DNA of 64,000 bases from an uncultured virus (IMG/VR IMGVR_UViG_3300014836_000525) (IMGVR_UViG_3300014836_000525), one strand, 5' to 3'. Numbered from the stretch's first letter, positions 1-64,000 are shown. The notes: generated from the sequence alone by a model not told the origin. Translations and numbers: made by a program.

Positions 1-126
1 CTACGTAATACTAAACCCGGTGAACATCCTGATGCTACAGAGATAGTAAACATGGAGTATAGTATTATGGAAAATGCTGGATATTGTTCTCAATGTGTAG
101 CAGAAATGAGGGCAGACGATGAGTAA
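1..126 (+). CDS. 3' end of a hypothetical protein (partial), with a CxxC near the C-terminus
   Basis: Frame +1 is open from base 1 to TAA at 124-126 (…NAGYCSQCVAEMRADDE*) and overlaps the start of the next ORF. Confidence 0.55.
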   Translation, partial: LRNTKPGEHPDATEIVNMEYSIMENAGYCSQCVAEMRADDE

Positions 127-448
127 ATCAAAACTAGAGTCTGAACAAAATCGTGTATTAAACTTTTTAGTCTGGGTAGATGTAGCATTTAATGCTGCTG
201 ATACCTGTACTGATATTACATGGTTTAATCGTAATCAAACTAGACAAGCTCTTAAAAGGCTTGAGGAGATCGTACCTAAAGAACACGGTCCCGTGCTATC
301 TTCTCTATGGGAAACAGACGAATCTAACATTCATTTAGTGATGAAAGATGTATACCTATTCTCGGATACAATCAGAAAGATTCGTTATGAACAATTTAGA
401 GAAGCATCTGAATTATTAACTAAACATTTTCTAAATGAAGAACATTAG
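119..448 (+). CDS. hypothetical protein
   Basis: 109-aa ORF overlapping both neighbours in a tightly packed operon. Confidence 0.6.
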   Translation: MSKSKLESEQNRVLNFLVWVDVAFNAADTCTDITWFNRNQTRQALKRLEEIVPKEHGPVLSSLWETDESNIHLVMKDVYLFSDTIRKIRYEQFREASELLTKHFLNEEH

Positions 449-635
449 TCGTATTATAATAGGTGGACTGTTTGTTGCAGTCTGCCTGTTGCTTTGTTTA
501 ATATCAAACTATAAGCTTACCATGGATGGTAAAGACATAGAAATTAAAAGATTAACCTCTAACTCTAGATTATTAGAGGCTGATTTAAATTACTATAGAA
601 AAGCTTATCAGGAGACACAAGCCGCTGAGAAATAA
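435..635 (+). CDS. small membrane-anchored coiled-coil protein
   Basis: N-terminal hydrophobic helix (IIIGGLFVAVCLLLCLI) followed by a heptad-like segment; TAATG coupling to the next ORF. Confidence 0.6.
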   Translation: MKNISRIIIGGLFVAVCLLLCLISNYKLTMDGKDIEIKRLTSNSRLLEADLNYYRKAYQETQAAEK

Positions 636-1135
636 TGAATTACTATCAGGAAGTCTACGACAATTCTGTAGATAAGGCAAAGGCTCTGATGCTGCTATCA
701 AAGATAAAGTTTGAAAATACTCAACGTACTGAGTTCTTTTACTCAATGGCTAAAATGGATAAGGATATCTTAACTAGGATTGCTCTTAGTTTATTTAAGG
801 TATCTGAAGAACAGTTTAAGCTATTTAAAAAGAAAGGTGGACGAAGAGATGCAGTTACTGCTAGGTATTGTATTATGTGGTTCATGAGAAAGAATCTAGG
901 GTATACTGATACAATTGTAGGTAAGGTATTTACTCAAGATAGAACGACGGTTATTCATGCTCTTAAAACTATCTCTAATATTCTAGATACGGATAAAGAG
1001 TTTCGTCAAGTTTTCAATACCTTTATGTCTGTAGCAGAAGTTGCTATTCTTAGAAACAGGACTAAAGAACCTGTTACGTTTAACAAATTAAAATTTACTA
1101 TTAAAAATGAATCTAACGAGCAATCAACCAGTTGA
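635..1135 (+). CDS. protein with a DnaA C-terminal (domain IV)-like helix-turn-helix
   Basis: RRDAVTARYCIMWFMRKNLGYTDTIVGKVFTQDRTTVIHALKTI resembles DnaA domain IV (…RQIAMYL…IG..F..RDHTTVLHA..KI); no AAA+ domain. Confidence 0.75.
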   Translation: MNYYQEVYDNSVDKAKALMLLSKIKFENTQRTEFFYSMAKMDKDILTRIALSLFKVSEEQFKLFKKKGGRRDAVTARYCIMWFMRKNLGYTDTIVGKVFTQDRTTVIHALKTISNILDTDKEFRQVFNTFMSVAEVAILRNRTKEPVTFNKLKFTIKNESNEQSTS

Positions 1136-2342
1136 TGTTAATGTGCAGAACAAAGCCACTGTACTCGAGATTAAAGATTTTGAACAAAAGAAAGCTTTAG
1201 GTCTTTGGAAAAAGAACAAGTTTAAAGGTTCTGTCATAGCCGGTACTGGATTTGGGAAAGGTAGAGTAGGGTGCTTAGCCATCGGAGAAATCTTATTAAG
1301 ATACGAAGGCCGAGGTTTATTCCTAGTTCCTACCACTCAGCTTCAAGACCAGGCTAAGGACGAATTTATTAAGTGGGGATATGAAGAGTTATTAGATCGT
1401 ATTGATATTGTATGTTATCAGTCAGCTTACAAGTATGTTGGAAAAGAATATACTGTCACTGTAGCCGATGAGGTACATATTGGGTTAAGTCCTCAATATC
1501 GAGCAATCTTTACAAATAACATTCATCATCGTTTGCTATGTATGACTGCTACTTTACCAGAAGAAGCTGAGTACAAAACTTTCTTAATCAATCTTGCACC
1601 TCCTGTATATGTTATTACCCTAGATGAGTGTGTTGTTAAAGGGCTAGTTGCTCCTTACAAGATTACTTGTATTCCAGTTAGATTAACTCCTGAGGAGAAA
1701 GAAGCTTATATGGCAGCTAACAAACTATTTGTTTATTACAAATATCAGTTAGGGCAGTTTCAAGCTTTTGATGAGGCTAATAGAATTTTAGCAGACTCAA
1801 ATGCATCTCCGTTGGAGAAGAAGAATGCTGCTATGTTTTATAAAGCTATTCGAGATAGAAAGGAGGTTGTTCAAAAAGCTACTAACAAGATTAACTCTAC
1901 AGTTGAGATTGTTAAAAACTTTCCGGACAAGAAGATTCTAACTTTTGCTGGTACTAATGATTTTACCAACGAAATGTATTCTGGAATTAACAAGGAGCTT
2001 GATGGAGCTGCCCGTAGATATCATTCTGCCTTGGGTAAAGGGGAAAAGGTAACAGCTTTAGCTGATTTTAAATCTGGGAAAGCCTCAGTATTGTGCTCAA
2101 CAAAAGCTCTTAATCAAGGATTTGACGTGCCCGATGCTCAGTTAGGGATTATCTGTGGATTGGATAGCAAGGCACTTCAAATGATTCAGAGAGTAGGTCG
2201 ACTACTAAGACTATCTCCAAATAAAACTGGAGAGGTTGTAATTTTCTATGTAGCTGACAGTCAGGAAGAAAAGTGGTTAAGAAATTCGATAAGAAATTTA
2301 TCGAATGTTGTGTGGATGAATGATATTTCTTCTTATATTTGA
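1107..2342 (+). CDS. superfamily 2 DExH helicase
   Basis: Motif I AGTGFGKG, Ia LVPT, II DEVH, III TAT, V QGFDVP, VI QRVGRLLR. Confidence 0.9.
   Translation: MNLTSNQPVDVNVQNKATVLEIKDFEQKKALGLWKKNKFKGSVIAGTGFGKGRVGCLAIGEILLRYEGRGLFLVPTTQLQDQAKDEFIKWGYEELLDRIDIVCYQSAYKYVGKEYTVTVADEVHIGLSPQYRAIFTNNIHHRLLCMTATLPEEAEYKTFLINLAPPVYVITLDECVVKGLVAPYKITCIPVRLTPEEKEAYMAANKLFVYYKYQLGQFQAFDEANRILADSNASPLEKKNAAMFYKAIRDRKEVVQKATNKINSTVEIVKNFPDKKILTFAGTNDFTNEMYSGINKELDGAARRYHSALGKGEKVTALADFKSGKASVLCSTKALNQGFDVPDAQLGIICGLDSKALQMIQRVGRLLRLSPNKTGEVVIFYVADSQEEKWLRNSIRNLSNVVWMNDISSYI
2334..2341 (+). promoter_or_regulatory. candidate Bacteroidota -7 promoter element (TAnnTTTG)
   Basis: TATATTTG at the end of the helicase gene, 37 nt upstream of the ATG at 2379. 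Confidence 0.4.
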
Positions 2343-2378
2343 GTACGATTAGTTGTAGAAAGTGTAACAAAAACTATT

Positions 2379-2930
2379 ATGGTCATTGAATTAAACCTAG
2401 AGACTCTAGCAGAGTTAGGATTATCACCAAACGAGTTTGTATTCTTAACTATGATTAATCGTGGTGCTGATGAAACGGATTTAGTTGAAAAGTTAAACAT
2501 TGATTTAGAAGTATTGCAAACCAACGGGTGGATTAAAATCTGGGAGGGCAAGACTGTCATAAGAGATAAATTTAACGGCAATACAGCCGGTGATTTTAAT
2601 CGTATGTGGCACGACTTGCTTTCCCGGTACCCACTTAAAGTAAATGCTAACAATGGTGTAAGACCGTTAAGGGCTAAAGATCCTGATTCAAAAGCAAACG
2701 AGAAATCAAAAATCAAGTATCAAAAGATAGTTAAGTCTGACATTATCAAGCATAATTATATTATGCAATGTCTAGAACGAGAACTAGTAATCCGTAGAAA
2801 AGCCAACAGTCTCGGATTTATGCAGATGTTAGATACTTGGATTAACAATCACAGTTGGGAAAAATACAGCGACTTAAGTGAATCAGACTCCAAATCAACC
2901 GATGGAGGAAGAATCACCAGGCAGCTCTGA
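2379..2930 (+). CDS. putative replication initiator / helicase-loader-like protein
   Basis: Winged-helix-like N-terminus; C-terminal LDTWINNHSWEKY resembles phage replisome-organiser tails; lies directly upstream of DnaB. Confidence 0.5.
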   Translation: MVIELNLETLAELGLSPNEFVFLTMINRGADETDLVEKLNIDLEVLQTNGWIKIWEGKTVIRDKFNGNTAGDFNRMWHDLLSRYPLKVNANNGVRPLRAKDPDSKANEKSKIKYQKIVKSDIIKHNYIMQCLERELVIRRKANSLGFMQMLDTWINNHSWEKYSDLSESDSKSTDGGRITRQL

Positions 2931-2931
2931 T

Positions 2932-3849
2932 ATGTCTAGTGTCTTTTCAGAATTTAGACACATTTCAAAATCAGTAGAAGAATCTGTTAATGTTGTCAAG
3001 ACTGCTCAGCTTGGCAATAGAATAGTATTCCCTACTAAATGGGAGAGACTTAATCGGAATTTGCTAGGTGGACTTCAACCTGGGAAAATGTATGTTATTG
3101 CCGGCCGTCCTGGTGTGGGTAAGAGTGCATTTAGTAATCAGTTAATGTTTGATATACTGGATAGGAATCAGGATAAGAAAGTTCTAGTTTTATACTGGAG
3201 TTTCGAGATGCCAGACTATCAGCAAATTATGAGAACAGCTTCACACGATGTTAAGCTTCAGTTCTCAGAGTTGTACAGTATTGATCAGAAGCTAACTGAT
3301 GACCAAGTAAACTCTTACGAAACTGTAGTTGAGAAGTACAAGAAATATCCAATATTCTTTTGCTCTATCCCACAGAATATGATGAAGATTAAAGAAGTTA
3401 ATGTTAGAATTAGTGCCAGGTATCCAGGGTACACTATCATTAATCTATTTGACCACTCTCGTCTTATTCTAGGAACCGAGGAGACAGAATTGCAGAAGCT
3501 TAATCAAATTTCTAAAACTTGTATGTGGTTACAAGCTAAGTTAAATGTGGTTAATATTCTACTATCTCAATTAAACAGGAATATCGAGCAAGAGTATCGT
3601 GCTAAACAACAGTATCAGCCACAGTTAACAGACTTGTTTGGTGGTGATTCTATTGGGCAGGATGCTCACGTAGTTATGATGCTTCAAAGACCTTTTGATT
3701 TGTATGGAATAACAGACTCCTATTGTGGGGAAAAACCTGAAGGGTTATTAGCATGTCACATCGAGAAGAATCGAGATGGAAAGCTAGGAATGATCCCATA
3801 CGAAGCAGATTTGTCAACCTTTACAATTACAGAAAGGAATAAGAAGTGA
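2932..3849 (+). CDS. dnaB: DnaB-like replicative helicase (C-terminal RecA-type domain only)
   Basis: Walker A AGRPGVGKS, SFEM, FDH, LSQLNR, IEKNRDG; start re-assigned to the in-frame ATG at 2932, just after the upstream stop. Confidence 0.9.
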   Translation: MSSVFSEFRHISKSVEESVNVVKTAQLGNRIVFPTKWERLNRNLLGGLQPGKMYVIAGRPGVGKSAFSNQLMFDILDRNQDKKVLVLYWSFEMPDYQQIMRTASHDVKLQFSELYSIDQKLTDDQVNSYETVVEKYKKYPIFFCSIPQNMMKIKEVNVRISARYPGYTIINLFDHSRLILGTEETELQKLNQISKTCMWLQAKLNVVNILLSQLNRNIEQEYRAKQQYQPQLTDLFGGDSIGQDAHVVMMLQRPFDLYGITDSYCGEKPEGLLACHIEKNRDGKLGMIPYEADLSTFTITERNKK

Positions 3850-3893
3850 TCATGTGTTAGTAATCATTATAATCATTAAAATCATTAAAAAGC

Positions 3894-4592
3894 ATGGAAT
3901 TACCAATGTCTAAAACACCAGTTACTAGACGTTCCCCAAAACACTTAGTTCTTTATGGTCAACCTAAGGTTGGTAAAACAACAGCTCTAGCTAAACTAGA
4001 TGGCTGTTTAATTATCGACTTAGAGAATGGATCAGATATGGTAGAGGCTTTAAAGATTAAAGTCAATACTCCAGCAGAACTATTGGAACTAGGGAAGTCT
4101 ATTATGGCAAACAAAAAGCCATATAAAATTATAGCAATTGATACTCTGACACAGTTAGAATCATGGTGTGAAGCAGAGGCAAAGGTGTTATATCAAGAGA
4201 CTAGCATGGGTAAAAACTTTGACAAAGAAGGTAAGAATTTATCTGTATTGTCATTGCCTCAGGGTGCCGGGTATTTATACTTGAGAATGGCTATCGAGAG
4301 ATGGATGAAAAGGTTAGAACTTCTAGCTGATCATATTATCTACGTAGGTCATTTGAGAGATAAAATGCTGGAGAAAGCAGGGAAAGAAGTATCATCTAAG
4401 GACTTAGATTTGACTGGTAAAATACGTAACATAACATGTGCTAAGGCAGATGCTATTGGGTATGTTTATCGTGATAAGGATAAGACTATGATATCTTTTG
4501 ACTCCTCTGGAGACATTAATGCTGGGTCTAGATGTGACCATCTTGCAGGTCAAGTGATGGAGCTTGACTGGAATAAAATCTTCATCGATTAA
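3894..4592 (+). CDS. AAA ATPase (AAA_24 / Sak4-like single-strand annealing protein)
   Basis: YGQPKVGKTT Walker A, IIDLENGS, IAIDTLT Walker B; near an SSB-like gene. Confidence 0.75.
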   Translation: MELPMSKTPVTRRSPKHLVLYGQPKVGKTTALAKLDGCLIIDLENGSDMVEALKIKVNTPAELLELGKSIMANKKPYKIIAIDTLTQLESWCEAEAKVLYQETSMGKNFDKEGKNLSVLSLPQGAGYLYLRMAIERWMKRLELLADHIIYVGHLRDKMLEKAGKEVSSKDLDLTGKIRNITCAKADAIGYVYRDKDKTMISFDSSGDINAGSRCDHLAGQVMELDWNKIFID

Positions 4593-4631
4593 TAGCTTTA
4601 AAAATTTAAAATTTAAAATTCAAAATCAATT

Positions 4632-4985
4632 ATGCCAATTGATGCAACTTTAGCTTCATCTAATGAAGCAACTACTAACTCAGTAAAAGCAGTTAGTAAA
4701 GACCCAATTAAGCTTTCAGTATCTGGAATCATGATGGACCTAGAAAATGGTCTTGATCGTACAGCTATTGCTACTAAATATGGTATGTCTACTGGAGAAG
4801 TTAACGAAGTGTTTAAGCACCCAAAGCTTAAAGGTCTTCGTCCAAAGAGAAAGACTACTCGTATCACCCTTATCGATGATACTGAGGATGACGGAACTGC
4901 AACATCAGCTCTGTTGTCAGAAGCTGGTCTCTCTTCTACATCAGAGACAATCTCTCCTTCAACATTTGAGGAATTTGAAAACTGA
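4632..4985 (+). CDS. small HTH-like protein with an acidic tail
   Basis: DLENGLDRTAIATKYGMSTGEVNEVFKHPKLKG is HTH-like. Confidence 0.55.
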   Translation: MPIDATLASSNEATTNSVKAVSKDPIKLSVSGIMMDLENGLDRTAIATKYGMSTGEVNEVFKHPKLKGLRPKRKTTRITLIDDTEDDGTATSALLSEAGLSSTSETISPSTFEEFEN

Positions 4986-5064
4986 AAAGGCCAAGACATA
5001 GTCTATAAAGCTTTTTTCAGTTACTAAACAGTTTGTTAATAATTAAAAATTAAGATTAAACAAG

Positions 5065-5826
5065 ATGGCAATAGCATCGAATAATTCAGAAGTAGTTACT
5101 TCAAGTCAGTTATACACTGGCATTTTCCCATTTCAGGTAATAGCAATTAATCCTACACTAGACGAATTGAAAGGTTTAGGTATTAACATGCAGAAAGAAC
5201 CTGAATATAAACTCACAATTCAGAACGAGACTTACAACAAGATTGTATTCTGGTTGAAGACTTCTTCTCCAGACTTTACAACTAAGTTTGAGATTCTTGT
5301 ACAGCCTAAACTTAGAGCTAACAAGGATGGTAGTAAGTTCTTATTCATCAACAACATTGGTCAAATCACTTGGTCTTCAGATGTTCCTACCTACGATTGG
5401 TGGAAAAATGCAGATCAAACTAGAAAAGCTTATGTTGGTGAGGATACTTTGATTAACTTTACTAAAACTTGGGCTAACGTAGCCAATGGTGGAGAGGTAT
5501 CATTTGATACTATCGACAACATTGTAACAGGTGATGTCTCTGAGCTTAAAGAGTATGTTAAAGTGCTAGCTGATAACAGTCTTCGTTTGCTTGTTGGTGT
5601 TAAAGACGACAAGTATCAGACTGTTTATAACAAACACTTTGGTCGTATGAAGCCAGTTAGAGATGACTTGTTTGTAAAGTCTTTGAATGATGATTACGGT
5701 TCATTCAATGCTGACTACAACCCAGACCTTAAACCACAGGTTTATTCTCCATCTGTTATTGCAGCAGATGTTGAGACTAGCCCAGCTGGTACAGAGGCAG
5801 GTCCTGGTAAAGATCTTTGGGAATAA
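5065..5826 (+). CDS. putative single-stranded DNA-binding protein
   Basis: Located between the AAA ATPase and primase; beta-rich N-terminus; flexible C-tail ending DLWE; followed by a terminator. Confidence 0.5.
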   Translation: MAIASNNSEVVTSSQLYTGIFPFQVIAINPTLDELKGLGINMQKEPEYKLTIQNETYNKIVFWLKTSSPDFTTKFEILVQPKLRANKDGSKFLFINNIGQITWSSDVPTYDWWKNADQTRKAYVGEDTLINFTKTWANVANGGEVSFDTIDNIVTGDVSELKEYVKVLADNSLRLLVGVKDDKYQTVYNKHFGRMKPVRDDLFVKSLNDDYGSFNADYNPDLKPQVYSPSVIAADVETSPAGTEAGPGKDLWE

Positions 5827-5836
5827 CGATTCCCAG

Positions 5837-5890
5837 TGTGTTCAGTTTTGTGTTAATTGTTTTGTGTTTAAGTTGTGTTTAAATTGTGTT
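5837..5890 (+). repeat. five TGTGTT direct repeats at 11-14 bp spacing
   Basis: Copies start at 5837, 5849, 5863, 5874 and 5885 in non-coding DNA. Confidence 0.75.
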
Positions 5891-5897
5891 TATGTTG

Positions 5898-5936
5898 TAG
5901 CAAGAGAGGGGAGAGTAATCTTCCCTCTTTTTGCTA
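5898..5936 (+). terminator. intrinsic terminator-like hairpin
   Basis: TAGCAAGAGAGGGGAGA-GTAA-TCTTCCCTCTTTTTGCTA stem-loop with a T-run. Confidence 0.75.
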
Positions 5937-5965
5937 TATTAAAGATCTAAGGTATATTAGCATTT

Positions 5966-6952
5966 ATGATTCAGATAAGAAGCAGTGATAGTTACTTAGA
6001 TAAGTCAAATATTCTTTCTCAAATTACTGAGTATGATATCTTTAGATATTATTGCTTATCTTTTAAAGATATTGGGATCAAGTTCTGTAGTGAACTAAGG
6101 AAAGATGTTACTCCTACATGCTCGATAATTCCTTACAATAATAAACTATTGTATAAGGATTTTGGGAATGGAGATAGTCACGATTGTTTCTCTTATGTTC
6201 AAAAGAAGTATGGACTTACATTCATTGAAGCACTTAGAGTTATTGACAATGATTTTGGATTGGGGTTACAGGCTGGGACTATTCACAAGTCTCAGGTAGC
6301 TTTAACTTATGGAAATCAGAAAGTTGAAGATAGAAAACCTACAGTTATCAAAAAGAAAGGTCGTAACTGGAATGCTGATGATGATAAATTTTGGATGCAA
6401 TTTGGAATTACACGTAGATTGCTTACTATCTTTGAAGTTCAGCCTATTGAATATTTCTGGATTAATGAATTTAGATATAAGTGTGAAAAGCTAGCATATG
6501 CTTATTGCTTTGATGGTCGGTATAAGATTTACCAGCCTCTATCTCCTAAGGAAACTAAATGGTTTAGTAATACTAGGAAGGAAGACATTCAAGGTTATAA
6601 ACAACTAGACCCGTTTGGGTATATGGTTATACTAGCATCATCTTTGAAAGATGTAATGGCTTTGGAAGTATTGGGGTATCAAGCTGTAGCTCTGCAAGGA
6701 GAAATGCAGACTCCTCCTCCAAAGTTAATTGAACACTTTAAAAGTAGATTTGATTTAGTTGCTGTATTATACGATAATGATTATACAAATCCTGAGAACC
6801 CTGGTCAGACCATGGCTAATAAGATTTGTGCAACATACAATCTACTTAATATAGTTATACCGACTCACTATCAATCTAAAGACATATCAGATTTAATCAG
6901 AGACCATGGGCTAGAATGTGCTAAACGAATAGTAAAAATCCAAATACCATGA
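5966..6952 (+). CDS. DNA primase (degenerate Zn-binding N-terminus plus TOPRIM)
   Basis: CSELRKD…YKDFG…DCFSYV N-terminal domain; SSLKDVM, YDND and KDISD TOPRIM motifs. Confidence 0.85.
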   Translation: MIQIRSSDSYLDKSNILSQITEYDIFRYYCLSFKDIGIKFCSELRKDVTPTCSIIPYNNKLLYKDFGNGDSHDCFSYVQKKYGLTFIEALRVIDNDFGLGLQAGTIHKSQVALTYGNQKVEDRKPTVIKKKGRNWNADDDKFWMQFGITRRLLTIFEVQPIEYFWINEFRYKCEKLAYAYCFDGRYKIYQPLSPKETKWFSNTRKEDIQGYKQLDPFGYMVILASSLKDVMALEVLGYQAVALQGEMQTPPPKLIEHFKSRFDLVAVLYDNDYTNPENPGQTMANKICATYNLLNIVIPTHYQSKDISDLIRDHGLECAKRIVKIQIP

Positions 6953-7173
6953 GCAGTCCATATTATACTGATCCTAAAGTAAGAGAAGAAATTGATATTA
7001 TTTTGCAAATCTGTGCATCCTTGTACAGTAACCTTGGAACTTTGACTATCTTTGATGTTAAAGAAGTAAGTGCTGCAAATCAAATAGAAGATGAATGGCT
7101 AGAAAAAATAAAAGAGTTAGATCTGGAGTTTTACCAAAAAGTAAAACCACTAAATCTAGAGCCAGTAAAATAA
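6949..7173 (+). CDS. hypothetical protein
   Basis: ATGA-coupled to the primase gene; 74 aa. Confidence 0.55.
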   Translation: MSSPYYTDPKVREEIDIILQICASLYSNLGTLTIFDVKEVSAANQIEDEWLEKIKELDLEFYQKVKPLNLEPVK

Positions 7174-7604
7174 AGATTAATGCTGTTAAGAAAGTTGTAG
7201 ATGGTATACAGTTCAAGTCAATGCTTGAAGTATTTACTTATCGAAAGCTTAAAGAAGCAGAAATTAGTTTTACTTACGAGGAAGACTCTTTTACAATTAT
7301 GGCCGGGTTTCATTACCCTGAGAGTACATTTGAAAGCAGGAAAACTTCTACAGAATTAGAAGATAAAAGCAAAGCAAAGGTTAGGGATATCACCTATACT
7401 CCTGATTTTATAGGAAGAGATAAAGATGGTAAGATTCTTTGGGTTATCGAATGCAAAGGATTTGCTAATGAGAGATTTCCAAATACTTGGAAGTTATTTA
7501 AGAAGTATCTTATTGATACCTCTCAAGTCTGCCCACTTTACCTACCTAAAAATCAAGGGCAAGTACTAAAAGTAATTGATTTAGTCAAGGAATTGACTAA
7601 ATAG
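7095..7604 (+). CDS. PD-(D/E)XK endonuclease (T7 endonuclease I / Holliday resolvase-like)
   Basis: DGIQFKSMLE…YTPDF…IECKG motif set. Confidence 0.8.
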   Translation: MARKNKRVRSGVLPKSKTTKSRASKIKINAVKKVVDGIQFKSMLEVFTYRKLKEAEISFTYEEDSFTIMAGFHYPESTFESRKTSTELEDKSKAKVRDITYTPDFIGRDKDGKILWVIECKGFANERFPNTWKLFKKYLIDTSQVCPLYLPKNQGQVLKVIDLVKELTK

Positions 7605-7628
7605 TCATTTAATTATTAAACATTTTAT

Positions 7629-10475
7629 ATGAGTATCAAAACTATCGACATGGAAATTGTCGGGACGGATACTGGTTTGGCCAAAAAGATTAACAAAGGG
7701 GCCCACAAACTAGTATTCGATATTTTGCAGGCTACTCAATACTCTACCCCGATACCCTCTACAGTTCGAGAATTAGTTACTAATGCTTGTGACTCTCAAA
7801 GAGAGAAGGAGATTGCTATTGAGATATTGTCTGGGCAAAAAACTGTATCTGACTATTATATAGAAAGGCACGGTGACCAGTATGAGGATTCAAACTTTGA
7901 TCCCTCGTACTACGATTTAAATTATCTAAGTTCTAAGAATAAAGTAGAACTTACATATAAACATAACGAAGGAGTAGGATACTGTGATGTATTCTCAATT
8001 AAAGATTACGGAGTAGGAATTGGAGGAAAAAGATTAGAAGGTATATTAGAGTTAGGTTATTCTACTAAGAGAAACACAAGTCAAAACTTTGGTGCTTTTG
8101 GTTTGGGGGCTAAGGTAGCATTATCTACAGGAGTAGAATATTACACTATCGAGACTGTTTACAATGGTAAAAGATTTAAAGTTAACTGCTACAGTTACAA
8201 GACTGAATTTCTAATACCAAAGTTTAACTTAATTACCGGAGAGATTAATCCTCATATAACTTTATCAGATGGGTCTAAAGTTTACTATGAAGAAGTAACT
8301 GATACCAACTGGACTGTTGTAAGCTTAGGAGTTAAGAAGCATAATGCAACTAGATTTAGAGAAGCTGTTTCAGAGCAACTTAATTACATTGATAATGTAG
8401 AATTTAATATTATCGATGAAGGTACCGAATTACCTTATACGAGAGATTTTAAAACTCCAGTGCTTTACAATTCTGATACTCTAATTATTAGCAATAGTTA
8501 TACATTTACTAAGCCTCACATTGTTATAGTAAAAGATGTGCATTCTAGTAATGGTATTAACTACGGCTTTATAGATTTCAAAGAGTTAGAGATGCAACAG
8601 TTGTATGGGACCATTGGATTGAAGTGTCCTATTAGACAGGTGTATGTCAACGAAGAAGGTGAAAAGATTGTAATACAAGATGGAGTGGAAGTAACTCCTA
8701 GTAGAGAGAAAGTTATTTGGAACGATACAACTAAAGAGTACATTCAGAAACTAATTAAGGCTGCTGCTGACGAGGCATCATCTATTGTAGAAGCAGAGTT
8801 GAAAGAAGAAGATTTCTTAAAATGGATTTTAACTTGTAGAGATGTACTTCAAAAGAAGTCAGACGATACTAGTGTTAACTCCACTGTTATTAGGATTCTT
8901 TCAAACATTGTAGATACTTCAGAGATTAAGCCTAGGTACAGCAAAGATTCTAAAATTAAATTTGCATCTCCAGCTTTCATGCTTCCAGGTTTTCAAGTTA
9001 AGCATAAGCAAGTAAAGGTTGTTAATGTTGATAAGGAAGATAAATCTAGGTCTAAAGGTATTTCAATATCTGGTGAGGACTGTGCTAACTGGAATACTTT
9101 GAATATTGATTCTATCTATATTGCAGAAGATTCTATTAGCCGACTAAAAGATTACTACCTAACTGAGCAGCATGGTGGTACATTTACTCTTATTTATCCT
9201 AGGAATCTACACTATCTTATAGATAAGATTGAGGCAACAGAAGACTCTAACGAGAAAAGATCTTTACAAAGAGAGTATGACTTATTAGTAGAGAATCAAG
9301 AGAAGTATCTACCTCTATTAAAATCATCAGCATTCTTTAAGAACTATGATGAAGTAGAGGTTCCAGAATCTGTTAGTCTTGCATTAGTTAGTAAGGAAGA
9401 AGAACTAGAAGCTTCTGTTACATATGCTGAAGAAACTCCTGAACAAAGAAGAGCTAGATTGAATAAGATTGTAGCTTATTCTCTACGTCAGGACAGAGAT
9501 CGTGTAGTGTACATAGAAGATTTTACTTGGGATAAGGTCGAGCCAGTATTAAATGATGTAATTAATACAGAGTATACTACTTATTATGGTACTAAAGAAG
9601 ATGAAGATAAGATTAGACTAGCAGCAAGTATTAGTCATAACTTAGCTCCTCGTAATAGAGATGTATTTAATCTTTATTATAGCTCTGCATCTACATATAA
9701 ATCATTTTATTTCGACTGTCATAGCTCGTACTATACTAATTCTAAGTTACCTGACTTTACTAATCCAAACAATTGTCCACAGTTTATAAAAGTAAGTCAA
9801 GAGAATGTAGCTCATTTAGTTAAAAGTCCTAATTGTAAACATATAGATTCATTTTTCTTTGATGTTGATTCTAATGATAATCTTACAGTTAATCCAATAC
9901 TAAAGACTTATATTACTTATAAGTATTTTATTTCATCTAAAGGAATAACTTACGGTGAGATGGAAGCTAGGCTTAGATACCTGTACAGACTTTCAAGCAT
10001 GCATGAATGTTTTAACCATTTTGGAGAGATTGTAAGAGTTCTTGATAATAAATACAATTTTAGTATATGTAGATTTAGATCTACAGAATTACAAAATTTA
10101 TTTAGTGAACAAGAAAGTTTGTGGAGTAAATTAATTGCTTTCGAGATGGCTTCTAAGACTGCTACACCTGAGGAATTAACTAAACTTTCAGAAGAATTGT
10201 TTATATTTACAGATATTCCCGGAGCTTCTGTATTAGATCATCAGTTACTTGAACTTTTAAGGTATGCTGATGAAGTGGCTGAGGTTATGAATCCACTAAT
10301 AGATCCATTAGATGGGGTTATTTCTACAGCTACTGGGGTAGCATTAACTGAGTACTTTAATCTAAAACAACTTAATTTACTAGAACTTCCATTAGGCTGC
10401 TCATCCTTAACTGAGTTAAATTCGTTACTAAATAATAACCCTTTGTATGATTACAATAAATGTAATAGAGGATAA
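7629..10475 (+). CDS. rIIA: rIIA-like protein with an N-terminal GHKL ATPase
   Basis: VRELVTNACDS, IKDYGVG, GYSTKR…GAFGLGAK and VTPSREK motifs; paired with an rIIB-like ORF. Confidence 0.75.
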   Translation: MSIKTIDMEIVGTDTGLAKKINKGAHKLVFDILQATQYSTPIPSTVRELVTNACDSQREKEIAIEILSGQKTVSDYYIERHGDQYEDSNFDPSYYDLNYLSSKNKVELTYKHNEGVGYCDVFSIKDYGVGIGGKRLEGILELGYSTKRNTSQNFGAFGLGAKVALSTGVEYYTIETVYNGKRFKVNCYSYKTEFLIPKFNLITGEINPHITLSDGSKVYYEEVTDTNWTVVSLGVKKHNATRFREAVSEQLNYIDNVEFNIIDEGTELPYTRDFKTPVLYNSDTLIISNSYTFTKPHIVIVKDVHSSNGINYGFIDFKELEMQQLYGTIGLKCPIRQVYVNEEGEKIVIQDGVEVTPSREKVIWNDTTKEYIQKLIKAAADEASSIVEAELKEEDFLKWILTCRDVLQKKSDDTSVNSTVIRILSNIVDTSEIKPRYSKDSKIKFASPAFMLPGFQVKHKQVKVVNVDKEDKSRSKGISISGEDCANWNTLNIDSIYIAEDSISRLKDYYLTEQHGGTFTLIYPRNLHYLIDKIEATEDSNEKRSLQREYDLLVENQEKYLPLLKSSAFFKNYDEVEVPESVSLALVSKEEELEASVTYAEETPEQRRARLNKIVAYSLRQDRDRVVYIEDFTWDKVEPVLNDVINTEYTTYYGTKEDEDKIRLAASISHNLAPRNRDVFNLYYSSASTYKSFYFDCHSSYYTNSKLPDFTNPNNCPQFIKVSQENVAHLVKSPNCKHIDSFFFDVDSNDNLTVNPILKTYITYKYFISSKGITYGEMEARLRYLYRLSSMHECFNHFGEIVRVLDNKYNFSICRFRSTELQNLFSEQESLWSKLIAFEMASKTATPEELTKLSEELFIFTDIPGASVLDHQLLELLRYADEVAEVMNPLIDPLDGVISTATGVALTEYFNLKQLNLLELPLGCSSLTELNSLLNNNPLYDYNKCNRG

Positions 10476-11613
10476 GATTGTCGGATCCTACGGTGAAACT
10501 CCGTTCTCAGTTTCCTATACTAAGGAAACGTATGATGCTATGGTCAAGGCAGCTACTGTTGCAAATGAAGCCATGACTATGGAAGAGTATAAATCTGCAT
10601 TGGAGGAGTTTGCCCCTTTGACTAAAGAAGATTATACAGAGCTAATTCAAAGTAAATGTGAGCACATTTACATTAGTAAAGCTACTGGAGAATTTTTCTT
10701 GAAGAGTGGTCAAGTTATCTCTAGTATTCCTATGCCTACAGCTTTGGTAGAACGTATCTACGAATCTTTGGATAAGGGTATAGATTTCACACCTCTTATT
10801 AAATTGTGGACACGTTGGTTACGTAACCCAATCTTGAGAAAGAAGTCTGCAGATAGCAGAGGCCTAGAGTTTTCTAAGAAGATGTTCAATTTCATTAACA
10901 TGAAGTATGTACATCCTAAACTTAAAGAAGAGTTTATGGCTAAAGGTTTCTCTGATGATATAGCTACACAGAAGGCTACTATGTATCAAGTTAAAATCAC
11001 CAACGAGGGTTTGATTAATGGTTATAAAGTTTCTCAGGAAATCTTACACAAGTTTGATGCAGAGTCTGGAGAGATGGTAGATCGTTACAAACGTACATTC
11101 AATGTAGACACTGGTGAGATTGAGTCAGATGGTATTCCAAGTATTGTAGAAGATCGTCTATTCCAACCAGCTGTTATGGGAACTGGTGGAGATGCTTTCT
11201 ACTGTGAAGGAGCTAATGGTTATGCAAAACCTGGCCACTTCATTAAAGTTGGTTGTACACATCGTCTCGATTCTTGGGATCAGGTGAATACAGATGATAA
11301 TGATTCTTGTGTTCCAGGTTTACATTTCGGTGGCTTGAAGTACATCTCTGGTTACGGGGGTGAGATTCACAACGTGTTTGTTGACCCTATGCACATCGGT
11401 GCAGTTCCAGATGATTGCACTGGTGCAATTCGTTGTCTTCAGTATTTCGTTCATTCATCTCTAGCAGGTGTTAATGGTTCTATCTATCACTCTTCTACCT
11501 ATGCAGCTAAGACAGATGCACAGTGGGCAGAAGATAGAAAAGAAGCTGTTAAAGCTTTTGGAGTTGAAGCTCAAAAAATTGTAGATAAAGCTCATGAGTT
11601 AGATTCATTATAA
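10447..11613 (+). CDS. rIIB: rIIB-like protein
   Basis: PLIKLW.RWLRNP, ITNEG.INGYK, VNTDDNDSCVPGLHFG, VDPMHIGAVP.D…IRC motifs typical of rIIB; overlaps rIIA. Confidence 0.75.
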   Translation: MITINVIEDKIVGSYGETPFSVSYTKETYDAMVKAATVANEAMTMEEYKSALEEFAPLTKEDYTELIQSKCEHIYISKATGEFFLKSGQVISSIPMPTALVERIYESLDKGIDFTPLIKLWTRWLRNPILRKKSADSRGLEFSKKMFNFINMKYVHPKLKEEFMAKGFSDDIATQKATMYQVKITNEGLINGYKVSQEILHKFDAESGEMVDRYKRTFNVDTGEIESDGIPSIVEDRLFQPAVMGTGGDAFYCEGANGYAKPGHFIKVGCTHRLDSWDQVNTDDNDSCVPGLHFGGLKYISGYGGEIHNVFVDPMHIGAVPDDCTGAIRCLQYFVHSSLAGVNGSIYHSSTYAAKTDAQWAEDRKEAVKAFGVEAQKIVDKAHELDSL

Positions 11614-11622
11614 AGTACAACT

Positions 11623-12417
11623 ATGCAAGAAGAGTCAATAGACGTGAGTAAGATTAGTGATGAACCTATTTGTCTAATTGATGGGGATAGTTTGCTTTAT
11701 TATGAGATGGATAAACCTACTCTAGAAGAGGCTATTGAAGGTCTTAACTCTAGAGTGGAGACTATCCTATCTAAGTGTAGTACAAGTAAATACGTTGGAT
11801 TTCTTACCGGTACCGATTGTTTTCGGTATTCGGTAGATTCCACGTATAAGTCTAATCGTAAACATAGACCTAAACCTATTATTTTCTATGCTCTTAGGGA
11901 GCATTTACGACAACATTGGAAATTCTATACTTATCCTAGATTAGAAGCTGACGATTTGGTTAGTTATTATGGGGCCAACATGTCTGAAAGTACAATCATC
12001 TGTTCTCCAGATAAAGATGTACTTAAGCAGTGTGTTGGAAGACATTTTAATTACCAGAAAGTAGAGTTCATAGAAACATCAGCAGAAGATGCTACTAAGT
12101 TTCTATGGAAGCAAGCTTTGATGGGAGATAGTACAGACCATATCCAAGGTATACCAGGGGTTGGTGAGAAAACCTCTGAGAATTGGTTAAAGGATAGAGA
12201 CAAAGATTTCGAAGCATTTGTTATTAAGAAGTATGTAGAAAAATTTGGAGATGTTGAAGGAATTATTCAGTTTAATACTACTTTTAGACTTGTATATCTG
12301 TTGAAAACAGACCAGGATATACTACGGGAGATTGGAGAACCCACTCTTCCACCCTTAATAATTAATACCCACGTGGCAAATGTCTCAGACCCAACAACCA
12401 GTGATTTATGGGGGTAG
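11623..12417 (+). CDS. 5'-3' exonuclease (T7 gp6 / flap endonuclease family)
   Basis: LIDGDS, YKSNR, EADD, DKD and GDSTDHIQGIPGVGEKT motifs. Confidence 0.9.
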   Translation: MQEESIDVSKISDEPICLIDGDSLLYYEMDKPTLEEAIEGLNSRVETILSKCSTSKYVGFLTGTDCFRYSVDSTYKSNRKHRPKPIIFYALREHLRQHWKFYTYPRLEADDLVSYYGANMSESTIICSPDKDVLKQCVGRHFNYQKVEFIETSAEDATKFLWKQALMGDSTDHIQGIPGVGEKTSENWLKDRDKDFEAFVIKKYVEKFGDVEGIIQFNTTFRLVYLLKTDQDILREIGEPTLPPLIINTHVANVSDPTTSDLWG

Positions 12418-13177
12418 TTCAACCCTTACCCCAGTTAATGCTAGAACCATTAGATTAACTGGAAGCATTGGCCAGTACAAAAGAGTAAAGGAAGATGGGG
12501 AAATTGTAGAACTTATTAGAGAAACTGAGGATGGAGATGTTTCATTTAGAATAGGAGATGTTTTGAAATATAAAGCATCTATTCCTTATAAGATAAATGT
12601 AATAACTCCTGTATACAATACAGAAGCTTTGATAGGTTATGATTTCTCTATAGCTAAATTAACAAAGTCTGCTATTTTTGTGGCTCCTTTCTTAGGAGGT
12701 AACAGAAAGCTATTCCTTTGGGATAAGTACTTTGTTAATGCCTTTATTAAAACCGATGATGACTCTGATGTCATTTGTTTACTCTATCGATTCTCTGGAG
12801 ATATGCTGTTCATTAAGTTTGAGGCAGCATTAGAAAAATTTAAGACCTTTAAATATAAATACGATCCGGATCCATACCACGTCATGTATGTCTTTGATAT
12901 ACCAGACGGATCTAAGGTTTCGTTTACAAAGTTTAAAGAAGGTAAATATTCAGAGATAGATGATATGACTAAACTTAAGATATTAGACTATCATGGATTC
13001 TCTAACGATGGCCATACTGCTCAGATTCTCTTCAAATCTTCTTCTTTGAAGAAACAGTTAGAAGAGGAATTGGAAATAACTCTGCTAGATACAGACGAGT
13101 TACATACGATTCCTATTATTGAAGAAGAAACATTTAATAAAGAGTATTACAACCTTCCAAAATTTTCAATAAAATGA
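12380..13177 (+). CDS. hypothetical protein
   Basis: 265-aa ORF coupled to its neighbours; no motif recognised. Confidence 0.6.
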   Translation: MSQTQQPVIYGGSSTLTPVNARTIRLTGSIGQYKRVKEDGEIVELIRETEDGDVSFRIGDVLKYKASIPYKINVITPVYNTEALIGYDFSIAKLTKSAIFVAPFLGGNRKLFLWDKYFVNAFIKTDDDSDVICLLYRFSGDMLFIKFEAALEKFKTFKYKYDPDPYHVMYVFDIPDGSKVSFTKFKEGKYSEIDDMTKLKILDYHGFSNDGHTAQILFKSSSLKKQLEEELEITLLDTDELHTIPIIEEETFNKEYYNLPKFSIK

Positions 13178-13932
13178 GTGAGTTGATTAAGACTTTAGGA
13201 GACTGGTATCCCTTTTACGAAAAGACGATACAAAAGTTTCCTAAAGATTTTGATCTGCTAAAGAGAACCTTATCGGCTGCAAGAACTTCCAGGACTGTCT
13301 ACCCAGAAGGTCCTGAAGTTTTTAAGGCCTTTGAGTTATGTCAATATGCAGATTTAAAAGTAGTTATTATCGGTCAAGACCCATACCACAATGGAGCAGC
13401 AACCGGATTAGCTTTTGGAGTAAAAGAAGGATTTAATATCAATCCTAGTTTACGAGTTATTCATAATGAAGTTATTCAATCACATGATCTTCAAGATGAT
13501 TTTAATAATCCTGAACCTATAGAGTTTGATTACACATTAACCTCTTGGGCAAAGCAAGGTGTCCTTTTACTTAACAATACTCTTACTGTGGTAAAGGGGC
13601 ATCCAAATAGCCATGAGCCATACTGGAGATTCTTTACTAGAGATATTGTAAAACAGATTGCAGAGACTAAGGAGTCTGTTGTATTTATGTTGTGGGGTAA
13701 ATTTGCAGTAGAAACATTTGAACCTATTGTTAAAGAAGCTATTGAGGTACATAATAAATACCACAAAATAATAAAGGCAGCTCACCCAGCAGCAGAGGTA
13801 TACGGAAGTATGAAGGCCGGCTTCACAGGAAGCAATTGTTTTATTAAATGCAATCAATTTTTAGATAACTTTACTACTCCTATTACATGGGTAGCTACCA
13901 AACTTGAAGAACATGAGCAACGAACAATTTGA
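13174..13932 (+). CDS. ung: uracil-DNA glycosylase (family 1)
   Basis: GQDPYH, ATGLAF, PSL, QGVLLLN, FMLWG and HPAA motifs. Confidence 0.95.
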   Translation: MSELIKTLGDWYPFYEKTIQKFPKDFDLLKRTLSAARTSRTVYPEGPEVFKAFELCQYADLKVVIIGQDPYHNGAATGLAFGVKEGFNINPSLRVIHNEVIQSHDLQDDFNNPEPIEFDYTLTSWAKQGVLLLNNTLTVVKGHPNSHEPYWRFFTRDIVKQIAETKESVVFMLWGKFAVETFEPIVKEAIEVHNKYHKIIKAAHPAAEVYGSMKAGFTGSNCFIKCNQFLDNFTTPITWVATKLEEHEQRTI

Positions 13933-14230
13933 TAAAATTGTAGAAAATAGGATTGAATTAATCCGGTCTGTCCTTTTACAGAAAAGGAAGGAGTATGCTA
14001 ATCAGACTAATCCATTCTCAAACTTTCACAGAGCTATAGGTATTAGCAATCACAATACTCCTCAGAAAGTAGCTTGGGAGTATATGACTAAACATCTACA
14101 ATCTTTGAAAGATATCCTATCCAACGAGGTTCCATTTACTAAAGAAACAGTAGAGGAAAAGATTGGAGATATCATCAATTATCTAATTTTAATTGAGGGT
14201 ATGTTAAAAGATGACTTACATGCTGTTTAA
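13904..14230 (+). CDS. DUF1599-like all-alpha nucleotide-metabolism-associated protein
   Basis: KRKEYA…PFSNF…KH…IGDIINYLIL pattern. Confidence 0.55.
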   Translation: MKNMSNEQFDKIVENRIELIRSVLLQKRKEYANQTNPFSNFHRAIGISNHNTPQKVAWEYMTKHLQSLKDILSNEVPFTKETVEEKIGDIINYLILIEGMLKDDLHAV

Positions 14231-14242
14231 ATTTTAATTACT

Positions 14243-14665
14243 ATGAAAAGTATTTCAATAGAAACGATGCTCAATAGAGTAGAAAATTTTCACAATGCTT
14301 ACGGTATTCCTCAACGAGGAGATTTTGGTAACATAGCTACTGAACAATACCTTCTGAGAGTTAAGCTAATGGCTGAGGAAAATAAAGAGTACCTAGATGC
14401 TTGTATCGATAATGATCCAGTAGCAATTGCAGATGCTCTTACCGATATGCTGTATATTCTACTAGGTACCATGGCTGTTCACGGCTTTAACGAGTATGCT
14501 AAAGCATGCTTTCTAGAAGTTCATAAAAGCAACATGAGTAAACTCGATGAGAATGGTAAGCCTATTTACCGAGAAGATGGTAAAGTTTTAAAGGGTATAA
14601 ACTACAAGGCCCCAAATCTTCAAAAAGTAATTACAAAAACCCAACTAAATCTTTCAAAAAAATGA
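14243..14665 (+). CDS. MazG-like / PRA-PH family NTP pyrophosphohydrolase
   Basis: EENKEY…DALTDMLY…EVHKSNMSK…REDGKVLKG. Confidence 0.85.
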   Translation: MKSISIETMLNRVENFHNAYGIPQRGDFGNIATEQYLLRVKLMAEENKEYLDACIDNDPVAIADALTDMLYILLGTMAVHGFNEYAKACFLEVHKSNMSKLDENGKPIYREDGKVLKGINYKAPNLQKVITKTQLNLSKK

Positions 14666-14979
14666 ATAAAGTCTTAACTAGATCAGAGTATTTTATAAAA
14701 AACTACTGGTTTCCTACACTAACTTTAAGTATCATCTTAGCAGCAGCTATTACTGGATGGATTAAAGGAGAAGTAGGTGGCATGTTTATTACTATATTTG
14801 TATTAACGTGTCTAATTGTAATGGTGGCATTAGGACTTAGATCTTATAATAACTATAAAGATTTTGTAGACTCAGTAAATTCGTATCCAGCTAAAAAGTA
14901 CGATACACCTACAGATCCTGTTAAAAAGAAGAAGTATTATAAGAGACCTTACGGTAAAAGCACACGTAAAAATACTTAA
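14662..14979 (+). CDS. membrane protein (2 TM) with a basic tail
   Basis: Two hydrophobic helices followed by a Lys-rich C-terminus. Confidence 0.6.
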   Translation: MNKVLTRSEYFIKNYWFPTLTLSIILAAAITGWIKGEVGGMFITIFVLTCLIVMVALGLRSYNNYKDFVDSVNSYPAKKYDTPTDPVKKKKYYKRPYGKSTRKNT

Positions 14980-14998
14980 TTTTTAATTTTAAATTACT

Positions 14999-15409
14999 AT
15001 GGAACTTTTAGACTTAATTCACATGCTACACTGGCTACTAATTGTATCAGTATTAGGAGTTATGGAGGCAACTATCTTTCATCAAGTTAACTTTAAACCT
15101 GGGTTCAGACTTAAAGGTTGGTTAGATGAGCATTTCTGGTTTGTAGTAGTTCGAGTATTAATAGCTATGGCTGTATTTAATACTTGCAACTTACTTTACT
15201 TGCTAGCTGCTGCATTAGTTCTACCTTTACTTCACGATGGTTTCTACTATCTAACTAGACATTTGCTAGACAATCGTTTCTATCCGGATGGATTCAGCAA
15301 TGATAAGAGCAAGACATCGGATGCAATATTCTCATTCTCCTTTCCAGGAAGAGTAATTCTCTTCATATTGGGTATTGGGGTATACATTGTAGCTTTGAAG
15401 GTATTCTAA
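14999..15409 (+). CDS. multi-pass membrane protein
   Basis: About four hydrophobic segments; HDGFYY motif. Confidence 0.6.
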   Translation: MELLDLIHMLHWLLIVSVLGVMEATIFHQVNFKPGFRLKGWLDEHFWFVVVRVLIAMAVFNTCNLLYLLAAALVLPLLHDGFYYLTRHLLDNRFYPDGFSNDKSKTSDAIFSFSFPGRVILFILGIGVYIVALKVF

Positions 15410-15426
15410 TAAGCTAAAAAAAATTC

Positions 15427-15457
15427 AAAAAGAGAGGGGGCTGTTAGCCCCCTTTTT
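15427..15457. terminator. bidirectional intrinsic terminator between the convergent arms
   Basis: AGGGGGCT-GTT-AGCCCCCT stem with an A-rich run on the left and a T-run on the right. Confidence 0.85.
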
Positions 15458-15481
15458 AATGCCCCTCAATATAACCCTAAG

Positions 15482-16528
15482 TTAAACCTTCTGTCCAGAA
15501 GCTATTAACCACTGTTTTACAGATTTATAAACTGTAACACTGTGCTCATTAGGATCCAAGGTAAAGCATGGGAACTCTGGCTGATGTCTAATTGAAAAAA
15601 ACCTTTTACCATAACCACTATTCTGTAAGCTACCACAGTTAATAGCTGTTCTATGTATTCCTCCTTCTGTGTATTGGATCAAACCGTACACGTGTGAATC
15701 TCCTGCAATACATATCTCTCTATCATTAGCTTCAAATCTCATATATCTCATTTGGCCATGGACTGGGTTTAGCATTGTTCTACCTCTAAAGAAGTGAGCT
15801 GCAGCTAATTTGTAAACCTCTTTTCCGACACCAATATCTACGTGCCCGATACCCTCATGATAGATTGTATGTCTTTTAAATATCTCAGAGTAGGTACTAA
15901 ATCCAACCTGAGCTTCTTCTCTCATTACACTGTGGTTATCCCACGTCGATGCAATTACTTTATGCTTAATTTCTTCCAACCAACTTTCTAAGAACTTAAT
16001 CTGCCAGTAAGGAGGTAGTGCATTGTCGGAAACTTCCAGCACACCACGTAGTTTTATTGACATTTGAAGCAAATCTCCGACAAGAATTACATATAAGTTA
16101 GGGATAGTAATAATGTCCTCAGTCATTGCTATTAGTTGATCATAGTCAGTTGCCCAACTTCCCATGTGTGTATCTCCGACAACTATTACACAAATAGGAT
16201 CTTTAGTATCGATAGTCCACATGGCCTCTGTCTGGGCACCTTTGTGTTTATCGAATAAATTTTTCAAGTCTTTAAGTGGAGTAATAGCATCTCTCCAATT
16301 AAAGTTACCAAGTTCAGCTTTATCTGAAGTTATCTTAGTAGTTTTAAACTGTGCTAAATCTCTCTTTGCATTTTGTGGGACTACATAGTATCTGTAGTAC
16401 TTCATCCTAGCTGAGTGAGGAGATCGGCCGTTGCTTATAGCTATTCTTTCACAGTACTTATTTTGACTTTCGTCATCCCTTCTGGGATCGTTTTCAAACA
16501 GTTCTTTCCACGTTAGTTCTTTTTTCAT
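15482..16528 (-). CDS. calcineurin-like metallophosphoesterase with an N-terminal extension
   Basis: GDTH, GDLL, DNH, AAH and GDSH metal-binding motifs. Confidence 0.85.
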   Translation of the reverse strand: MKKELTWKELFENDPRRDDESQNKYCERIAISNGRSPHSARMKYYRYYVVPQNAKRDLAQFKTTKITSDKAELGNFNWRDAITPLKDLKNLFDKHKGAQTEAMWTIDTKDPICVIVVGDTHMGSWATDYDQLIAMTEDIITIPNLYVILVGDLLQMSIKLRGVLEVSDNALPPYWQIKFLESWLEEIKHKVIASTWDNHSVMREEAQVGFSTYSEIFKRHTIYHEGIGHVDIGVGKEVYKLAAAHFFRGRTMLNPVHGQMRYMRFEANDREICIAGDSHVYGLIQYTEGGIHRTAINCGSLQNSGYGKRFFSIRHQPEFPCFTLDPNEHSVTVYKSVKQWLIASGQKV

Positions 16529-16540
16529 TAGTATTAGTTA

Positions 16541-19500
16541 TTATTTACCAGATCCGGCACCAAGCTGGAACCATTTAGCTGCTTCTTCTGGAGACGATGA
16601 CTTTTCTACACCAGAGATATATGGAAGTATCTTAAATGTTTTAGCTACAAACTTACTATCTCCTTTATCATGTATTCCAGATTTGTTTTCATAGTATAAG
16701 CCATCTTCATCTCCAGTTATTAAGTACGGAATCTCTTCTGTAGTAATATGGTTAATTAAATTAGCAATAGCTGTTACAGTTCTAATACTAGCCATTGGGG
16801 ACTCTACCATTTTGATAAATTCCATTGGCTGTAAGAACTGAATTAATTCAGCTTTTAATCTAAGTGCTTGATACAAAGTAAACTGCTCTGCATATGATTC
16901 TTCATCATCATCATCTCCGGCTAAGCTCATTGCAATCAAGCTAGCAGCTACAAAGAAAAATGCCTGCACTCCAAATCGTTTAATATTCTGTTTTTCCATA
17001 GGAGTCATCAGAGAATAAGCTCCTACTATATTACCATTTTTCATGTAGGCATCTTTAAACAAACGAGCTACCGAATGCATGATACCTTCACTAAGTACTC
17101 CCATCTCCATATCTCTATGCAGTCCTCCAGATAGACCTTGATGGCCCCAGTACCTACGTAATGAAGGCATAAAGTATCGTCTAAATAGCATGATTAATTT
17201 ACCGTACCATCTTCTTTGAAGCACAGCATCGTCAAACTTATTTTTAACCTGGTTTGTTTTCTTAGTTAATCCTGATATTCTTTGAGTTACTTGTCTACGT
17301 AATAGATCAGCATTAGCTACCTTAGGGTCAATCTCAAATCTTCCAGTCTTTTCATTCTTTACAAATAAATCCCATAGATGAGCTGGCTTACCTTCTTCAT
17401 TTAGAATTACATTACCATCCTTATCCTTTAGTTTACCTTGAGTAGCATGCAACAGTGCTAACATTCTAGTTACGGCCGTCTCATTCTCCACAAGCTTTTG
17501 AGCTCCCATTGGAATCTCTTTAAGCATCTTCAAAACTCGAGGCCCAGACTGTTTTCTATTAGCAATTCCTAATACGTCTTGTAATCCATCAAAATACTCA
17601 ATAGCTTGAGTAATTTTACTCACTGGAACCAATTTACCTAAATCTCTAGTCTGACTAAGTCCTCCTAGTTTTAAGTCAAATTCTTTTTTAGCCCAGAGTA
17701 AATCTTTAGCTGTCATAAACTGACCGGCAGCAGCTTCTTCAATTAGTCTTACATTATCTAGTAGTAACTGGTTAGTAACTTGAAGCATGTTAAATGCTAA
17801 GTTATTCATTGCAGTATAAGAAGCTATCTTACTTGCTAACTTAGTAGAAGATAGCTCTCTTCCAAATATATCAAAGTTCTTTTTGATATCTTCCTCTCCG
17901 TAGAATATAGTATCTATAAATTCACTTAAGTGTTTGAAGTTGTTTGATACTCCTTCTTTTTTTACAAATCTAGTTTTACTCAACATCTTTGACATTGAAT
18001 GTACTATTGGATTACCATTAGCAGCTACCTCTACTATATCTCTAGTCTGTATAGCATCTCTCATCATAGTAACAGCTCCATGTAGTTCAGATTTTACCTT
18101 GAACATATTGGCCATACCTGCAAACTGTATTATACTACTTGCTATGTCTCTACTTACTAATGATTCATCTGTTGGAGAAGTAAAGAAGATTGGAACTACT
18201 TTACCAATAGATTCTCTATTAGCATTAACTAAATCTCCGTAATTGATATCAGTAGATAGATACCCAATCTTTTCTTTAGCCTCAAGTTTAATAGTAGAGA
18301 TTGCTCCATTTCTTTGCACCTTTTCTAAAGCATCAGATAAGATTGTAGGAACTGCATAACTGAAGTTCTCCCAAGAGTTTTTAACTTGGTTAGTTTTACC
18401 TAATAGTTTCTGCTTTGCTTTATACACATTAAGTAGTGTATTGTAATATTCAAAAGCTGCAGGATTACTTTTTAAAGCCTCATACTTAGGATTAGCATAT
18501 ATCTTTGGATTGGGCTGAACAGCTCCGTTTTTAAATTGCTTTGTTACCGGGTCATAGATAAGACTTATACTAGCATTAACTGCTAGCTTCTCATCTTCGT
18601 AGTAAGCTTGTAGATCTGTGTTATTATTTTTAATTGCCTCAGCTAATTTCTCTGAAATATTTGCTTTTTTATCAAGCAGTTTTTTTAAGTTCTCTTTAGC
18701 ATCTGGACTTTCGATTGAGTTTTCCTTATACCATTCAGCAACCTTTTTATAATATTCTCTAGCTGCACTAGTTTTTGACCAGGCAGTTGCATCATCTGTT
18801 CCTCTATCAGGTTTAGTAAACTCCTTACCAAGAGCTTCATACATAGCTCTCTCAGCCTTCTTAAACTTTGTAACATCCAATGGTTGTACCATTGATAAGA
18901 TTCTCATAGTCTCTTTCTTACCAGTAGTACGATTGTACTCATAGTACTCATGTATTTCTAGAACGTCTTCATTGAAAGAGTTTACGTTTATAGCACTTCC
19001 TTTAGTCTCTGAGAATTTTCGTAAAGCTTCTCCTACTTCTACAATTGTTTCTTGAGTTACATCGTTAGCTTCATAGAACTTATTCTTAAGCATTATAGAG
19101 AATAACTGCAAAGAAACTTGAGAAGAATGTACTAGTGGATCCAGTAAATAACTAAAAGCAGACTTATCTTTTTGAGCCTCGGTTAACTCTTTAATAAGAG
19201 TCTCTCGGCCTATCTTCATATTTTGCAGCTGCTTAATATTTAGTTCTATCTTGGCTTCTTCAAACTCTTTTTTAACTTTTTCAAACTCTTCTTTTGTTAT
19301 TCTATTTTCTTTATATTCCTTAGACAACTCTTGAAATTGCTTAGCTAACTCTAGATATTCTTCATCTTTTTTAAGTGCTATAAGTCTATTGTTAGTTTTG
19401 ATATTATCAATGATTACATTGATTTCATCTTCCATGTCAGTAGCATTGTAGTTTAGATATAAATCTGCCAACATTGGAATACCTGCTCGTTGATACTTAT

Positions 19501-21226
19501 TAGCAATTATGCTCATCTTTTTAGTAGTAATAGCAATTCTTTGTTCAAAATTATTTAGCTTTTGAAAAATTGGATTGTTCTCTAAATCTTTTTCTGAAAC
19601 ATTTGCTGAGACTAAACCAAGCTTTTCATCTACTAATAATGACATTTTCCCCATCAAACTTTTATTAGGCTTAGTAAAGTCTGACTCTCCGTAGAACTCT
19701 TTAATACTTTGAGCTACTGTGTGGAGTTTATTTAAAAGTTCTAGTCTTTTATCTTCAGGTAAATCTTCAGAATATTCTCTGAGAACATTATTTATTGTGA
19801 TATCAGCCTTAGTAGCCAGTCCAACAGCATAGTCTATAAATTCAGATAGTTGCTCAATTTGCTTGATACCATCTAAGCTATTTCTCATGACATTAAGCTT
19901 AGCTAATTCAGCTTCATTACCAGCAATTGGATTACGTTCTAGTGCTGCAATCTTATTAGTAAGAGATATCTTTACTTCATCTTTAAGTTCTTCAAACTTT
20001 TTACGAAGGTCCTCAGTTCTAGCTTTACTTTTAGCCTCAAAGTATACTAACGGTTTCTGGTATATCTCAGATTTAAACTGCCCACTAAGAAGAGTATTAG
20101 TTAACTTCTCTACTGCAGATTCAGTTGTATTAAACCTTCTACTTAAAGCTCTGATTATCCTGTTGATTATCTTCTGAAAAAAGTTAGGGTTCTTTCTATT
20201 TATCTTGGCACCGGATAATCCAATAGCTGTTACAACAACTTCCTTATCCAGGTCCTCAGGACTTAGCTCAGGGTACTGTTCCTGTACAGTTTTGTAAAGA
20301 TTTGTATCTTTTAACTCAGCAATTGCAGCTTTTACAGCAGGATGATTAACTCCTAATAGTTCTACTAGTATGTGGCCAAACTCGTGAATATGAGTATCGG
20401 CCGTCATAAGAGTAGGATTAAGAATAATCCTTACTGGCTTGCCTACTTCGGCAACTACTTTTCCTTTTTCTGGAAGTTCTGTATCATATTCAAATGTAAC
20501 TTCTACTCCAGCATTTAAGAAAGCAGATTGAAAGAATGCTACTTGTGTAGCAATATCTTTAGGAGTTGTTGACTCTACATCAATGCCAACTTCTTTACTA
20601 GCATTAACATAGTAGCCAGTTACTTTGTTACTTAAAGTACTAACTACTTGACTTTTAACTACATATTGTATAAAATCACTCTCCTTTCTAACAGCATCTA
20701 TAGCTCCCGGGTTAAATTTAACCGTAGGCATTCTTAGATTAGGAGATCTTCTGAAGATATTAAAGGCCTCTATTGTAAAGTCTTCAATGTCATTTACATT
20801 TGAAAACTGAAGTTCATCTCTACGTTCAAGACTTTGAAGAGCTTCATTATCAATAGATGCATAATACTTATATCCTGGAGTTTGTTTATTTAGAAACGTA
20901 ACTTCTGACATACCTGCTGGTAAAACCTCTAGTTTGGTATTAGTTGTAACAGCTCTGATTACTAGTGGAGGTCTAATAGCACCATAACTTGCCATCAAAA
21001 TACCATTTAGTTCTCCTAGTATTTCCATAGGTCTAGTAGTTCTGTAAGTATTTATTTCTCCAGAGGAAGTTACTAATCCTGCAGTTTGTAATGGCTCTAG
21101 TAGTTTCCTATATTCAATTACCCCACCAAAAGATGTTTGATCATCTAAGTAATTTAAAACCTTATTTAATACTGGATCAATCGACACTGACCCATCATTG
21201 TTTATATTTCTAATTGTACAGCTCAT
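16541..21226 (-). CDS. giant virion (ejected) protein with a zincin-like HExxH domain
   Basis: 1561 aa; HEFGH at 20372-20386 with a downstream Glu (DKEVV); near-C-terminal hydrophobic helix; adjacent to the RNAP gene as in crAss-like phages. Confidence 0.7.
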   Translation of the reverse strand: MSCTIRNINNDGSVSIDPVLNKVLNYLDDQTSFGGVIEYRKLLEPLQTAGLVTSSGEINTYRTTRPMEILGELNGILMASYGAIRPPLVIRAVTTNTKLEVLPAGMSEVTFLNKQTPGYKYYASIDNEALQSLERRDELQFSNVNDIEDFTIEAFNIFRRSPNLRMPTVKFNPGAIDAVRKESDFIQYVVKSQVVSTLSNKVTGYYVNASKEVGIDVESTTPKDIATQVAFFQSAFLNAGVEVTFEYDTELPEKGKVVAEVGKPVRIILNPTLMTADTHIHEFGHILVELLGVNHPAVKAAIAELKDTNLYKTVQEQYPELSPEDLDKEVVVTAIGLSGAKINRKNPNFFQKIINRIIRALSRRFNTTESAVEKLTNTLLSGQFKSEIYQKPLVYFEAKSKARTEDLRKKFEELKDEVKISLTNKIAALERNPIAGNEAELAKLNVMRNSLDGIKQIEQLSEFIDYAVGLATKADITINNVLREYSEDLPEDKRLELLNKLHTVAQSIKEFYGESDFTKPNKSLMGKMSLLVDEKLGLVSANVSEKDLENNPIFQKLNNFEQRIAITTKKMSIIANKYQRAGIPMLADLYLNYNATDMEDEINVIIDNIKTNNRLIALKKDEEYLELAKQFQELSKEYKENRITKEEFEKVKKEFEEAKIELNIKQLQNMKIGRETLIKELTEAQKDKSAFSYLLDPLVHSSQVSLQLFSIMLKNKFYEANDVTQETIVEVGEALRKFSETKGSAINVNSFNEDVLEIHEYYEYNRTTGKKETMRILSMVQPLDVTKFKKAERAMYEALGKEFTKPDRGTDDATAWSKTSAAREYYKKVAEWYKENSIESPDAKENLKKLLDKKANISEKLAEAIKNNNTDLQAYYEDEKLAVNASISLIYDPVTKQFKNGAVQPNPKIYANPKYEALKSNPAAFEYYNTLLNVYKAKQKLLGKTNQVKNSWENFSYAVPTILSDALEKVQRNGAISTIKLEAKEKIGYLSTDINYGDLVNANRESIGKVVPIFFTSPTDESLVSRDIASSIIQFAGMANMFKVKSELHGAVTMMRDAIQTRDIVEVAANGNPIVHSMSKMLSKTRFVKKEGVSNNFKHLSEFIDTIFYGEEDIKKNFDIFGRELSSTKLASKIASYTAMNNLAFNMLQVTNQLLLDNVRLIEEAAAGQFMTAKDLLWAKKEFDLKLGGLSQTRDLGKLVPVSKITQAIEYFDGLQDVLGIANRKQSGPRVLKMLKEIPMGAQKLVENETAVTRMLALLHATQGKLKDKDGNVILNEEGKPAHLWDLFVKNEKTGRFEIDPKVANADLLRRQVTQRISGLTKKTNQVKNKFDDAVLQRRWYGKLIMLFRRYFMPSLRRYWGHQGLSGGLHRDMEMGVLSEGIMHSVARLFKDAYMKNGNIVGAYSLMTPMEKQNIKRFGVQAFFFVAASLIAMSLAGDDDDEESYAEQFTLYQALRLKAELIQFLQPMEFIKMVESPMASIRTVTAIANLINHITTEEIPYLITGDEDGLYYENKSGIHDKGDSKFVAKTFKILPYISGVEKSSSPEEAAKWFQLGAGSGK

Positions 21227-21271
21227 CGTAATTTTTCTTTATGAATGTAAAAATACACCATTCTTTAGATA

Positions 21272-24200
21272 TTATATACAAGTATTAATCGTATTGTCAG
21301 TATAAGGCTTAACTTCTGTATAGTCATCTATCAATGACATCGATGCTACATCTAGTATAAGAGTATCCTCAACAGTACGTGAAGGAATACTATACACTGT
21401 CCGTTCAGCAAAGAACGAAGGTAGTATCATAAACCTAGTCATAAGTCCTTTATCTGTTTCTACTTTCTGATTTGTAGCCATTCCTACATACAATTTGTTC
21501 TCATCCCCTTTTATTGCAACAAACTTATTATCAGACTTAAGTAGTACTGCTTTAGAAGTAGCTGTAACATTCTTATTTGAAATTCTCTTCAGTAATGGAC
21601 GGCCTCCAGCTTTTGCTAATCCAAATAGTTGCATGTACATTGTAACTTTTTCACTGTCAAAGTATGCAGGAGATAATAACTCAGACCTCTTAGCATATAG
21701 GAAGTTACTAATACTTGTAGATACAACTTCTTCTTTAAGAGTCTCACTGTTAATTACCTTATGTCTTAAAGGCATTGTCCAAAACTCTTGAGGAATTAAC
21801 TCTGCATAGCTAGAAGCTCCTGGTCTAAATCCAGAAGTCAGAATAGTATTCATAACTAAATCCATAGCAAGCTCTTTCATTCCCATTACCATAGTACTTA
21901 CTTCTGGTATAAGGAATTTACCATCTGGTCCAATGGTCTTATCAGCATCAGGTCTATCAATGTACACCTGAGGATTAAACATCAGAGTTCTTAAGGCAGT
22001 TGTAAATGCTTCTTTATCATTCTTAGTATACTTGAATGAATTGTCAAACTTAATACCTGAATAAGAAGTTCCAGTAATATCTGCTTCCAAAGCAGCTATA
22101 AACTTATTAGTTTCTAGTTTTGGATATAACTTTTTAAAGAGTTCTAGTCTTGTAGCAATATTAGTCTCAGGATTTATAAATGCTCTATTTACATTATCAG
22201 CAGTAAAGAATTTGTATAATGGAGAGTCTGGCTCCATCAGCAACATCAGTGTCAAGTTGCTGTCAATTAGTTGGTGAGTCTGTGATGTAAGAGATACTTG
22301 GCCAGATAACTCTTTTACATTTGCTTTAAATGTAAGATATGCTGGACTTAATTTTAATGGGAACATAACCGAAGCTACATCTAGTGCAGCTCCTAAGATA
22401 CTTTCATATCCTCTTTCAAATCCATAAACAGAATTTTTACCAATAAATTGATCAGCCACATTCTCGTATCCATTAGGAGTTAAGAATACATTTCTTTTAG
22501 CATTTTCATCTTCCTCCTGACCACTTTCAAAGGCATTTGAAGAATCTTTAAATTCTAAGATATTTCCAATCTTACCAACACTTGCTATGTTGTCTGGTGT
22601 TACCCTTTTACCAAGTTTGGAAAGGCTTTTACCAGCAGTATAGAAAGCTTTAAAGTTTGCTAGCATAATCATTTGTTCATGCCAGTTTCTTCCTTCAGAT
22701 TTAATGTTCTCTAACTCAGTAGATAGCATTGGAATAACTGTATCTCCTTTTAAACTTAGGTTATACTTAGTATCCAATCCTCTCACAGTTTTAGAATCGA
22801 TTAATGTTAGAGCAGTACTAGGACTATCTTTAGATGCTTTGTTAGCTTGAACACGTGCCCACTGGAGAGACTTATCAAAAGCATCTTGTATAAATCTACC
22901 ATCATTCCCATACTCATTAGCCATTACTTCAGTAAAGTATCTTACGATAGGCTGGTTAAATAAGTTGGTGGCAGTTCGACCATTGTACTCCGGAATAAAG
23001 TTAGCAAACAATATTCTTACAGGTGCTGTAATAACATTGTCGTTAAGTTCGTATTGAACAGCTCCCTTAGCAGCATCTAGAGATTCTCCTAATAATGTAG
23101 CAAGAGTTTTATCTGTGAATATTCCGTCGGCTGTGGTAGTTAAAAATTTATTGTAGACAGTAGGAGCTTGTCCAGGATTCATAATAGCTGGAGCAAAACT
23201 ATTACTTAGTATTATTTCTCCATGATGTAGTACGTTTCTGTGTGCAATACCATTTGCATAGATACCACGGAGTTGGTTACCGGCTTGGTTTCTAAGCATA
23301 ATCTCAGACTCTGTTAAAACATCATTCCAATCTTGAGTCATTGCTAACTCAGGCTTTTGACTTCTAACATATTGTACTTCTTGCTTTAAAGTAACATCAT
23401 CTAGTGGAGAGAATGTTTCGAAGAAGTGAGCAGCATTAGTGCCTACTGCTTCAAATGTATCCCATACAATATTGTTCAAAGCTTTTTTAGTAAACACAGT
23501 CTTATCAGTCAAAGCAGCAGCTTTATTCTTGTTACCTATCAACTTTGAATAGTCTGGTCTAACTTTTCTAATACTAAATGGATACTCTGCAGTAGGAGTA
23601 GTTGGTTCTACTTCTGGGAAAAGAAGATTCAATTTATCGACGTCAAAGTCAGATCCCATCATCTTAAGAAGTTGGCCAGGGACTACTACAGCTTTTGGAT
23701 AGTTCATAGGTAAGAACCTAACTATCTTAGCCATAAGCACGGCACTCTTCTCACCATTAGGAGTTCTATATCCGACAGCTCTTAGTAGTTCTTCTGGAAT
23801 TGAATCTAGAGGTTGCCCAGGTTCTACCCCAAATCTACGAGCTACGTCTTCTCTAATCATTATCTCAGCATGCACTATTTTAGATCTACCCTTACCATCT
23901 TCTTCAATTCTAAGGAACTTAAGTTCATTATCTATTGCATGGCCTCCAAGGTCAGCAACCTGTACTGCCTCTAGTCCACTCATCTTTTGTACAAATACCT
24001 CTTTCTGAAGTATTGACATTATTATAGATTCGTACTTAGCTCCATAAACTGGAAGGTCTAGTGGTATATTAAATCTAGGCATACCAGACTCATCAAATAC
24101 AATATGTAAAGCATTGATATAATTAGAGTGCATGTCACTACCGATCATATCAGTTTGAACTAGATCTCTAACAGTCTTTAATACATCTAATCTAGCTTGT

Positions 24201-27200
24201 ACAATATCCTTTGTAACTCCAGATTTCTCTGCAGCTAATAGTTGAGGAATCTTTAACTTTGTTTCTACTGCTTTAATATCTCTTCTAATCTTTTCTTCTA
24301 ATGTAACATGGAAAATCTCTTTAAGATCTTTACCAGATACATCAGTCTCTTCAGATAATCCTGAGTTATATGAGTAAGTAGTAGTATCCTTTACGTTAGC
24401 AACCATGTTCTTTTTAATCTGCTTGCTAACTGTGATAGTTGGATTTTCTTTTACTTCAGGAATAGTCTGAGATTTACGTAATCCTCGAGAGTCGTTAGTA
24501 GTAAATACTGCATTACTAAACTCTCCAGGTACTCCAGTTATCTTGTAGATACTTCGTTTAGCTAATTTCTTACCAGATACGAAGTTAACTACATGTATTG
24601 GAGTTAAATTTTTATACACTCCTGTACCCTCCATTCTATTTCTCATATCATCTAGAACAGGGTAGTCCTTAGTAAACTCTTCCAATGATACAGAGTAAGA
24701 GTTCTTTTCTGATATAGGAGCTACAGTTCCACCTATACTAGTGATACGTTCATAGTACGTCTTGATTGGGTATACGGGCACACGGTCACCAGCGTTAAAT
24801 CCTGTTGGAACAAAACCTTCTTGATATGCAAATATCTTCTGACCTGCCGGTGCAGCTTTATAAGCTTTGTAAGCTTTTTCTTCTTCTTCTCCCCACTTAC
24901 CTTCTCCTTCCATTAACCCTCTATACATCTCAATGCTAATAAAAGCTTGGGCATCTGTAGAATCAAATGAACCAGCTTGGTAAGCTTGCTCAATAGAGTC
25001 TGCTAACTTTAAGTTATTAGCTCTAGCTATTGGGTCAGTTTCTTTATTAGCAACTTTTCTTAATGAATCTCCAACAGCTTTTGCTGCTGCATTCACTCTA
25101 TCTGTTTGAGCTTTATTTATATTGAGTTTTAAGTCGGCTACTGTAACTTCATTGTACTCAGGAAGCATTCCGTACTCTAATGACTTTCTCCAATTTGGAG
25201 CTCCAACTTCACCTTTCATTGCATATTTAGCACCAGGAGAAGTCAAATGTCCCATACGTTTGTAAAAGTCTACAAGATCTTTAGACATAGCTCGATTACC
25301 ACGAAACACTTTAACCATTTCGTTTCTCATAATAGCTTCAGTAAATACAAAGCCTTCGATAACCTTTCTCTTTTCTGCCTTATCCTTAGTGTTAAAACCA
25401 ATTCTATTATCTTGTAGTTGAACTAGTTTCTCTACTTTATCTGCTTGTGCTGAGAAGTATGTAAGCAACTTAGCAGCCATTGTATTTAATCTTTCTGTAA
25501 CTAAAGCAGTTTCTTCTTTACCTAGTTTTCCAGTTACGTACTTTTCAATTAAATCACTGAGTTGTTTGGTACCATTATCTTGAAGTTTATCATCCCCTAT
25601 TACTTCATCAGTAACAATCTGAACTCCATTATCATCCTTAGCTGTAAATTGGAAAAATGCCGGGTTAAATGCTTTACCTAAATAGGTATTATTAGCATCT
25701 TTAAATATACCACCCTGCTCGTGATATCCTACTATTATGTCGGTTCTATCGTTAGTCTCTTCTGCTTTGGCAATATCCTTCTTAGCTTTTGCAACTCTTA
25801 AAAGATCTTGTACAATTTGTCCTTTAATTATTTTCTCTTTTGATAATACCTCACCAGATAACTTACTAGTTAATCTTGGAAGAATTAAGAAAGAGTATTT
25901 ATTACGATCGGACTGTACTGATACTGCAATTCTAACTGTATCTGTAGCTTTACCTCCGTTGATAAATCCATTTAATCTTACTACTAACGAGTCTAGCATT
26001 GTAAGATCCTCGTAGTTAGAAATGTCATCAAAGAAATCAGATTCTCTATAAGCATCGAAATCTTCTACAGTAAACTTATCTCTGAAGTTAGGGTCTTCTT
26101 GTAGGAATCTAAACAAAATTGACTGATAATCTTTATTCCCCAATGCCCCAATAAATGGGTCCTCAAGGTACATCTCATATGTTTTATCAGCTTCTTTAGT
26201 TAATCCTTTATTCTTAAGAATAGTAACAATCTCATTCATGTGAGACTGAACGTTTGTTGCAAATCTTTGTGTACCATCTGAGGCAACAAAGCTTTCTCCA
26301 ACGATATTAATCATCGGAGTATAGTACTCAGAGAATCTGTAGATATCTCTTTTACTATCAGTAACAAAGTCAGAGGTAATATTGTAGTCTACAATCTCTC
26401 CAACACTACTGTAATCATTAGTCTTAAGGTCTCCAGTAGATTTGAAGTTAGCTAACTTAAGTGCAAAGAATCTAAGGTCCTTTGCAATCTTTTGTGCTAG
26501 AGCAACATCACTGTAAGTAATAGCTGCACCTTTCTCTGTGATAGTATTAAAGCCAGCATTAAGCAAAGCTTGCATAGCTTGCTGAGTACTTTCAACAGAA
26601 GCAGATGTATCCACTGTAAGATTAAGTGCAAATGCTAATTCTCCTAAAAGTTTAGCAATATCTGATGTAGATCCGTCTTCTCTTTTAACAGTTGGGATAC
26701 GTCTAATATCTCGTACATTTAATAGTCTAGACTCTAAATCTTTAACTAGTCTCTGTACTTCTAATACCTTATCCTCTTTTACTACTAGTCTAGTTACTGT
26801 AACATTATCAGCAGTTGTGATATCCACTTCGTTGTATAAAGCTTTTGGATTAGCATCACCTTTAGTTACAGTGTTCTTCTTCCATCTATCAACTAACTTC
26901 TCAGAAGCTGACTTTCTATTTGGATTAAAGATATCTACAACGATATCCTTATTAGGAGTAATCCTCTTCTTCATGATTAAGAACTCTGTAGTAGTCAAAG
27001 CAAATGCATTAAATAACATTGCTTTTTCCGGAGCCTTTAATTTTTGCATAAACTCTAGTACAGGCTTAAGATATGGTTTGAATGGAATAGCATTTTTAAG
27101 AGCTGCTTCCATTTCAGAGTAAGAATGCTTATTGTTGAATATCTGCAACAACTGCATATAAATATCTTCACGGTTGTAAAAGGTCGTAAACCCTAACAAG

Positions 27201-28648
27201 TTTGGTTCAGGATTTTCAACTCTACTAAGTAACTCTTTTACTTTACCAGTTAAAGCTTTTGATGGAGAACTTTCTAAACTGCTCTTACCATATATCTTCT
27301 CTACAGCTGTATCATTAATTGAAAGTTCATTCTCAATTGCTGCTGCCTCTTCCTCAGATAATTCTTCAGCACTAAGGTCTTCTCTTATAAGTTTATAATT
27401 TTTATTAGAGGTACCTTTAAGTGTATAACCAGAATCTTGTAAAGAAGTAATTACATAATCTCTCCAACCTACTTTTAATACGTTCTCAGTTGTAGGATCT
27501 ATTTCTGTATACCAGTCGTTGTAAATACTTTTAAAAGCACTTCTAATAGACAACTGATTTCCCAGTGCCATAACAGCATTATACTTTTGCAATCCTTGTT
27601 GTAAAGCTTCTTTTGTCTTTTGCTTTTCTTCAGGAGTAGTAGCAGCATAGAAAGCATTCTCAAGTCCTAGTAATTCAATACTTTGTGCTACATCTAAGTT
27701 AGTATCTTTATCTAAAGCTGGATCCCCTGTAAGTTCTTTCTTTACTTTGTACAGTCTTTTTATAAAAGAGTTAGCAACAGAACCTTTATTAGTAGCACTA
27801 TCTCCTACAATCCTATCTATCTCAGCTTGCTTTCCAAAATCATTAGCAGCTTTTAAAATGTCAGTCTTAAGAGTTGCTACAGTATCTGCAAACATCTGAT
27901 CTCCCCAACCTTCCTTCTGCATAAAGGCTGTATTGTACCCTTTAAATTTCTCAGAGTTTCTAAAGATATTTCTAGAACCGAAAGACTTGCTCATCTTATT
28001 GCTGTCAATCAACGAGTAAGCCTGCTTTAGACTAAGACTATCTGAGAATAAAGCTTTAATCCAATTCCATAGATTCTTAAACCACGACTTAGTTTTACCT
28101 GTAAGTGTTTCTCCAGAAGCTTGCTCAGTAAGAACATACTCTCTAAATTCTTCGGCCATCTTCTCCTCTAATGCTAGAAGTCGTGCTTCAGACTTACTTA
28201 TAGGAAATTGATTAGCTAGTTTATTTACCTCTGCTTCTGTAGGTTCTCCAAACTTAGTAGCGGCCTCTGAGTACAATTCAGTTCTTTGAGCTTCACTAAG
28301 CATTGTTCTAAATACAATGTGATATGCTTCGTGATACTCAGTGCCAATCTCTGCAGCTCTCCATAAATACATAGAAGAATTTTCTACATATCCATGAACA
28401 GTACTGTTTCCAACCTCTCTAACTGTGTCATAAAACTCAACAGCCATTTCAGGAAATCTATCCTCAAGCCATTTCTTAGCTCGTTGTTCGTTAACTGTTC
28501 CTGATCCAGATTCTCCAAGTTTTACTTTATAGAACTGTTGTGGAACCTCACCTTTGTAGGCATCCCACAAGTAGTGAGCAATTGAATCACCTTGGACAGA
28601 AGCCAAGTCTTTGTACTCCTTAGAGCTAACATTAGGACAAAATTTCAT
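21272..28648 (-). CDS. virion-packaged single-chain RNA polymerase (crAss-like, phi14:2 gp66 type) with an N-terminal zincin-like domain
   Basis: GYRTP…GSDFDVDKL catalytic DxDxD motif at 23636-23650; TDAQAF; HEAYH…EEKMAEEF near the N-terminus; 2458 aa. Confidence 0.9.
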   Translation of the reverse strand: MKFCPNVSSKEYKDLASVQGDSIAHYLWDAYKGEVPQQFYKVKLGESGSGTVNEQRAKKWLEDRFPEMAVEFYDTVREVGNSTVHGYVENSSMYLWRAAEIGTEYHEAYHIVFRTMLSEAQRTELYSEAATKFGEPTEAEVNKLANQFPISKSEARLLALEEKMAEEFREYVLTEQASGETLTGKTKSWFKNLWNWIKALFSDSLSLKQAYSLIDSNKMSKSFGSRNIFRNSEKFKGYNTAFMQKEGWGDQMFADTVATLKTDILKAANDFGKQAEIDRIVGDSATNKGSVANSFIKRLYKVKKELTGDPALDKDTNLDVAQSIELLGLENAFYAATTPEEKQKTKEALQQGLQKYNAVMALGNQLSIRSAFKSIYNDWYTEIDPTTENVLKVGWRDYVITSLQDSGYTLKGTSNKNYKLIREDLSAEELSEEEAAAIENELSINDTAVEKIYGKSSLESSPSKALTGKVKELLSRVENPEPNLLGFTTFYNREDIYMQLLQIFNNKHSYSEMEAALKNAIPFKPYLKPVLEFMQKLKAPEKAMLFNAFALTTTEFLIMKKRITPNKDIVVDIFNPNRKSASEKLVDRWKKNTVTKGDANPKALYNEVDITTADNVTVTRLVVKEDKVLEVQRLVKDLESRLLNVRDIRRIPTVKREDGSTSDIAKLLGELAFALNLTVDTSASVESTQQAMQALLNAGFNTITEKGAAITYSDVALAQKIAKDLRFFALKLANFKSTGDLKTNDYSSVGEIVDYNITSDFVTDSKRDIYRFSEYYTPMINIVGESFVASDGTQRFATNVQSHMNEIVTILKNKGLTKEADKTYEMYLEDPFIGALGNKDYQSILFRFLQEDPNFRDKFTVEDFDAYRESDFFDDISNYEDLTMLDSLVVRLNGFINGGKATDTVRIAVSVQSDRNKYSFLILPRLTSKLSGEVLSKEKIIKGQIVQDLLRVAKAKKDIAKAEETNDRTDIIVGYHEQGGIFKDANNTYLGKAFNPAFFQFTAKDDNGVQIVTDEVIGDDKLQDNGTKQLSDLIEKYVTGKLGKEETALVTERLNTMAAKLLTYFSAQADKVEKLVQLQDNRIGFNTKDKAEKRKVIEGFVFTEAIMRNEMVKVFRGNRAMSKDLVDFYKRMGHLTSPGAKYAMKGEVGAPNWRKSLEYGMLPEYNEVTVADLKLNINKAQTDRVNAAAKAVGDSLRKVANKETDPIARANNLKLADSIEQAYQAGSFDSTDAQAFISIEMYRGLMEGEGKWGEEEEKAYKAYKAAPAGQKIFAYQEGFVPTGFNAGDRVPVYPIKTYYERITSIGGTVAPISEKNSYSVSLEEFTKDYPVLDDMRNRMEGTGVYKNLTPIHVVNFVSGKKLAKRSIYKITGVPGEFSNAVFTTNDSRGLRKSQTIPEVKENPTITVSKQIKKNMVANVKDTTTYSYNSGLSEETDVSGKDLKEIFHVTLEEKIRRDIKAVETKLKIPQLLAAEKSGVTKDIVQARLDVLKTVRDLVQTDMIGSDMHSNYINALHIVFDESGMPRFNIPLDLPVYGAKYESIIMSILQKEVFVQKMSGLEAVQVADLGGHAIDNELKFLRIEEDGKGRSKIVHAEIMIREDVARRFGVEPGQPLDSIPEELLRAVGYRTPNGEKSAVLMAKIVRFLPMNYPKAVVVPGQLLKMMGSDFDVDKLNLLFPEVEPTTPTAEYPFSIRKVRPDYSKLIGNKNKAAALTDKTVFTKKALNNIVWDTFEAVGTNAAHFFETFSPLDDVTLKQEVQYVRSQKPELAMTQDWNDVLTESEIMLRNQAGNQLRGIYANGIAHRNVLHHGEIILSNSFAPAIMNPGQAPTVYNKFLTTTADGIFTDKTLATLLGESLDAAKGAVQYELNDNVITAPVRILFANFIPEYNGRTATNLFNQPIVRYFTEVMANEYGNDGRFIQDAFDKSLQWARVQANKASKDSPSTALTLIDSKTVRGLDTKYNLSLKGDTVIPMLSTELENIKSEGRNWHEQMIMLANFKAFYTAGKSLSKLGKRVTPDNIASVGKIGNILEFKDSSNAFESGQEEDENAKRNVFLTPNGYENVADQFIGKNSVYGFERGYESILGAALDVASVMFPLKLSPAYLTFKANVKELSGQVSLTSQTHQLIDSNLTLMLLMEPDSPLYKFFTADNVNRAFINPETNIATRLELFKKLYPKLETNKFIAALEADITGTSYSGIKFDNSFKYTKNDKEAFTTALRTLMFNPQVYIDRPDADKTIGPDGKFLIPEVSTMVMGMKELAMDLVMNTILTSGFRPGASSYAELIPQEFWTMPLRHKVINSETLKEEVVSTSISNFLYAKRSELLSPAYFDSEKVTMYMQLFGLAKAGGRPLLKRISNKNVTATSKAVLLKSDNKFVAIKGDENKLYVGMATNQKVETDKGLMTRFMILPSFFAERTVYSIPSRTVEDTLILDVASMSLIDDYTEVKPYTDNTINTCI

Positions 28649-28660
28649 CGTAGTTTATTA

Positions 28661-31600
28661 TTATTTAGGTCCACACTGTCTTCTTATTTCTTCTCCAAGA
28701 TCGGCTGCAATGTTAGGGTCCATTGAGTCAATGTCCATACCAGAGTAACCTTCTAAGTCAGCAAGTGTGGTACCGGCTGGTACAGCAAATCTAGCAAATT
28801 TATCGAGTGGATCAGTACTTACAGCAGCAGGATTTGCTACTTTTTCTACAACATTACTTGTAGTAACAGAAGTTTGTATAGTTTCAATTTCTTCTCCAAA
28901 TAAATCTGATAAATCCTGAGCATTATCAGTAGGAACAGATGCAGTATTTGCAACTACTGTAATTGTAGTTGGAGTAGCTACTGTAGGTTGAGAGACTTGA
29001 GTAGCTGGCAGAGTAGCAGGTTTACCTTTTAAAGCAGCTAGTTCTTCAGCATATTTAAAAGTGCTTGTGATATTACCATTTCTTATTTTTTGTCTTTGAA
29101 ATTGTTCAAATAATTCTTGATCATTTAAATCAAAACGTCCTCCAGCTCCTATTTTAAAATCCCATAAACCTTTTGAATTTCTTCTTGCTCTACCAACATA
29201 TGTACCGTCAGATATTATTATTTCATCTTTATTCTCTATATCATCTAATTGGATAGGCTCTCCTTTTCCTATAGTTAGAGTTGTATTTAGATCTATTTCT
29301 CCATTTTCATTAGTTCCATATATTACTGTTCTAGTAAGTTGTTTTAAATCTTCTTGTCTTCTACTTTCTATGTCAGCTTTAGCATCTGTAGTAGCAGCTG
29401 CTGCAGGAACAGTTACCGGCTGAATAGCATTAACTAATGCCGTAGCTTCCAAATCCTCTTCAGTTGTAACTGGCTTCTCTACAGTAGAGATATTATCAAA
29501 ACTTAATCCTACATTATGAAATACTGAACCATTACTTATTAGTGTAGAATCTGTAGCTAGGATTGCATTAGATCCTGTGCCAAAGTCTCTCGGAGTTAGA
29601 ACTTCTCTTTCAGAAGATAGATAGTCTAAGTATGATGCATACTCCAATCCAGTTAATGGAGAAGTAAATGGATTGTTAGCAGATAATCTATCAAAGTTAA
29701 CTTCAAACTTTTTAGTTTTTAAAGCTGCTTTAAATTCATCTCCAATTACTTTCTCTACTGCTGCATAGTTAGTATCTTCTTTTCTAACATTCTTGAAGAC
29801 AACACTACCATCCTCAATAGTAGATTCTACAAATGAGAACTTAGGTGTTTGTCCACTTAATGCTTTACTTAATTCTGCACTTGAGATTTTAATAAGAGAG
29901 TTAGCTTCGTTACTCCAGAATGTGTACAGTACATCTAAGTTTTCAGTTATACTAGTCATCATGAATGTACGACTATTCTCTGGGTGAACTGCTACTTTAC
30001 CCTCTTCCTCAGTACTGATAATATTAGAATCAAGAGATGCAGTAGGTACTCTTACGATATTAAAACCTACAATATCTTCTACACTACTAATATTCTCTGG
30101 GTTATTAGCTGTAATTAATTCCACTACTTTATTAACAGCTTCATCAGTCATGTCTCTAGTAGATAGATGGATGACTTTATGAGCTCCAGTAGGATCTAAT
30201 ACTACAGCTGCTATTTGACCAGGAGTTTGTCTAGTGATATCAATAGGATTACTAGTTGCTATATTCTCCTCGTCCTCTGCACTTAACTCTTTACCAGGAA
30301 GTCCTACAGATTTCCACCTTACCCCAGAATCTTCTTTTTTATCAAGTCCAATAAATGCTAATCCAACAGTAAAGCTATTCTTATCTCCAATAATAGTAGA
30401 TACAGGAGAGAAAAATATTTCTCCATCTTTAGTTCTAAGATTAGCAATATTACTTGAAGTAATATTTTTCTCTTTAATAGTACTCATTGGAGTAAGTCCT
30501 TGTAGATATAGTTTATATATCTCCTCTCTAGCACTTCCTTTTCTTTGAGCTCTAGTAGCATTATAACTCTGCAACAAACCTACTTTATTTCTCTCACCAC
30601 TAGGACTAACAGATATCACAAAGATTGGAACATCTTTCCAATGCTCATCTTCTGGAATAGTATTCTTATTTACATTCCAGTAATCAGTTTCTGTATCTAC
30701 TTCAAATATGACAGTAGAGCCATATTCTAAGAAGTATGGATCAGATACAAGTGCAGAATCAATACGAATTGCTTCTCCATTTTTAGTAGGAATATGAGAA
30801 TTAGGTCTAATGGTACCATCAGGATTAACTAGTACTTTATTAGCACCATCTTCTTTAATCATTTCAGAACTTAATGGAACTAACTGCACATCTAAAGTTC
30901 CTGTAAAGTTTACAACTACTGGAGCATCTAGATCAACTAGTGGTCCTACTACCTCTTCACCTTCAGGTGCTGTAACAGGTAAAGTAGACACAGCTGAATT
31001 AGCTGCTTCTGCTTTCTTTTTCCTAAGTTCTTGAACTTCCTCTTGATTTATTCCGTTGGCTATCGGGCCTTCGATTCCTGTTGAAGGATTGATATCTGCT
31101 CCTGGAGTGTCTTGTTCTTCAACCGTGCCCTCAACTCCTTCGGTATTGCTACCTTCTTGATTGCGTCCTTCAGACTCAATGTCTTCATTGATTTTATTTA
31201 TTAAGTTTTTACGTTTGGTTATCTTAGCTTTTATAGTTCCAATCTTTTTATTCAAAGCTTTAAGAACTAAGTCTGCCTCTTCTTGAGTTGGAGCCTCTCC
31301 GTACTTACCATCAATTCTCTCTTGGTAGAAGCTTTTCTCTTTTTCAAGTTTAGCAATATCTGCATCAAGATTCTCAATCTCTTTATTAAGAGTATTAATA
31401 GTATGCTGAGCTTCAGTAAAAGTTGGAACTTGCTCGATCTGCTCTAGATCTTTAGTAATAGGAGTTAATCCTCTTATTATTTTTAACCCTGCTTTTCTAG
31501 CAGCAAGTATTTTAATCTTAGAATTAAGAGCTTTAGTGTATCTAGTTCTAATCTTCTTAAGATCTTTGATTAATGGGTCAGCATCAAATTCTTTTCTAGA

Positions 31601-34600
31601 AAACCCAGCTTCTTTAGCTAGCTGCCATTCTAGTTCTAATATGTTACTAACCTCTGCAATTTCAGCTTTTAAAATTTCAATCTGAGTTCTAATTTGAGAA
31701 TCAGATAGTTTGATAGTTTGCTTTGGAGAAAACATAGCCCTATCTTCTTCAGATTCTGGTACGTTATTCTCATCAACTACTACAGCATCTTCTATCTTTA
31801 GAATTTGCACACTGTCTTGAATTGCAGCTTCTGCCTTTATAGCATTCTCTTCTTTAACTTCCTCAACACTTACTGTTCTATCGTATCTGATAGCATTATC
31901 TTTGAGGAGTATAAGGTAAGACAGACTTTCTACAATAGCATTTTCCTTCTCAGCTTCTGGAGTAAAGTTCGGGTCATTTGGATCCGTCTTTTTAAATGTA
32001 ACAATATTACCAGTAGCTGTATCGAGTAAGCTAATGCCGATTATGTTTCCCTCTTGATCCAATACAATTGCATCTAGTGGATTATCCTGCATAAAGAAAT
32101 ACTCTCGGCCGTTAATTTCCAAGTAATTCTCATCAGCAGAAAGCATAACCTCTCCAAAAGTTCTAGCTTCAATATCTGTAAGTTCAGATATAAAGTTAGT
32201 TTCTCCTGGTTTATTTCTATTTTCTTCTTGTTCTTCTTCAGAGATAGTAATTTGCTTACTAAGAGCTTTCTCAGCTTTAGCATCTTCTCTTTTATACAAA
32301 GATCGTCTGTAAGCATTTTGAAGATTTGGAGGTAATCCTTCTTCATCAATTGCTTCAAACTCAGTATCATCCATTAAGTCAAATGCTTCTACTTGCTTAT
32401 CCTCTTCTTCTAAAAGCTTTTCTCTTTTAGCTCTAGCCTCTGCTTTTAATTCACTACTAGCCCCTTCTGGGAAGTTAGTATTCATTTCTTCAACAGACTC
32501 AGCATTATCTATAATAGACCTAGCTTCAGCATCTCTTGCAAGTTGATCCTCTTCTTTAATTCTATTAGTCTCGTTCTCAATAAAAGCTTCTAAAGCTTGT
32601 GTAGATGATGTTAGAATACCCACATTAGTATTCAATGCAGCTCTAGCTCCTACTAAACTCTTTAAGTTTTTAAAAGTAGCTTGAAAAGCATCCCTATCTA
32701 TTGGGTTTAATGTAGCAATAGCATTTGATAACTCTTGAATTTCTTTCTCTAATTTCTTATCAGCTACTTCAACGTCATTAGCATATTTAATCTTAAGTTT
32801 ACCAGTGTCGTCAATTGATAGTTCTCCAGTCTTTATCTTGAATAGCATGTCTGGAGTAACAAGTCCGGTAACTCTTTCTAGGTTAGGAATACCTTCACCT
32901 AGTTTTTGTAGGTCCTTATAAGCTTCTCCAATAGATGCATCTAAACTATCGATATCTGATAAGTGATGTAATACTACATTGGCACCAAATCGTCTAAGCT
33001 GAGCAGCCATAGATTTTTTAGTATTAGCATCTACATCAGTACCTAGGCCAAACATCTTATCTACAAGGTTTGTAGTAGGCTCATATCTTTGTAAGATAGC
33101 TCTTACTTGATCCTGACGTTTAATAGATAGTTTAGCCTTAGACTTAACATCCTCGATAAGTTCAGACTGAGTTTTACCAGTTTGTTCTTGAAGACTAACC
33201 TCTTTTTTATATCCAAATCTTTCAATAAACTCTGCTTCTGGCATTGCCTGTAAGTCATCTAACTGCTCATTAAAGTAGTCCATAGCTCCCAAGGTATTGT
33301 ACCTGTTAGCCATTGAACTAATAATACGAGCTCTATACTTTTCTGCAGCTGCATAATCTCCTCGATTATTTGCATTAATCATCTTAGCTTGGTAAGATAG
33401 ATTTAGCTCAGTCTGCTCCATATTCTCAAGAGCTTTCTGGATTCCACCACTATTTATAAGCTCCATAGCTTTTGTAGTGTTAGATTCTTTTCCAGCTGCT
33501 ATCTTTTTCTGAGCTCCTGCAAGTCTAGACATAGCTGTAGAACCACCTCCGACAATTGCTCCAATAACTATACTTTCTAAACCTTCTTTAGTTCCAAAAG
33601 TTTTAGACAATCCTTTGTTAATAGATTCAATCATTCCATCAGTTGTCCCTACGTAGTTTCTAGCAAACTCAGAGCCGGCAAACTGTGCAGCTTCTTGGAA
33701 AGATTCTGATAAAGAATTTCCAACTATTGGTTTAAGAAGTCTAGCAGATTTAGCAAAACTTTTTGCAATTTTTCCTTCAGGAACAGATTGAAGCCATTTA
33801 GCTTCTCCTTCAACAGCAGCTTGTTTAGTTAATTTAAACATGCTTTTTTCTGTTGCCTTCTCAATTCCCAGCATAGTCTTACCAAACATTAGTAAGTTGG
33901 TAGTAGCTAATATTGGAAGGTTAATAGCAAAGTCAATGTTACCTGCACTGTAAGCATCAGCTGTAATTTGATCCATAACTTCAGAAGGCATTTCCTTACC
34001 GTAGTTTTCAGCTTTACTTTCCCACTCAGATTTCTTTTCCTCTATATATCTCTTCTTTGTTTCTCGAGCTTCCACAGAGGCTTCTGCTAAAGACATTTGA
34101 GTACCAAGCATAGCATGCCTTCCAGCAGTAAAAGACTTGGCAACTCTAGCTTGACTGTTAAGAGTCTTAGCTAGTTTAGCCATATCTTCTCCGGCATCAA
34201 TACCTTTAACGGTACGATACAGCATGTTTTTAGTAGCATTTGCTCCTTCGACAGCAGTTAATAAACCGGCACCTTTACCTCCCATAGTACCAAGCTTAGT
34301 AATTAAAGCTGCTTCCCCAGTACCAATAAGCATAGTTGCTATTGATCCTAAAGTGTATCCAGCTCCATTAGCTACTTTATCTGCCCAGAAGTTCATAGTT
34401 CCCATATTAGACAAAATAGAATCTGTCTCTTGTTTATGGGTATAGTAGTTAGGCATTTCTTTTTGTGCCCACTCGTTAAGAGAATCGATACTTCTACCTA
34501 CAGGATTATCATAAAAGCTTCCATTTCCAAAAGCCATATTACCTAACCCTGCAACTAATCCAATAGTATTCTCAGCAAAAGCTCCTCCAGCTGTAATTGT

Positions 34601-34939
34601 AGCTTTAGCTATACCATGAAGAAACTGTTCACCAGCTCCTTGATTCTGAGCTCTAGTTTCATTCCAATCTGTGAATGGATTTAATGGTACTCCATAATCC
34701 ACGTAAGAGGATATAGGATCTGTATAGACATTAGTTAAGTCTATGCTAGCACGTCTATCAGCTAGTGGATCTCTAGTACCTGTTCTATAGTTAGGAGTAG
34801 GTAATTCTTTTGGAGCTATTCCAGATATTAATGACAGGAAATTTTGCTCTCCACTAACAGGAGGTTCTTTAGCTGCATTAATATCTACGTCTGGTAATCC
34901 AGTAAGTTTACTTAAGAAGCTATTTGAAGTATCACTCAT
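28661..34939 (-). CDS. giant virion cargo/ejection protein
   Basis: 2092 aa; Gly/Ala-rich hydrophobic N-terminal segments and coiled coils; upstream of the RNAP gene. Confidence 0.7.
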   Translation of the reverse strand: MSDTSNSFLSKLTGLPDVDINAAKEPPVSGEQNFLSLISGIAPKELPTPNYRTGTRDPLADRRASIDLTNVYTDPISSYVDYGVPLNPFTDWNETRAQNQGAGEQFLHGIAKATITAGGAFAENTIGLVAGLGNMAFGNGSFYDNPVGRSIDSLNEWAQKEMPNYYTHKQETDSILSNMGTMNFWADKVANGAGYTLGSIATMLIGTGEAALITKLGTMGGKGAGLLTAVEGANATKNMLYRTVKGIDAGEDMAKLAKTLNSQARVAKSFTAGRHAMLGTQMSLAEASVEARETKKRYIEEKKSEWESKAENYGKEMPSEVMDQITADAYSAGNIDFAINLPILATTNLLMFGKTMLGIEKATEKSMFKLTKQAAVEGEAKWLQSVPEGKIAKSFAKSARLLKPIVGNSLSESFQEAAQFAGSEFARNYVGTTDGMIESINKGLSKTFGTKEGLESIVIGAIVGGGSTAMSRLAGAQKKIAAGKESNTTKAMELINSGGIQKALENMEQTELNLSYQAKMINANNRGDYAAAEKYRARIISSMANRYNTLGAMDYFNEQLDDLQAMPEAEFIERFGYKKEVSLQEQTGKTQSELIEDVKSKAKLSIKRQDQVRAILQRYEPTTNLVDKMFGLGTDVDANTKKSMAAQLRRFGANVVLHHLSDIDSLDASIGEAYKDLQKLGEGIPNLERVTGLVTPDMLFKIKTGELSIDDTGKLKIKYANDVEVADKKLEKEIQELSNAIATLNPIDRDAFQATFKNLKSLVGARAALNTNVGILTSSTQALEAFIENETNRIKEEDQLARDAEARSIIDNAESVEEMNTNFPEGASSELKAEARAKREKLLEEEDKQVEAFDLMDDTEFEAIDEEGLPPNLQNAYRRSLYKREDAKAEKALSKQITISEEEQEENRNKPGETNFISELTDIEARTFGEVMLSADENYLEINGREYFFMQDNPLDAIVLDQEGNIIGISLLDTATGNIVTFKKTDPNDPNFTPEAEKENAIVESLSYLILLKDNAIRYDRTVSVEEVKEENAIKAEAAIQDSVQILKIEDAVVVDENNVPESEEDRAMFSPKQTIKLSDSQIRTQIEILKAEIAEVSNILELEWQLAKEAGFSRKEFDADPLIKDLKKIRTRYTKALNSKIKILAARKAGLKIIRGLTPITKDLEQIEQVPTFTEAQHTINTLNKEIENLDADIAKLEKEKSFYQERIDGKYGEAPTQEEADLVLKALNKKIGTIKAKITKRKNLINKINEDIESEGRNQEGSNTEGVEGTVEEQDTPGADINPSTGIEGPIANGINQEEVQELRKKKAEAANSAVSTLPVTAPEGEEVVGPLVDLDAPVVVNFTGTLDVQLVPLSSEMIKEDGANKVLVNPDGTIRPNSHIPTKNGEAIRIDSALVSDPYFLEYGSTVIFEVDTETDYWNVNKNTIPEDEHWKDVPIFVISVSPSGERNKVGLLQSYNATRAQRKGSAREEIYKLYLQGLTPMSTIKEKNITSSNIANLRTKDGEIFFSPVSTIIGDKNSFTVGLAFIGLDKKEDSGVRWKSVGLPGKELSAEDEENIATSNPIDITRQTPGQIAAVVLDPTGAHKVIHLSTRDMTDEAVNKVVELITANNPENISSVEDIVGFNIVRVPTASLDSNIISTEEEGKVAVHPENSRTFMMTSITENLDVLYTFWSNEANSLIKISSAELSKALSGQTPKFSFVESTIEDGSVVFKNVRKEDTNYAAVEKVIGDEFKAALKTKKFEVNFDRLSANNPFTSPLTGLEYASYLDYLSSEREVLTPRDFGTGSNAILATDSTLISNGSVFHNVGLSFDNISTVEKPVTTEEDLEATALVNAIQPVTVPAAAATTDAKADIESRRQEDLKQLTRTVIYGTNENGEIDLNTTLTIGKGEPIQLDDIENKDEIIISDGTYVGRARRNSKGLWDFKIGAGGRFDLNDQELFEQFQRQKIRNGNITSTFKYAEELAALKGKPATLPATQVSQPTVATPTTITVVANTASVPTDNAQDLSDLFGEEIETIQTSVTTSNVVEKVANPAAVSTDPLDKFARFAVPAGTTLADLEGYSGMDIDSMDPNIAADLGEEIRRQCGPK

Positions 34940-34958
34940 GTTGTAAAAGTACTAAATA

Positions 34959-37310
34959 TTACCTAAATTCATATAAACCAGATGCAGCTAATTCTTTAAA
35001 CTGTTGACTATCCATTCTACTAAATACTGGAGTTGTAGAAACTTTTGTTTGCACTTTACCATTAGCATCTGTATATATTGAATAGTATGTACCTGTAGCA
35101 TCAGATAATGCTACTAATGGATCTCCGTCTCCTTCTGAACGTACACTTATAGTTAAGTTTCCAGCTTTTTTACCATTTATAGTTTTACCTTCAAGTTCAA
35201 AACTTGTAATATCTCCGTTCTCTCTAGTATTATATTTATTAACTTTTTGAGCAAATCTCATACTAGGGCTTGACATATATCGTTTTAATTCTGGAGAAGA
35301 TACTTGCTCTCCAGGCAATAATACTGTTCTAACTACGTGGGTAGATGGATTTTCTAATTCTAACTCCCAAGCTCCCATTGTACCATAATCTGGTATAAAT
35401 TTATACCTAGCTGTCTTCATACCTTGCAAATTATCTTTAGTTAAGGTTTCTGTAGCATCACCTGTAACATCATATACAACAACATTCTCAGGAATAGACC
35501 ACCCAGTAAAATAGTCTTTAGCAGCTAAAGTAACAGCTTTAGATTCAGCAGTAGTTAAAGCAGGCAATGCTCCTGTAATTGCAACAGACGAAGTTTTCAT
35601 CTCTTTAAACTTAGAATTTACGTGACCAGCGTTTACTTCATTACTAAACTTTTCTGCAAGTTGTTGACCAGCAAATTTGTAATCAATAAATTCATTTACC
35701 ATACCTTTCCTTTGTACATTACTATCTTTGCCTAATCTATCGGAAATATCTACTCCTTGACCTAACTGCCTAGTTGCATTGTAATATGTTGAAAAGTGAT
35801 TAGCTAAAGCTTTATCTCCATACTTAGAATTAAATAAAGTTTCAAATTGTTTAAAGTTTTCAGACTGTGGATTAGCTAATATCTCTACTAACTTCTGCCC
35901 CATCTGTGCAGTAGTAATATTTGGATATAATTCTTTTACTACATTAACTACAGTTGGATCGTGTTTTTCAAGGTCTTTATATCCTATAGAAGAATTAATA
36001 GCTTTATCTATAAAGTGCTGTGCTAGTTGAGCATTTTCTTTTGCTAGTTGAGCCTGACGTTGGAACTCTTTTTTTGTTTCAGTGTCAATAGTTTTATCTT
36101 CTGCTTTCTTATACAATTCCATAGATATAGCATACTGTTGTTGTACATAAGTTTGTTTTTCAGCAACAGTTCCACCACCTAATGTAGCTTCAGCATATAC
36201 TTCTGATGCATGTTCTAAAGTAGGATTAGCATTTTTATAGTCTATCTCTGATTTATAGTTAGCTAACCAAACTTGATTTTCATCATAAATAGTACTTTGC
36301 TTAGTTTTCTGATAAGAAGCTGCATCGACTACAAAGTCCGTCATAGGCTTGTACATCTCATTAGCAATCTTATTCCTAACATAGTCATATGCAACTTTTT
36401 CATCACCAGAAGCTGCGGCTAATTTCTGTAACTCCTCATTTAAAGCAACAATATTATTTGCTACTTGTTTTTTCTCAGCAGTAGTTAATCTACCTTTATC
36501 GATAGCTTCTTGGTAAGCCGTAATAGCTTCTGTAATTTGAGTAGTTTGAGAGTTAATAACTTCAGTTAGTGCTCCAGATTTTTGATAAGAATAAGCTTTC
36601 ATATCAGCTACTTGAGTTGTATAAGCTCTAACATCTGGATCATTCATAACCATACTAATAGCTTGCTCTACAACTTCTGGACTAATATATTCAGTACCAG
36701 ATTCAGTAGTAACATTATATCTACCATCTTCTCCAACACCAATTTGATTACTTTTAATTTCCCTTCCTTCAGGTTTAATAATAGTAATAGCATCTTTAAT
36801 CTTATCAAAAACTTTAGGGTCTTTGATTATACTTGGAGCTGAGAACATCGTACCTTCTTTAACTCGGCCAGTCTCAGGATCTATCTCAAAACCTTTGTAG
36901 TTTCTAGACATGTATGCAGGAAACATCTGTGCATACTCTGCATTAATTTCTTTAGCATCTACACCTTTCTGTAACTCCTGTAATGCAGTTTGATATCTAG
37001 CATAGTTTTCTTTTATTGGAGAGTATTCTTTAGTAAAATCTTTTGCTGCTTTATGTACTTGAAATCCTAAGTTTTCATAGTCACCCCTTTCCGATAATAC
37101 AGTAAGCTTATTCTCCATCTCTCTCTGCAGTTGCCTCTTTCTCTGCATATCATTTTCAAATGGTAATGCAGCTTGCATCTGATCGATAGCTGTAGCTAAC
37201 TGATCATTTGCAGCAAACGTACTAAGAAACCTTTCTTGTAAAGCTTCAGAAATTTTTACCGAGTTAGGATCTACATATGTAGATACATATTCACCAAATT
37301 TATAAGGCAT
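34959..37310 (-). CDS. virion cargo/ejection protein
   Basis: 783 aa, helical and cysteine-free; lies between the muzzle and RNAP cluster. Confidence 0.6.
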   Translation of the reverse strand: MPYKFGEYVSTYVDPNSVKISEALQERFLSTFAANDQLATAIDQMQAALPFENDMQRKRQLQREMENKLTVLSERGDYENLGFQVHKAAKDFTKEYSPIKENYARYQTALQELQKGVDAKEINAEYAQMFPAYMSRNYKGFEIDPETGRVKEGTMFSAPSIIKDPKVFDKIKDAITIIKPEGREIKSNQIGVGEDGRYNVTTESGTEYISPEVVEQAISMVMNDPDVRAYTTQVADMKAYSYQKSGALTEVINSQTTQITEAITAYQEAIDKGRLTTAEKKQVANNIVALNEELQKLAAASGDEKVAYDYVRNKIANEMYKPMTDFVVDAASYQKTKQSTIYDENQVWLANYKSEIDYKNANPTLEHASEVYAEATLGGGTVAEKQTYVQQQYAISMELYKKAEDKTIDTETKKEFQRQAQLAKENAQLAQHFIDKAINSSIGYKDLEKHDPTVVNVVKELYPNITTAQMGQKLVEILANPQSENFKQFETLFNSKYGDKALANHFSTYYNATRQLGQGVDISDRLGKDSNVQRKGMVNEFIDYKFAGQQLAEKFSNEVNAGHVNSKFKEMKTSSVAITGALPALTTAESKAVTLAAKDYFTGWSIPENVVVYDVTGDATETLTKDNLQGMKTARYKFIPDYGTMGAWELELENPSTHVVRTVLLPGEQVSSPELKRYMSSPSMRFAQKVNKYNTRENGDITSFELEGKTINGKKAGNLTISVRSEGDGDPLVALSDATGTYYSIYTDANGKVQTKVSTTPVFSRMDSQQFKELAASGLYEFR

Positions 37311-37313
37311 ATC

Positions 37314-40300
37314 TTAAACTTTTACTTTATTGTACTTTAAATCTCCAAGTCTTGAAACGTATTTTTTAATACCTCCAAGTTTCTTCTTATCTCCACCTTC
37401 CTCTCCCTCTTTCCCTGATGGTGGTACTACAGTAGTTTCTCCTACAATAGCTGCAGCCATCAATCGAATTTCATAGTCAGACATATTAGCAAGTGGGGAA
37501 CCTTTTCTCTTTTTCTCTTTTACAAACTTCTCGTAAACTTCGTATCTATCATAAGACTTAGTTTGGTCCAAAGCTTTAGCTAATCTCTCAGTTGCTTTGT
37601 ACATTCTTTCATCTTTAACTACCCCAGCTACTCGGGATACTGCAGTATCTATTGCTCCCATTATTTCTTCTCTACGATACTGCTTTTCTCCTACTTCTAA
37701 CTTCTTGTTAAATTGATTGATATCAGCATTTATACCTTGTCTCTTAAGGTCTTGTTCAGCATTGAACATAGATGCTTGCATGCCAAGTTTTGCTTCTTCT
37801 CCAGCTAACTCTTTATTAGCTGCTGATTCTTTTGAAGCAATGCTTAACATCTGCTCATTCATATCTTTATTAGCAGTCATAGCAGCAATGATTCCACCAG
37901 GACCAGTATTGTTTGAAGATATAAAGTTTCTAACAGCTGTATTACTCTTAGCTGATTGATCTCTTTCTCTATTCAAATTAACTCGAGGCATAAGAGGTCC
38001 ACGAATACCGGCAGCTCCAGCAACACCTGGGATACCTTTAGCAGTTTGGTATCTATTAACCATGCCATAAATAGGAGGAATAAGTTGAGATACTCCTGCT
38101 ATTAAAGTAGGATTTATTCCATCTGCTGGTGGTTCCATAGGTTGCTTACAATTACCAGCAGCATCTCTATATTGTCCAGTTGGACAAGGTTGTAATTTTG
38201 GAGGTAGTGGAGGTTGTGGAGGAGTTTCATCTTTAACATCCTCTACTTTAACATCCTCTTTCTTAGGTTCTTCCTTAGGTTTAGTATTTTCTAAAGCTAG
38301 TCTTACTGCTTCGTGGAAAATACCGGGTTGGTTATCAGTAGCTTCATCTCTAATTATTTTTATAAGTTCGGCTCCAGTTTTACCTGCAGCTCGTTTTTTA
38401 ACTTGTTCTGCATATGGGCCAGAGTATGTTGAGATATAATTAGCAACTTCAGTAGCAGTAGCCTCATTATCTAAAGCTGTATTAACTCTAGTTTTCCAAG
38501 CCCCATAATTTTCTTTACTCCAAATAGGATTAGTTTTAGCATTTTCAAACTGTGGAAGAAGGTTTGGATCTTTAGCTCCAATTAACTTATCTTTAGTTTC
38601 AGTAGCTCCTTCTTTAGTTATAGTAGTAGTAGCTGCTGCTTCTTCTGTTGCTTCTCTTCTCTTGGATCCTTCCGTAGTTTCATACCCAATTGTATTATAA
38701 TCTTTGTCATCTACAGCGTATAAATACTTTTCACTTAGGGCATTACTAATATTACTATCGTCGCCATATATATTACCCATATTATCGTCTTGATTTTGCA
38801 GGGTTACAGTATTCATATTAGACTTTATATACTTGTCATTAGCCTCATCAGTAGCTCTCCACGGATCTACAATTCCAAGTCCATACTTAGCAACAGCTGC
38901 ATCATACTCTGTCTTTGTCATAGACTCTTTACCTAACATAGGCTTGTTTACATCGTAAGCCATTTGAGGAGTATCAACTTTACCATCCCAAGCAGTAGGA
39001 GCTACAGTAGTTTTAGGAGCTCCGTAAGTAGCAACACTAGCAGCTTGATTAGCAGCTTCTTCTACTTTTTTATCTCTCTCAGCTTGAATTTCAGCTTGTA
39101 ATTCCTCTTGAGTTCTTGGTGTAGCTGAATTATTAACAGGAGCAGGAGGTCCAGCACTAGCTTTCTTTTGAGCTGTAACTCTATCTTTACTACGACTTAA
39201 TTCATTACCATTAGCATCTCTAACTATGTACTCCCCAGTAGCATTATCTTGAGATAAAGTATTACCAGCTTCTTGTGCAACTTCTTCTGCTCCAGACCCT
39301 GTAACATAGTTATACCCAAGGCCATATTGAACTTTTATAGGTCCTTCTGCACCTATCTCTGGTGCCAGTTCTTCTTCTTTAGGCCCAGCAATTTGATACT
39401 TTCTAGGACCTCCATACATAGCTACTTGCTTAGGATTACGTCCAGCAACTTCTTCTTGCTTCTTAGCTAAAGCTTGAATTTGCTCTTGGCTAGCCCTAGC
39501 TTTAACCATATCTTCATGAATCTTAGAGAATGATACACCTCCAAGTTTTAAATATTCTGAAAAGAAATATTCTTTAGGTTTAGCACCTCCTTGCTTTTTC
39601 ATATAAACCATACCTTTAGTTTCATTGTGTTCTACCTCAGCTTCAGGTGATTCCATAATACCACCCTCTTCGTGTGTATTACCTACATATTTAACTTCCC
39701 CGTTAGGTCCAATTGGAACTTCATAACCTCCTGGAAGTTTTTTAGCTCCTCCTAACTTAGCTTGAAAGTAACTAGATGTAAAGTTATTATTCATGTTAGT
39801 ACTAGAGTTATATCCAAATCCTTTATCATCACCAGTATATCTAGGATTTAAATAGGAAGATTGGTAAGCACTAGCTAGTTTACTTTGCTCAGCTTGAAGT
39901 TCATCGGCACGTTTCTTATTACCTTTATTTTCTTTTATCCCTTTAGCTACTCCTACTCCAGCTCCAATTAATCCTCCTACTACACCACCAACTACATTAC
40001 CAACTCCTGGAACTACACTTCCGAGAGTAGCACCTATTCCAAATCCTGTTCCTGCACTCTTTAATCCACTACCTACTACATTTCCAGTACGTTCTTTTTT
40101 AGTATTTGTAAACTCAGATTTGTCATCTGTTAGTTTTTCAGTTGCAACTCCTGCTACATTTAAACCTACACCAATACCTGCAGATGCTAAATTAGTCATC
40201 TGAGGAACAGTAGAAGCAGCTGTTTGAGAGGCAGTGGCAGCCGTGTTTGCAGCTGCAGTATCAAAAGCAACAGCTCCTGCTGATGGGGCAACTGCTGAAG

Positions 40301-40790
40301 AAGTTAATACTGAAGGAGCAGTGCTTTGAATACCTGTTGTAATTGGGGCTGCATATCCTGCGGAAGCGGCAGTATTAGCTGTTGATAAACCTAATGTACT
40401 AGCAGTAGCAGCATCTGCACTAGCCACTCCAGCATCAAAAGCTTTAGGTACAAAAAACTTACCAAATGTGCCAGCTTTTATATCTTTACCGGCAGCTTTA
40501 GCTAGGGTATTAGCACTAGAATTAAGTGTACTATTAATCTCTTCTTTATCAGCAGCTTCGATTTCTTGCTGCATTCTAAGAGCATCCGTTTTAGCTTTAT
40601 TGGCTTTAGTACCATAATAGTCAAACATCTTATCTTCGTAAGCAGCTTGCTCCTCAGTCATATAAGGATTCTTCTGGGTAGTATTAGCAGAGTTTTGCAA
40701 AGCCTGGCTTGTACCAGACATGTTATATCCTGCTAGTGCATACTTTTTAACACCAGATTTAGTTTTCTTAGAAAGTAATCGTTTAGCCAT
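37314..40790 (-). CDS. virion cargo/ejection protein with glycine-zipper membrane helices
   Basis: GFGIGATLGSVVPGVGNVVGGVVGGLIGAGVG glycine zipper; GNTHEEGG…EAEVE segment; several KxxGG motifs. Confidence 0.65.
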   Translation of the reverse strand: MAKRLLSKKTKSGVKKYALAGYNMSGTSQALQNSANTTQKNPYMTEEQAAYEDKMFDYYGTKANKAKTDALRMQQEIEAADKEEINSTLNSSANTLAKAAGKDIKAGTFGKFFVPKAFDAGVASADAATASTLGLSTANTAASAGYAAPITTGIQSTAPSVLTSSAVAPSAGAVAFDTAAANTAATASQTAASTVPQMTNLASAGIGVGLNVAGVATEKLTDDKSEFTNTKKERTGNVVGSGLKSAGTGFGIGATLGSVVPGVGNVVGGVVGGLIGAGVGVAKGIKENKGNKKRADELQAEQSKLASAYQSSYLNPRYTGDDKGFGYNSSTNMNNNFTSSYFQAKLGGAKKLPGGYEVPIGPNGEVKYVGNTHEEGGIMESPEAEVEHNETKGMVYMKKQGGAKPKEYFFSEYLKLGGVSFSKIHEDMVKARASQEQIQALAKKQEEVAGRNPKQVAMYGGPRKYQIAGPKEEELAPEIGAEGPIKVQYGLGYNYVTGSGAEEVAQEAGNTLSQDNATGEYIVRDANGNELSRSKDRVTAQKKASAGPPAPVNNSATPRTQEELQAEIQAERDKKVEEAANQAASVATYGAPKTTVAPTAWDGKVDTPQMAYDVNKPMLGKESMTKTEYDAAVAKYGLGIVDPWRATDEANDKYIKSNMNTVTLQNQDDNMGNIYGDDSNISNALSEKYLYAVDDKDYNTIGYETTEGSKRREATEEAAATTTITKEGATETKDKLIGAKDPNLLPQFENAKTNPIWSKENYGAWKTRVNTALDNEATATEVANYISTYSGPYAEQVKKRAAGKTGAELIKIIRDEATDNQPGIFHEAVRLALENTKPKEEPKKEDVKVEDVKDETPPQPPLPPKLQPCPTGQYRDAAGNCKQPMEPPADGINPTLIAGVSQLIPPIYGMVNRYQTAKGIPGVAGAAGIRGPLMPRVNLNRERDQSAKSNTAVRNFISSNNTGPGGIIAAMTANKDMNEQMLSIASKESAANKELAGEEAKLGMQASMFNAEQDLKRQGINADINQFNKKLEVGEKQYRREEIMGAIDTAVSRVAGVVKDERMYKATERLAKALDQTKSYDRYEVYEKFVKEKKRKGSPLANMSDYEIRLMAAAIVGETTVVPPSGKEGEEGGDKKKLGGIKKYVSRLGDLKYNKVKV

Positions 40791-43700
40791 TATCTATTAG
40801 ATATTCTGTATGCTGATTCAGCAGTATACAAATTTATTAAAGTTTTTGATTCGTTGGTAGCATATAATCTAACTGCCAAGAATTTATCTACAAATTTCTT
40901 TTGCTCACTCCAAGGTTTATCCAAATTTAAGTATCCAGAATTGTAGTTACCTTCAGATAAAAACATTGGAGAACCTCCACTAGGGATAGTACTTGATGAG
41001 TATCCTGAGGTGCTACCTACTGGTACCTGACCAACTGCAAGGTGAGTATCTACTCCATTAGAAGCCATATCTCTAAAGTCATTAAATATCCAATTATTAT
41101 CACTTTTTCTAATATTCTCGAGGTACTTAAATGACTTCTTACCAGATAGTTGGAAAGTATTGTATACTGTGTAATGGGTAAATCCAGGATCAAATTGCTG
41201 TCTAACTCTGTACAATTCTGTAGGAGATTTAGCTAGTACATCAGCAGTATAAGATACTGAATAAAATACTTTGTTTTTATCTTTCATAGATAGAGTTCCC
41301 TGTGTAGTAGTAGTAACCTTTCCTGTAGAAATAAACTCAAACTCAAAGTTATAAGTAGAATCATAAAACTCACAAGGCTCATCTATGTTATTATGTACAT
41401 AGAATCTTCCACTTGCAAATGGGTCCATACTATACAAGAACTTAGAATTGTAAGCATATAGTGGTGGGACATACGAGTGTCTACTAGCCCATACTCCAAA
41501 ATCTAAAGAGAAAGAGATTGTCCATCCAGACCGTTCAAAGAAAATTCCTTCTCGTATCTTAACAGCTACTCCATTCTTTTTAATATAAAAAGTATTCTTT
41601 CCAGGAGAGAAGTAGATATCTCCTTTATTAAAGTCACTGATAAATCTACTAGTAGGTACTAACTCTCTCTTAGTAATAATGATACGTTTAAAGAGTGGAT
41701 CATAAGTAGTATGAAATCCAAAGTAACTAGTTGGAGCATCTATGTTGAACTCTCCGATATTAAAGTCATATCCAAATGCCTCTAAAGCAAATGGGATATT
41801 CTCTCTAGCCCAGACATCCATTCCCAGATCTGTTAAATCTGTTACTTTATCTCCGATTAAGAAAATCTTTCTAGACTTGTACCCAAGGAAGACATATCCA
41901 TCTTTAGTAATTAAAGATGAAAGCTTGTTATAGTTACCAAGGTATCCTTCTTGACTTTGTACAAACTCGTCAGGCTCTTGAGCAAATAAGTCTCCACTAC
42001 CAATATAAGCTTGGTTAGCATCTGATAAAGCTACTGTTTGTTTACCTTTAGTTCTAAATAAACTGTTTTCTGTATGTATAAATAGCAGAGCATTTAAATT
42101 AAAGATGTTGGTAATTGGACCTTTATTTTGTCCAAAGTCTTTATAGTCTAAAGCTAGGAAGTACTTGTAAGAATCGTTGAAATTACCATCTTGAACACTA
42201 GATCTAATAACTCTATTAGGATATAGGTTAGTAGATTTATCTCGTTTTGGGAATGGTATTGTAACTCTCAAATCTTGAACTGCAGAGTAGTGGTCTTCAT
42301 AAAGAAGATTATCCATCTTAGTTAAGTCATTAAGAGGTGTCTTATACATTACATCAGATGCCGTGTACTTATCAAAGTATACACTCATAGCTGGTGATAC
42401 TCCTTTCTCTACATCTCCACAGTGTCTAAAGTTGATGTTATCATCAGACTCTACTATGAATTGATAAAGAGTTGTAACAACTGTAGTATCACCTTTAGTC
42501 CAGTTAATCTCGTTATTAATGGCAGCTAATCGTTGAGCTGCATTTCCTTGGTTTAATACTTTGTAGTTAGCAGTATATCCAGTATTTAAATCAAATGGTA
42601 TATCTCCTGATATATAATCAATTGGACTTACATCTTCATTATCTGCTCTTCTAAATCTAATTATACTATGGCTTTGAGAAGTAGATCTATATCCGTATCT
42701 AGTTATATAAGTATCTCCACCATAAATTGCTGGAGTACTAGCACCGGCATAGTAGTCTCTTCTAAATTTCTTCTCATCATCATCATAAGCTACACCTGTA
42801 GCAGTATCTTTAAATAAAAATGGTTGATAGAATCCAGTCCATACTAACTGCTGTTGATCAAATGGTTCAAATACGTCAGTTTTAGCTGAACATAAATTTG
42901 CTAAGTAAACATTAGGTCTTCCAATATCTTGCTTAACTGATACTGCTGGAGGAGGTAGTGTTACTGTAACACTTAGAGGTGATTTAGCAATATGGCTGTT
43001 TTCTAATGCTCCCCAATTTGATGAAAAATATCCTCGGAGTACTGGAACACCTGATACCATAGATAAAGCAATGGCACTTTCTCCACTGTTATTAACTAGG
43101 TAAGTTGCCCCTTTAAATGATGTTGCATTAGTGTTCTTAAAGAAAGATAGTCCAGATAAATAGGTAGCTCCTTCCGGATCTAACATAAAGATAGTCTGCA
43201 GATTACTTAGCATCTGAGACTGATTGATAAATCCTGCAGCTCCACCACTAACTCCGACATCAACATTTGCTAAACCTGGAGCATTGTATTTAGCCCCAAT
43301 TAATACTTTACCATATAAATAAGGGGGTCCCCAAATATCATAATTAGCTTCATCTGGGTTGTAATTAAAGTTAATAGTATTACCTAAATCTGGATGTACC
43401 CATGCATGCTCGTCATCACCGTGCCCAGCTCTAAAACTTACATAAACATTATTTGTAGCATCTCTTTTAGCTCCTTTATATCCACCATGCCAGTTTTGCA
43501 TAGTTACTACATACTGCACATCTATGTGAGTAGCAGTTGCCAACGTATGCTTTTTTCTAAGTAGGTTAAAGTCGTGGAATTTAACTACTGGTTGAGATAA
43601 GTAAGAGTTAGTAGTCCATGCACCATCTCCTACACTTACAGATGCAGTGTTAGGAGTAGCATAAAAATACCACATGTTATGGTATGGACCCTCTTTAGCA

Positions 43701-45745
43701 TCTGATGTTTCAGGAGATAAGTTAGCTGCTAAGTATGGAATAGCTCCTTGCAAACCACTCTGACCAATGATAGTTTTATTAGCTTGAGTTCTTTTTGCAT
43801 AGTAAACTTTATATCCTTGAACTTGCTCTAAGATAAACTTAGGTATTCTAAGATTATTAAGTGTTATATAAAGTAGTCTAACTTGCTCATTAAATGTAAC
43901 ATTACCTTCAGCACTAGCTTCAGCTGCTATTCCAGGACTAGAGAAATCCGTGCTTTGTTTTACATACGAATAAGTAGGATTATGATTAGAAGGCATTTTA
44001 TGGTGCCTAATCTTTTTTCCTACTAGTGTATCTACATATGCAGGATTCCCGTTCATATCAACAGAGAATACTTCAAAGTTAGGATCGTTAGGATAATACT
44101 CGTTACTGTTTTCCCAATACCCTGTTGAAGATACGAAACCTAATGAACTTAAAGCTACAGTAGAATCTAGGTATTGGAATACCTTACCATCAGGATTAGA
44201 GTTATAGATTTCGGTACCTTTAAAGTTAATTAAAGTACCTGCTTCATTGATATTCTTAGTCTCGATTGGATGAATACTTTTTCTACCTGGAATGTGGTAA
44301 GCATAAGATTCTGATCCATCTACTAATATAAAAGAAATGTAGAAAGCATAAACTTCTCCTCTACGGTATGTCTTTTGTTTAAATAACATAGACTCTACAT
44401 CTCTATATCCTTTAGAGTTATTTCTTTGAACAGCTGCTATGTTAGTAAACATGTAAGATACTAGCTCAGCTTCTCTTTGGTAAAAGGTAGTAGCATCCTC
44501 AATATAACTAGGCATCTGATTTCTATTCTGCCCAATTAGTTTTGCATATCCTTCATTTAGATTGAAGATATCGTACCGTCTAGGATCAAACTTAGATATA
44601 GCAGTAGCTCCTACAGTAAGTTGGATGTTATTAGCAAATCTTTGAAATCCAAGATCTTTTCTTCCAGTTAAGTTAGCTGCATAAAGTCTGTTATCCAGTT
44701 GACAAAGAGCTTTGGCTGTAGCATACTTAACTTTATCGATAATCACTTCTTCAATTGCAGACTGAGCTGCATTCTCTAGTCCACTGTACATTACCTCAGT
44801 AAGACTTCCAACTTTAATTTCTATGGGTTCTAGTTTATAAGCAAACCTAGCATTTCCCATAAACTGAATTACAAATGGAATTACATATTTGTAATCACTA
44901 TTCTGAGCATTGATTTTCCATAAGATAGACTTATTAGTCTGAAATTCTCCTGGAGAACCACTGATCATTTCTCGAGGAATAGTATCCTCGTCCGTAGGGA
45001 CAATGTAAACTGGGTTAGAAAGAGTCAATACATTGGTCTCAGTAAAGTCTGTATCAGCATAAGCCAATCCTAAATAGTATGTACCACTTACAACTCCACC
45101 ACCTCTGATTATTTTGATTGAATCAAACTCTGGTATTCTAGATGCATGCTGAAACAAGTTCATTGAATCAATAGATGTATCACCGTTAGTGTACAACTGA
45201 TTGAATGATACTCCTTGACTTTCAACTGCACGTTTTTGTCTACTTACATTTAAAACTCGTGGAGGATTAAATTGAGATAGGTACTCTATACCAGTATTAG
45301 GTTCAACACTTTGAGTGTACTTATTATCAGTAAAATACACAATAATATCACCAGTTGGAGATAGTCTATACTCTCCAGTTATTGGGTGCTCTACATCAAA
45401 CTTTAAATCTCCAATTGAAGTAAATGATAGTCCTGAAGCAGGAGTTTTAAGAAGGATTAGAGGTGTACCTGGTTTCCCCTCTACATAGATAATGTAGGAG
45501 TAAATACCATCTTGACTAACAGCAAAAATTAAAAAGTTATCGTCTGGAAGAGGAATCTGTCCAACTGGAAGTAGTCCTAATCCACCATCACCTAGGAGTG
45601 TGCCTATCCACTTATTTCCATACTCATTACTAACTGAACCTTTAAGTCCTTCTAGTACTGCATTTAAAGCATCTCTATAAGTGCCATCGATCTGGTCCAT
45701 TCGACCAGTATCTTTAGACATTCCTTTTATGAATTTTGCTGCCAT
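40790..45745 (-). CDS. tail muzzle / stabilisation protein
   Basis: 1651 aa, beta-rich; VYFTDN…NPPRVLN, GGDTYI and WTISFS…WASRHSYVP segments; position matches crAss-like tail genes. Confidence 0.7.
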   Translation of the reverse strand: MAAKFIKGMSKDTGRMDQIDGTYRDALNAVLEGLKGSVSNEYGNKWIGTLLGDGGLGLLPVGQIPLPDDNFLIFAVSQDGIYSYIIYVEGKPGTPLILLKTPASGLSFTSIGDLKFDVEHPITGEYRLSPTGDIIVYFTDNKYTQSVEPNTGIEYLSQFNPPRVLNVSRQKRAVESQGVSFNQLYTNGDTSIDSMNLFQHASRIPEFDSIKIIRGGGVVSGTYYLGLAYADTDFTETNVLTLSNPVYIVPTDEDTIPREMISGSPGEFQTNKSILWKINAQNSDYKYVIPFVIQFMGNARFAYKLEPIEIKVGSLTEVMYSGLENAAQSAIEEVIIDKVKYATAKALCQLDNRLYAANLTGRKDLGFQRFANNIQLTVGATAISKFDPRRYDIFNLNEGYAKLIGQNRNQMPSYIEDATTFYQREAELVSYMFTNIAAVQRNNSKGYRDVESMLFKQKTYRRGEVYAFYISFILVDGSESYAYHIPGRKSIHPIETKNINEAGTLINFKGTEIYNSNPDGKVFQYLDSTVALSSLGFVSSTGYWENSNEYYPNDPNFEVFSVDMNGNPAYVDTLVGKKIRHHKMPSNHNPTYSYVKQSTDFSSPGIAAEASAEGNVTFNEQVRLLYITLNNLRIPKFILEQVQGYKVYYAKRTQANKTIIGQSGLQGAIPYLAANLSPETSDAKEGPYHNMWYFYATPNTASVSVGDGAWTTNSYLSQPVVKFHDFNLLRKKHTLATATHIDVQYVVTMQNWHGGYKGAKRDATNNVYVSFRAGHGDDEHAWVHPDLGNTINFNYNPDEANYDIWGPPYLYGKVLIGAKYNAPGLANVDVGVSGGAAGFINQSQMLSNLQTIFMLDPEGATYLSGLSFFKNTNATSFKGATYLVNNSGESAIALSMVSGVPVLRGYFSSNWGALENSHIAKSPLSVTVTLPPPAVSVKQDIGRPNVYLANLCSAKTDVFEPFDQQQLVWTGFYQPFLFKDTATGVAYDDDEKKFRRDYYAGASTPAIYGGDTYITRYGYRSTSQSHSIIRFRRADNEDVSPIDYISGDIPFDLNTGYTANYKVLNQGNAAQRLAAINNEINWTKGDTTVVTTLYQFIVESDDNINFRHCGDVEKGVSPAMSVYFDKYTASDVMYKTPLNDLTKMDNLLYEDHYSAVQDLRVTIPFPKRDKSTNLYPNRVIRSSVQDGNFNDSYKYFLALDYKDFGQNKGPITNIFNLNALLFIHTENSLFRTKGKQTVALSDANQAYIGSGDLFAQEPDEFVQSQEGYLGNYNKLSSLITKDGYVFLGYKSRKIFLIGDKVTDLTDLGMDVWARENIPFALEAFGYDFNIGEFNIDAPTSYFGFHTTYDPLFKRIIITKRELVPTSRFISDFNKGDIYFSPGKNTFYIKKNGVAVKIREGIFFERSGWTISFSLDFGVWASRHSYVPPLYAYNSKFLYSMDPFASGRFYVHNNIDEPCEFYDSTYNFEFEFISTGKVTTTTQGTLSMKDKNKVFYSVSYTADVLAKSPTELYRVRQQFDPGFTHYTVYNTFQLSGKKSFKYLENIRKSDNNWIFNDFRDMASNGVDTHLAVGQVPVGSTSGYSSSTIPSGGSPMFLSEGNYNSGYLNLDKPWSEQKKFVDKFLAVRLYATNESKTLINLYTAESAYRISNR

Positions 45746-45776
45746 AGTTTAATCTCTTTATCCTTATCCTTTACTT

Positions 45777-46670
45777 TTACAAATATCGTCTATTATAGGA
45801 CCCACGGTCAAGTTCTTCTCGAGTATTTAAGTTCTCGAAGAAGTTAGCATGCCTGTTAATATTTGGGATAAGTCTAACCCATTGATTCATAAATGATTCG
45901 TACTTATCTATGCTTGGATAATTAGCACTATTTCTAGCTTGAGTGCAGTAAAATCTCCATTTGTCATCTGCAAAATTATACCCTATTCCATTCATAGATG
46001 GAGTGTATCCTCCTAATAGCATTTGCTTATAGATGTACCAGAACATAGCTTCTTTAAAACTAATGTCATCTGGTACCATTGGATAACAGTCACTATCTAT
46101 TGGAAAAGCTGTGTAACTCAAACAAACTTGGCCAGTTTCAAAAGAAGTTTTTATGTAATCTCCATCGATTACATAAGTATCTTTAGCTTTAGCAAATTGA
46201 TTGTTACAGTCTTCACAGTGTAGATGTGCTGGAAAAGTAGAAGTACCATACTGCAACGGAGTCATTGGTTGACCGGAGTTTAGGTACATATTCTCCAACA
46301 CTACTATTCTAGAATTTAAAGTACGTAGTTGATTATTAAATCCAACACTATCGTTAGGGTTAGCTTGAATAAGAGCATTTAACTCTTTTACTTGAGCTAA
46401 TAGTGCAGTTAACTCTGTACTAATTGTTGGATTAACAGCATTATTAATACCTACTTGATTGATATAGTACAAGTCTGTAGGAAGTAGTGCTTTAAAGTTT
46501 TCGATAGGTAAAACACATCCCTTCTGAGACAACTGAGGAGAAGACCCTATGTGTGAAAGAGCTTCTCCTATCCATTCAATAGCATCATCTAACCAGTTAT
46601 CTCCAGGAGGTTTTAAGTCCCTCATAACTTTTCTGATAATTGCTTTACTTGATACTAATTTGTATATCAT
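45777..46670 (-). CDS. tail ring / tubular protein
   Basis: IEWIGEAL…IKTSFETGQVCLSY.AFPID..CYPMVPD; located upstream of the muzzle gene. Confidence 0.65.
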   Translation of the reverse strand: MIYKLVSSKAIIRKVMRDLKPPGDNWLDDAIEWIGEALSHIGSSPQLSQKGCVLPIENFKALLPTDLYYINQVGINNAVNPTISTELTALLAQVKELNALIQANPNDSVGFNNQLRTLNSRIVVLENMYLNSGQPMTPLQYGTSTFPAHLHCEDCNNQFAKAKDTYVIDGDYIKTSFETGQVCLSYTAFPIDSDCYPMVPDDISFKEAMFWYIYKQMLLGGYTPSMNGIGYNFADDKWRFYCTQARNSANYPSIDKYESFMNQWVRLIPNINRHANFFENLNTREELDRGSYNRRYL

Positions 46671-47159
46671 TTAATAGGTATATTTTTTGAACCTAAGATA
46701 AGCTAAATCATCAGTTTGTAAAAGCTGTGTAAGTTTTTCTTTATTCCCTTTTACTCCTCGAGTAGGGTCGAATCTATACACACTCTTATTCTTCCGTTTA
46801 CACTTGTACTTAGTCCAGTGAAATTTACAATAAAATTTATCTGTGTAGTAAATGTGCCACTTCTGGCCTTTACCTGTGCTGCTATCATATAAAGGAACTC
46901 CCTTTTCAAGGAGCTCCTGTTTATACTTAGTAGTTTCTGCCCAATCAATAGACATTGTCCTCGGATCTCTATCAACTCGTTTGATTGCTAGTAATCCCAT
47001 GTTACTCAACATATTAAATTCTTTTCCTAGTAGTAGCTCGTCTATAATACTAGTATTAAACTCAATACATAAATCTGAAAACAGTTTAAAAGGAATGTCT
47101 TTATGATCTTTTTTAAAACTTCTGTAAATAGCTTTTAAAGTATGTGATTTGGTTTGCAT
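46671..47159 (-). CDS. IHF/HU-like DNA-binding protein (crAss type)
   Basis: EFNTSIIDELLLGKEFNM…MGLLAIKR…IDWAET; start re-assigned to the ATG at 47159, just after the upstream stop. Confidence 0.6.
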   Translation of the reverse strand: MQTKSHTLKAIYRSFKKDHKDIPFKLFSDLCIEFNTSIIDELLLGKEFNMLSNMGLLAIKRVDRDPRTMSIDWAETTKYKQELLEKGVPLYDSSTGKGQKWHIYYTDKFYCKFHWTKYKCKRKNKSVYRFDPTRGVKGNKEKLTQLLQTDDLAYLRFKKYTY

Positions 47160-47160
47160 A

Positions 47161-48030
47161 TTAAACTTCTGGCATACTTTCAGCACAGCTTCCACTATAG
47201 CATCCAGTCCTTCCTCTTTTTTGGTTTCCACGTGCTCTATCTCCACGTCTTCTTGCATCTCCAGATGCATCTATCTTTTTACGTTTTTGAGGTCTTTTAC
47301 GTTTTTTAGGTCTCATGCTAGATTCAGTAGTTTCCATTTCCATTTCCATCTCCATTTCTTCATCTTCAAATCCTCCTTCCTCTTTCTTTCTTCTACCAGC
47401 AGCTGCCATCTCTTGGAAACGAGATTTACCATATTTCTTACGACCGGCAGAAGCAGCAATAGCTTTAGCAGACTCTTCAGATTTACCTTTCTTCTTAAGT
47501 CCAGCTACCATCTTATCAAATCTACCACCACCACCTGGTTCCATAGATTTAGCTCCTCCAGTACGTTGTTGACCTGGCTTAACTGAGCTAACTAAATTAG
47601 CTGCTCCTGACATAGCTGCTCCAGCACCTGCTAAAGTTTCCCCAGCTTTAGAGCCAACTCTTGTACCAGTTGCTCTAGCTATCTCTACTTTTGTAGCTTT
47701 TTTTAAAGCTTTCCTAGCATTTCGTGGACTTGATTCTGCAAGTTTATTAGCCAACTCATAAAACTGATCTTTAGGAGCTTCAGCAGCAGGAGCTACAGTA
47801 GTTGTAGCTGGTACAGTTTTTTCTGTAGTTTCTTCTGCAGTTTCTTCTTCAGAAACCCCAGCTGTTTGATATTTTTTAATTTTATTCTTAGCTTTTTTAC
47901 CTCCCATCATTTTAGGCTTACTTCCAAAATGAATTTCCTTAGACTCTTCCATCCAAGATTCTTTCATTTTAGGCTTAGAGGATTTACCTCCTTTTTTATA
48001 CTTTGGTATCATTTTATTATTTGTTAGCAT
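47161..48030 (-). CDS. basic low-complexity protein, probably internal to the virion
   Basis: K/A/G/M-rich; KYKKGG, KYQTAG and KMMGG motifs; AKAIAASAGRKKYGK segment. Confidence 0.6.
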   Translation of the reverse strand: MLTNNKMIPKYKKGGKSSKPKMKESWMEESKEIHFGSKPKMMGGKKAKNKIKKYQTAGVSEEETAEETTEKTVPATTTVAPAAEAPKDQFYELANKLAESSPRNARKALKKATKVEIARATGTRVGSKAGETLAGAGAAMSGAANLVSSVKPGQQRTGGAKSMEPGGGGRFDKMVAGLKKKGKSEESAKAIAASAGRKKYGKSRFQEMAAAGRRKKEEGGFEDEEMEMEMEMETTESSMRPKKRKRPQKRKKIDASGDARRRGDRARGNQKRGRTGCYSGSCAESMPEV

Positions 48031-48500
48031 TTTTTACCACCCATTTTCTTTTTACCACCAGTTTTCTTAACTTTAGGAACTATATTGCCTTGGGCATCTT
48101 GCACATGAGTTCCACTAAATACTTTTTTAAGATTATCAATATTTTCAGCATCAGTGTATTTCTTTGGCTTATTTCCAAAGCCAGTTGCAGCATTTGCTTG
48201 AGCCCCAGTCATTTCACCTGTAAACACTTTACCTAAAGCTTCTTTTGGATCCATCTTAGCAGGAGGAGTTGTTATTGGACCTCCATCTAAATATTTTTTA
48301 GAAAGTTTGCCAAACTTGAGCTCTTTAGAATCTTCTAACCAACTAGATTTTTTACCACCAGTTTTTTTCATCTTTTCTTCTTTTTTAATTTTAGCCTCTT
48401 GTTTAAGCATCTCTTTAGTTGGTTGTTTACCAGAGCCTTTTTTAGCTCGGATATTATTCCATAGTGAGTTTTCAACCCCAAGTTTATTCAGCTTTCCCAT
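48024..48500 (-). CDS. basic low-complexity protein
   Basis: SLWNNIRAKKGSGK…; KKTGG twice, KYLDGG, KKMGG. Confidence 0.6.
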   Translation of the reverse strand: MGKLNKLGVENSLWNNIRAKKGSGKQPTKEMLKQEAKIKKEEKMKKTGGKKSSWLEDSKELKFGKLSKKYLDGGPITTPPAKMDPKEALGKVFTGEMTGAQANAATGFGNKPKKYTDAENIDNLKKVFSGTHVQDAQGNIVPKVKKTGGKKKMGGKKC

Positions 48501-48732
48501 GACGGTTTGTTTTAGTTGGTTTACCTTCTAACATACCTCGTTCTTTCCTAGCCTTAAGAGCTCGTTCAACATTAAACCATATAAGAGTTAAAGCTCCTAT
48601 ACAACCTAATATCCAAGTAATCGATTGAGACATCATTGCCCATGTCCAAGCTCCCCATATTAGGTTCAAGCCGGCCCATTCAAAATTATCAAATAGTTTA
48701 TCCACGTTTTTATGTAAATTAAATGCTTTCAT
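48484..48732 (-). CDS. small 2-TM membrane protein, candidate holin
   Basis: Two Trp-rich hydrophobic helices and a basic C-tail; start taken at the ATG at 48732. Confidence 0.45.
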   Translation of the reverse strand: MKAFNLHKNVDKLFDNFEWAGLNLIWGAWTWAMMSQSITWILGCIGALTLIWFNVERALKARKERGMLEGKPTKTNRHGKAE

Positions 48733-48733
48733 A

Positions 48734-49000
48734 TTACCAATTGCTACAACTTCCACAATTCCAAATTCTTAATGACTTATTAATTCGTGAGTTTGGATCA
48801 TTAGCTGTCTCTGACGAGGTTAGCTTAGATTTCATCCCACACATTCTACTACAAAAAGAGTTTCGTCGTTTCCCACCCTTTGGTTGGGGAGCTTTTAAAT
48901 TGGATCCTGGATTCTGTCTTTCATAAGACTTTCTTCCTTTTTCATTTAATCCACCTTTTGGATTTTTACCGGATTTACGTTGCCAAGATGCTGCTGCCAT
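48734..49000 (-). CDS. small basic phage protein (DUF6321-like)
   Basis: WQRKSGKNPKGGLNEKGRKSY…NLKAP…RRNSFCSRM.GMK…DPNSRINKSLR.WNC. Confidence 0.7.
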   Translation of the reverse strand: MAAASWQRKSGKNPKGGLNEKGRKSYERQNPGSNLKAPQPKGGKRRNSFCSRMCGMKSKLTSSETANDPNSRINKSLRIWNCGSCSNW

Positions 49001-49011
49001 TTCAAGTTAGT

Positions 49012-49713
49012 TTATTGTTCTTGTTGTTGAGTTGGAGGTGCCATTGGAGTTAAATCTTGTACTCTATCTGCAGATGTATCTGAGAAAGTACCTGCCAATA
49101 ATCTAAGTTCTCCGTTCATCATTCCGGCATTAATAGCTTGGACCATATCCATAGGCATTGGAAAAACATCTGAATCACTGTAACAAGGATTTCCATCACA
49201 GTCAATAAAGTCTTGTACTTCTTCTGGGTCTTCAAAAATTCCTCTTACATTAACATACTGAGCTCCTTGATGATTAACTACATAAAGATAATCCTCAATC
49301 ATATAAGCTTTTGGATTATTCTTAGTGTACTTATCATAACTAAGGTAAGCAACTTCGTATGGTTTAATTAACTGCATTCTCCCAATACCAGTAACATCCC
49401 CTACATATGTGATAGCCTCCTCAAAGTTAAACCTTACGGTCTTTGGAAGAGGCTTCACACTTCTGTAGGCAGGACAGTCAATAATTAAGTTACAACATTT
49501 AGATAAGTCAACCTTCTCAAGTTCTACACAACGTAGATCTTGTTCCAAGTGACGAGTCACAAGCCCATTACGAGCAAAGTCTCTACGAATAAAGACTGCA
49601 CGGTAATGTTTAATATTAAACTTAATTTGGTCTAGAGACAAGTTCTCATCTTGGGAACTTCGGCCTCCTCGAAACAAGTTTAATAGGTTGTAAGCAATTT
49701 CATCTAAAGTCAT
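49012..49713 (-). CDS. tail ring protein (crAss-like)
   Basis: MTLDEIAYNLL…YLYV…VNVRGIFEDP…FPMP pattern. Confidence 0.6.
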   Translation of the reverse strand: MTLDEIAYNLLNLFRGGRSSQDENLSLDQIKFNIKHYRAVFIRRDFARNGLVTRHLEQDLRCVELEKVDLSKCCNLIIDCPAYRSVKPLPKTVRFNFEEAITYVGDVTGIGRMQLIKPYEVAYLSYDKYTKNNPKAYMIEDYLYVVNHQGAQYVNVRGIFEDPEEVQDFIDCDGNPCYSDSDVFPMPMDMVQAINAGMMNGELRLLAGTFSDTSADRVQDLTPMAPPTQQQEQ

Positions 49714-49730
49714 AATTTTTACTTTATATC

Positions 49731-50162
49731 TTAACTAATAATCTTCATTAGCTTTTCTATTTGTTCAGCAGTAATGTCATCTGGTAAAATTTCTTCGTTA
49801 ATGAGTTTAAGTTCTAAAATAGCTTCTTGATTTAGTCGTACTTCGACTTCAGCAAGCTGAGCTTTTCTAGCCTCAATTACATCAACGTGTTCTGCTTCAA
49901 GAGCCTTTAAACCTTCTTCATCTTCAGCTCCAATAAATGCTTGAGCTTTCTGAGATAGTATTACAAAATCTTCAGATGGCATAGCCATAGCTTCCAGCTC
50001 TTTAAGATGCTGTTCAATTATTCCACAATTTTTTACTACAATTGTAGCATACTTAATTCCTCTTACAGCCTTCGTCTCCTGTAATGTTTGGAAGATTGTC
50101 AAGAACTCTTTGTTCGTTGCTGTTACGGGCACTCCGTACTTTTCTGTTGCTTTTAAAGACAT
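49731..50162 (-). CDS. hypothetical helical protein (possible fibre chaperone)
   Basis: Acidic helical ORF downstream of the tail fibre gene; start uncertain (50162 or 50213). Confidence 0.5.
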   Translation of the reverse strand: MSLKATEKYGVPVTATNKEFLTIFQTLQETKAVRGIKYATIVVKNCGIIEQHLKELEAMAMPSEDFVILSQKAQAFIGAEDEEGLKALEAEHVDVIEARKAQLAEVEVRLNQEAILELKLINEEILPDDITAEQIEKLMKIIS

Positions 50163-50196
50163 GATATTATTTGGTTTGTTAATATGCATTAAATTA

Positions 50197-51477
50197 TTAT
50201 TCTGCAGTAGCATATACTCTTATCCAAGCATCTACTCCGTTTATCTTAACTCGAATTGCTCCTGTCTTAGCCGCTGCTGATGCTGTCGAACTAGATAGTG
50301 AATTAGCACTAGCTGCTCCACTAGTTCCAACAAAATTAGCAAAAGATTCACCAGTATCTAATTGCTCAAGAGTTAAAGCTGGCAAATTAGCTGATGCATC
50401 CGATTGAGTTACATGTAACATTGTGTCAGGAGAACTTTCGTTTATTCCGACTCTTTTACTAGTTCCTACAATTTTCATTGCCAACTGACTAGCAGGTGTA
50501 GCATTAACTCCATAGAAGTTAATATCTCCAGAAGTGCCACTACCATCGTGAGCCCCAGCATAAAAATTAAGATTACCTCCTGTATTGGCTCCTAGTGAAG
50601 TACCACCTGCCATAGATACATCTGCACCATTACCAGCTGCTGTAGCTGATGACCCTTCAATTCTTAAAGGTCTTGGAACTGCAGAACTTGTCATTCCGAT
50701 AACTTGAGAGTTACTACCATTTAAATAAAGGTCATTATCAATGTTCACATCCCCACTATAAAATGGAGTAGCTCCAGCTGAACTAAAGAATGCTTGGTCT
50801 GAACCATTAAAAGTTTGACCTTGGCCGGCAGTTCCTGAGTTGTTTAGCCAACCAATATTATATATTGTAAATCCACCACCATCAACATCAACAGTTAGAG
50901 AATCTAATCGTGAAGCTATTGTTATTGACCCAGAACCATTAGTAATAGTAACATTAGTTCCTGCAGTTAAAGTAGCAAGTAATGGACCTAGACCAGTTCT
51001 TCCAATTGGAATTTGACCATTAGTAGCAGCTCCTAAAGCTGTAAAGGCTGAAGTACCTGCTCCTAGTAGAATCGAATTTGCAGTTAAAGTTGTTGCCCCA
51101 GTACCACCATTAGCAACAGGTAAAGTTCCTGTTACATTAGATGCTAATGCTACAGTACTTAAGAATGCTGATGTAGTATTATTACAAGTTGATAGGTCAA
51201 TGTTAGCAGGATTTACTTGTAAAGTAATGTTATTACTAGCAGTTGCTACTGTTAACAAGTTACTTAGAGACTTAATTCCTTTAAAGTTAAGTACGTTTTT
51301 ATTAGTGATACTAACAAATAATGACTCACTTGTAGTACCTAGAGTACTTAGAGTTGGAAAGAAGTCTGAAGCTAAAAACTTATAGTTAGTTGGAACAGAT
51401 GAATTAGCAATTAGTAAGAAGTCATTTGCTCCTACACTTGTTTTTGCTAATGCTGTTAATGAAGTTATTGTTGGCAT
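50197..51477 (-). CDS. tail fibre protein
   Basis: T/G/S/A-rich; GTLPVANGGTGATT, KRVGINESSP and terminal GAIRVKINGVDAWIRVY motifs typical of fibres. Confidence 0.75.
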   Translation of the reverse strand: MPTITSLTALAKTSVGANDFLLIANSSVPTNYKFLASDFFPTLSTLGTTSESLFVSITNKNVLNFKGIKSLSNLLTVATASNNITLQVNPANIDLSTCNNTTSAFLSTVALASNVTGTLPVANGGTGATTLTANSILLGAGTSAFTALGAATNGQIPIGRTGLGPLLATLTAGTNVTITNGSGSITIASRLDSLTVDVDGGGFTIYNIGWLNNSGTAGQGQTFNGSDQAFFSSAGATPFYSGDVNIDNDLYLNGSNSQVIGMTSSAVPRPLRIEGSSATAAGNGADVSMAGGTSLGANTGGNLNFYAGAHDGSGTSGDINFYGVNATPASQLAMKIVGTSKRVGINESSPDTMLHVTQSDASANLPALTLEQLDTGESFANFVGTSGAASANSLSSSTASAAAKTGAIRVKINGVDAWIRVYATAE

Positions 51478-51490
51478 TTTTTAAATATTC

Positions 51491-51937
51491 TTATTGTAAG
51501 TTTATATGGCCTCCATTCTCAAGAGTTAGCTCTACTCCTGATTCTGACATTAAGTAGTAAGTTGTTGCAGGAGGAACTGCTGGGGTTGGATCTTCTGTTA
51601 CAATACAGTCTTTGCAAAATTGAGAAGCAAAGGTTATAAAGGTTTCTAAGTGAGTTGTAGCAGGAGTTGGGGTAGAAGTAGTTGCCCCATATTTAAAACC
51701 AGCCCCTTCTTCTAAAGTGAAGATGCATTCTAATCCTCTACCACTAGTAGTATTTGATTGAGATAATAAATGAAAGATAAGTTCAAGTTTAGATAGTTCT
51801 AGATTAGAACATCTAACTCCTCCTAAGATTTTGTTTAAATAGCCAGTACCCTTAGTAGCCAAACACTCTTGAATTATCAATAAGTGTTGAGTTAAGGTTT
51901 TACCATTAATTAAAGAAGGTATCGTATCTACGGCCAT
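51491..51937 (-). CDS. putative tail hub / fibre-attachment protein
   Basis: Position; C-terminal YLMSESGVELTLENG motif seen in fibre-associated proteins. Confidence 0.45.
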   Translation of the reverse strand: MAVDTIPSLINGKTLTQHLLIIQECLATKGTGYLNKILGGVRCSNLELSKLELIFHLLSQSNTTSGRGLECIFTLEEGAGFKYGATTSTPTPATTHLETFITFASQFCKDCIVTEDPTPAVPPATTYYLMSESGVELTLENGGHINLQ

Positions 51938-51949
51938 TATTACAAAGTA

Positions 51950-52441
51950 TTAACATCCACAAGCACACGATGCTGTGCAAAACTCTTTAGCTTTCCTATA
52001 TTTAGCAACTGCATCAGCAATGTTACTTTCACTGTAAGTAACATGTTGAGCTGATTCAATCAGAAGGTGTACTTTCTCAGCAGTTCTAAGGTCTTCATCA
52101 CATCTATCACACTCACAATGGCAATCAATTGCTTGTTGCACTAAAGCTGAAATACAGCAGTTTATTTCACAACTTGAAACTGTATAGGAATACAAGTTAT
52201 TAGCTGCAACATTAATTTCAATAACTCCATTAAAGTCTTCTCCAAATTCAGCAGCAGTAATAACCCAAGTGGCAACATTACTTGCACTGATAGTTACTGT
52301 TCCAACAGTGTCGGTGTTTCCAGAGGTGCCAGTAACATGGTTATCAATAGCATATAAGTCAGTAATTAATGCTGCAGTTATTGTAGCAGTTAATACTTTA
52401 CAATCCGGGGTTATTGAAATTGATGTGATAGCAGTAGCCAT
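51950..52441 (-). CDS. Cys-rich putative tail hub protein
   Basis: CEINCC…CHCECDRC…CTASCACGC. Confidence 0.5.
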   Translation of the reverse strand: MATAITSISITPDCKVLTATITAALITDLYAIDNHVTGTSGNTDTVGTVTISASNVATWVITAAEFGEDFNGVIEINVAANNLYSYTVSSCEINCCISALVQQAIDCHCECDRCDEDLRTAEKVHLLIESAQHVTYSESNIADAVAKYRKAKEFCTASCACGC

Positions 52442-52473
52442 AATAAACTTTTAGTAAAGATATGAAAAAGTAT

Positions 52474-52505
52474 AAAAAGACAGAGGATTTCTCCCCTGTC
52501 TTTTT
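52474..52505 (-). terminator. intrinsic terminator
   Basis: On the - strand, GACAGGGGA-GAAA-TCCTCTGTC followed by TTTTT. Confidence 0.85.
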
Positions 52506-52520
52506 AATAAAAAATACTTC

Positions 52521-53549
52521 TTAGTAAGTAAAGTATGTACCAGTACCTACAGTGTAACCACCAAATACTGCATCTGCAAGAGTGTTGGCAGCAACAGCAA
52601 CTTTATGATACATTTTGATTACATTCATCTCACCTGCACGAGCAATACCCGTAGATGAAGGATGGCCGTGAAGGTAGCCTACTTCCACACAATCATAAGT
52701 GTTACCTGACACAGCATACTGTGTAAAGTCTTGTGGGAAATACATACGGTTAAAGTTACCATACTTAGCACGTTGCTTCTTTTCATCAGCCAAAACCTGC
52801 CAGTAGTTACCACATCCTGGATCAAAACCTGTTACAGTTTGAGTGTCAGCAAGAGCACGACCATCTGAGTATTGAACAGTCATGTCAAAGATTACACCTA
52901 CGTGACGAGCTTCAATGTCGATAGTAGTAGTATTGTCTGTACACTTAAATATTGCATTTAGTGTTTTGTTAGCAGCAATAGCAGCTGCAAGTTTAGTGTA
53001 GAAAGTAGCTTCTGTGTTAGCATGATCTGCTTCAGAAATTTCTACATTAAAGATCATACGACCAGCAGAGAAATTACCAACTAATGGAAATACATACCCA
53101 CCACCAGAAAGGTCAAGAGCTGTATCATTAGGACTAGAAAAAGATAGGTAATCTGTTGGAGCAGTACGAAGAGCCAAACGAACCATGATAGCATCGTCTG
53201 CTGAAGTACCTGTAAGTGTTCCAACATCCAAAGCTACTTTATGCTTTACAGAAGCTGCATATGGAGTGTACTTAATGTACTTGATATCCTTAGCTTCAAA
53301 CAGAGGAGATGCAAGTGTATTTTTTCCAGCAAGTGGAGTCTGTACAATTTGCAAAGGACCTTTTGCAGCAGTAAGGGCAGTACTCAAGTAAGCAGGACCT
53401 GAAGCTGCACCCATATCCCATACACCAATAAGTGTATTAGCAACAGTAGCAGCAGTTGTGTAAAAAGTACTGCCATCAAGCATAGTACCATTTGTAGTGT
53501 CAGAGATATCGTTTGCAACGAATACCTGACTTAAATTTGAAGGTGCCAT
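52521..53549 (-). CDS. auxiliary capsid / abundant structural protein
   Basis: 342 aa, A/T/G-rich; has its own terminator; position in the crAss-like head module. Confidence 0.55.
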   Translation of the reverse strand: MAPSNLSQVFVANDISDTTNGTMLDGSTFYTTAATVANTLIGVWDMGAASGPAYLSTALTAAKGPLQIVQTPLAGKNTLASPLFEAKDIKYIKYTPYAASVKHKVALDVGTLTGTSADDAIMVRLALRTAPTDYLSFSSPNDTALDLSGGGYVFPLVGNFSAGRMIFNVEISEADHANTEATFYTKLAAAIAANKTLNAIFKCTDNTTTIDIEARHVGVIFDMTVQYSDGRALADTQTVTGFDPGCGNYWQVLADEKKQRAKYGNFNRMYFPQDFTQYAVSGNTYDCVEVGYLHGHPSSTGIARAGEMNVIKMYHKVAVAANTLADAVFGGYTVGTGTYFTY

Positions 53550-53587
53550 TTTGTTTTAAAATTTAGGCGTTAAACACATTAATTTAA

Positions 53588-54745
53588 TTACTCACTTTCC
53601 AAATTTTCTAAGGATTGTGATTGATATCTTGGAGACTCAATGCCCTCAAGAATACTTTTTACTGCCATCTCAACTATTTCTGGATGGGTGTGTTCTGGAA
53701 GTTCACAGCCAATTCCGTTAATCTTTGAAATAGCAACAGGAGTTCTTACATATTTAATAGTCACTTTAGGGATAACAAAAGTATCGTCTGTGTGAATATC
53801 GATAAAATTTTCTTCAATTGTGTACGAAGGAGACTTGTAATCCACTCTGTTAAATGGGTCATCCTGCATGTAAATAATGTCATCGTGCTGAGCATATTTA
53901 CAAAGGCTAAGTCTAATTAGTGCATCAGGTGCTTGTCTAGTTGTATTAAGTACTTGTTTTCTTTCTGATTCAACTACATATAAAGCTGTAGCCATATTAC
54001 CATTAAGAGTCCAAGTAGTTCTAATCCAACCTCCATCTAAAAATTCCCAAACATTATTATCAGTAATAGAGACATAAAAATGGTCACTATCTAAAGTAGG
54101 GCTAATGTGAGAAGATGCATTTAAAGCACCTTCACTTGGGAAGTTAATTGATGGAATAAGTCCAAAGTTATAGTAGCTACTATCTATTAATGTGTCATGA
54201 GTTATCTCATTACCTAATCCTAGTGGATTATTAAAGATAGAGTTCCATAGTCCTGCAAATCCCCAGTCTATTCCGGTTAAAACATAACCAGCAGCTGGAG
54301 GAGTTAGTGACACTTTTATTCCGTCAAACTTACTATCAGTAGGTTCATAGTCTGGAAGCACTGATGTGTCACATCTATAATTAACTTCTGCTCGTACCGA
54401 TACCAAAAAGAGATAATCCAATGGAAGAGTGTATCTATCTACGTAAATGTTAGAGAAGCTAGATGTATAAACATAGCCTCCTAAATCATCGTAAGCAGCT
54501 CCTACATTAAAAGTGTTGCCTTGACCTTCAACTACTAATGCTCTTAAATCATCAATTCTTTTTTGAGATTGTTCAAACCCTTTACCAATTCTATTAGACA
54601 TTGGGCTATACCTCTGCTTAATAAATCTAAGCATAGCAAGGTTTAACTCATGGTCTATTTCCTGAGGTAAGAGGTTGTCAGCCTGGAAGGATGCAATCTT
54701 TTGCACCCCCAGGTTGACAGCTATATGCATTTCGTTAACAGTCAT
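53588..54745 (-). CDS. head-tail ring protein with a central inserted domain
   Basis: EIDHELN.A…GFEQSQKRIDDLRALV N-terminus and YVRTP…CELPEHTHPEIVEMAV C-terminus. Confidence 0.65.
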   Translation of the reverse strand: MTVNEMHIAVNLGVQKIASFQADNLLPQEIDHELNLAMLRFIKQRYSPMSNRIGKGFEQSQKRIDDLRALVVEGQGNTFNVGAAYDDLGGYVYTSSFSNIYVDRYTLPLDYLFLVSVRAEVNYRCDTSVLPDYEPTDSKFDGIKVSLTPPAAGYVLTGIDWGFAGLWNSIFNNPLGLGNEITHDTLIDSSYYNFGLIPSINFPSEGALNASSHISPTLDSDHFYVSITDNNVWEFLDGGWIRTTWTLNGNMATALYVVESERKQVLNTTRQAPDALIRLSLCKYAQHDDIIYMQDDPFNRVDYKSPSYTIEENFIDIHTDDTFVIPKVTIKYVRTPVAISKINGIGCELPEHTHPEIVEMAVKSILEGIESPRYQSQSLENLESE

Positions 54746-54763
54746 TAACTACTTCTTTTTGTT

Positions 54764-55573
54764 TTAACTAGCAATTTCCTTCAGACGAGCTCTCATAATG
54801 TTCACTTGTCCTGAGTTTTTCTTATTCTTGAAGTAAACAATTGTATCAGTCATGTCCTCTCCGATTGTTTCGTCTTGGAAAATAACTTGATTTCCAATTC
54901 GTCGAAGTACAGATGCTTCAATCATTTCTTCAATCTCTGCTTGAATCTCTAAGTTGCTATCTAAAGCAAACTTCAAGAATCTTGCAGGTTGTTTCTCTTT
55001 GTAGTCGTACAAGGAATTTTCAACTTCCATATCTCCAAGTTTGTCTGGATTTTCTCCAGTTAAAACTCGTAGAAGAGTTTTCATCATTTTAATATCCGAA
55101 GATATCTTAATAAACTCTTTGTCAGCATCCTTCTTAACTTGTACTTTTTCGTTCTTTTTAAGCAAGTCTCTCTGTGGATCGTAAATGTAAAATCTCTTGT
55201 CAGAGTTAATATTCATTTCGTCTTCCGTAGCAGCTACGTGCCTATGTTTTTGAGCCCATTTAAAGTAAAGGTAATCCATTACATTTTCAGGGTTCCCATT
55301 AGAGTCAAGCTCGACATTAAGTGCCACTCCTTCAAAAGGAACTTTGAGGCTTAAACTTGCCCAAAAATCCTTTGTTTTAACTGGCCAGTCGGCATGCCCT
55401 GGTGGAACGTCAATCAAAGTTTTCAAAAGTTTTTCTTCATCTAATCCATCCACTCCTTTGAGAGGAAGTCGATCTACGAACATTGAACCAATTTTAACTT
55501 TAGCTCCAGCTCTGATCTCTTTTGGTAGGTGATTTAACACCTCTTTTCGTCTGATATAAATAATCTTTGACAT
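54764..55573 (-). CDS. conserved crAss-like head-module protein following the MCP
   Basis: FWASL…P.NVMDYL…HRHVA…RFYIYDP pattern and synteny. Confidence 0.55.
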   Translation of the reverse strand: MSKIIYIRRKEVLNHLPKEIRAGAKVKIGSMFVDRLPLKGVDGLDEEKLLKTLIDVPPGHADWPVKTKDFWASLSLKVPFEGVALNVELDSNGNPENVMDYLYFKWAQKHRHVAATEDEMNINSDKRFYIYDPQRDLLKKNEKVQVKKDADKEFIKISSDIKMMKTLLRVLTGENPDKLGDMEVENSLYDYKEKQPARFLKFALDSNLEIQAEIEEMIEASVLRRIGNQVIFQDETIGEDMTDTIVYFKNKKNSGQVNIMRARLKEIAS

Positions 55574-55640
55574 AATTGTTCTTTTTGTGACTTCTGGAGA
55601 AGAATAACCAGGGGTTAATTAGCAGTCTATTTTATAGTTT

Positions 55641-55671
55641 AAAAGAGGAGGATTTTACTCCCCCTCTTTTT
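55641..55671 (-). terminator. intrinsic terminator after the MCP gene
   Basis: On the - strand, AAGAGGGGGA-GTAAAA-TCCTCCTCTTTT. Confidence 0.8.
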
Positions 55672-55690
55672 ATTGCAAACCAAACACAAC

Positions 55691-57115
55691 TTATGAAGCA
55701 GTACACTGAAGATCCAAGCTGGTATCGAAACGACGAAGCAAGATACCTGCAGTCTTAAGCATATGTACAGAAGCACCATCAATATCACTTGCACGAGTGT
55801 CATTGCCACTGAATCCTTTAGGGATTACAGAACCAGCAACACACCAACGAAGCATCTCACGGCCTTTCTTGTTAATCATTTGTAGGTTGTTTTCACCATC
55901 ATAAGTAGACTGGTCAACAAATACCATACGATATGATTCAAGTGGAAGACCTGAAACAGGGTGTTTCTTAGATGCTTGAGCCACAGGACCGTGGTCAAAC
56001 AAGTTAGTTTTAACTACATTTACCTTGTGACCATCAACGTGCTCATAGGTAGTGAAGTAACCAGTAATACCAAGGTTACGACCTGATCCAGTGATGAACG
56101 TAGGTTGAGTAGTTTGAAGGTAACTGTTAGAACCATAGTAAGACTTAAGTGCACGGTCAAACTCACGAGCACCACCAATACCAGTGTAAAGGGTTACTTG
56201 CTTGTCTGTAGCATCAGTCATACCATAGAACAAATCACCGATTGTTTCCTCAAGTTTAGCTTGAGTAAGAGTAGAGTAAGAATCTTTGTTGATTACTTGC
56301 TCAAGAAGACCAGGTCCAGATACAACTGGTTGACCATTCTCATCTAGCATAGTGCTAACACCATTTGCATCGTGAGTCTTTTGACCATACCAATAGTACA
56401 TTTCACACTCTTCTTTAAACTTAAGCATGTGACGATACTCTTCGTAGTCCATCCAAAGTTTAGTCTTGCTACCTTCTTTCAAAGGAAGTTCGAATTGTGC
56501 TACGTAATCTTTAGCATTTCCAGAGAAGTGATAAGATTTACGAATAGTACCAATTTTAGAACGAACTAGTCCAGGAGCAGTCCAGTTAGAACCGTTACCA
56601 CGAGAGAAGTCAACTCCTACGTTTGCATACAACTGACCCCAAAGTGCTCCAGGAGAACAGTCAGCAACTGAGATACTTGCAGTATCAGGAGATACAATCT
56701 TCAATGTGTACTTCCAACCATCACCGTCAGGAGTTGGTTCTGACATGATACGAGCCAAAGCACCTGATTGTGAAACCAAAGTGTAAGGGAATACGAACCA
56801 TTTGTCAGGGAAAGAAAGTGTGAAAGGAGCTCCACCAGCACCTACAACAGCCCCAGGGGCAGCTGATACTACTGGACGAACATTAATTTCATGAGTTTTA
56901 ACTCGGTACTCATACTCAAAACGATCGATAGACTTAGTATTTCCAACACCTTCTGTAAGGAAGGATAGTGGGAATTTCTTTTCTTCTCGGCCGGCCAAGT
57001 GAGTAATAATAGGAGACAACTCCTCAGGACGTTCCATAAGAGCATTAACCAACGAGTTAGTGTCGGTCATCTGCGAATCATTATAGTACGTTTTTAATAC
57101 TTGCATTAGTGCCAT
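55691..57115 (-). CDS. major capsid protein (crAss-like, HK97 fold)
   Basis: 474 aa; MTDTNSL, SGPGLLEQ, LYTGIGGAREF, GYFTTYEHVDGH.V and HPVSGLPLESYRM motifs; follows the scaffold gene. Confidence 0.9.
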   Translation of the reverse strand: MALMQVLKTYYNDSQMTDTNSLVNALMERPEELSPIITHLAGREEKKFPLSFLTEGVGNTKSIDRFEYEYRVKTHEINVRPVVSAAPGAVVGAGGAPFTLSFPDKWFVFPYTLVSQSGALARIMSEPTPDGDGWKYTLKIVSPDTASISVADCSPGALWGQLYANVGVDFSRGNGSNWTAPGLVRSKIGTIRKSYHFSGNAKDYVAQFELPLKEGSKTKLWMDYEEYRHMLKFKEECEMYYWYGQKTHDANGVSTMLDENGQPVVSGPGLLEQVINKDSYSTLTQAKLEETIGDLFYGMTDATDKQVTLYTGIGGAREFDRALKSYYGSNSYLQTTQPTFITGSGRNLGITGYFTTYEHVDGHKVNVVKTNLFDHGPVAQASKKHPVSGLPLESYRMVFVDQSTYDGENNLQMINKKGREMLRWCVAGSVIPKGFSGNDTRASDIDGASVHMLKTAGILLRRFDTSLDLQCTAS

Positions 57116-57151
57116 GATACAATTTAATTTAAAAGTTAATCTGTCCTACCA

Positions 57152-58252
57152 TTAGTCCTGGCCGAACATTGTCTTCATATCGAGTTGGTCAACATCAAAC
57201 TTAGCAGCTTTTTTATCTACTCTGCCTGAGCCTCCAACTCTCTTTTCGTTATCTTTAATTTTTTCTCTCAAACTTTGAGCTTGTGCTGAACGAGCTTTAG
57301 TTTGAATAATATCTTCTAGCTTAAATCCTTTGTACATTAAATAGTCAATTGCCAATTTAACATCTAGGTTAGCTTTTTCGTAATCTTCATCTCTTTTAGT
57401 TCTTCCAGCTTTATCTACAGGAGCTGAGATATAATCGAAGAATTTAGATTTCTCTTTTTCAGGGATTCTAATTCCTCCAAACTCTTTTCCATTTTGTAGA
57501 GTATCTGCAACACCTTCCCAGAACTCTCTTTGCTGCTTAACTTGACGAAAATTAGCTTCTCTTTGTGCTTGTACAAGTCGTTCTCTCTCTTGTTCTTGGA
57601 TACCACCTAACTGTTTCTTAGCAACTACTGCCTTATCATACAGTTTGTTTGTGTCCTCGTAGTCTTCAATCATTTCTTTAATGAACTCGTCATCGTGACC
57701 TTTCCTTCTAAAGAACTCAGTTAAAACTGTCTTTTGAACTCGAGTATCATCTTTAGCAATATCTATTCGATTATAGTCAAGAGATGGATTAAATGTTTCA
57801 AAGAACTTCTCTGGGTCTCCACCAGCTAATACAAAATCTAAATGTTTTTGTACAGTTGGGAACTGTTCGAACAAAGACTTAATCTGATCTTCGGCCATAT
57901 TTTGAGCTACATCTTTAGTAAACTCAATCAAACCTTCTTCAGTATCTTCATAATCATCTTCAAGTTCGTAACCTAAAGCTTTAGCAATACTTGAAGTAAC
58001 AGAGGAGTCAATACCGGAACCTTCATCTGAATCATCATCATCTGATTCTTCATCTAAATCTTCCTCTTCCTCGTCTTCATCTTCTTCGTTACTGCCTTGA
58101 TTATCAATGTCTTCATCTTCATCTTCATCTAGATTTTCGTCTAGATTGTTTTCGTCTTTGTCTAGAGCTTCGTCTGCTAGACTTAGACCATCTCCAATTA
58201 CATCGTCAAATGTAATTTCTGAGAAATCTAATTTACCTGTTTGTTTTGCCAT
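57152..58252 (-). CDS. putative capsid scaffolding protein
   Basis: Highly acidic N-terminus and coiled coils; immediately upstream of the MCP. Confidence 0.7.
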   Translation of the reverse strand: MAKQTGKLDFSEITFDDVIGDGLSLADEALDKDENNLDENLDEDEDEDIDNQGSNEEDEDEEEEDLDEESDDDDSDEGSGIDSSVTSSIAKALGYELEDDYEDTEEGLIEFTKDVAQNMAEDQIKSLFEQFPTVQKHLDFVLAGGDPEKFFETFNPSLDYNRIDIAKDDTRVQKTVLTEFFRRKGHDDEFIKEMIEDYEDTNKLYDKAVVAKKQLGGIQEQERERLVQAQREANFRQVKQQREFWEGVADTLQNGKEFGGIRIPEKEKSKFFDYISAPVDKAGRTKRDEDYEKANLDVKLAIDYLMYKGFKLEDIIQTKARSAQAQSLREKIKDNEKRVGGSGRVDKKAAKFDVDQLDMKTMFGQD

Positions 58253-58256
58253 ACTA

Positions 58257-58264
58257 CAAATTTA
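58257..58264 (-). promoter_or_regulatory. Bacteroidota -7 promoter element (TAAATTTG), probably leaderless
   Basis: On the - strand, TAAATTTG-TAGT-ATG. Confidence 0.6.
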
Positions 58265-58318
58265 TTTGATTATGTTTGGTTATTAAGTATAAATTTATTT
58301 TTTATACTAGTCTTTATT

Positions 58319-59791
58319 CTATCTCACTTTTGCTTTAATTCCTCCACAAGTGTAGCACTTAGTTCCACCTTTTTTACGAGAAACTAATAGATCATTACCT
58401 TTACTTCTTACTATCTCTGGGGAAGGAAGTGCAGGAATATTATCTTTTAGTTCGAGTTTATTCATTTGCACCCTACTCTTATCTCTAAGTTCTCTAGCTT
58501 TTGTAGCGTCTTCTAAAGCTTTTGCAGCAGCTGCTTCTTTTTCTTTAGTTTTTCCTACATATCGATAGTAGTCTATTCTATCATCTCTTTCTTGATTGGT
58601 ATTAAAGTAACTTTCTCCAAACCTACCTCTCATACCAGCCTGGGCATTATAAAATGTACCTGCTTCTGTATTTGTAGGGTTACTTGCATCTGCATCACTA
58701 TATATAGTAGTGTGATGAGGCCTTCGTATCATCTTAGTTCCTCCAATATAAGAATCAGGAGCATTTTCTACAAGCAGAGCCATATCCCCAGGCTCTCTTT
58801 TATTTGGATCAATTTTTTCAAATGGAAGTTGCCCTTTTGCAGATTTTTCAGCAAAGGTTACATTTCCTCCAACTATAGGAACATCTGTAGCACCAGCTTG
58901 TTGATAGGCATGACATCCATACGGTGTACAGTATAACTCTCTACCAGGGTCAGCCCCATATTTCCAATCTTGTGTAGTTTTATCAAATTGAGCTACAGTA
59001 TATTTTCCCTGATTTGGAAGTATATCTAGTATTTCTTTTGGAAGTTTTTTTCTATTTGCTTCTAACTCTGTAGGATTAGCAGAATTAATATAGTTATTCC
59101 ACTCAGGAGAATTTTCTAAGTATAGTCGACTATCAGCAGCATCTAATCTCTCAGATGCTGGGATAATATTTTCTCTAACTTTTGCAACTCTTTCTTTTTC
59201 TTGTTTTGCTTCTAATGAAGATTTTTCTAATCTAAGCAGAGCTTCATCATAACCCTGTCTTCCAATCTTATCTAGATTGTAGGGATCTAATGCAGACTCC
59301 ATTTGTTTTGCAGAAGGAAATTTAAGTCCAGCTGTCTGATATTTAACTTTAGACTTTAATCCTCCTCTTAGATACGTACTTGCAGGTGTTTCAATCATTG
59401 TTCCTCTATTAGGGCCCGTAGGCAGGTTAGCTATTCCTGGAGGTACAGACTTATAAGATTCTACCACATTACCTTGGTCATCAACTTTAGTCATATCTAT
59501 CGGAGCCGTTAACCCTTTGGTAGTAAAACTTTGGTTAGGTTGTACGTTAGGGAAGGCCATAGACTGATTAGTCATTCCTTGTTGATGAGCTGGAATTAAA
59601 CCTTGTCGTTGTTCTTCAGGAGTTTGTGCAACTTGCATTTGTTGCTGTTGCTGTTGTTGCATTTGGCTTTGAGTGTACTCTCCAACTAAGTCTACTCCTT
59701 GATCGTAAGCTTTAAACACGTCAGTGTAGCTGCCAGGAAATCCTGCAGCCCTTGCTTTTTGAATAAGTTCTCGTCTTAAATCGTTGGTCAT
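58319..59791 (-). CDS. protein with a C-terminal NlpC/P60 (papain-like Cys-His) putative peptidoglycan hydrolase domain
   Basis: LYCTPYGCHAYQQAG…EPGDMALL…HHTTIY…YYRYVG; Q-rich N-terminal part; KYQTAG and KKGG motifs flank the domain. Confidence 0.6.
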   Translation of the reverse strand: MTNDLRRELIQKARAAGFPGSYTDVFKAYDQGVDLVGEYTQSQMQQQQQQQMQVAQTPEEQRQGLIPAHQQGMTNQSMAFPNVQPNQSFTTKGLTAPIDMTKVDDQGNVVESYKSVPPGIANLPTGPNRGTMIETPASTYLRGGLKSKVKYQTAGLKFPSAKQMESALDPYNLDKIGRQGYDEALLRLEKSSLEAKQEKERVAKVRENIIPASERLDAADSRLYLENSPEWNNYINSANPTELEANRKKLPKEILDILPNQGKYTVAQFDKTTQDWKYGADPGRELYCTPYGCHAYQQAGATDVPIVGGNVTFAEKSAKGQLPFEKIDPNKREPGDMALLVENAPDSYIGGTKMIRRPHHTTIYSDADASNPTNTEAGTFYNAQAGMRGRFGESYFNTNQERDDRIDYYRYVGKTKEKEAAAAKALEDATKARELRDKSRVQMNKLELKDNIPALPSPEIVRSKGNDLLVSRKKGGTKCYTCGGIKAKVR

Positions 59792-60204
59792 GCCAAGAAT
59801 GTAAGTTTATATTTAGCTGAGTTAAGTTTAGACTTAAGTGTATCTAAGTCGTTTACTATCTCTGAATATGGTAAACTTTCTTGTAGATTAGTAACTTTCC
59901 CGTACAAAGTATCAATGTAGCTAAGAGCTTCTTTAACACTATTCATTGGGGAAACAGTTACTGATGGGTATTCTAGCAATGTGCCGGTTACTCCTTGGTA
60001 TCCTTCTGCTAGCCCATCTGCAAAGTCTGGTAATGCATTGTACAACTCACCTAAAGCTTGATGTGCTGCATAACTCCCAGGTCCTTTTACAGTTAGATGA
60101 AGAATATGGAATTTATTAGAAGCATCCATTAATTCTACTACCATGCTTGCTACTGAAGTTTTAGGTTTGGACTTAATCTCCTTAGCTTTATCTATATATC
60201 CCAT
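59788..60204 (-). CDS. ferritin/Dps-like four-helix protein (DUF5856-like)
   Basis: FHILHLTVKGPGSYAAHQALGELY…DGLAEGYQG…KYKLTFL. Confidence 0.75.
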   Translation of the reverse strand: MGYIDKAKEIKSKPKTSVASMVVELMDASNKFHILHLTVKGPGSYAAHQALGELYNALPDFADGLAEGYQGVTGTLLEYPSVTVSPMNSVKEALSYIDTLYGKVTNLQESLPYSEIVNDLDTLKSKLNSAKYKLTFLA

Positions 60205-62408
60205 TATTCTACTGTATTTTGTGAAGCTTTAATGTCTAGTTCCCTTTCCTTTAAAGCTATCTCTTGTTGTTTTACTTCAAAATCTTTTAGCATCTTTTCG
60301 ATACTTGCATTGGCACCTTTCTCAGATGTCTCTGCATTAATCAAAGCTACTTCGATAGTAGTTTGTCTATCCTTTTCCTTATCGATAGATGCCATCTCTG
60401 CTATTCTTTGATTAGACTCAATCTGTTGTTGCTTCATTTGAGCTTCAGCTTCTTCTTGAGCTTTTCTTAATTCTTCAGCTTGTTTCTCAGCCTGTACAAT
60501 TTTATCTTTGATTTGAGAGAAACTATCTGATGATATAATGTCTGCAATTACAGATGCTGGAGTTCCATTCTGAACCATAGCCTGAGCAAGAGCTTCAAGT
60601 TTTTGTTTCTTCTCAATATCTTTTCCTGCATCAGATACAAATATTCCGTATTCTGATTCCATATGATTAAGTGGTTCAATATCAATCTGATCGATAGAAC
60701 CATCAGGCATTACGTACATACCTTTCTTTCCATTTATCCAAGCCTCTTTTGAATAGTCCAAAAGGCCTTGGAGTTCTCTTTGCTCGAAGTGAGAGAACTT
60801 CCTGAATAAATCTTCAGTAATGTGCGAAGATTGCACAATGCTTTGTTGCGAGGTGGCTTTTCCTTCATAAGTTCCCATTTGGCCTTGGCGTTGTCTGGTT
60901 ACCCCACTTAGTTTTTCCCACTCTAAAATAATAGACTCTAACAAGGTTAAGTACTGAGAGATTGTCTTAATAGACATGTCTAGTACTGATTGGTGCTGAG
61001 GAGAAAGTTGAATACCTTCTTTATTGTAATCTACCCAAGCAATACCAGTACCTTCTACAAAGTACATAAACTTGTCCATGTCCCAGTTTTTAGGGATCAT
61101 GTTAATGTCAAATTGAGCAATGATATCCTTACTACGTGCAATAGCCAACTCAAGACGATATTTATAAATATTGTAATTAAGTTGATATGGAATACCCTGA
61201 CTAACTAACGAAATATTTTGAGAGTTAATATCAGAGTATTTACGACCATTAATCGGAAGCTTACATTTAGATGGGTTATCTAAACTAATTCTTTGATTTT
61301 TAAATGGACGAATATTTATATAGAAATGCTTATCAATTCGGGTACCTTCCCATACAGCATTTACCCATTCCCATTCCATCTTTGCTCCGAGCTCTCTTAG
61401 TTCAGGAGTTAGTTTATACCCATCCTCAACATCAAACATCTCTGTAGAGCCAGTGTTTGGATCAGTGTAAGATACAAAACCTATTCTCTTTCTAGATTTC
61501 CAGTAAACTGTAATGACTTCAATTAATCTATTTCTGTAGATATTGTCATCAGCACCAGAAGCTTCAGCCCGATATAACAAGTAGGCTTCGGCTGCCGTTT
61601 GCCTAGGATTTTCTAATTCTAGAATTTGGTCATCAGTTAAGTCTGGACCATAAGCATCAATTATTGTAGATGCATGTGCATACTTACGAATGATTGCCCA
61701 ATCGGCATCCTCTACAAAGTCAATATCCGGATCTTTATCGTAGTCAATATCCAATGGGTTAATTACCTCATAGAATGGTTCATTACGTCGAACTCCTTTG
61801 TGAGAGAAACATTCTCCAGCGACCAGGAAGTGGAACCATTGCTTTTGAAACTTATCATATATCTCATTAAAATACATGATGTAGTTAATTGAAGCTTGCC
61901 CTTTAATTGCTCGAGCATCTACATAGTTTCTATTAAATTCTTCAGCAATCTGCTTTGGAAGTTGAACATCCTGTTGAGCAATATCCTCATTCCCCTGTTT
62001 TGCAAGCTCGTTTAAGAAATGAGCTTTCAGGTTTGTTAATAGTAAGCTTTTAAGAGCCTCTTCTTTCAAACTTACTGAGTCTTGGTTCTGGACAGTAACT
62101 GTATATTCCAATGGACGTTTAGACTTCTCTCCAAGTAGAAGGTCTACCGTTGGCTTAATGATGTTGTAGTTTCTAAGTTTAGATGGAAAGTTTTTTCTAG
62201 TCTTTCCGTATGGTTTAAGTACGTAGTTATAATCTTCTTCATCTACCATACCATTATAGTAATCGTATAGAGTCTTAAGGTAACTACGACGTTCACTTAG
62301 TCCAAACTTAGATAGATTAACAAATGCATCTAAGCAGGATTTACCCCATTTCTCATCCTTTTGAGAAATAGGTAGTCTTTGTTTTGGAATTGAGGCTTGT
62401 CCGAACAT
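60204..62408 (-). CDS. portal protein
   Basis: 734 aa; YDYYNG, NYNIIKP.VDLLLGE, WEGTRI, KLPING and SGVTRQRQG motifs; follows the terminase. Confidence 0.9.
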   Translation of the reverse strand: MFGQASIPKQRLPISQKDEKWGKSCLDAFVNLSKFGLSERRSYLKTLYDYYNGMVDEEDYNYVLKPYGKTRKNFPSKLRNYNIIKPTVDLLLGEKSKRPLEYTVTVQNQDSVSLKEEALKSLLLTNLKAHFLNELAKQGNEDIAQQDVQLPKQIAEEFNRNYVDARAIKGQASINYIMYFNEIYDKFQKQWFHFLVAGECFSHKGVRRNEPFYEVINPLDIDYDKDPDIDFVEDADWAIIRKYAHASTIIDAYGPDLTDDQILELENPRQTAAEAYLLYRAEASGADDNIYRNRLIEVITVYWKSRKRIGFVSYTDPNTGSTEMFDVEDGYKLTPELRELGAKMEWEWVNAVWEGTRIDKHFYINIRPFKNQRISLDNPSKCKLPINGRKYSDINSQNISLVSQGIPYQLNYNIYKYRLELAIARSKDIIAQFDINMIPKNWDMDKFMYFVEGTGIAWVDYNKEGIQLSPQHQSVLDMSIKTISQYLTLLESIILEWEKLSGVTRQRQGQMGTYEGKATSQQSIVQSSHITEDLFRKFSHFEQRELQGLLDYSKEAWINGKKGMYVMPDGSIDQIDIEPLNHMESEYGIFVSDAGKDIEKKQKLEALAQAMVQNGTPASVIADIISSDSFSQIKDKIVQAEKQAEELRKAQEEAEAQMKQQQIESNQRIAEMASIDKEKDRQTTIEVALINAETSEKGANASIEKMLKDFEVKQQEIALKERELDIKASQNTVE

Positions 62409-62413
62409 TACTA

Positions 62414-62421
62414 CAAAATTA
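62414..62421 (-). promoter_or_regulatory. Bacteroidota -7 promoter element (TAATTTTG), probably leaderless
   Basis: On the - strand, TAATTTTG-TAGTA-ATG. Confidence 0.6.
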
Positions 62422-62508
62422 CCTTTGTTTTTAATAAAGTTATAAAATTACACTAAAAATAGTCAATTTAGACAAACTATTTAGTGTATCACATAAATTA
62501 AGTGTTGG

Positions 62509-64000
62509 TTAAGAGTATATCTTATCAAACCAATCATTGCTAGAGTTATCTGCATTATTGTAAACAAGTTGCTTTGAGTACATTTCTTTCATATGGTACA
62601 TGCCAATCATTAAGGCCATGGCACGGTCAAAGTTACCTTTTTTATTAAACTTCATTAACTCTTGAAGTAAAGCTGGGTCATAAATCTTCTGAAGATTAAT
62701 AGTTATAGTACCGTCCTCGTCTGCCCCTCTACCACTAACAAGCCAATCTCGAAGATAAATCTCTCCTTGGTTTTTCCTAGCTTCGGTCATGTGCATGCCG
62801 TACTGTCTATTTACTTTCTTACTTCTAAGTTCTTTTTTATCAAGCATTTCAAATTCTTCTTGAAGTAAGTGTAACTTTTTAAATCGTTTAGCGTATGCTA
62901 TTACTTCTCCTCGGTCATTCTCAAATCCAATCTTTCCATTGTAGTATTCGGCCAACATAAATAAGTTTCTATTGTACTCATCTTGAGATGCAGGTCTTCC
63001 TACATAGCTGGCAACTATTAAGTCATCTGGTTGAGACATATTATTAGGGACCTTAAGTACATAAGTAGCTCCTAAGGATACTCCTGTAGTAGATGTTCCG
63101 TGTGCATATGGGTCATGACAGATGACATACATATTCCTAGGAGTAATTTCATCTTTATCTTTAAATGGAGCTTCGTATACAACTACGGCACCAGTTAAGT
63201 CGTCATCTTTTCTATGTGGGAATTTGTAAACTGGTCTAGCATCTCCATTGGCTTTAAAGTCAGGCTTACCTTTAGAGTTATAGTACATCTCCCCAGCTAC
63301 TCCGATTGTATGTAAGTTGTTAGATATCACTCTGTTATACTGCTCTTTTAATGAGGCTGTATCTAGAATGTTAGCTGTAACTTGCAGTGTAGCTTCCTGG
63401 GGACTAAATGGATGCTCAGCTATGTATTGGTCAAAAGCTTTTGGGTCATTACCTTTTCGTTTATTTTCCCTCTGCTCTTCTTCAAAGGTCATAGCTTCTT
63501 CTATTAAACTATTTCCCTCTCCATCCATAAAGCCATCTAAGTTCTGATAGATTGGAACAAAGTAACCACAACTTGTTCCATAAGCTCCTGCATCCCACTC
63601 GTTCTCAAACTCGAGGCAGTTGTAAGCTTTTGGATGATAGAATAATTCTTCCAATCCTTCAAATCCTGGACCTTCTTCACCACCAGTACCAAAGGCAATC
63701 ATAGTTCCAAGTGTTTTAGAACCTTGTTTCATAGTAGGCATAGCTACCTCCCAAGCTTTAAGCAACCCTGAGAATGAACCTGATTCCTCGAAGAAGATTA
63801 ACTCACCGGCTTTACCACGGACTTTATCTGGATCATCTTTTAGAGATACCCCGATAACTTGACTCTTCATTCCTAGGGACACATCGGCCCCATTAACTTT
63901 CTTTTTGTAACCAGCTTGCCTGTGCATCATCTGGTCAATTAACCTAGGCTGAGTCCATGCTGTATTATCATCAATAAATGATATGAAATCCCAAGTCTTA
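62509..64000 (-). CDS. terL: terminase large subunit (5'-truncated by the window edge)
   Basis: The frame stays open to the window end; RGKAG…FFEESG (Walker B), GTGG, HDPY, FENDRG and GNFDRAMA nuclease motifs. Confidence 0.9.
   Translation of the reverse strand, partial: KTWDFISFIDDNTAWTQPRLIDQMMHRQAGYKKKVNGADVSLGMKSQVIGVSLKDDPDKVRGKAGELIFFEESGSFSGLLKAWEVAMPTMKQGSKTLGTMIAFGTGGEEGPGFEGLEELFYHPKAYNCLEFENEWDAGAYGTSCGYFVPIYQNLDGFMDGEGNSLIEEAMTFEEEQRENKRKGNDPKAFDQYIAEHPFSPQEATLQVTANILDTASLKEQYNRVISNNLHTIGVAGEMYYNSKGKPDFKANGDARPVYKFPHRKDDDLTGAVVVYEAPFKDKDEITPRNMYVICHDPYAHGTSTTGVSLGATYVLKVPNNMSQPDDLIVASYVGRPASQDEYNRNLFMLAEYYNGKIGFENDRGEVIAYAKRFKKLHLLQEEFEMLDKKELRSKKVNRQYGMHMTEARKNQGEIYLRDWLVSGRGADEDGTITINLQKIYDPALLQELMKFNKKGNFDRAMALMIGMYHMKEMYSKQLVYNNADNSSNDWFDKIYS

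What the first reader, a model, noticed from the sequence alone, without database searches (positions are those of the whole stretch)
16541..34939. Cysteine 'daisy chain': three giant ejected proteins carry Cys only at their abutting termini
Seen by manual scan: the 2092-aa protein has one Cys, 4th from its C-terminus (RRQCGPK*, 28673-28675). The 2458-aa RNAP has two, at residue 4 (MKFCPN, 28637-28639) and the penultimate residue (NTCI*, 21278-21280). The 1561-aa protein has one, at residue 3 (MSCT, 21218-21220). That is 4 Cys in 6111 aa, each at a gene-order junction, and the two outer termini have none. Known: injected proteins such as the N4 virion RNAP are Cys-free. Inference: C-to-N disulfides (or shared metal sites) link separately translated proteins into one ordered chain. 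It could be packaged stoichiometrically, threaded through the tail in sequence, and released in the reducing cytoplasm. I know of no description of such a mechanism.
Basis: partly seen in the sequence, partly recalled or inferred. Interest (0 to 1): 0.85.

Follow-up and report, generated by a model that had tools for sequence, protein, structure and literature searches.

The report
Terminal cysteines chain crAss cargo proteins
Three giant proteins that this crAss-like phage most likely packs into its particle and injects, with the RNA polymerase in the middle, have no cysteine except one at each end that faces the next protein; relatives keep this rule wherever the genes are separate and lose it where they are fused, which points to untested end-to-end disulfide links.

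Summary
Genes A (2092 aa), B (2458 aa, DFDVD RNA polymerase) and C (1561 aa) hold 4 Cys in 6111 residues, at A-2089, B-4, B-2457 and C-3. The two outer termini have none.

It is not chance. In 60 lineages of relatives, 63 of 64 same-strand junctions between such giants carry a Cys on both sides. In 8 of 8 lineages where the A-like gene lies convergent on the other strand, it still ends in Cys. Seven complete fused polyproteins (5005-5639 aa) have no Cys at all. crAss001, phi14:2 and p-crAssphage obey the rule. The A|B break lies before the zincin domain here and after it in crAss001, yet both breaks carry the pair.

Best reading: near-terminal disulfides tie A-B-C into one ~681 kDa thread. This is inference; no chemistry was tested.

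There is a solved precedent in an unrelated phage. In cyanopodophage A4, gp27 Cys1715 is bonded to gp26 Cys5 (PMC12002296), and these are the only Cys in those two proteins.

This scan has already reported the same rule on other crAss-like genomes. I found no paper describing it for Crassvirales.

The parts
28661..34939 (-). Gene A, 2092 aa (228.9 kDa), first giant of the chain. Its N-terminal part is homologous to crAss001 gp47. Its only Cys is residue 2089.
   Evidence: blastp crAss001 gp47 87-509 to A 94-463, E 6e-26
28673..28675 (-). TGT codon of A Cys2089, 4th residue from the C-terminus (..RRQCGPK*)
21272..28648 (-). Gene B, 2458 aa (275.9 kDa): N-terminal module, then a zincin-like region, then the two-barrel RNA polymerase. 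Cys only at residues 4 and 2457.
28514..28648 (-). N-terminal junction module of B (residues 1-45, MKFCPN..IAHYLWDAYKGEVP). Cys4 (28637-28639) lies in an extended arm ahead of a small helical hairpin.
   Evidence: Alignment A4: M1, C4, P5, N6 and L15 are invariant in 19 sequences. AF2 model: pLDDT 72.6, residues 1-9 non-helical, helices 10-19 and 21-30. The module is separable: it heads C-like proteins in A+B-fused lineages.
28319..28333 (-). HEAYH (HExxH) motif of the zincin-like region, B residues 106-110
   Evidence: B 52-186 matches crAss001 gp47 2098-2219, E 3.6e-10; no Pfam hit
23636..23650 (-). DFDVD catalytic motif of the RNA polymerase, B residues 1667-1671
21278..21280 (-). TGT codon of B Cys2457, the penultimate residue (..NTCI*)
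16541..21226 (-). Gene C, 1561 aa (176.4 kDa), last giant of the chain, homologous to crAss001 gp49 and phi14:2 gp65. Its only Cys is residue 3.
21218..21220 (-). TGT codon of C Cys3 (MSCT..)
34959..37310 (-). Upstream 783-aa Cys-free protein. It is not part of the chain (no terminal Cys). Its homologues are Cys-free in the relatives whose upstream ORFs were listed.
37314..40790 (-). Upstream 1158-aa protein with two internal Cys (869, 881) and no terminal Cys. It is not part of the chain.

Best explanation
A, B (the virion RNA polymerase) and C are homologues of the crAss001 cargo proteins gp47, gp50 and gp49. I propose that in the particle they are joined head to tail by two disulfides, A-Cys2089 to B-Cys4 and B-Cys2457 to C-Cys3. 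This would give one nearly linear thread of 6111 residues (about 681 kDa) that mimics the single Cys-free polyprotein of other crassviruses.

Shown by sequence: the proteins have Cys only at the inner termini, and the pair tracks every gene break.

Known from the literature: the homologues are packed in the capsid cargo zone, must partly unfold to leave through the tail, and crAss001 virions do contain intermolecular disulfides. One unrelated podophage has exactly this bond in its solved pre-ejectosome.

Inferred: a short C-terminal tail docks on a small N-terminal module of the next protein, and oxidation locks the pair. Because each Cys sits 0-5 residues from a terminus, the side stubs are tiny and the chain can still pass a narrow channel. 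The absence of other Cys prevents wrong cross-links. The link would give equal copy numbers and a fixed order of exit. The reducing cytoplasm would then cut the links and free the polymerase.
For: (1) The window itself: 4 Cys in 6111 aa, all within 4 residues of the four inner termini.

(2) Tally over 60 lineages, clustered at 70% identity on the RNAP core (23 clusters at 50%). Both-sided Cys within 20 residues of the ends is seen at 63 of 64 same-strand junctions. The one miss, L020, has a TAG inside the upstream frame, and its continuation ends ..KKCK. Cys is usually at N-terminal position 3-6 (62 of 63) and at C-terminal position 0-3 from the end (56 of 63).

(3) Controls. Cys appears at 3 of 44 other junctions: two are truncated chain ORFs misfiled by my length rule, and one is a non-chain neighbour. 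It appears at 3 of 42 outer N-termini and 1 of 54 outer C-termini, and each of these is explained by a partner being cut off or lying outside the locus.

(4) Fusions. Seven complete polyproteins of 5005-5639 aa (38,138 aa in total) have 0 Cys. A+B fusions such as L026, L029 and L030 (4177-4392 aa) and the B+C fusion L002 (3780 aa) have no Cys at the fused joint.

(5) The effect is at protein level. In 8 of 8 crAss001-type lineages the A-like gene is convergent on the other strand and still ends in Cys. The pairs persist across 226-629 nt inserts. Terminal Cys codons are TGT 125 and TGC 19.

(6) The breaks are not homologous. Here the A|B break precedes the zincin region. In crAss001 and p-crAssphage the HExxH motif lies near the end of the upstream protein (gp47 at 2157 of 2341; gp45 at 1743 of 1957), and for gp47 that region also aligns to the window's zincin. 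Both kinds of break carry the pair.

(7) Named phages obey the rule: crAss001, p-crAssphage, phi14:2, cr1_1, cr3_1, cr125_1, cr271_1 and cr128_1.

(8) Cys is the only invariant residue besides Met1 in 44 non-CPN N-termini, and the only invariant residue in 19 C-terminal tails. No second metal ligand is conserved.

(9) In the one comparison made (split L071 and L102 against fused L068), the roughly 65-aa N-terminal module of the split C-like protein has no counterpart in the fused polyprotein.

(10) Literature passages I read. gp47, gp49 and gp50 are virion cargo that must partly unfold, and disulfides are seen in the crAss001 tail and in gp57 (PMC10172136). The A4 gp27 Cys1715-gp26 Cys5 disulfide is seen by cryo-EM (PMC12002296). 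In the A-4L record these are the sole Cys of a 1717-aa and a 1114-aa protein encoded by adjacent genes.
Against: There is no chemical or structural evidence for the bond in any crAss-like phage. The cargo RNAP proteins were not resolved in the crAss001 reconstruction.

Sequence cannot tell adjacent heterotypic pairing from homotypic pairing (A-A, B-B) or from pairing with another virion protein.

The infected cytoplasm is reducing and many hosts are anaerobes, so when and where oxidation would occur is unknown.

Cys avoidance is relaxed in gut lineages: L107 has 21 internal Cys and L124 has 16.

Positions are looser in two cases: L110 at N+20 and L111 at C-14.

In the IAS virus record, gp055 ends in Cys but gp056 has no N-terminal Cys. 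That record has ambiguous bases and overlapping ORFs.

p-crAssphage gp47 (857 aa) has an orphan Cys at C-1 with no N-terminal partner in the next gene.

Lineage counts are not independent events, and I built no tree.
Confidence: 0.68

Rival explanations
1. The terminal Cys do form bonds, but not with the neighbouring protein in the chain. They could make homodimers (A-A, B-B, C-C), close B into a ring (Cys4 to Cys2457), or anchor each protein to another virion component.
For: Sequence alone cannot assign partners. crAss001 virions contain several kinds of intermolecular disulfide, including a homodimeric one in gp57. p-crAssphage gp47 has a lone near-C-terminal Cys with no adjacent partner.
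Against: Outer termini of the chain essentially never carry Cys, so termini as such do not need one. The number of C-terminal Cys equals the number of N-terminal Cys at every break. Both vanish together at fusions. Two-protein architectures leave only the adjacent pairing or homodimers. The two halves of the CPN-type junction (tail ..LGYSPxEIGxILKxIC and head MATCPNKN..) occur together at different places in the chain. In A4 the solved bond is the adjacent one.
Confidence: 0.14
2. The two Cys at each junction share a metal ion, or a cluster formed between several copies, rather than forming a disulfide.
For: Bridging metal sites between chains exist in other systems (recalled: the Rad50 zinc hook). 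Several copies of each protein may be packed (the authors' example of 6 copies).
Against: Each side offers a single invariant ligand. No His, Asp or second Cys is conserved in 19 tails, 19 CPN heads or 44 other heads. The A4 structure shows a disulfide.
Confidence: 0.06
3. The Cys serve a ligation chemistry: a thioester at the C-terminal Cys is attacked by the N-terminal Cys, making a true peptide bond between the proteins.
For: Only the geometry: a Cys at or next to the C-terminus and a Cys near the N-terminus of the next protein.
Against: No Hint or intein domain is found (no Pfam hit). The Cys lie 0-5 residues from the ends, which leaves no room for one. The N-terminal Cys is at position 3-6, not position 1. 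There is no precedent.
Confidence: 0.02
4. The pattern is a by-product of nucleotide-level signals at gene boundaries, or is due to chance or shared ancestry.
For: The genes abut (12 and 45 nt gaps), and both starts are preceded by ..TACGATGA...
Against: The rule holds with convergent genes, with long inserts, with overlaps and with both Cys codons. It holds at breaks that are not homologous. P of at least 63 of 64 by chance is about 1e-97 at 0.9% Cys.
Confidence: 0.01

Closest known systems
Cyanopodophage A4 (Anabaena phage A-4L) pre-ejectosome proteins gp27 and gp26 (PNAS 2025, PMC12002296; passages read)
   Same: Two adjacent genes encode large ejection proteins. The upstream protein (1717 aa) has its only Cys 2 residues from the C-terminus, and the downstream protein (1114 aa) has its only Cys at residue 5. 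Cryo-EM shows the C-terminal helix of gp27 inserted in gp26 and a Cys1715-Cys5 disulfide.
   Different: There is no detectable sequence similarity to A, B or C (all blastp E above 1). It belongs to another family (Saffermanviridae). It has one bond between two proteins and no RNA polymerase. The paper does not treat the bond as a general rule and does not use the word cysteine. For the crAss proteins no structure exists.
crAss001 gp47/gp50/gp49 and phi14:2 gp67/gp66/gp65 (Crassvirales virion RNA polymerase block)
   Same: They are homologous to A, B and C and follow the same Cys rule. In crAss001, gp47 has only Cys2339 of 2341, gp50 has Cys5, Cys1334 and Cys2404 of 2412, and gp49 has only Cys5. 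In phi14:2 the Cys are at 1797 of 1797; at 3 and 2179 of 2180; and at 3. They are found in virions by mass spectrometry.
   Different: The A|B break is placed after the zincin region in crAss001 and before it here. crAss001 gp47 is on the opposite strand. The papers I could search do not mention these Cys: the Drobysheva preprint has 0 hits for 'cystein', and the Bayfield paper mentions disulfides only for the tail and gp57.
Cys-free ejected giants of Schitoviridae (N4 gp50, DEV gp71; PMC11445570, passages read)
   Same: A giant virion RNA polymerase is ejected into the host and Cys is strongly suppressed. The fully fused crAss polyproteins (0 Cys in 5005-5639 aa) look the same.
   Different: It is a single chain with no junctions, so there are no terminal Cys. 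The polymerase is of another class (T7-like in N4, recalled; two-barrel here).
Interchain disulfide of AB-type protein toxins (recalled, not tested here)
   Same: It works in a similar way: a single disulfide tethers two chains during passage through a narrow pore and is cut in the reducing cytosol to release the active part.
   Different: The proteins and the biology are unrelated. In toxins the two chains arise by cleavage of one precursor, whereas here they are separately translated.

Membership tests
Crassvirales virion RNA polymerase / cargo block | Two-barrel RNA polymerase with a DFDxD catalytic motif in a giant protein | tested here: met
   DFDVD at B 1667-1671. The core profile A2 hits PDB 6vr4 (phi14:2 gp66) at E 1.2e-37. 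tblastn matches annotated crAss RNAPs.
Crassvirales virion RNA polymerase / cargo block | Flanking giant partner proteins homologous to gp47-like and gp49-like proteins | tested here: met
   A against crAss001 gp47, E 6e-26. C against crAss001 gp49, E 2e-31, and against phi14:2 gp65, E 1e-32.
Crassvirales virion RNA polymerase / cargo block | Zincin-like metalloprotease domain in the block | tested here: inconclusive
   HEAYH is at B 106-110, and B 52-186 matches the HExxH-bearing end of crAss001 gp47 (E 3.6e-10). There is no Pfam or PHROG family hit for it.
Crassvirales virion RNA polymerase / cargo block | Position at the end of the structural module of a crAss-like genome | tested here: met
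   Terminase, portal, major head protein and virion structural proteins lie upstream on the same strand.
Crassvirales virion RNA polymerase / cargo block | Proteins present in the virion and ejected | not testable with these tools
   Known only for homologues (crAss001 and phi14:2 mass spectrometry).
Head-to-tail disulfide-linked ejection proteins (A4 gp27-gp26 type) | Upstream protein's Cys near the C-terminus, downstream protein's Cys near the N-terminus, and the proteins otherwise Cys-free | tested here: met
   Window. A-4L: gp27 only Cys1715 of 1717, gp26 only Cys5.
Head-to-tail disulfide-linked ejection proteins (A4 gp27-gp26 type) | Physically observed S-S bond | not testable with these tools
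   Needs non-reducing gels, disulfide mapping or cryo-EM of a crAss-like virion.
Head-to-tail disulfide-linked ejection proteins (A4 gp27-gp26 type) | Sequence homology to A4 gp27 or gp26 | tested here: not met
   All blastp E values are above 1 against A, B, C and the two upstream proteins. This is a likeness of mechanism, not of family.
Split inteins / protein trans-splicing | Hint-domain fragments at the C-terminus of the first protein and the N-terminus of the second | tested here: not met
   No Pfam hit in A, B or C. The Cys lie 0-5 residues from the ends, leaving no room for intein fragments.

The most novel reading that the evidence does not exclude
A covalent thread may be a general requirement of protein ejection by podophages, arrived at independently in unrelated lineages (Crassvirales and Saffermanviridae). 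Whatever is injected as a giant must leave the capsid as one continuous chain. Every evolutionary break of that chain would then have to be repaired by a near-terminal disulfide plus a small docking module. The bond would double as a redox switch that releases the RNA polymerase and its partners only once they reach the cytoplasm.
Probability: 0.35. Interest if true: 0.85.

Novelty: new variant of a known kind. Interest (0 to 1): 0.7.

Why it matters
Crassviruses are the most abundant phages of the human gut, yet how they pack and eject several megadaltons of cargo, including their RNA polymerase, is unresolved. These proteins were not visible in the crAss001 reconstruction. A simple sequence rule now predicts the topology of that cargo: one thread, in the order A-B-C. 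It explains why lineages can switch between a single polyprotein and two to four separate genes. It also offers a cheap decisive test on phages already in culture, namely reducing versus non-reducing gels and disulfide mapping. The rule is a practical annotation aid as well. A pair of terminal Cys marks true gene breaks, as opposed to frameshifts or recoded stops, and identifies members of the chain even where sequence similarity is lost.

Tried and rejected
(1) Complex prediction of the last 80 aa of A (alignment A3) with the first 70 aa of B (alignment A4) gave no verdict (score 0.21, mark 0.32). It counts neither for nor against binding.

(2) Foldseek of the AF2 model of B 1-70 against the PDB found nothing (best E 7.3).

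(3) Pfam found no family in A, B, C or the two upstream proteins. PHROGs gave only an unnamed family for A.

(4) phmmer of A, B and C against PDB sequences gave 0 hits. Only the RNAP core profile found 6vr4.

(5) The window's own assembly is not held. The nearest record, G001, is a 48-kb fragment with no thioredoxin match, so I could not tell whether this phage encodes a redox enzyme.

(6) Literature searches for a description of the rule in crAss-like phages found none. The hits for 'cysteine' were unrelated by their titles and abstract openings; I opened none of them.

(7) I considered and rejected translational coupling or another DNA-level signal, start-codon misannotation, and split inteins. 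Reasons are given under the rival explanations and the membership test.

(8) Nine loci without a match to my RNAP motif pattern (L006, L008, L027, L028, L039, L044, L050, L051, L126) were left out of the tally. L006 and L008 nevertheless show the pair.
Full report
**Observation**

A (28661-34939, 2092 aa) has one Cys, at residue 2089. B (21272-28648, 2458 aa) has two, at residues 4 and 2457. C (16541-21226, 1561 aa) has one, at residue 3. All four codons are TGT, and the outer termini have no Cys.

Other ORFs of at least 100 aa in the window hold 0.88% Cys, so about 54 Cys would be expected in 6111 residues. The chance that four random Cys each fall in their own 4-residue inner-terminal window is about 4e-12.

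**What the genes are**

The window is a crAss-like phage. Terminase, portal, major head protein and structural genes lie upstream on the same strand, and a replication module lies on the other strand.

B carries DFDVD (23636-23650), and its core profile finds the solved phi14:2 gp66 polymerase, PDB 6vr4, at E 1.2e-37. A matches crAss001 gp47. C matches crAss001 gp49 and phi14:2 gp65. According to passages of PMC10172136, gp47, gp49 and gp50 are virion cargo assigned to the capsid cargo zone and must partly unfold to leave through the tail. They were not resolved in the map.

**Relatives**

The first relative found (L001, 40% identity) has the same four Cys: A' at its last residue, B' at 4 and 2964 of 2968, C' at 3. 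I then gathered 131 loci from viral and metagenome contigs. In 122 of these loci, and in the window, an ORF matched the RNAP motif. These 123 sources fall into 74 clusters at 90% identity, 60 at 70% and 23 at 50% on the RNAP core. The nine loci without a motif match were left out of the tally.

Taking one representative per 70% cluster and a 20-residue window at each end gave the following:

- 63 of 64 same-strand junctions between chain proteins have Cys on both sides.
- The single miss, L020, has a TAG inside the upstream frame. The continuation of that frame ends ..KKCK, right before MTCT...
- N-terminal Cys positions are 3 (25 cases), 4 (20), 5 (14), 6 (3) and 20 (1).
- C-terminal positions, counted from the last residue, are 0 (18), 1 (22), 2 (11), 3 (5) and 4 to 14 (7).
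- Of 44 other junctions, 3 have a Cys. Two are 5'-truncated chain ORFs that my length rule misfiled (L063, L076). One is a neighbouring non-chain protein (L119).
- Of the outer termini, 3 of 42 N-termini and 1 of 54 C-termini have a Cys. In each case the partner is truncated or lies outside the locus (L063, L076, L107, L081).
- Internal Cys make up 0.051% of 317,183 chain residues, mostly in gut lineages.

**Fusions**

Gene architecture varies widely: A|B|C, A+B|C, A|B+C, A+B|x|C and fully fused.

- Seven complete fully fused ORFs of 5005-5639 aa (L061, L067, L068, L070, L072, L075, L118) contain no Cys at all.
- A+B fusions such as L026, L029 and L030 have a single Cys, at the C-terminus. The B+C fusion L002 has a single Cys, at residue 4.
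- p-crAssphage is A|B+C: gp45 ends ..SFSCM and gp44 starts MSCG, with no Cys at gp44's C-terminus.

**The effect is at protein level**

In crAss001-type genomes the A-like gene lies on the opposite strand, convergent to gp49. The A-like protein still ends in Cys in 8 of 8 such lineages, and in 15 of the 16 loci I listed. In the sixteenth, L107, no convergent ORF was found within the locus. Pairs persist where 226-629 nt separate the genes (L064, L079, L117, L122). Both Cys codons are used: TGT 125 and TGC 19 at termini. Gaps range from 4-nt overlaps to 45 nt.

**The breaks are not homologous**

Here the zincin-like region (HEAYH at B 106-110) follows the A|B break. In crAss001 the homologous region lies at gp47 2098-2219, before the break. 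In p-crAssphage the HExxH motif is at 1743 of the 1957-aa gp45, also before the break. Both kinds of break carry the pair.

**Junction anatomy**

Two flavours of junction appear.

- In the first, a tail ..LGYSPxEIGxILKxIC* meets a head MATCPNKNLxEWKxL..IAYYLWDKYxGxVP.
- The window's A|B junction is a divergent form of this flavour (..ADLGEEIRRQCGPK* | MKFCPNVSSKEYKDL..IAHYLWDAYKGEVP).
- Both halves occur together at the A|B break in L016 and at the (A+B)|C' break in L003-L010.
- In the second flavour, a tail ending ..C plus 0-8 residues meets a head MxC(K/T)(Y/V).. followed some 8-12 residues later by SxL(Y/F)xxL.

Cys is the only invariant residue in 19 tails. In 44 heads of the second flavour it is the only invariant residue apart from Met1. 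In 19 CPN heads the invariant residues are M1, C4, P5, N6 and L15. So no second metal ligand is conserved.

An AF2 model of B 1-70 (pLDDT 72.6) puts Cys4 in an extended arm before a two-helix hairpin. In the one fused-versus-split comparison I made (L068 against L071 and L102), the fused chain runs from the B-tail homologue straight into the C body at about residue 66 of the split protein. The N-terminal module therefore has no detectable counterpart there.

**Named phages**

- crAss001, phi14:2 and cr128_1 (Steigviridae), p-crAssphage, cr3_1 and cr271_1 (Intestiviridae), and cr1_1 and cr125_1 (Suoliviridae) all obey the rule. cr125_1 has many in-frame stops under table 11.
- phi14:2 is as clean as the window, with 4 Cys in 5398 aa.
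- In the IAS virus record the gp056|gp057 pair is present. However, gp055 ends in Cys while gp056 has no N-terminal Cys. That record has ambiguous bases and overlapping ORFs, and I could not read gp058 because the feature was cut. I leave IAS as unresolved.

**Interpretation**

The simplest account of a Cys pair that appears at every break, wherever the break lies, and disappears whenever a peptide bond is present, is that the pair replaces the peptide bond. That means a disulfide between the C-terminal end of one protein and the N-terminal end of the next.

Three published observations make this plausible.

- crAss001 virions contain intermolecular disulfides (tail hubs, ring proteins, the gp57 dimer).
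- Suppression of Cys is a known trait of ejected proteins in N4-like phages.
- Cryo-EM of cyanopodophage A4 shows the C-terminal helix of gp27 inserted in gp26 and a Cys1715-Cys5 disulfide. I checked the A-4L record: the two genes are adjacent, gp27 (1717 aa) has only Cys1715, and gp26 (1114 aa) has only Cys5. These proteins show no sequence similarity to A, B or C.

The functional consequences remain inference: equal copy numbers, a fixed exit order with tiny side stubs, and release by reduction in the cytoplasm.

**Weaknesses**

- No chemistry or structure exists for any crAss-like phage.
- Partner identity cannot be read from sequence.
- The time and place of oxidation are unknown.
- Gut lineages tolerate many internal Cys (up to 21 in L107).
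- p-crAssphage gp47 has an orphan Cys at C-1.
- I counted lineages, not events.

**Novelty**

I found no paper stating the rule for crAss-like phages. The Drobysheva preprint has no occurrence of 'cystein'. The Bayfield paper discusses disulfides only for the tail and gp57. I could not see the extended tables of that paper.

The A4 bond is a published precedent for the mechanism, which I learned of through earlier notes of this scan and then checked myself. The scan has already reported the same rule on other crAss-like genomes. This window is therefore a further, very clean instance, not a first sighting.

Noticed in passing
L020:7543-7545: A single in-frame TAG interrupts the RNAP ORF of this relative, and the frame continues for 204 more codons to a ..KKCK end. 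The annotated giant genes of cr125_1 (L137) hold 38-78 in-frame stops under table 11. This is consistent with the stop-codon recoding reported for some crAss-like phages.
   Followed up: partly
window 37314-40790 (-): The upstream 1158-aa protein has two Cys 12 residues apart (869, 881). Homologues keep a close pair: L013 at 283/296, L014 at 137/149, L026 at 348/353. This could be an internal disulfide or a metal site, and it is unrelated to the chain.
   Followed up: no
L053 (BK010471.1) gp47, locus 30141-32714 (-): p-crAssphage gp47 (857 aa) has a single Cys at the penultimate residue (..GKQSCR), but the next protein, gp46, has no Cys. It is an orphan terminal Cys with an unknown partner.
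   Followed up: no
L064, L079, L117, L122 junction gaps: Inserts of 226-629 nt sit between chain genes that still carry the Cys pair. I did not examine what the inserts encode.
   Followed up: no
L001:9311-18217: In this relative the 45-aa N-terminal module of B is separated from the zincin-like region by an insertion of about 540 aa (B' 3-45 and 588-2921 align to B 2-40 and 46-2420). This shows that the module is an autonomous unit.
   Followed up: partly
window 28649-28660 and 21227-21271: Both downstream start codons are preceded by the same short context (..CTACGATGA.. and ..TTACGATGA..). This may be a shared initiation context. It was not tested against chance.
   Followed up: no
L053 7046-7324 (+) and L140 7014-7259 (+): p-crAssphage (gp39, plus a truncated gp37) and cr128_1 (gp059) are annotated as encoding thioredoxin-like proteins. 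A phage thiol-disulfide enzyme could bear on making or breaking the cargo links. None was found in the 48-kb record nearest to this window.
   Followed up: partly
L007:21719-27646, L010:21704-25201, L119, L129: The gene after the chain in these relatives starts M-x-x-x-C-S-x-x-x-C and, in L007, holds 55 Cys. It is a Cys-rich protein right next to the Cys-free block and is clearly not under the same constraint.
   Followed up: no
window 7629-11613 (+): Two adjacent genes match the RIIA-like and RIIB-like lysis-inhibitor families (E 7e-17 and 1.6e-9).
   Followed up: no
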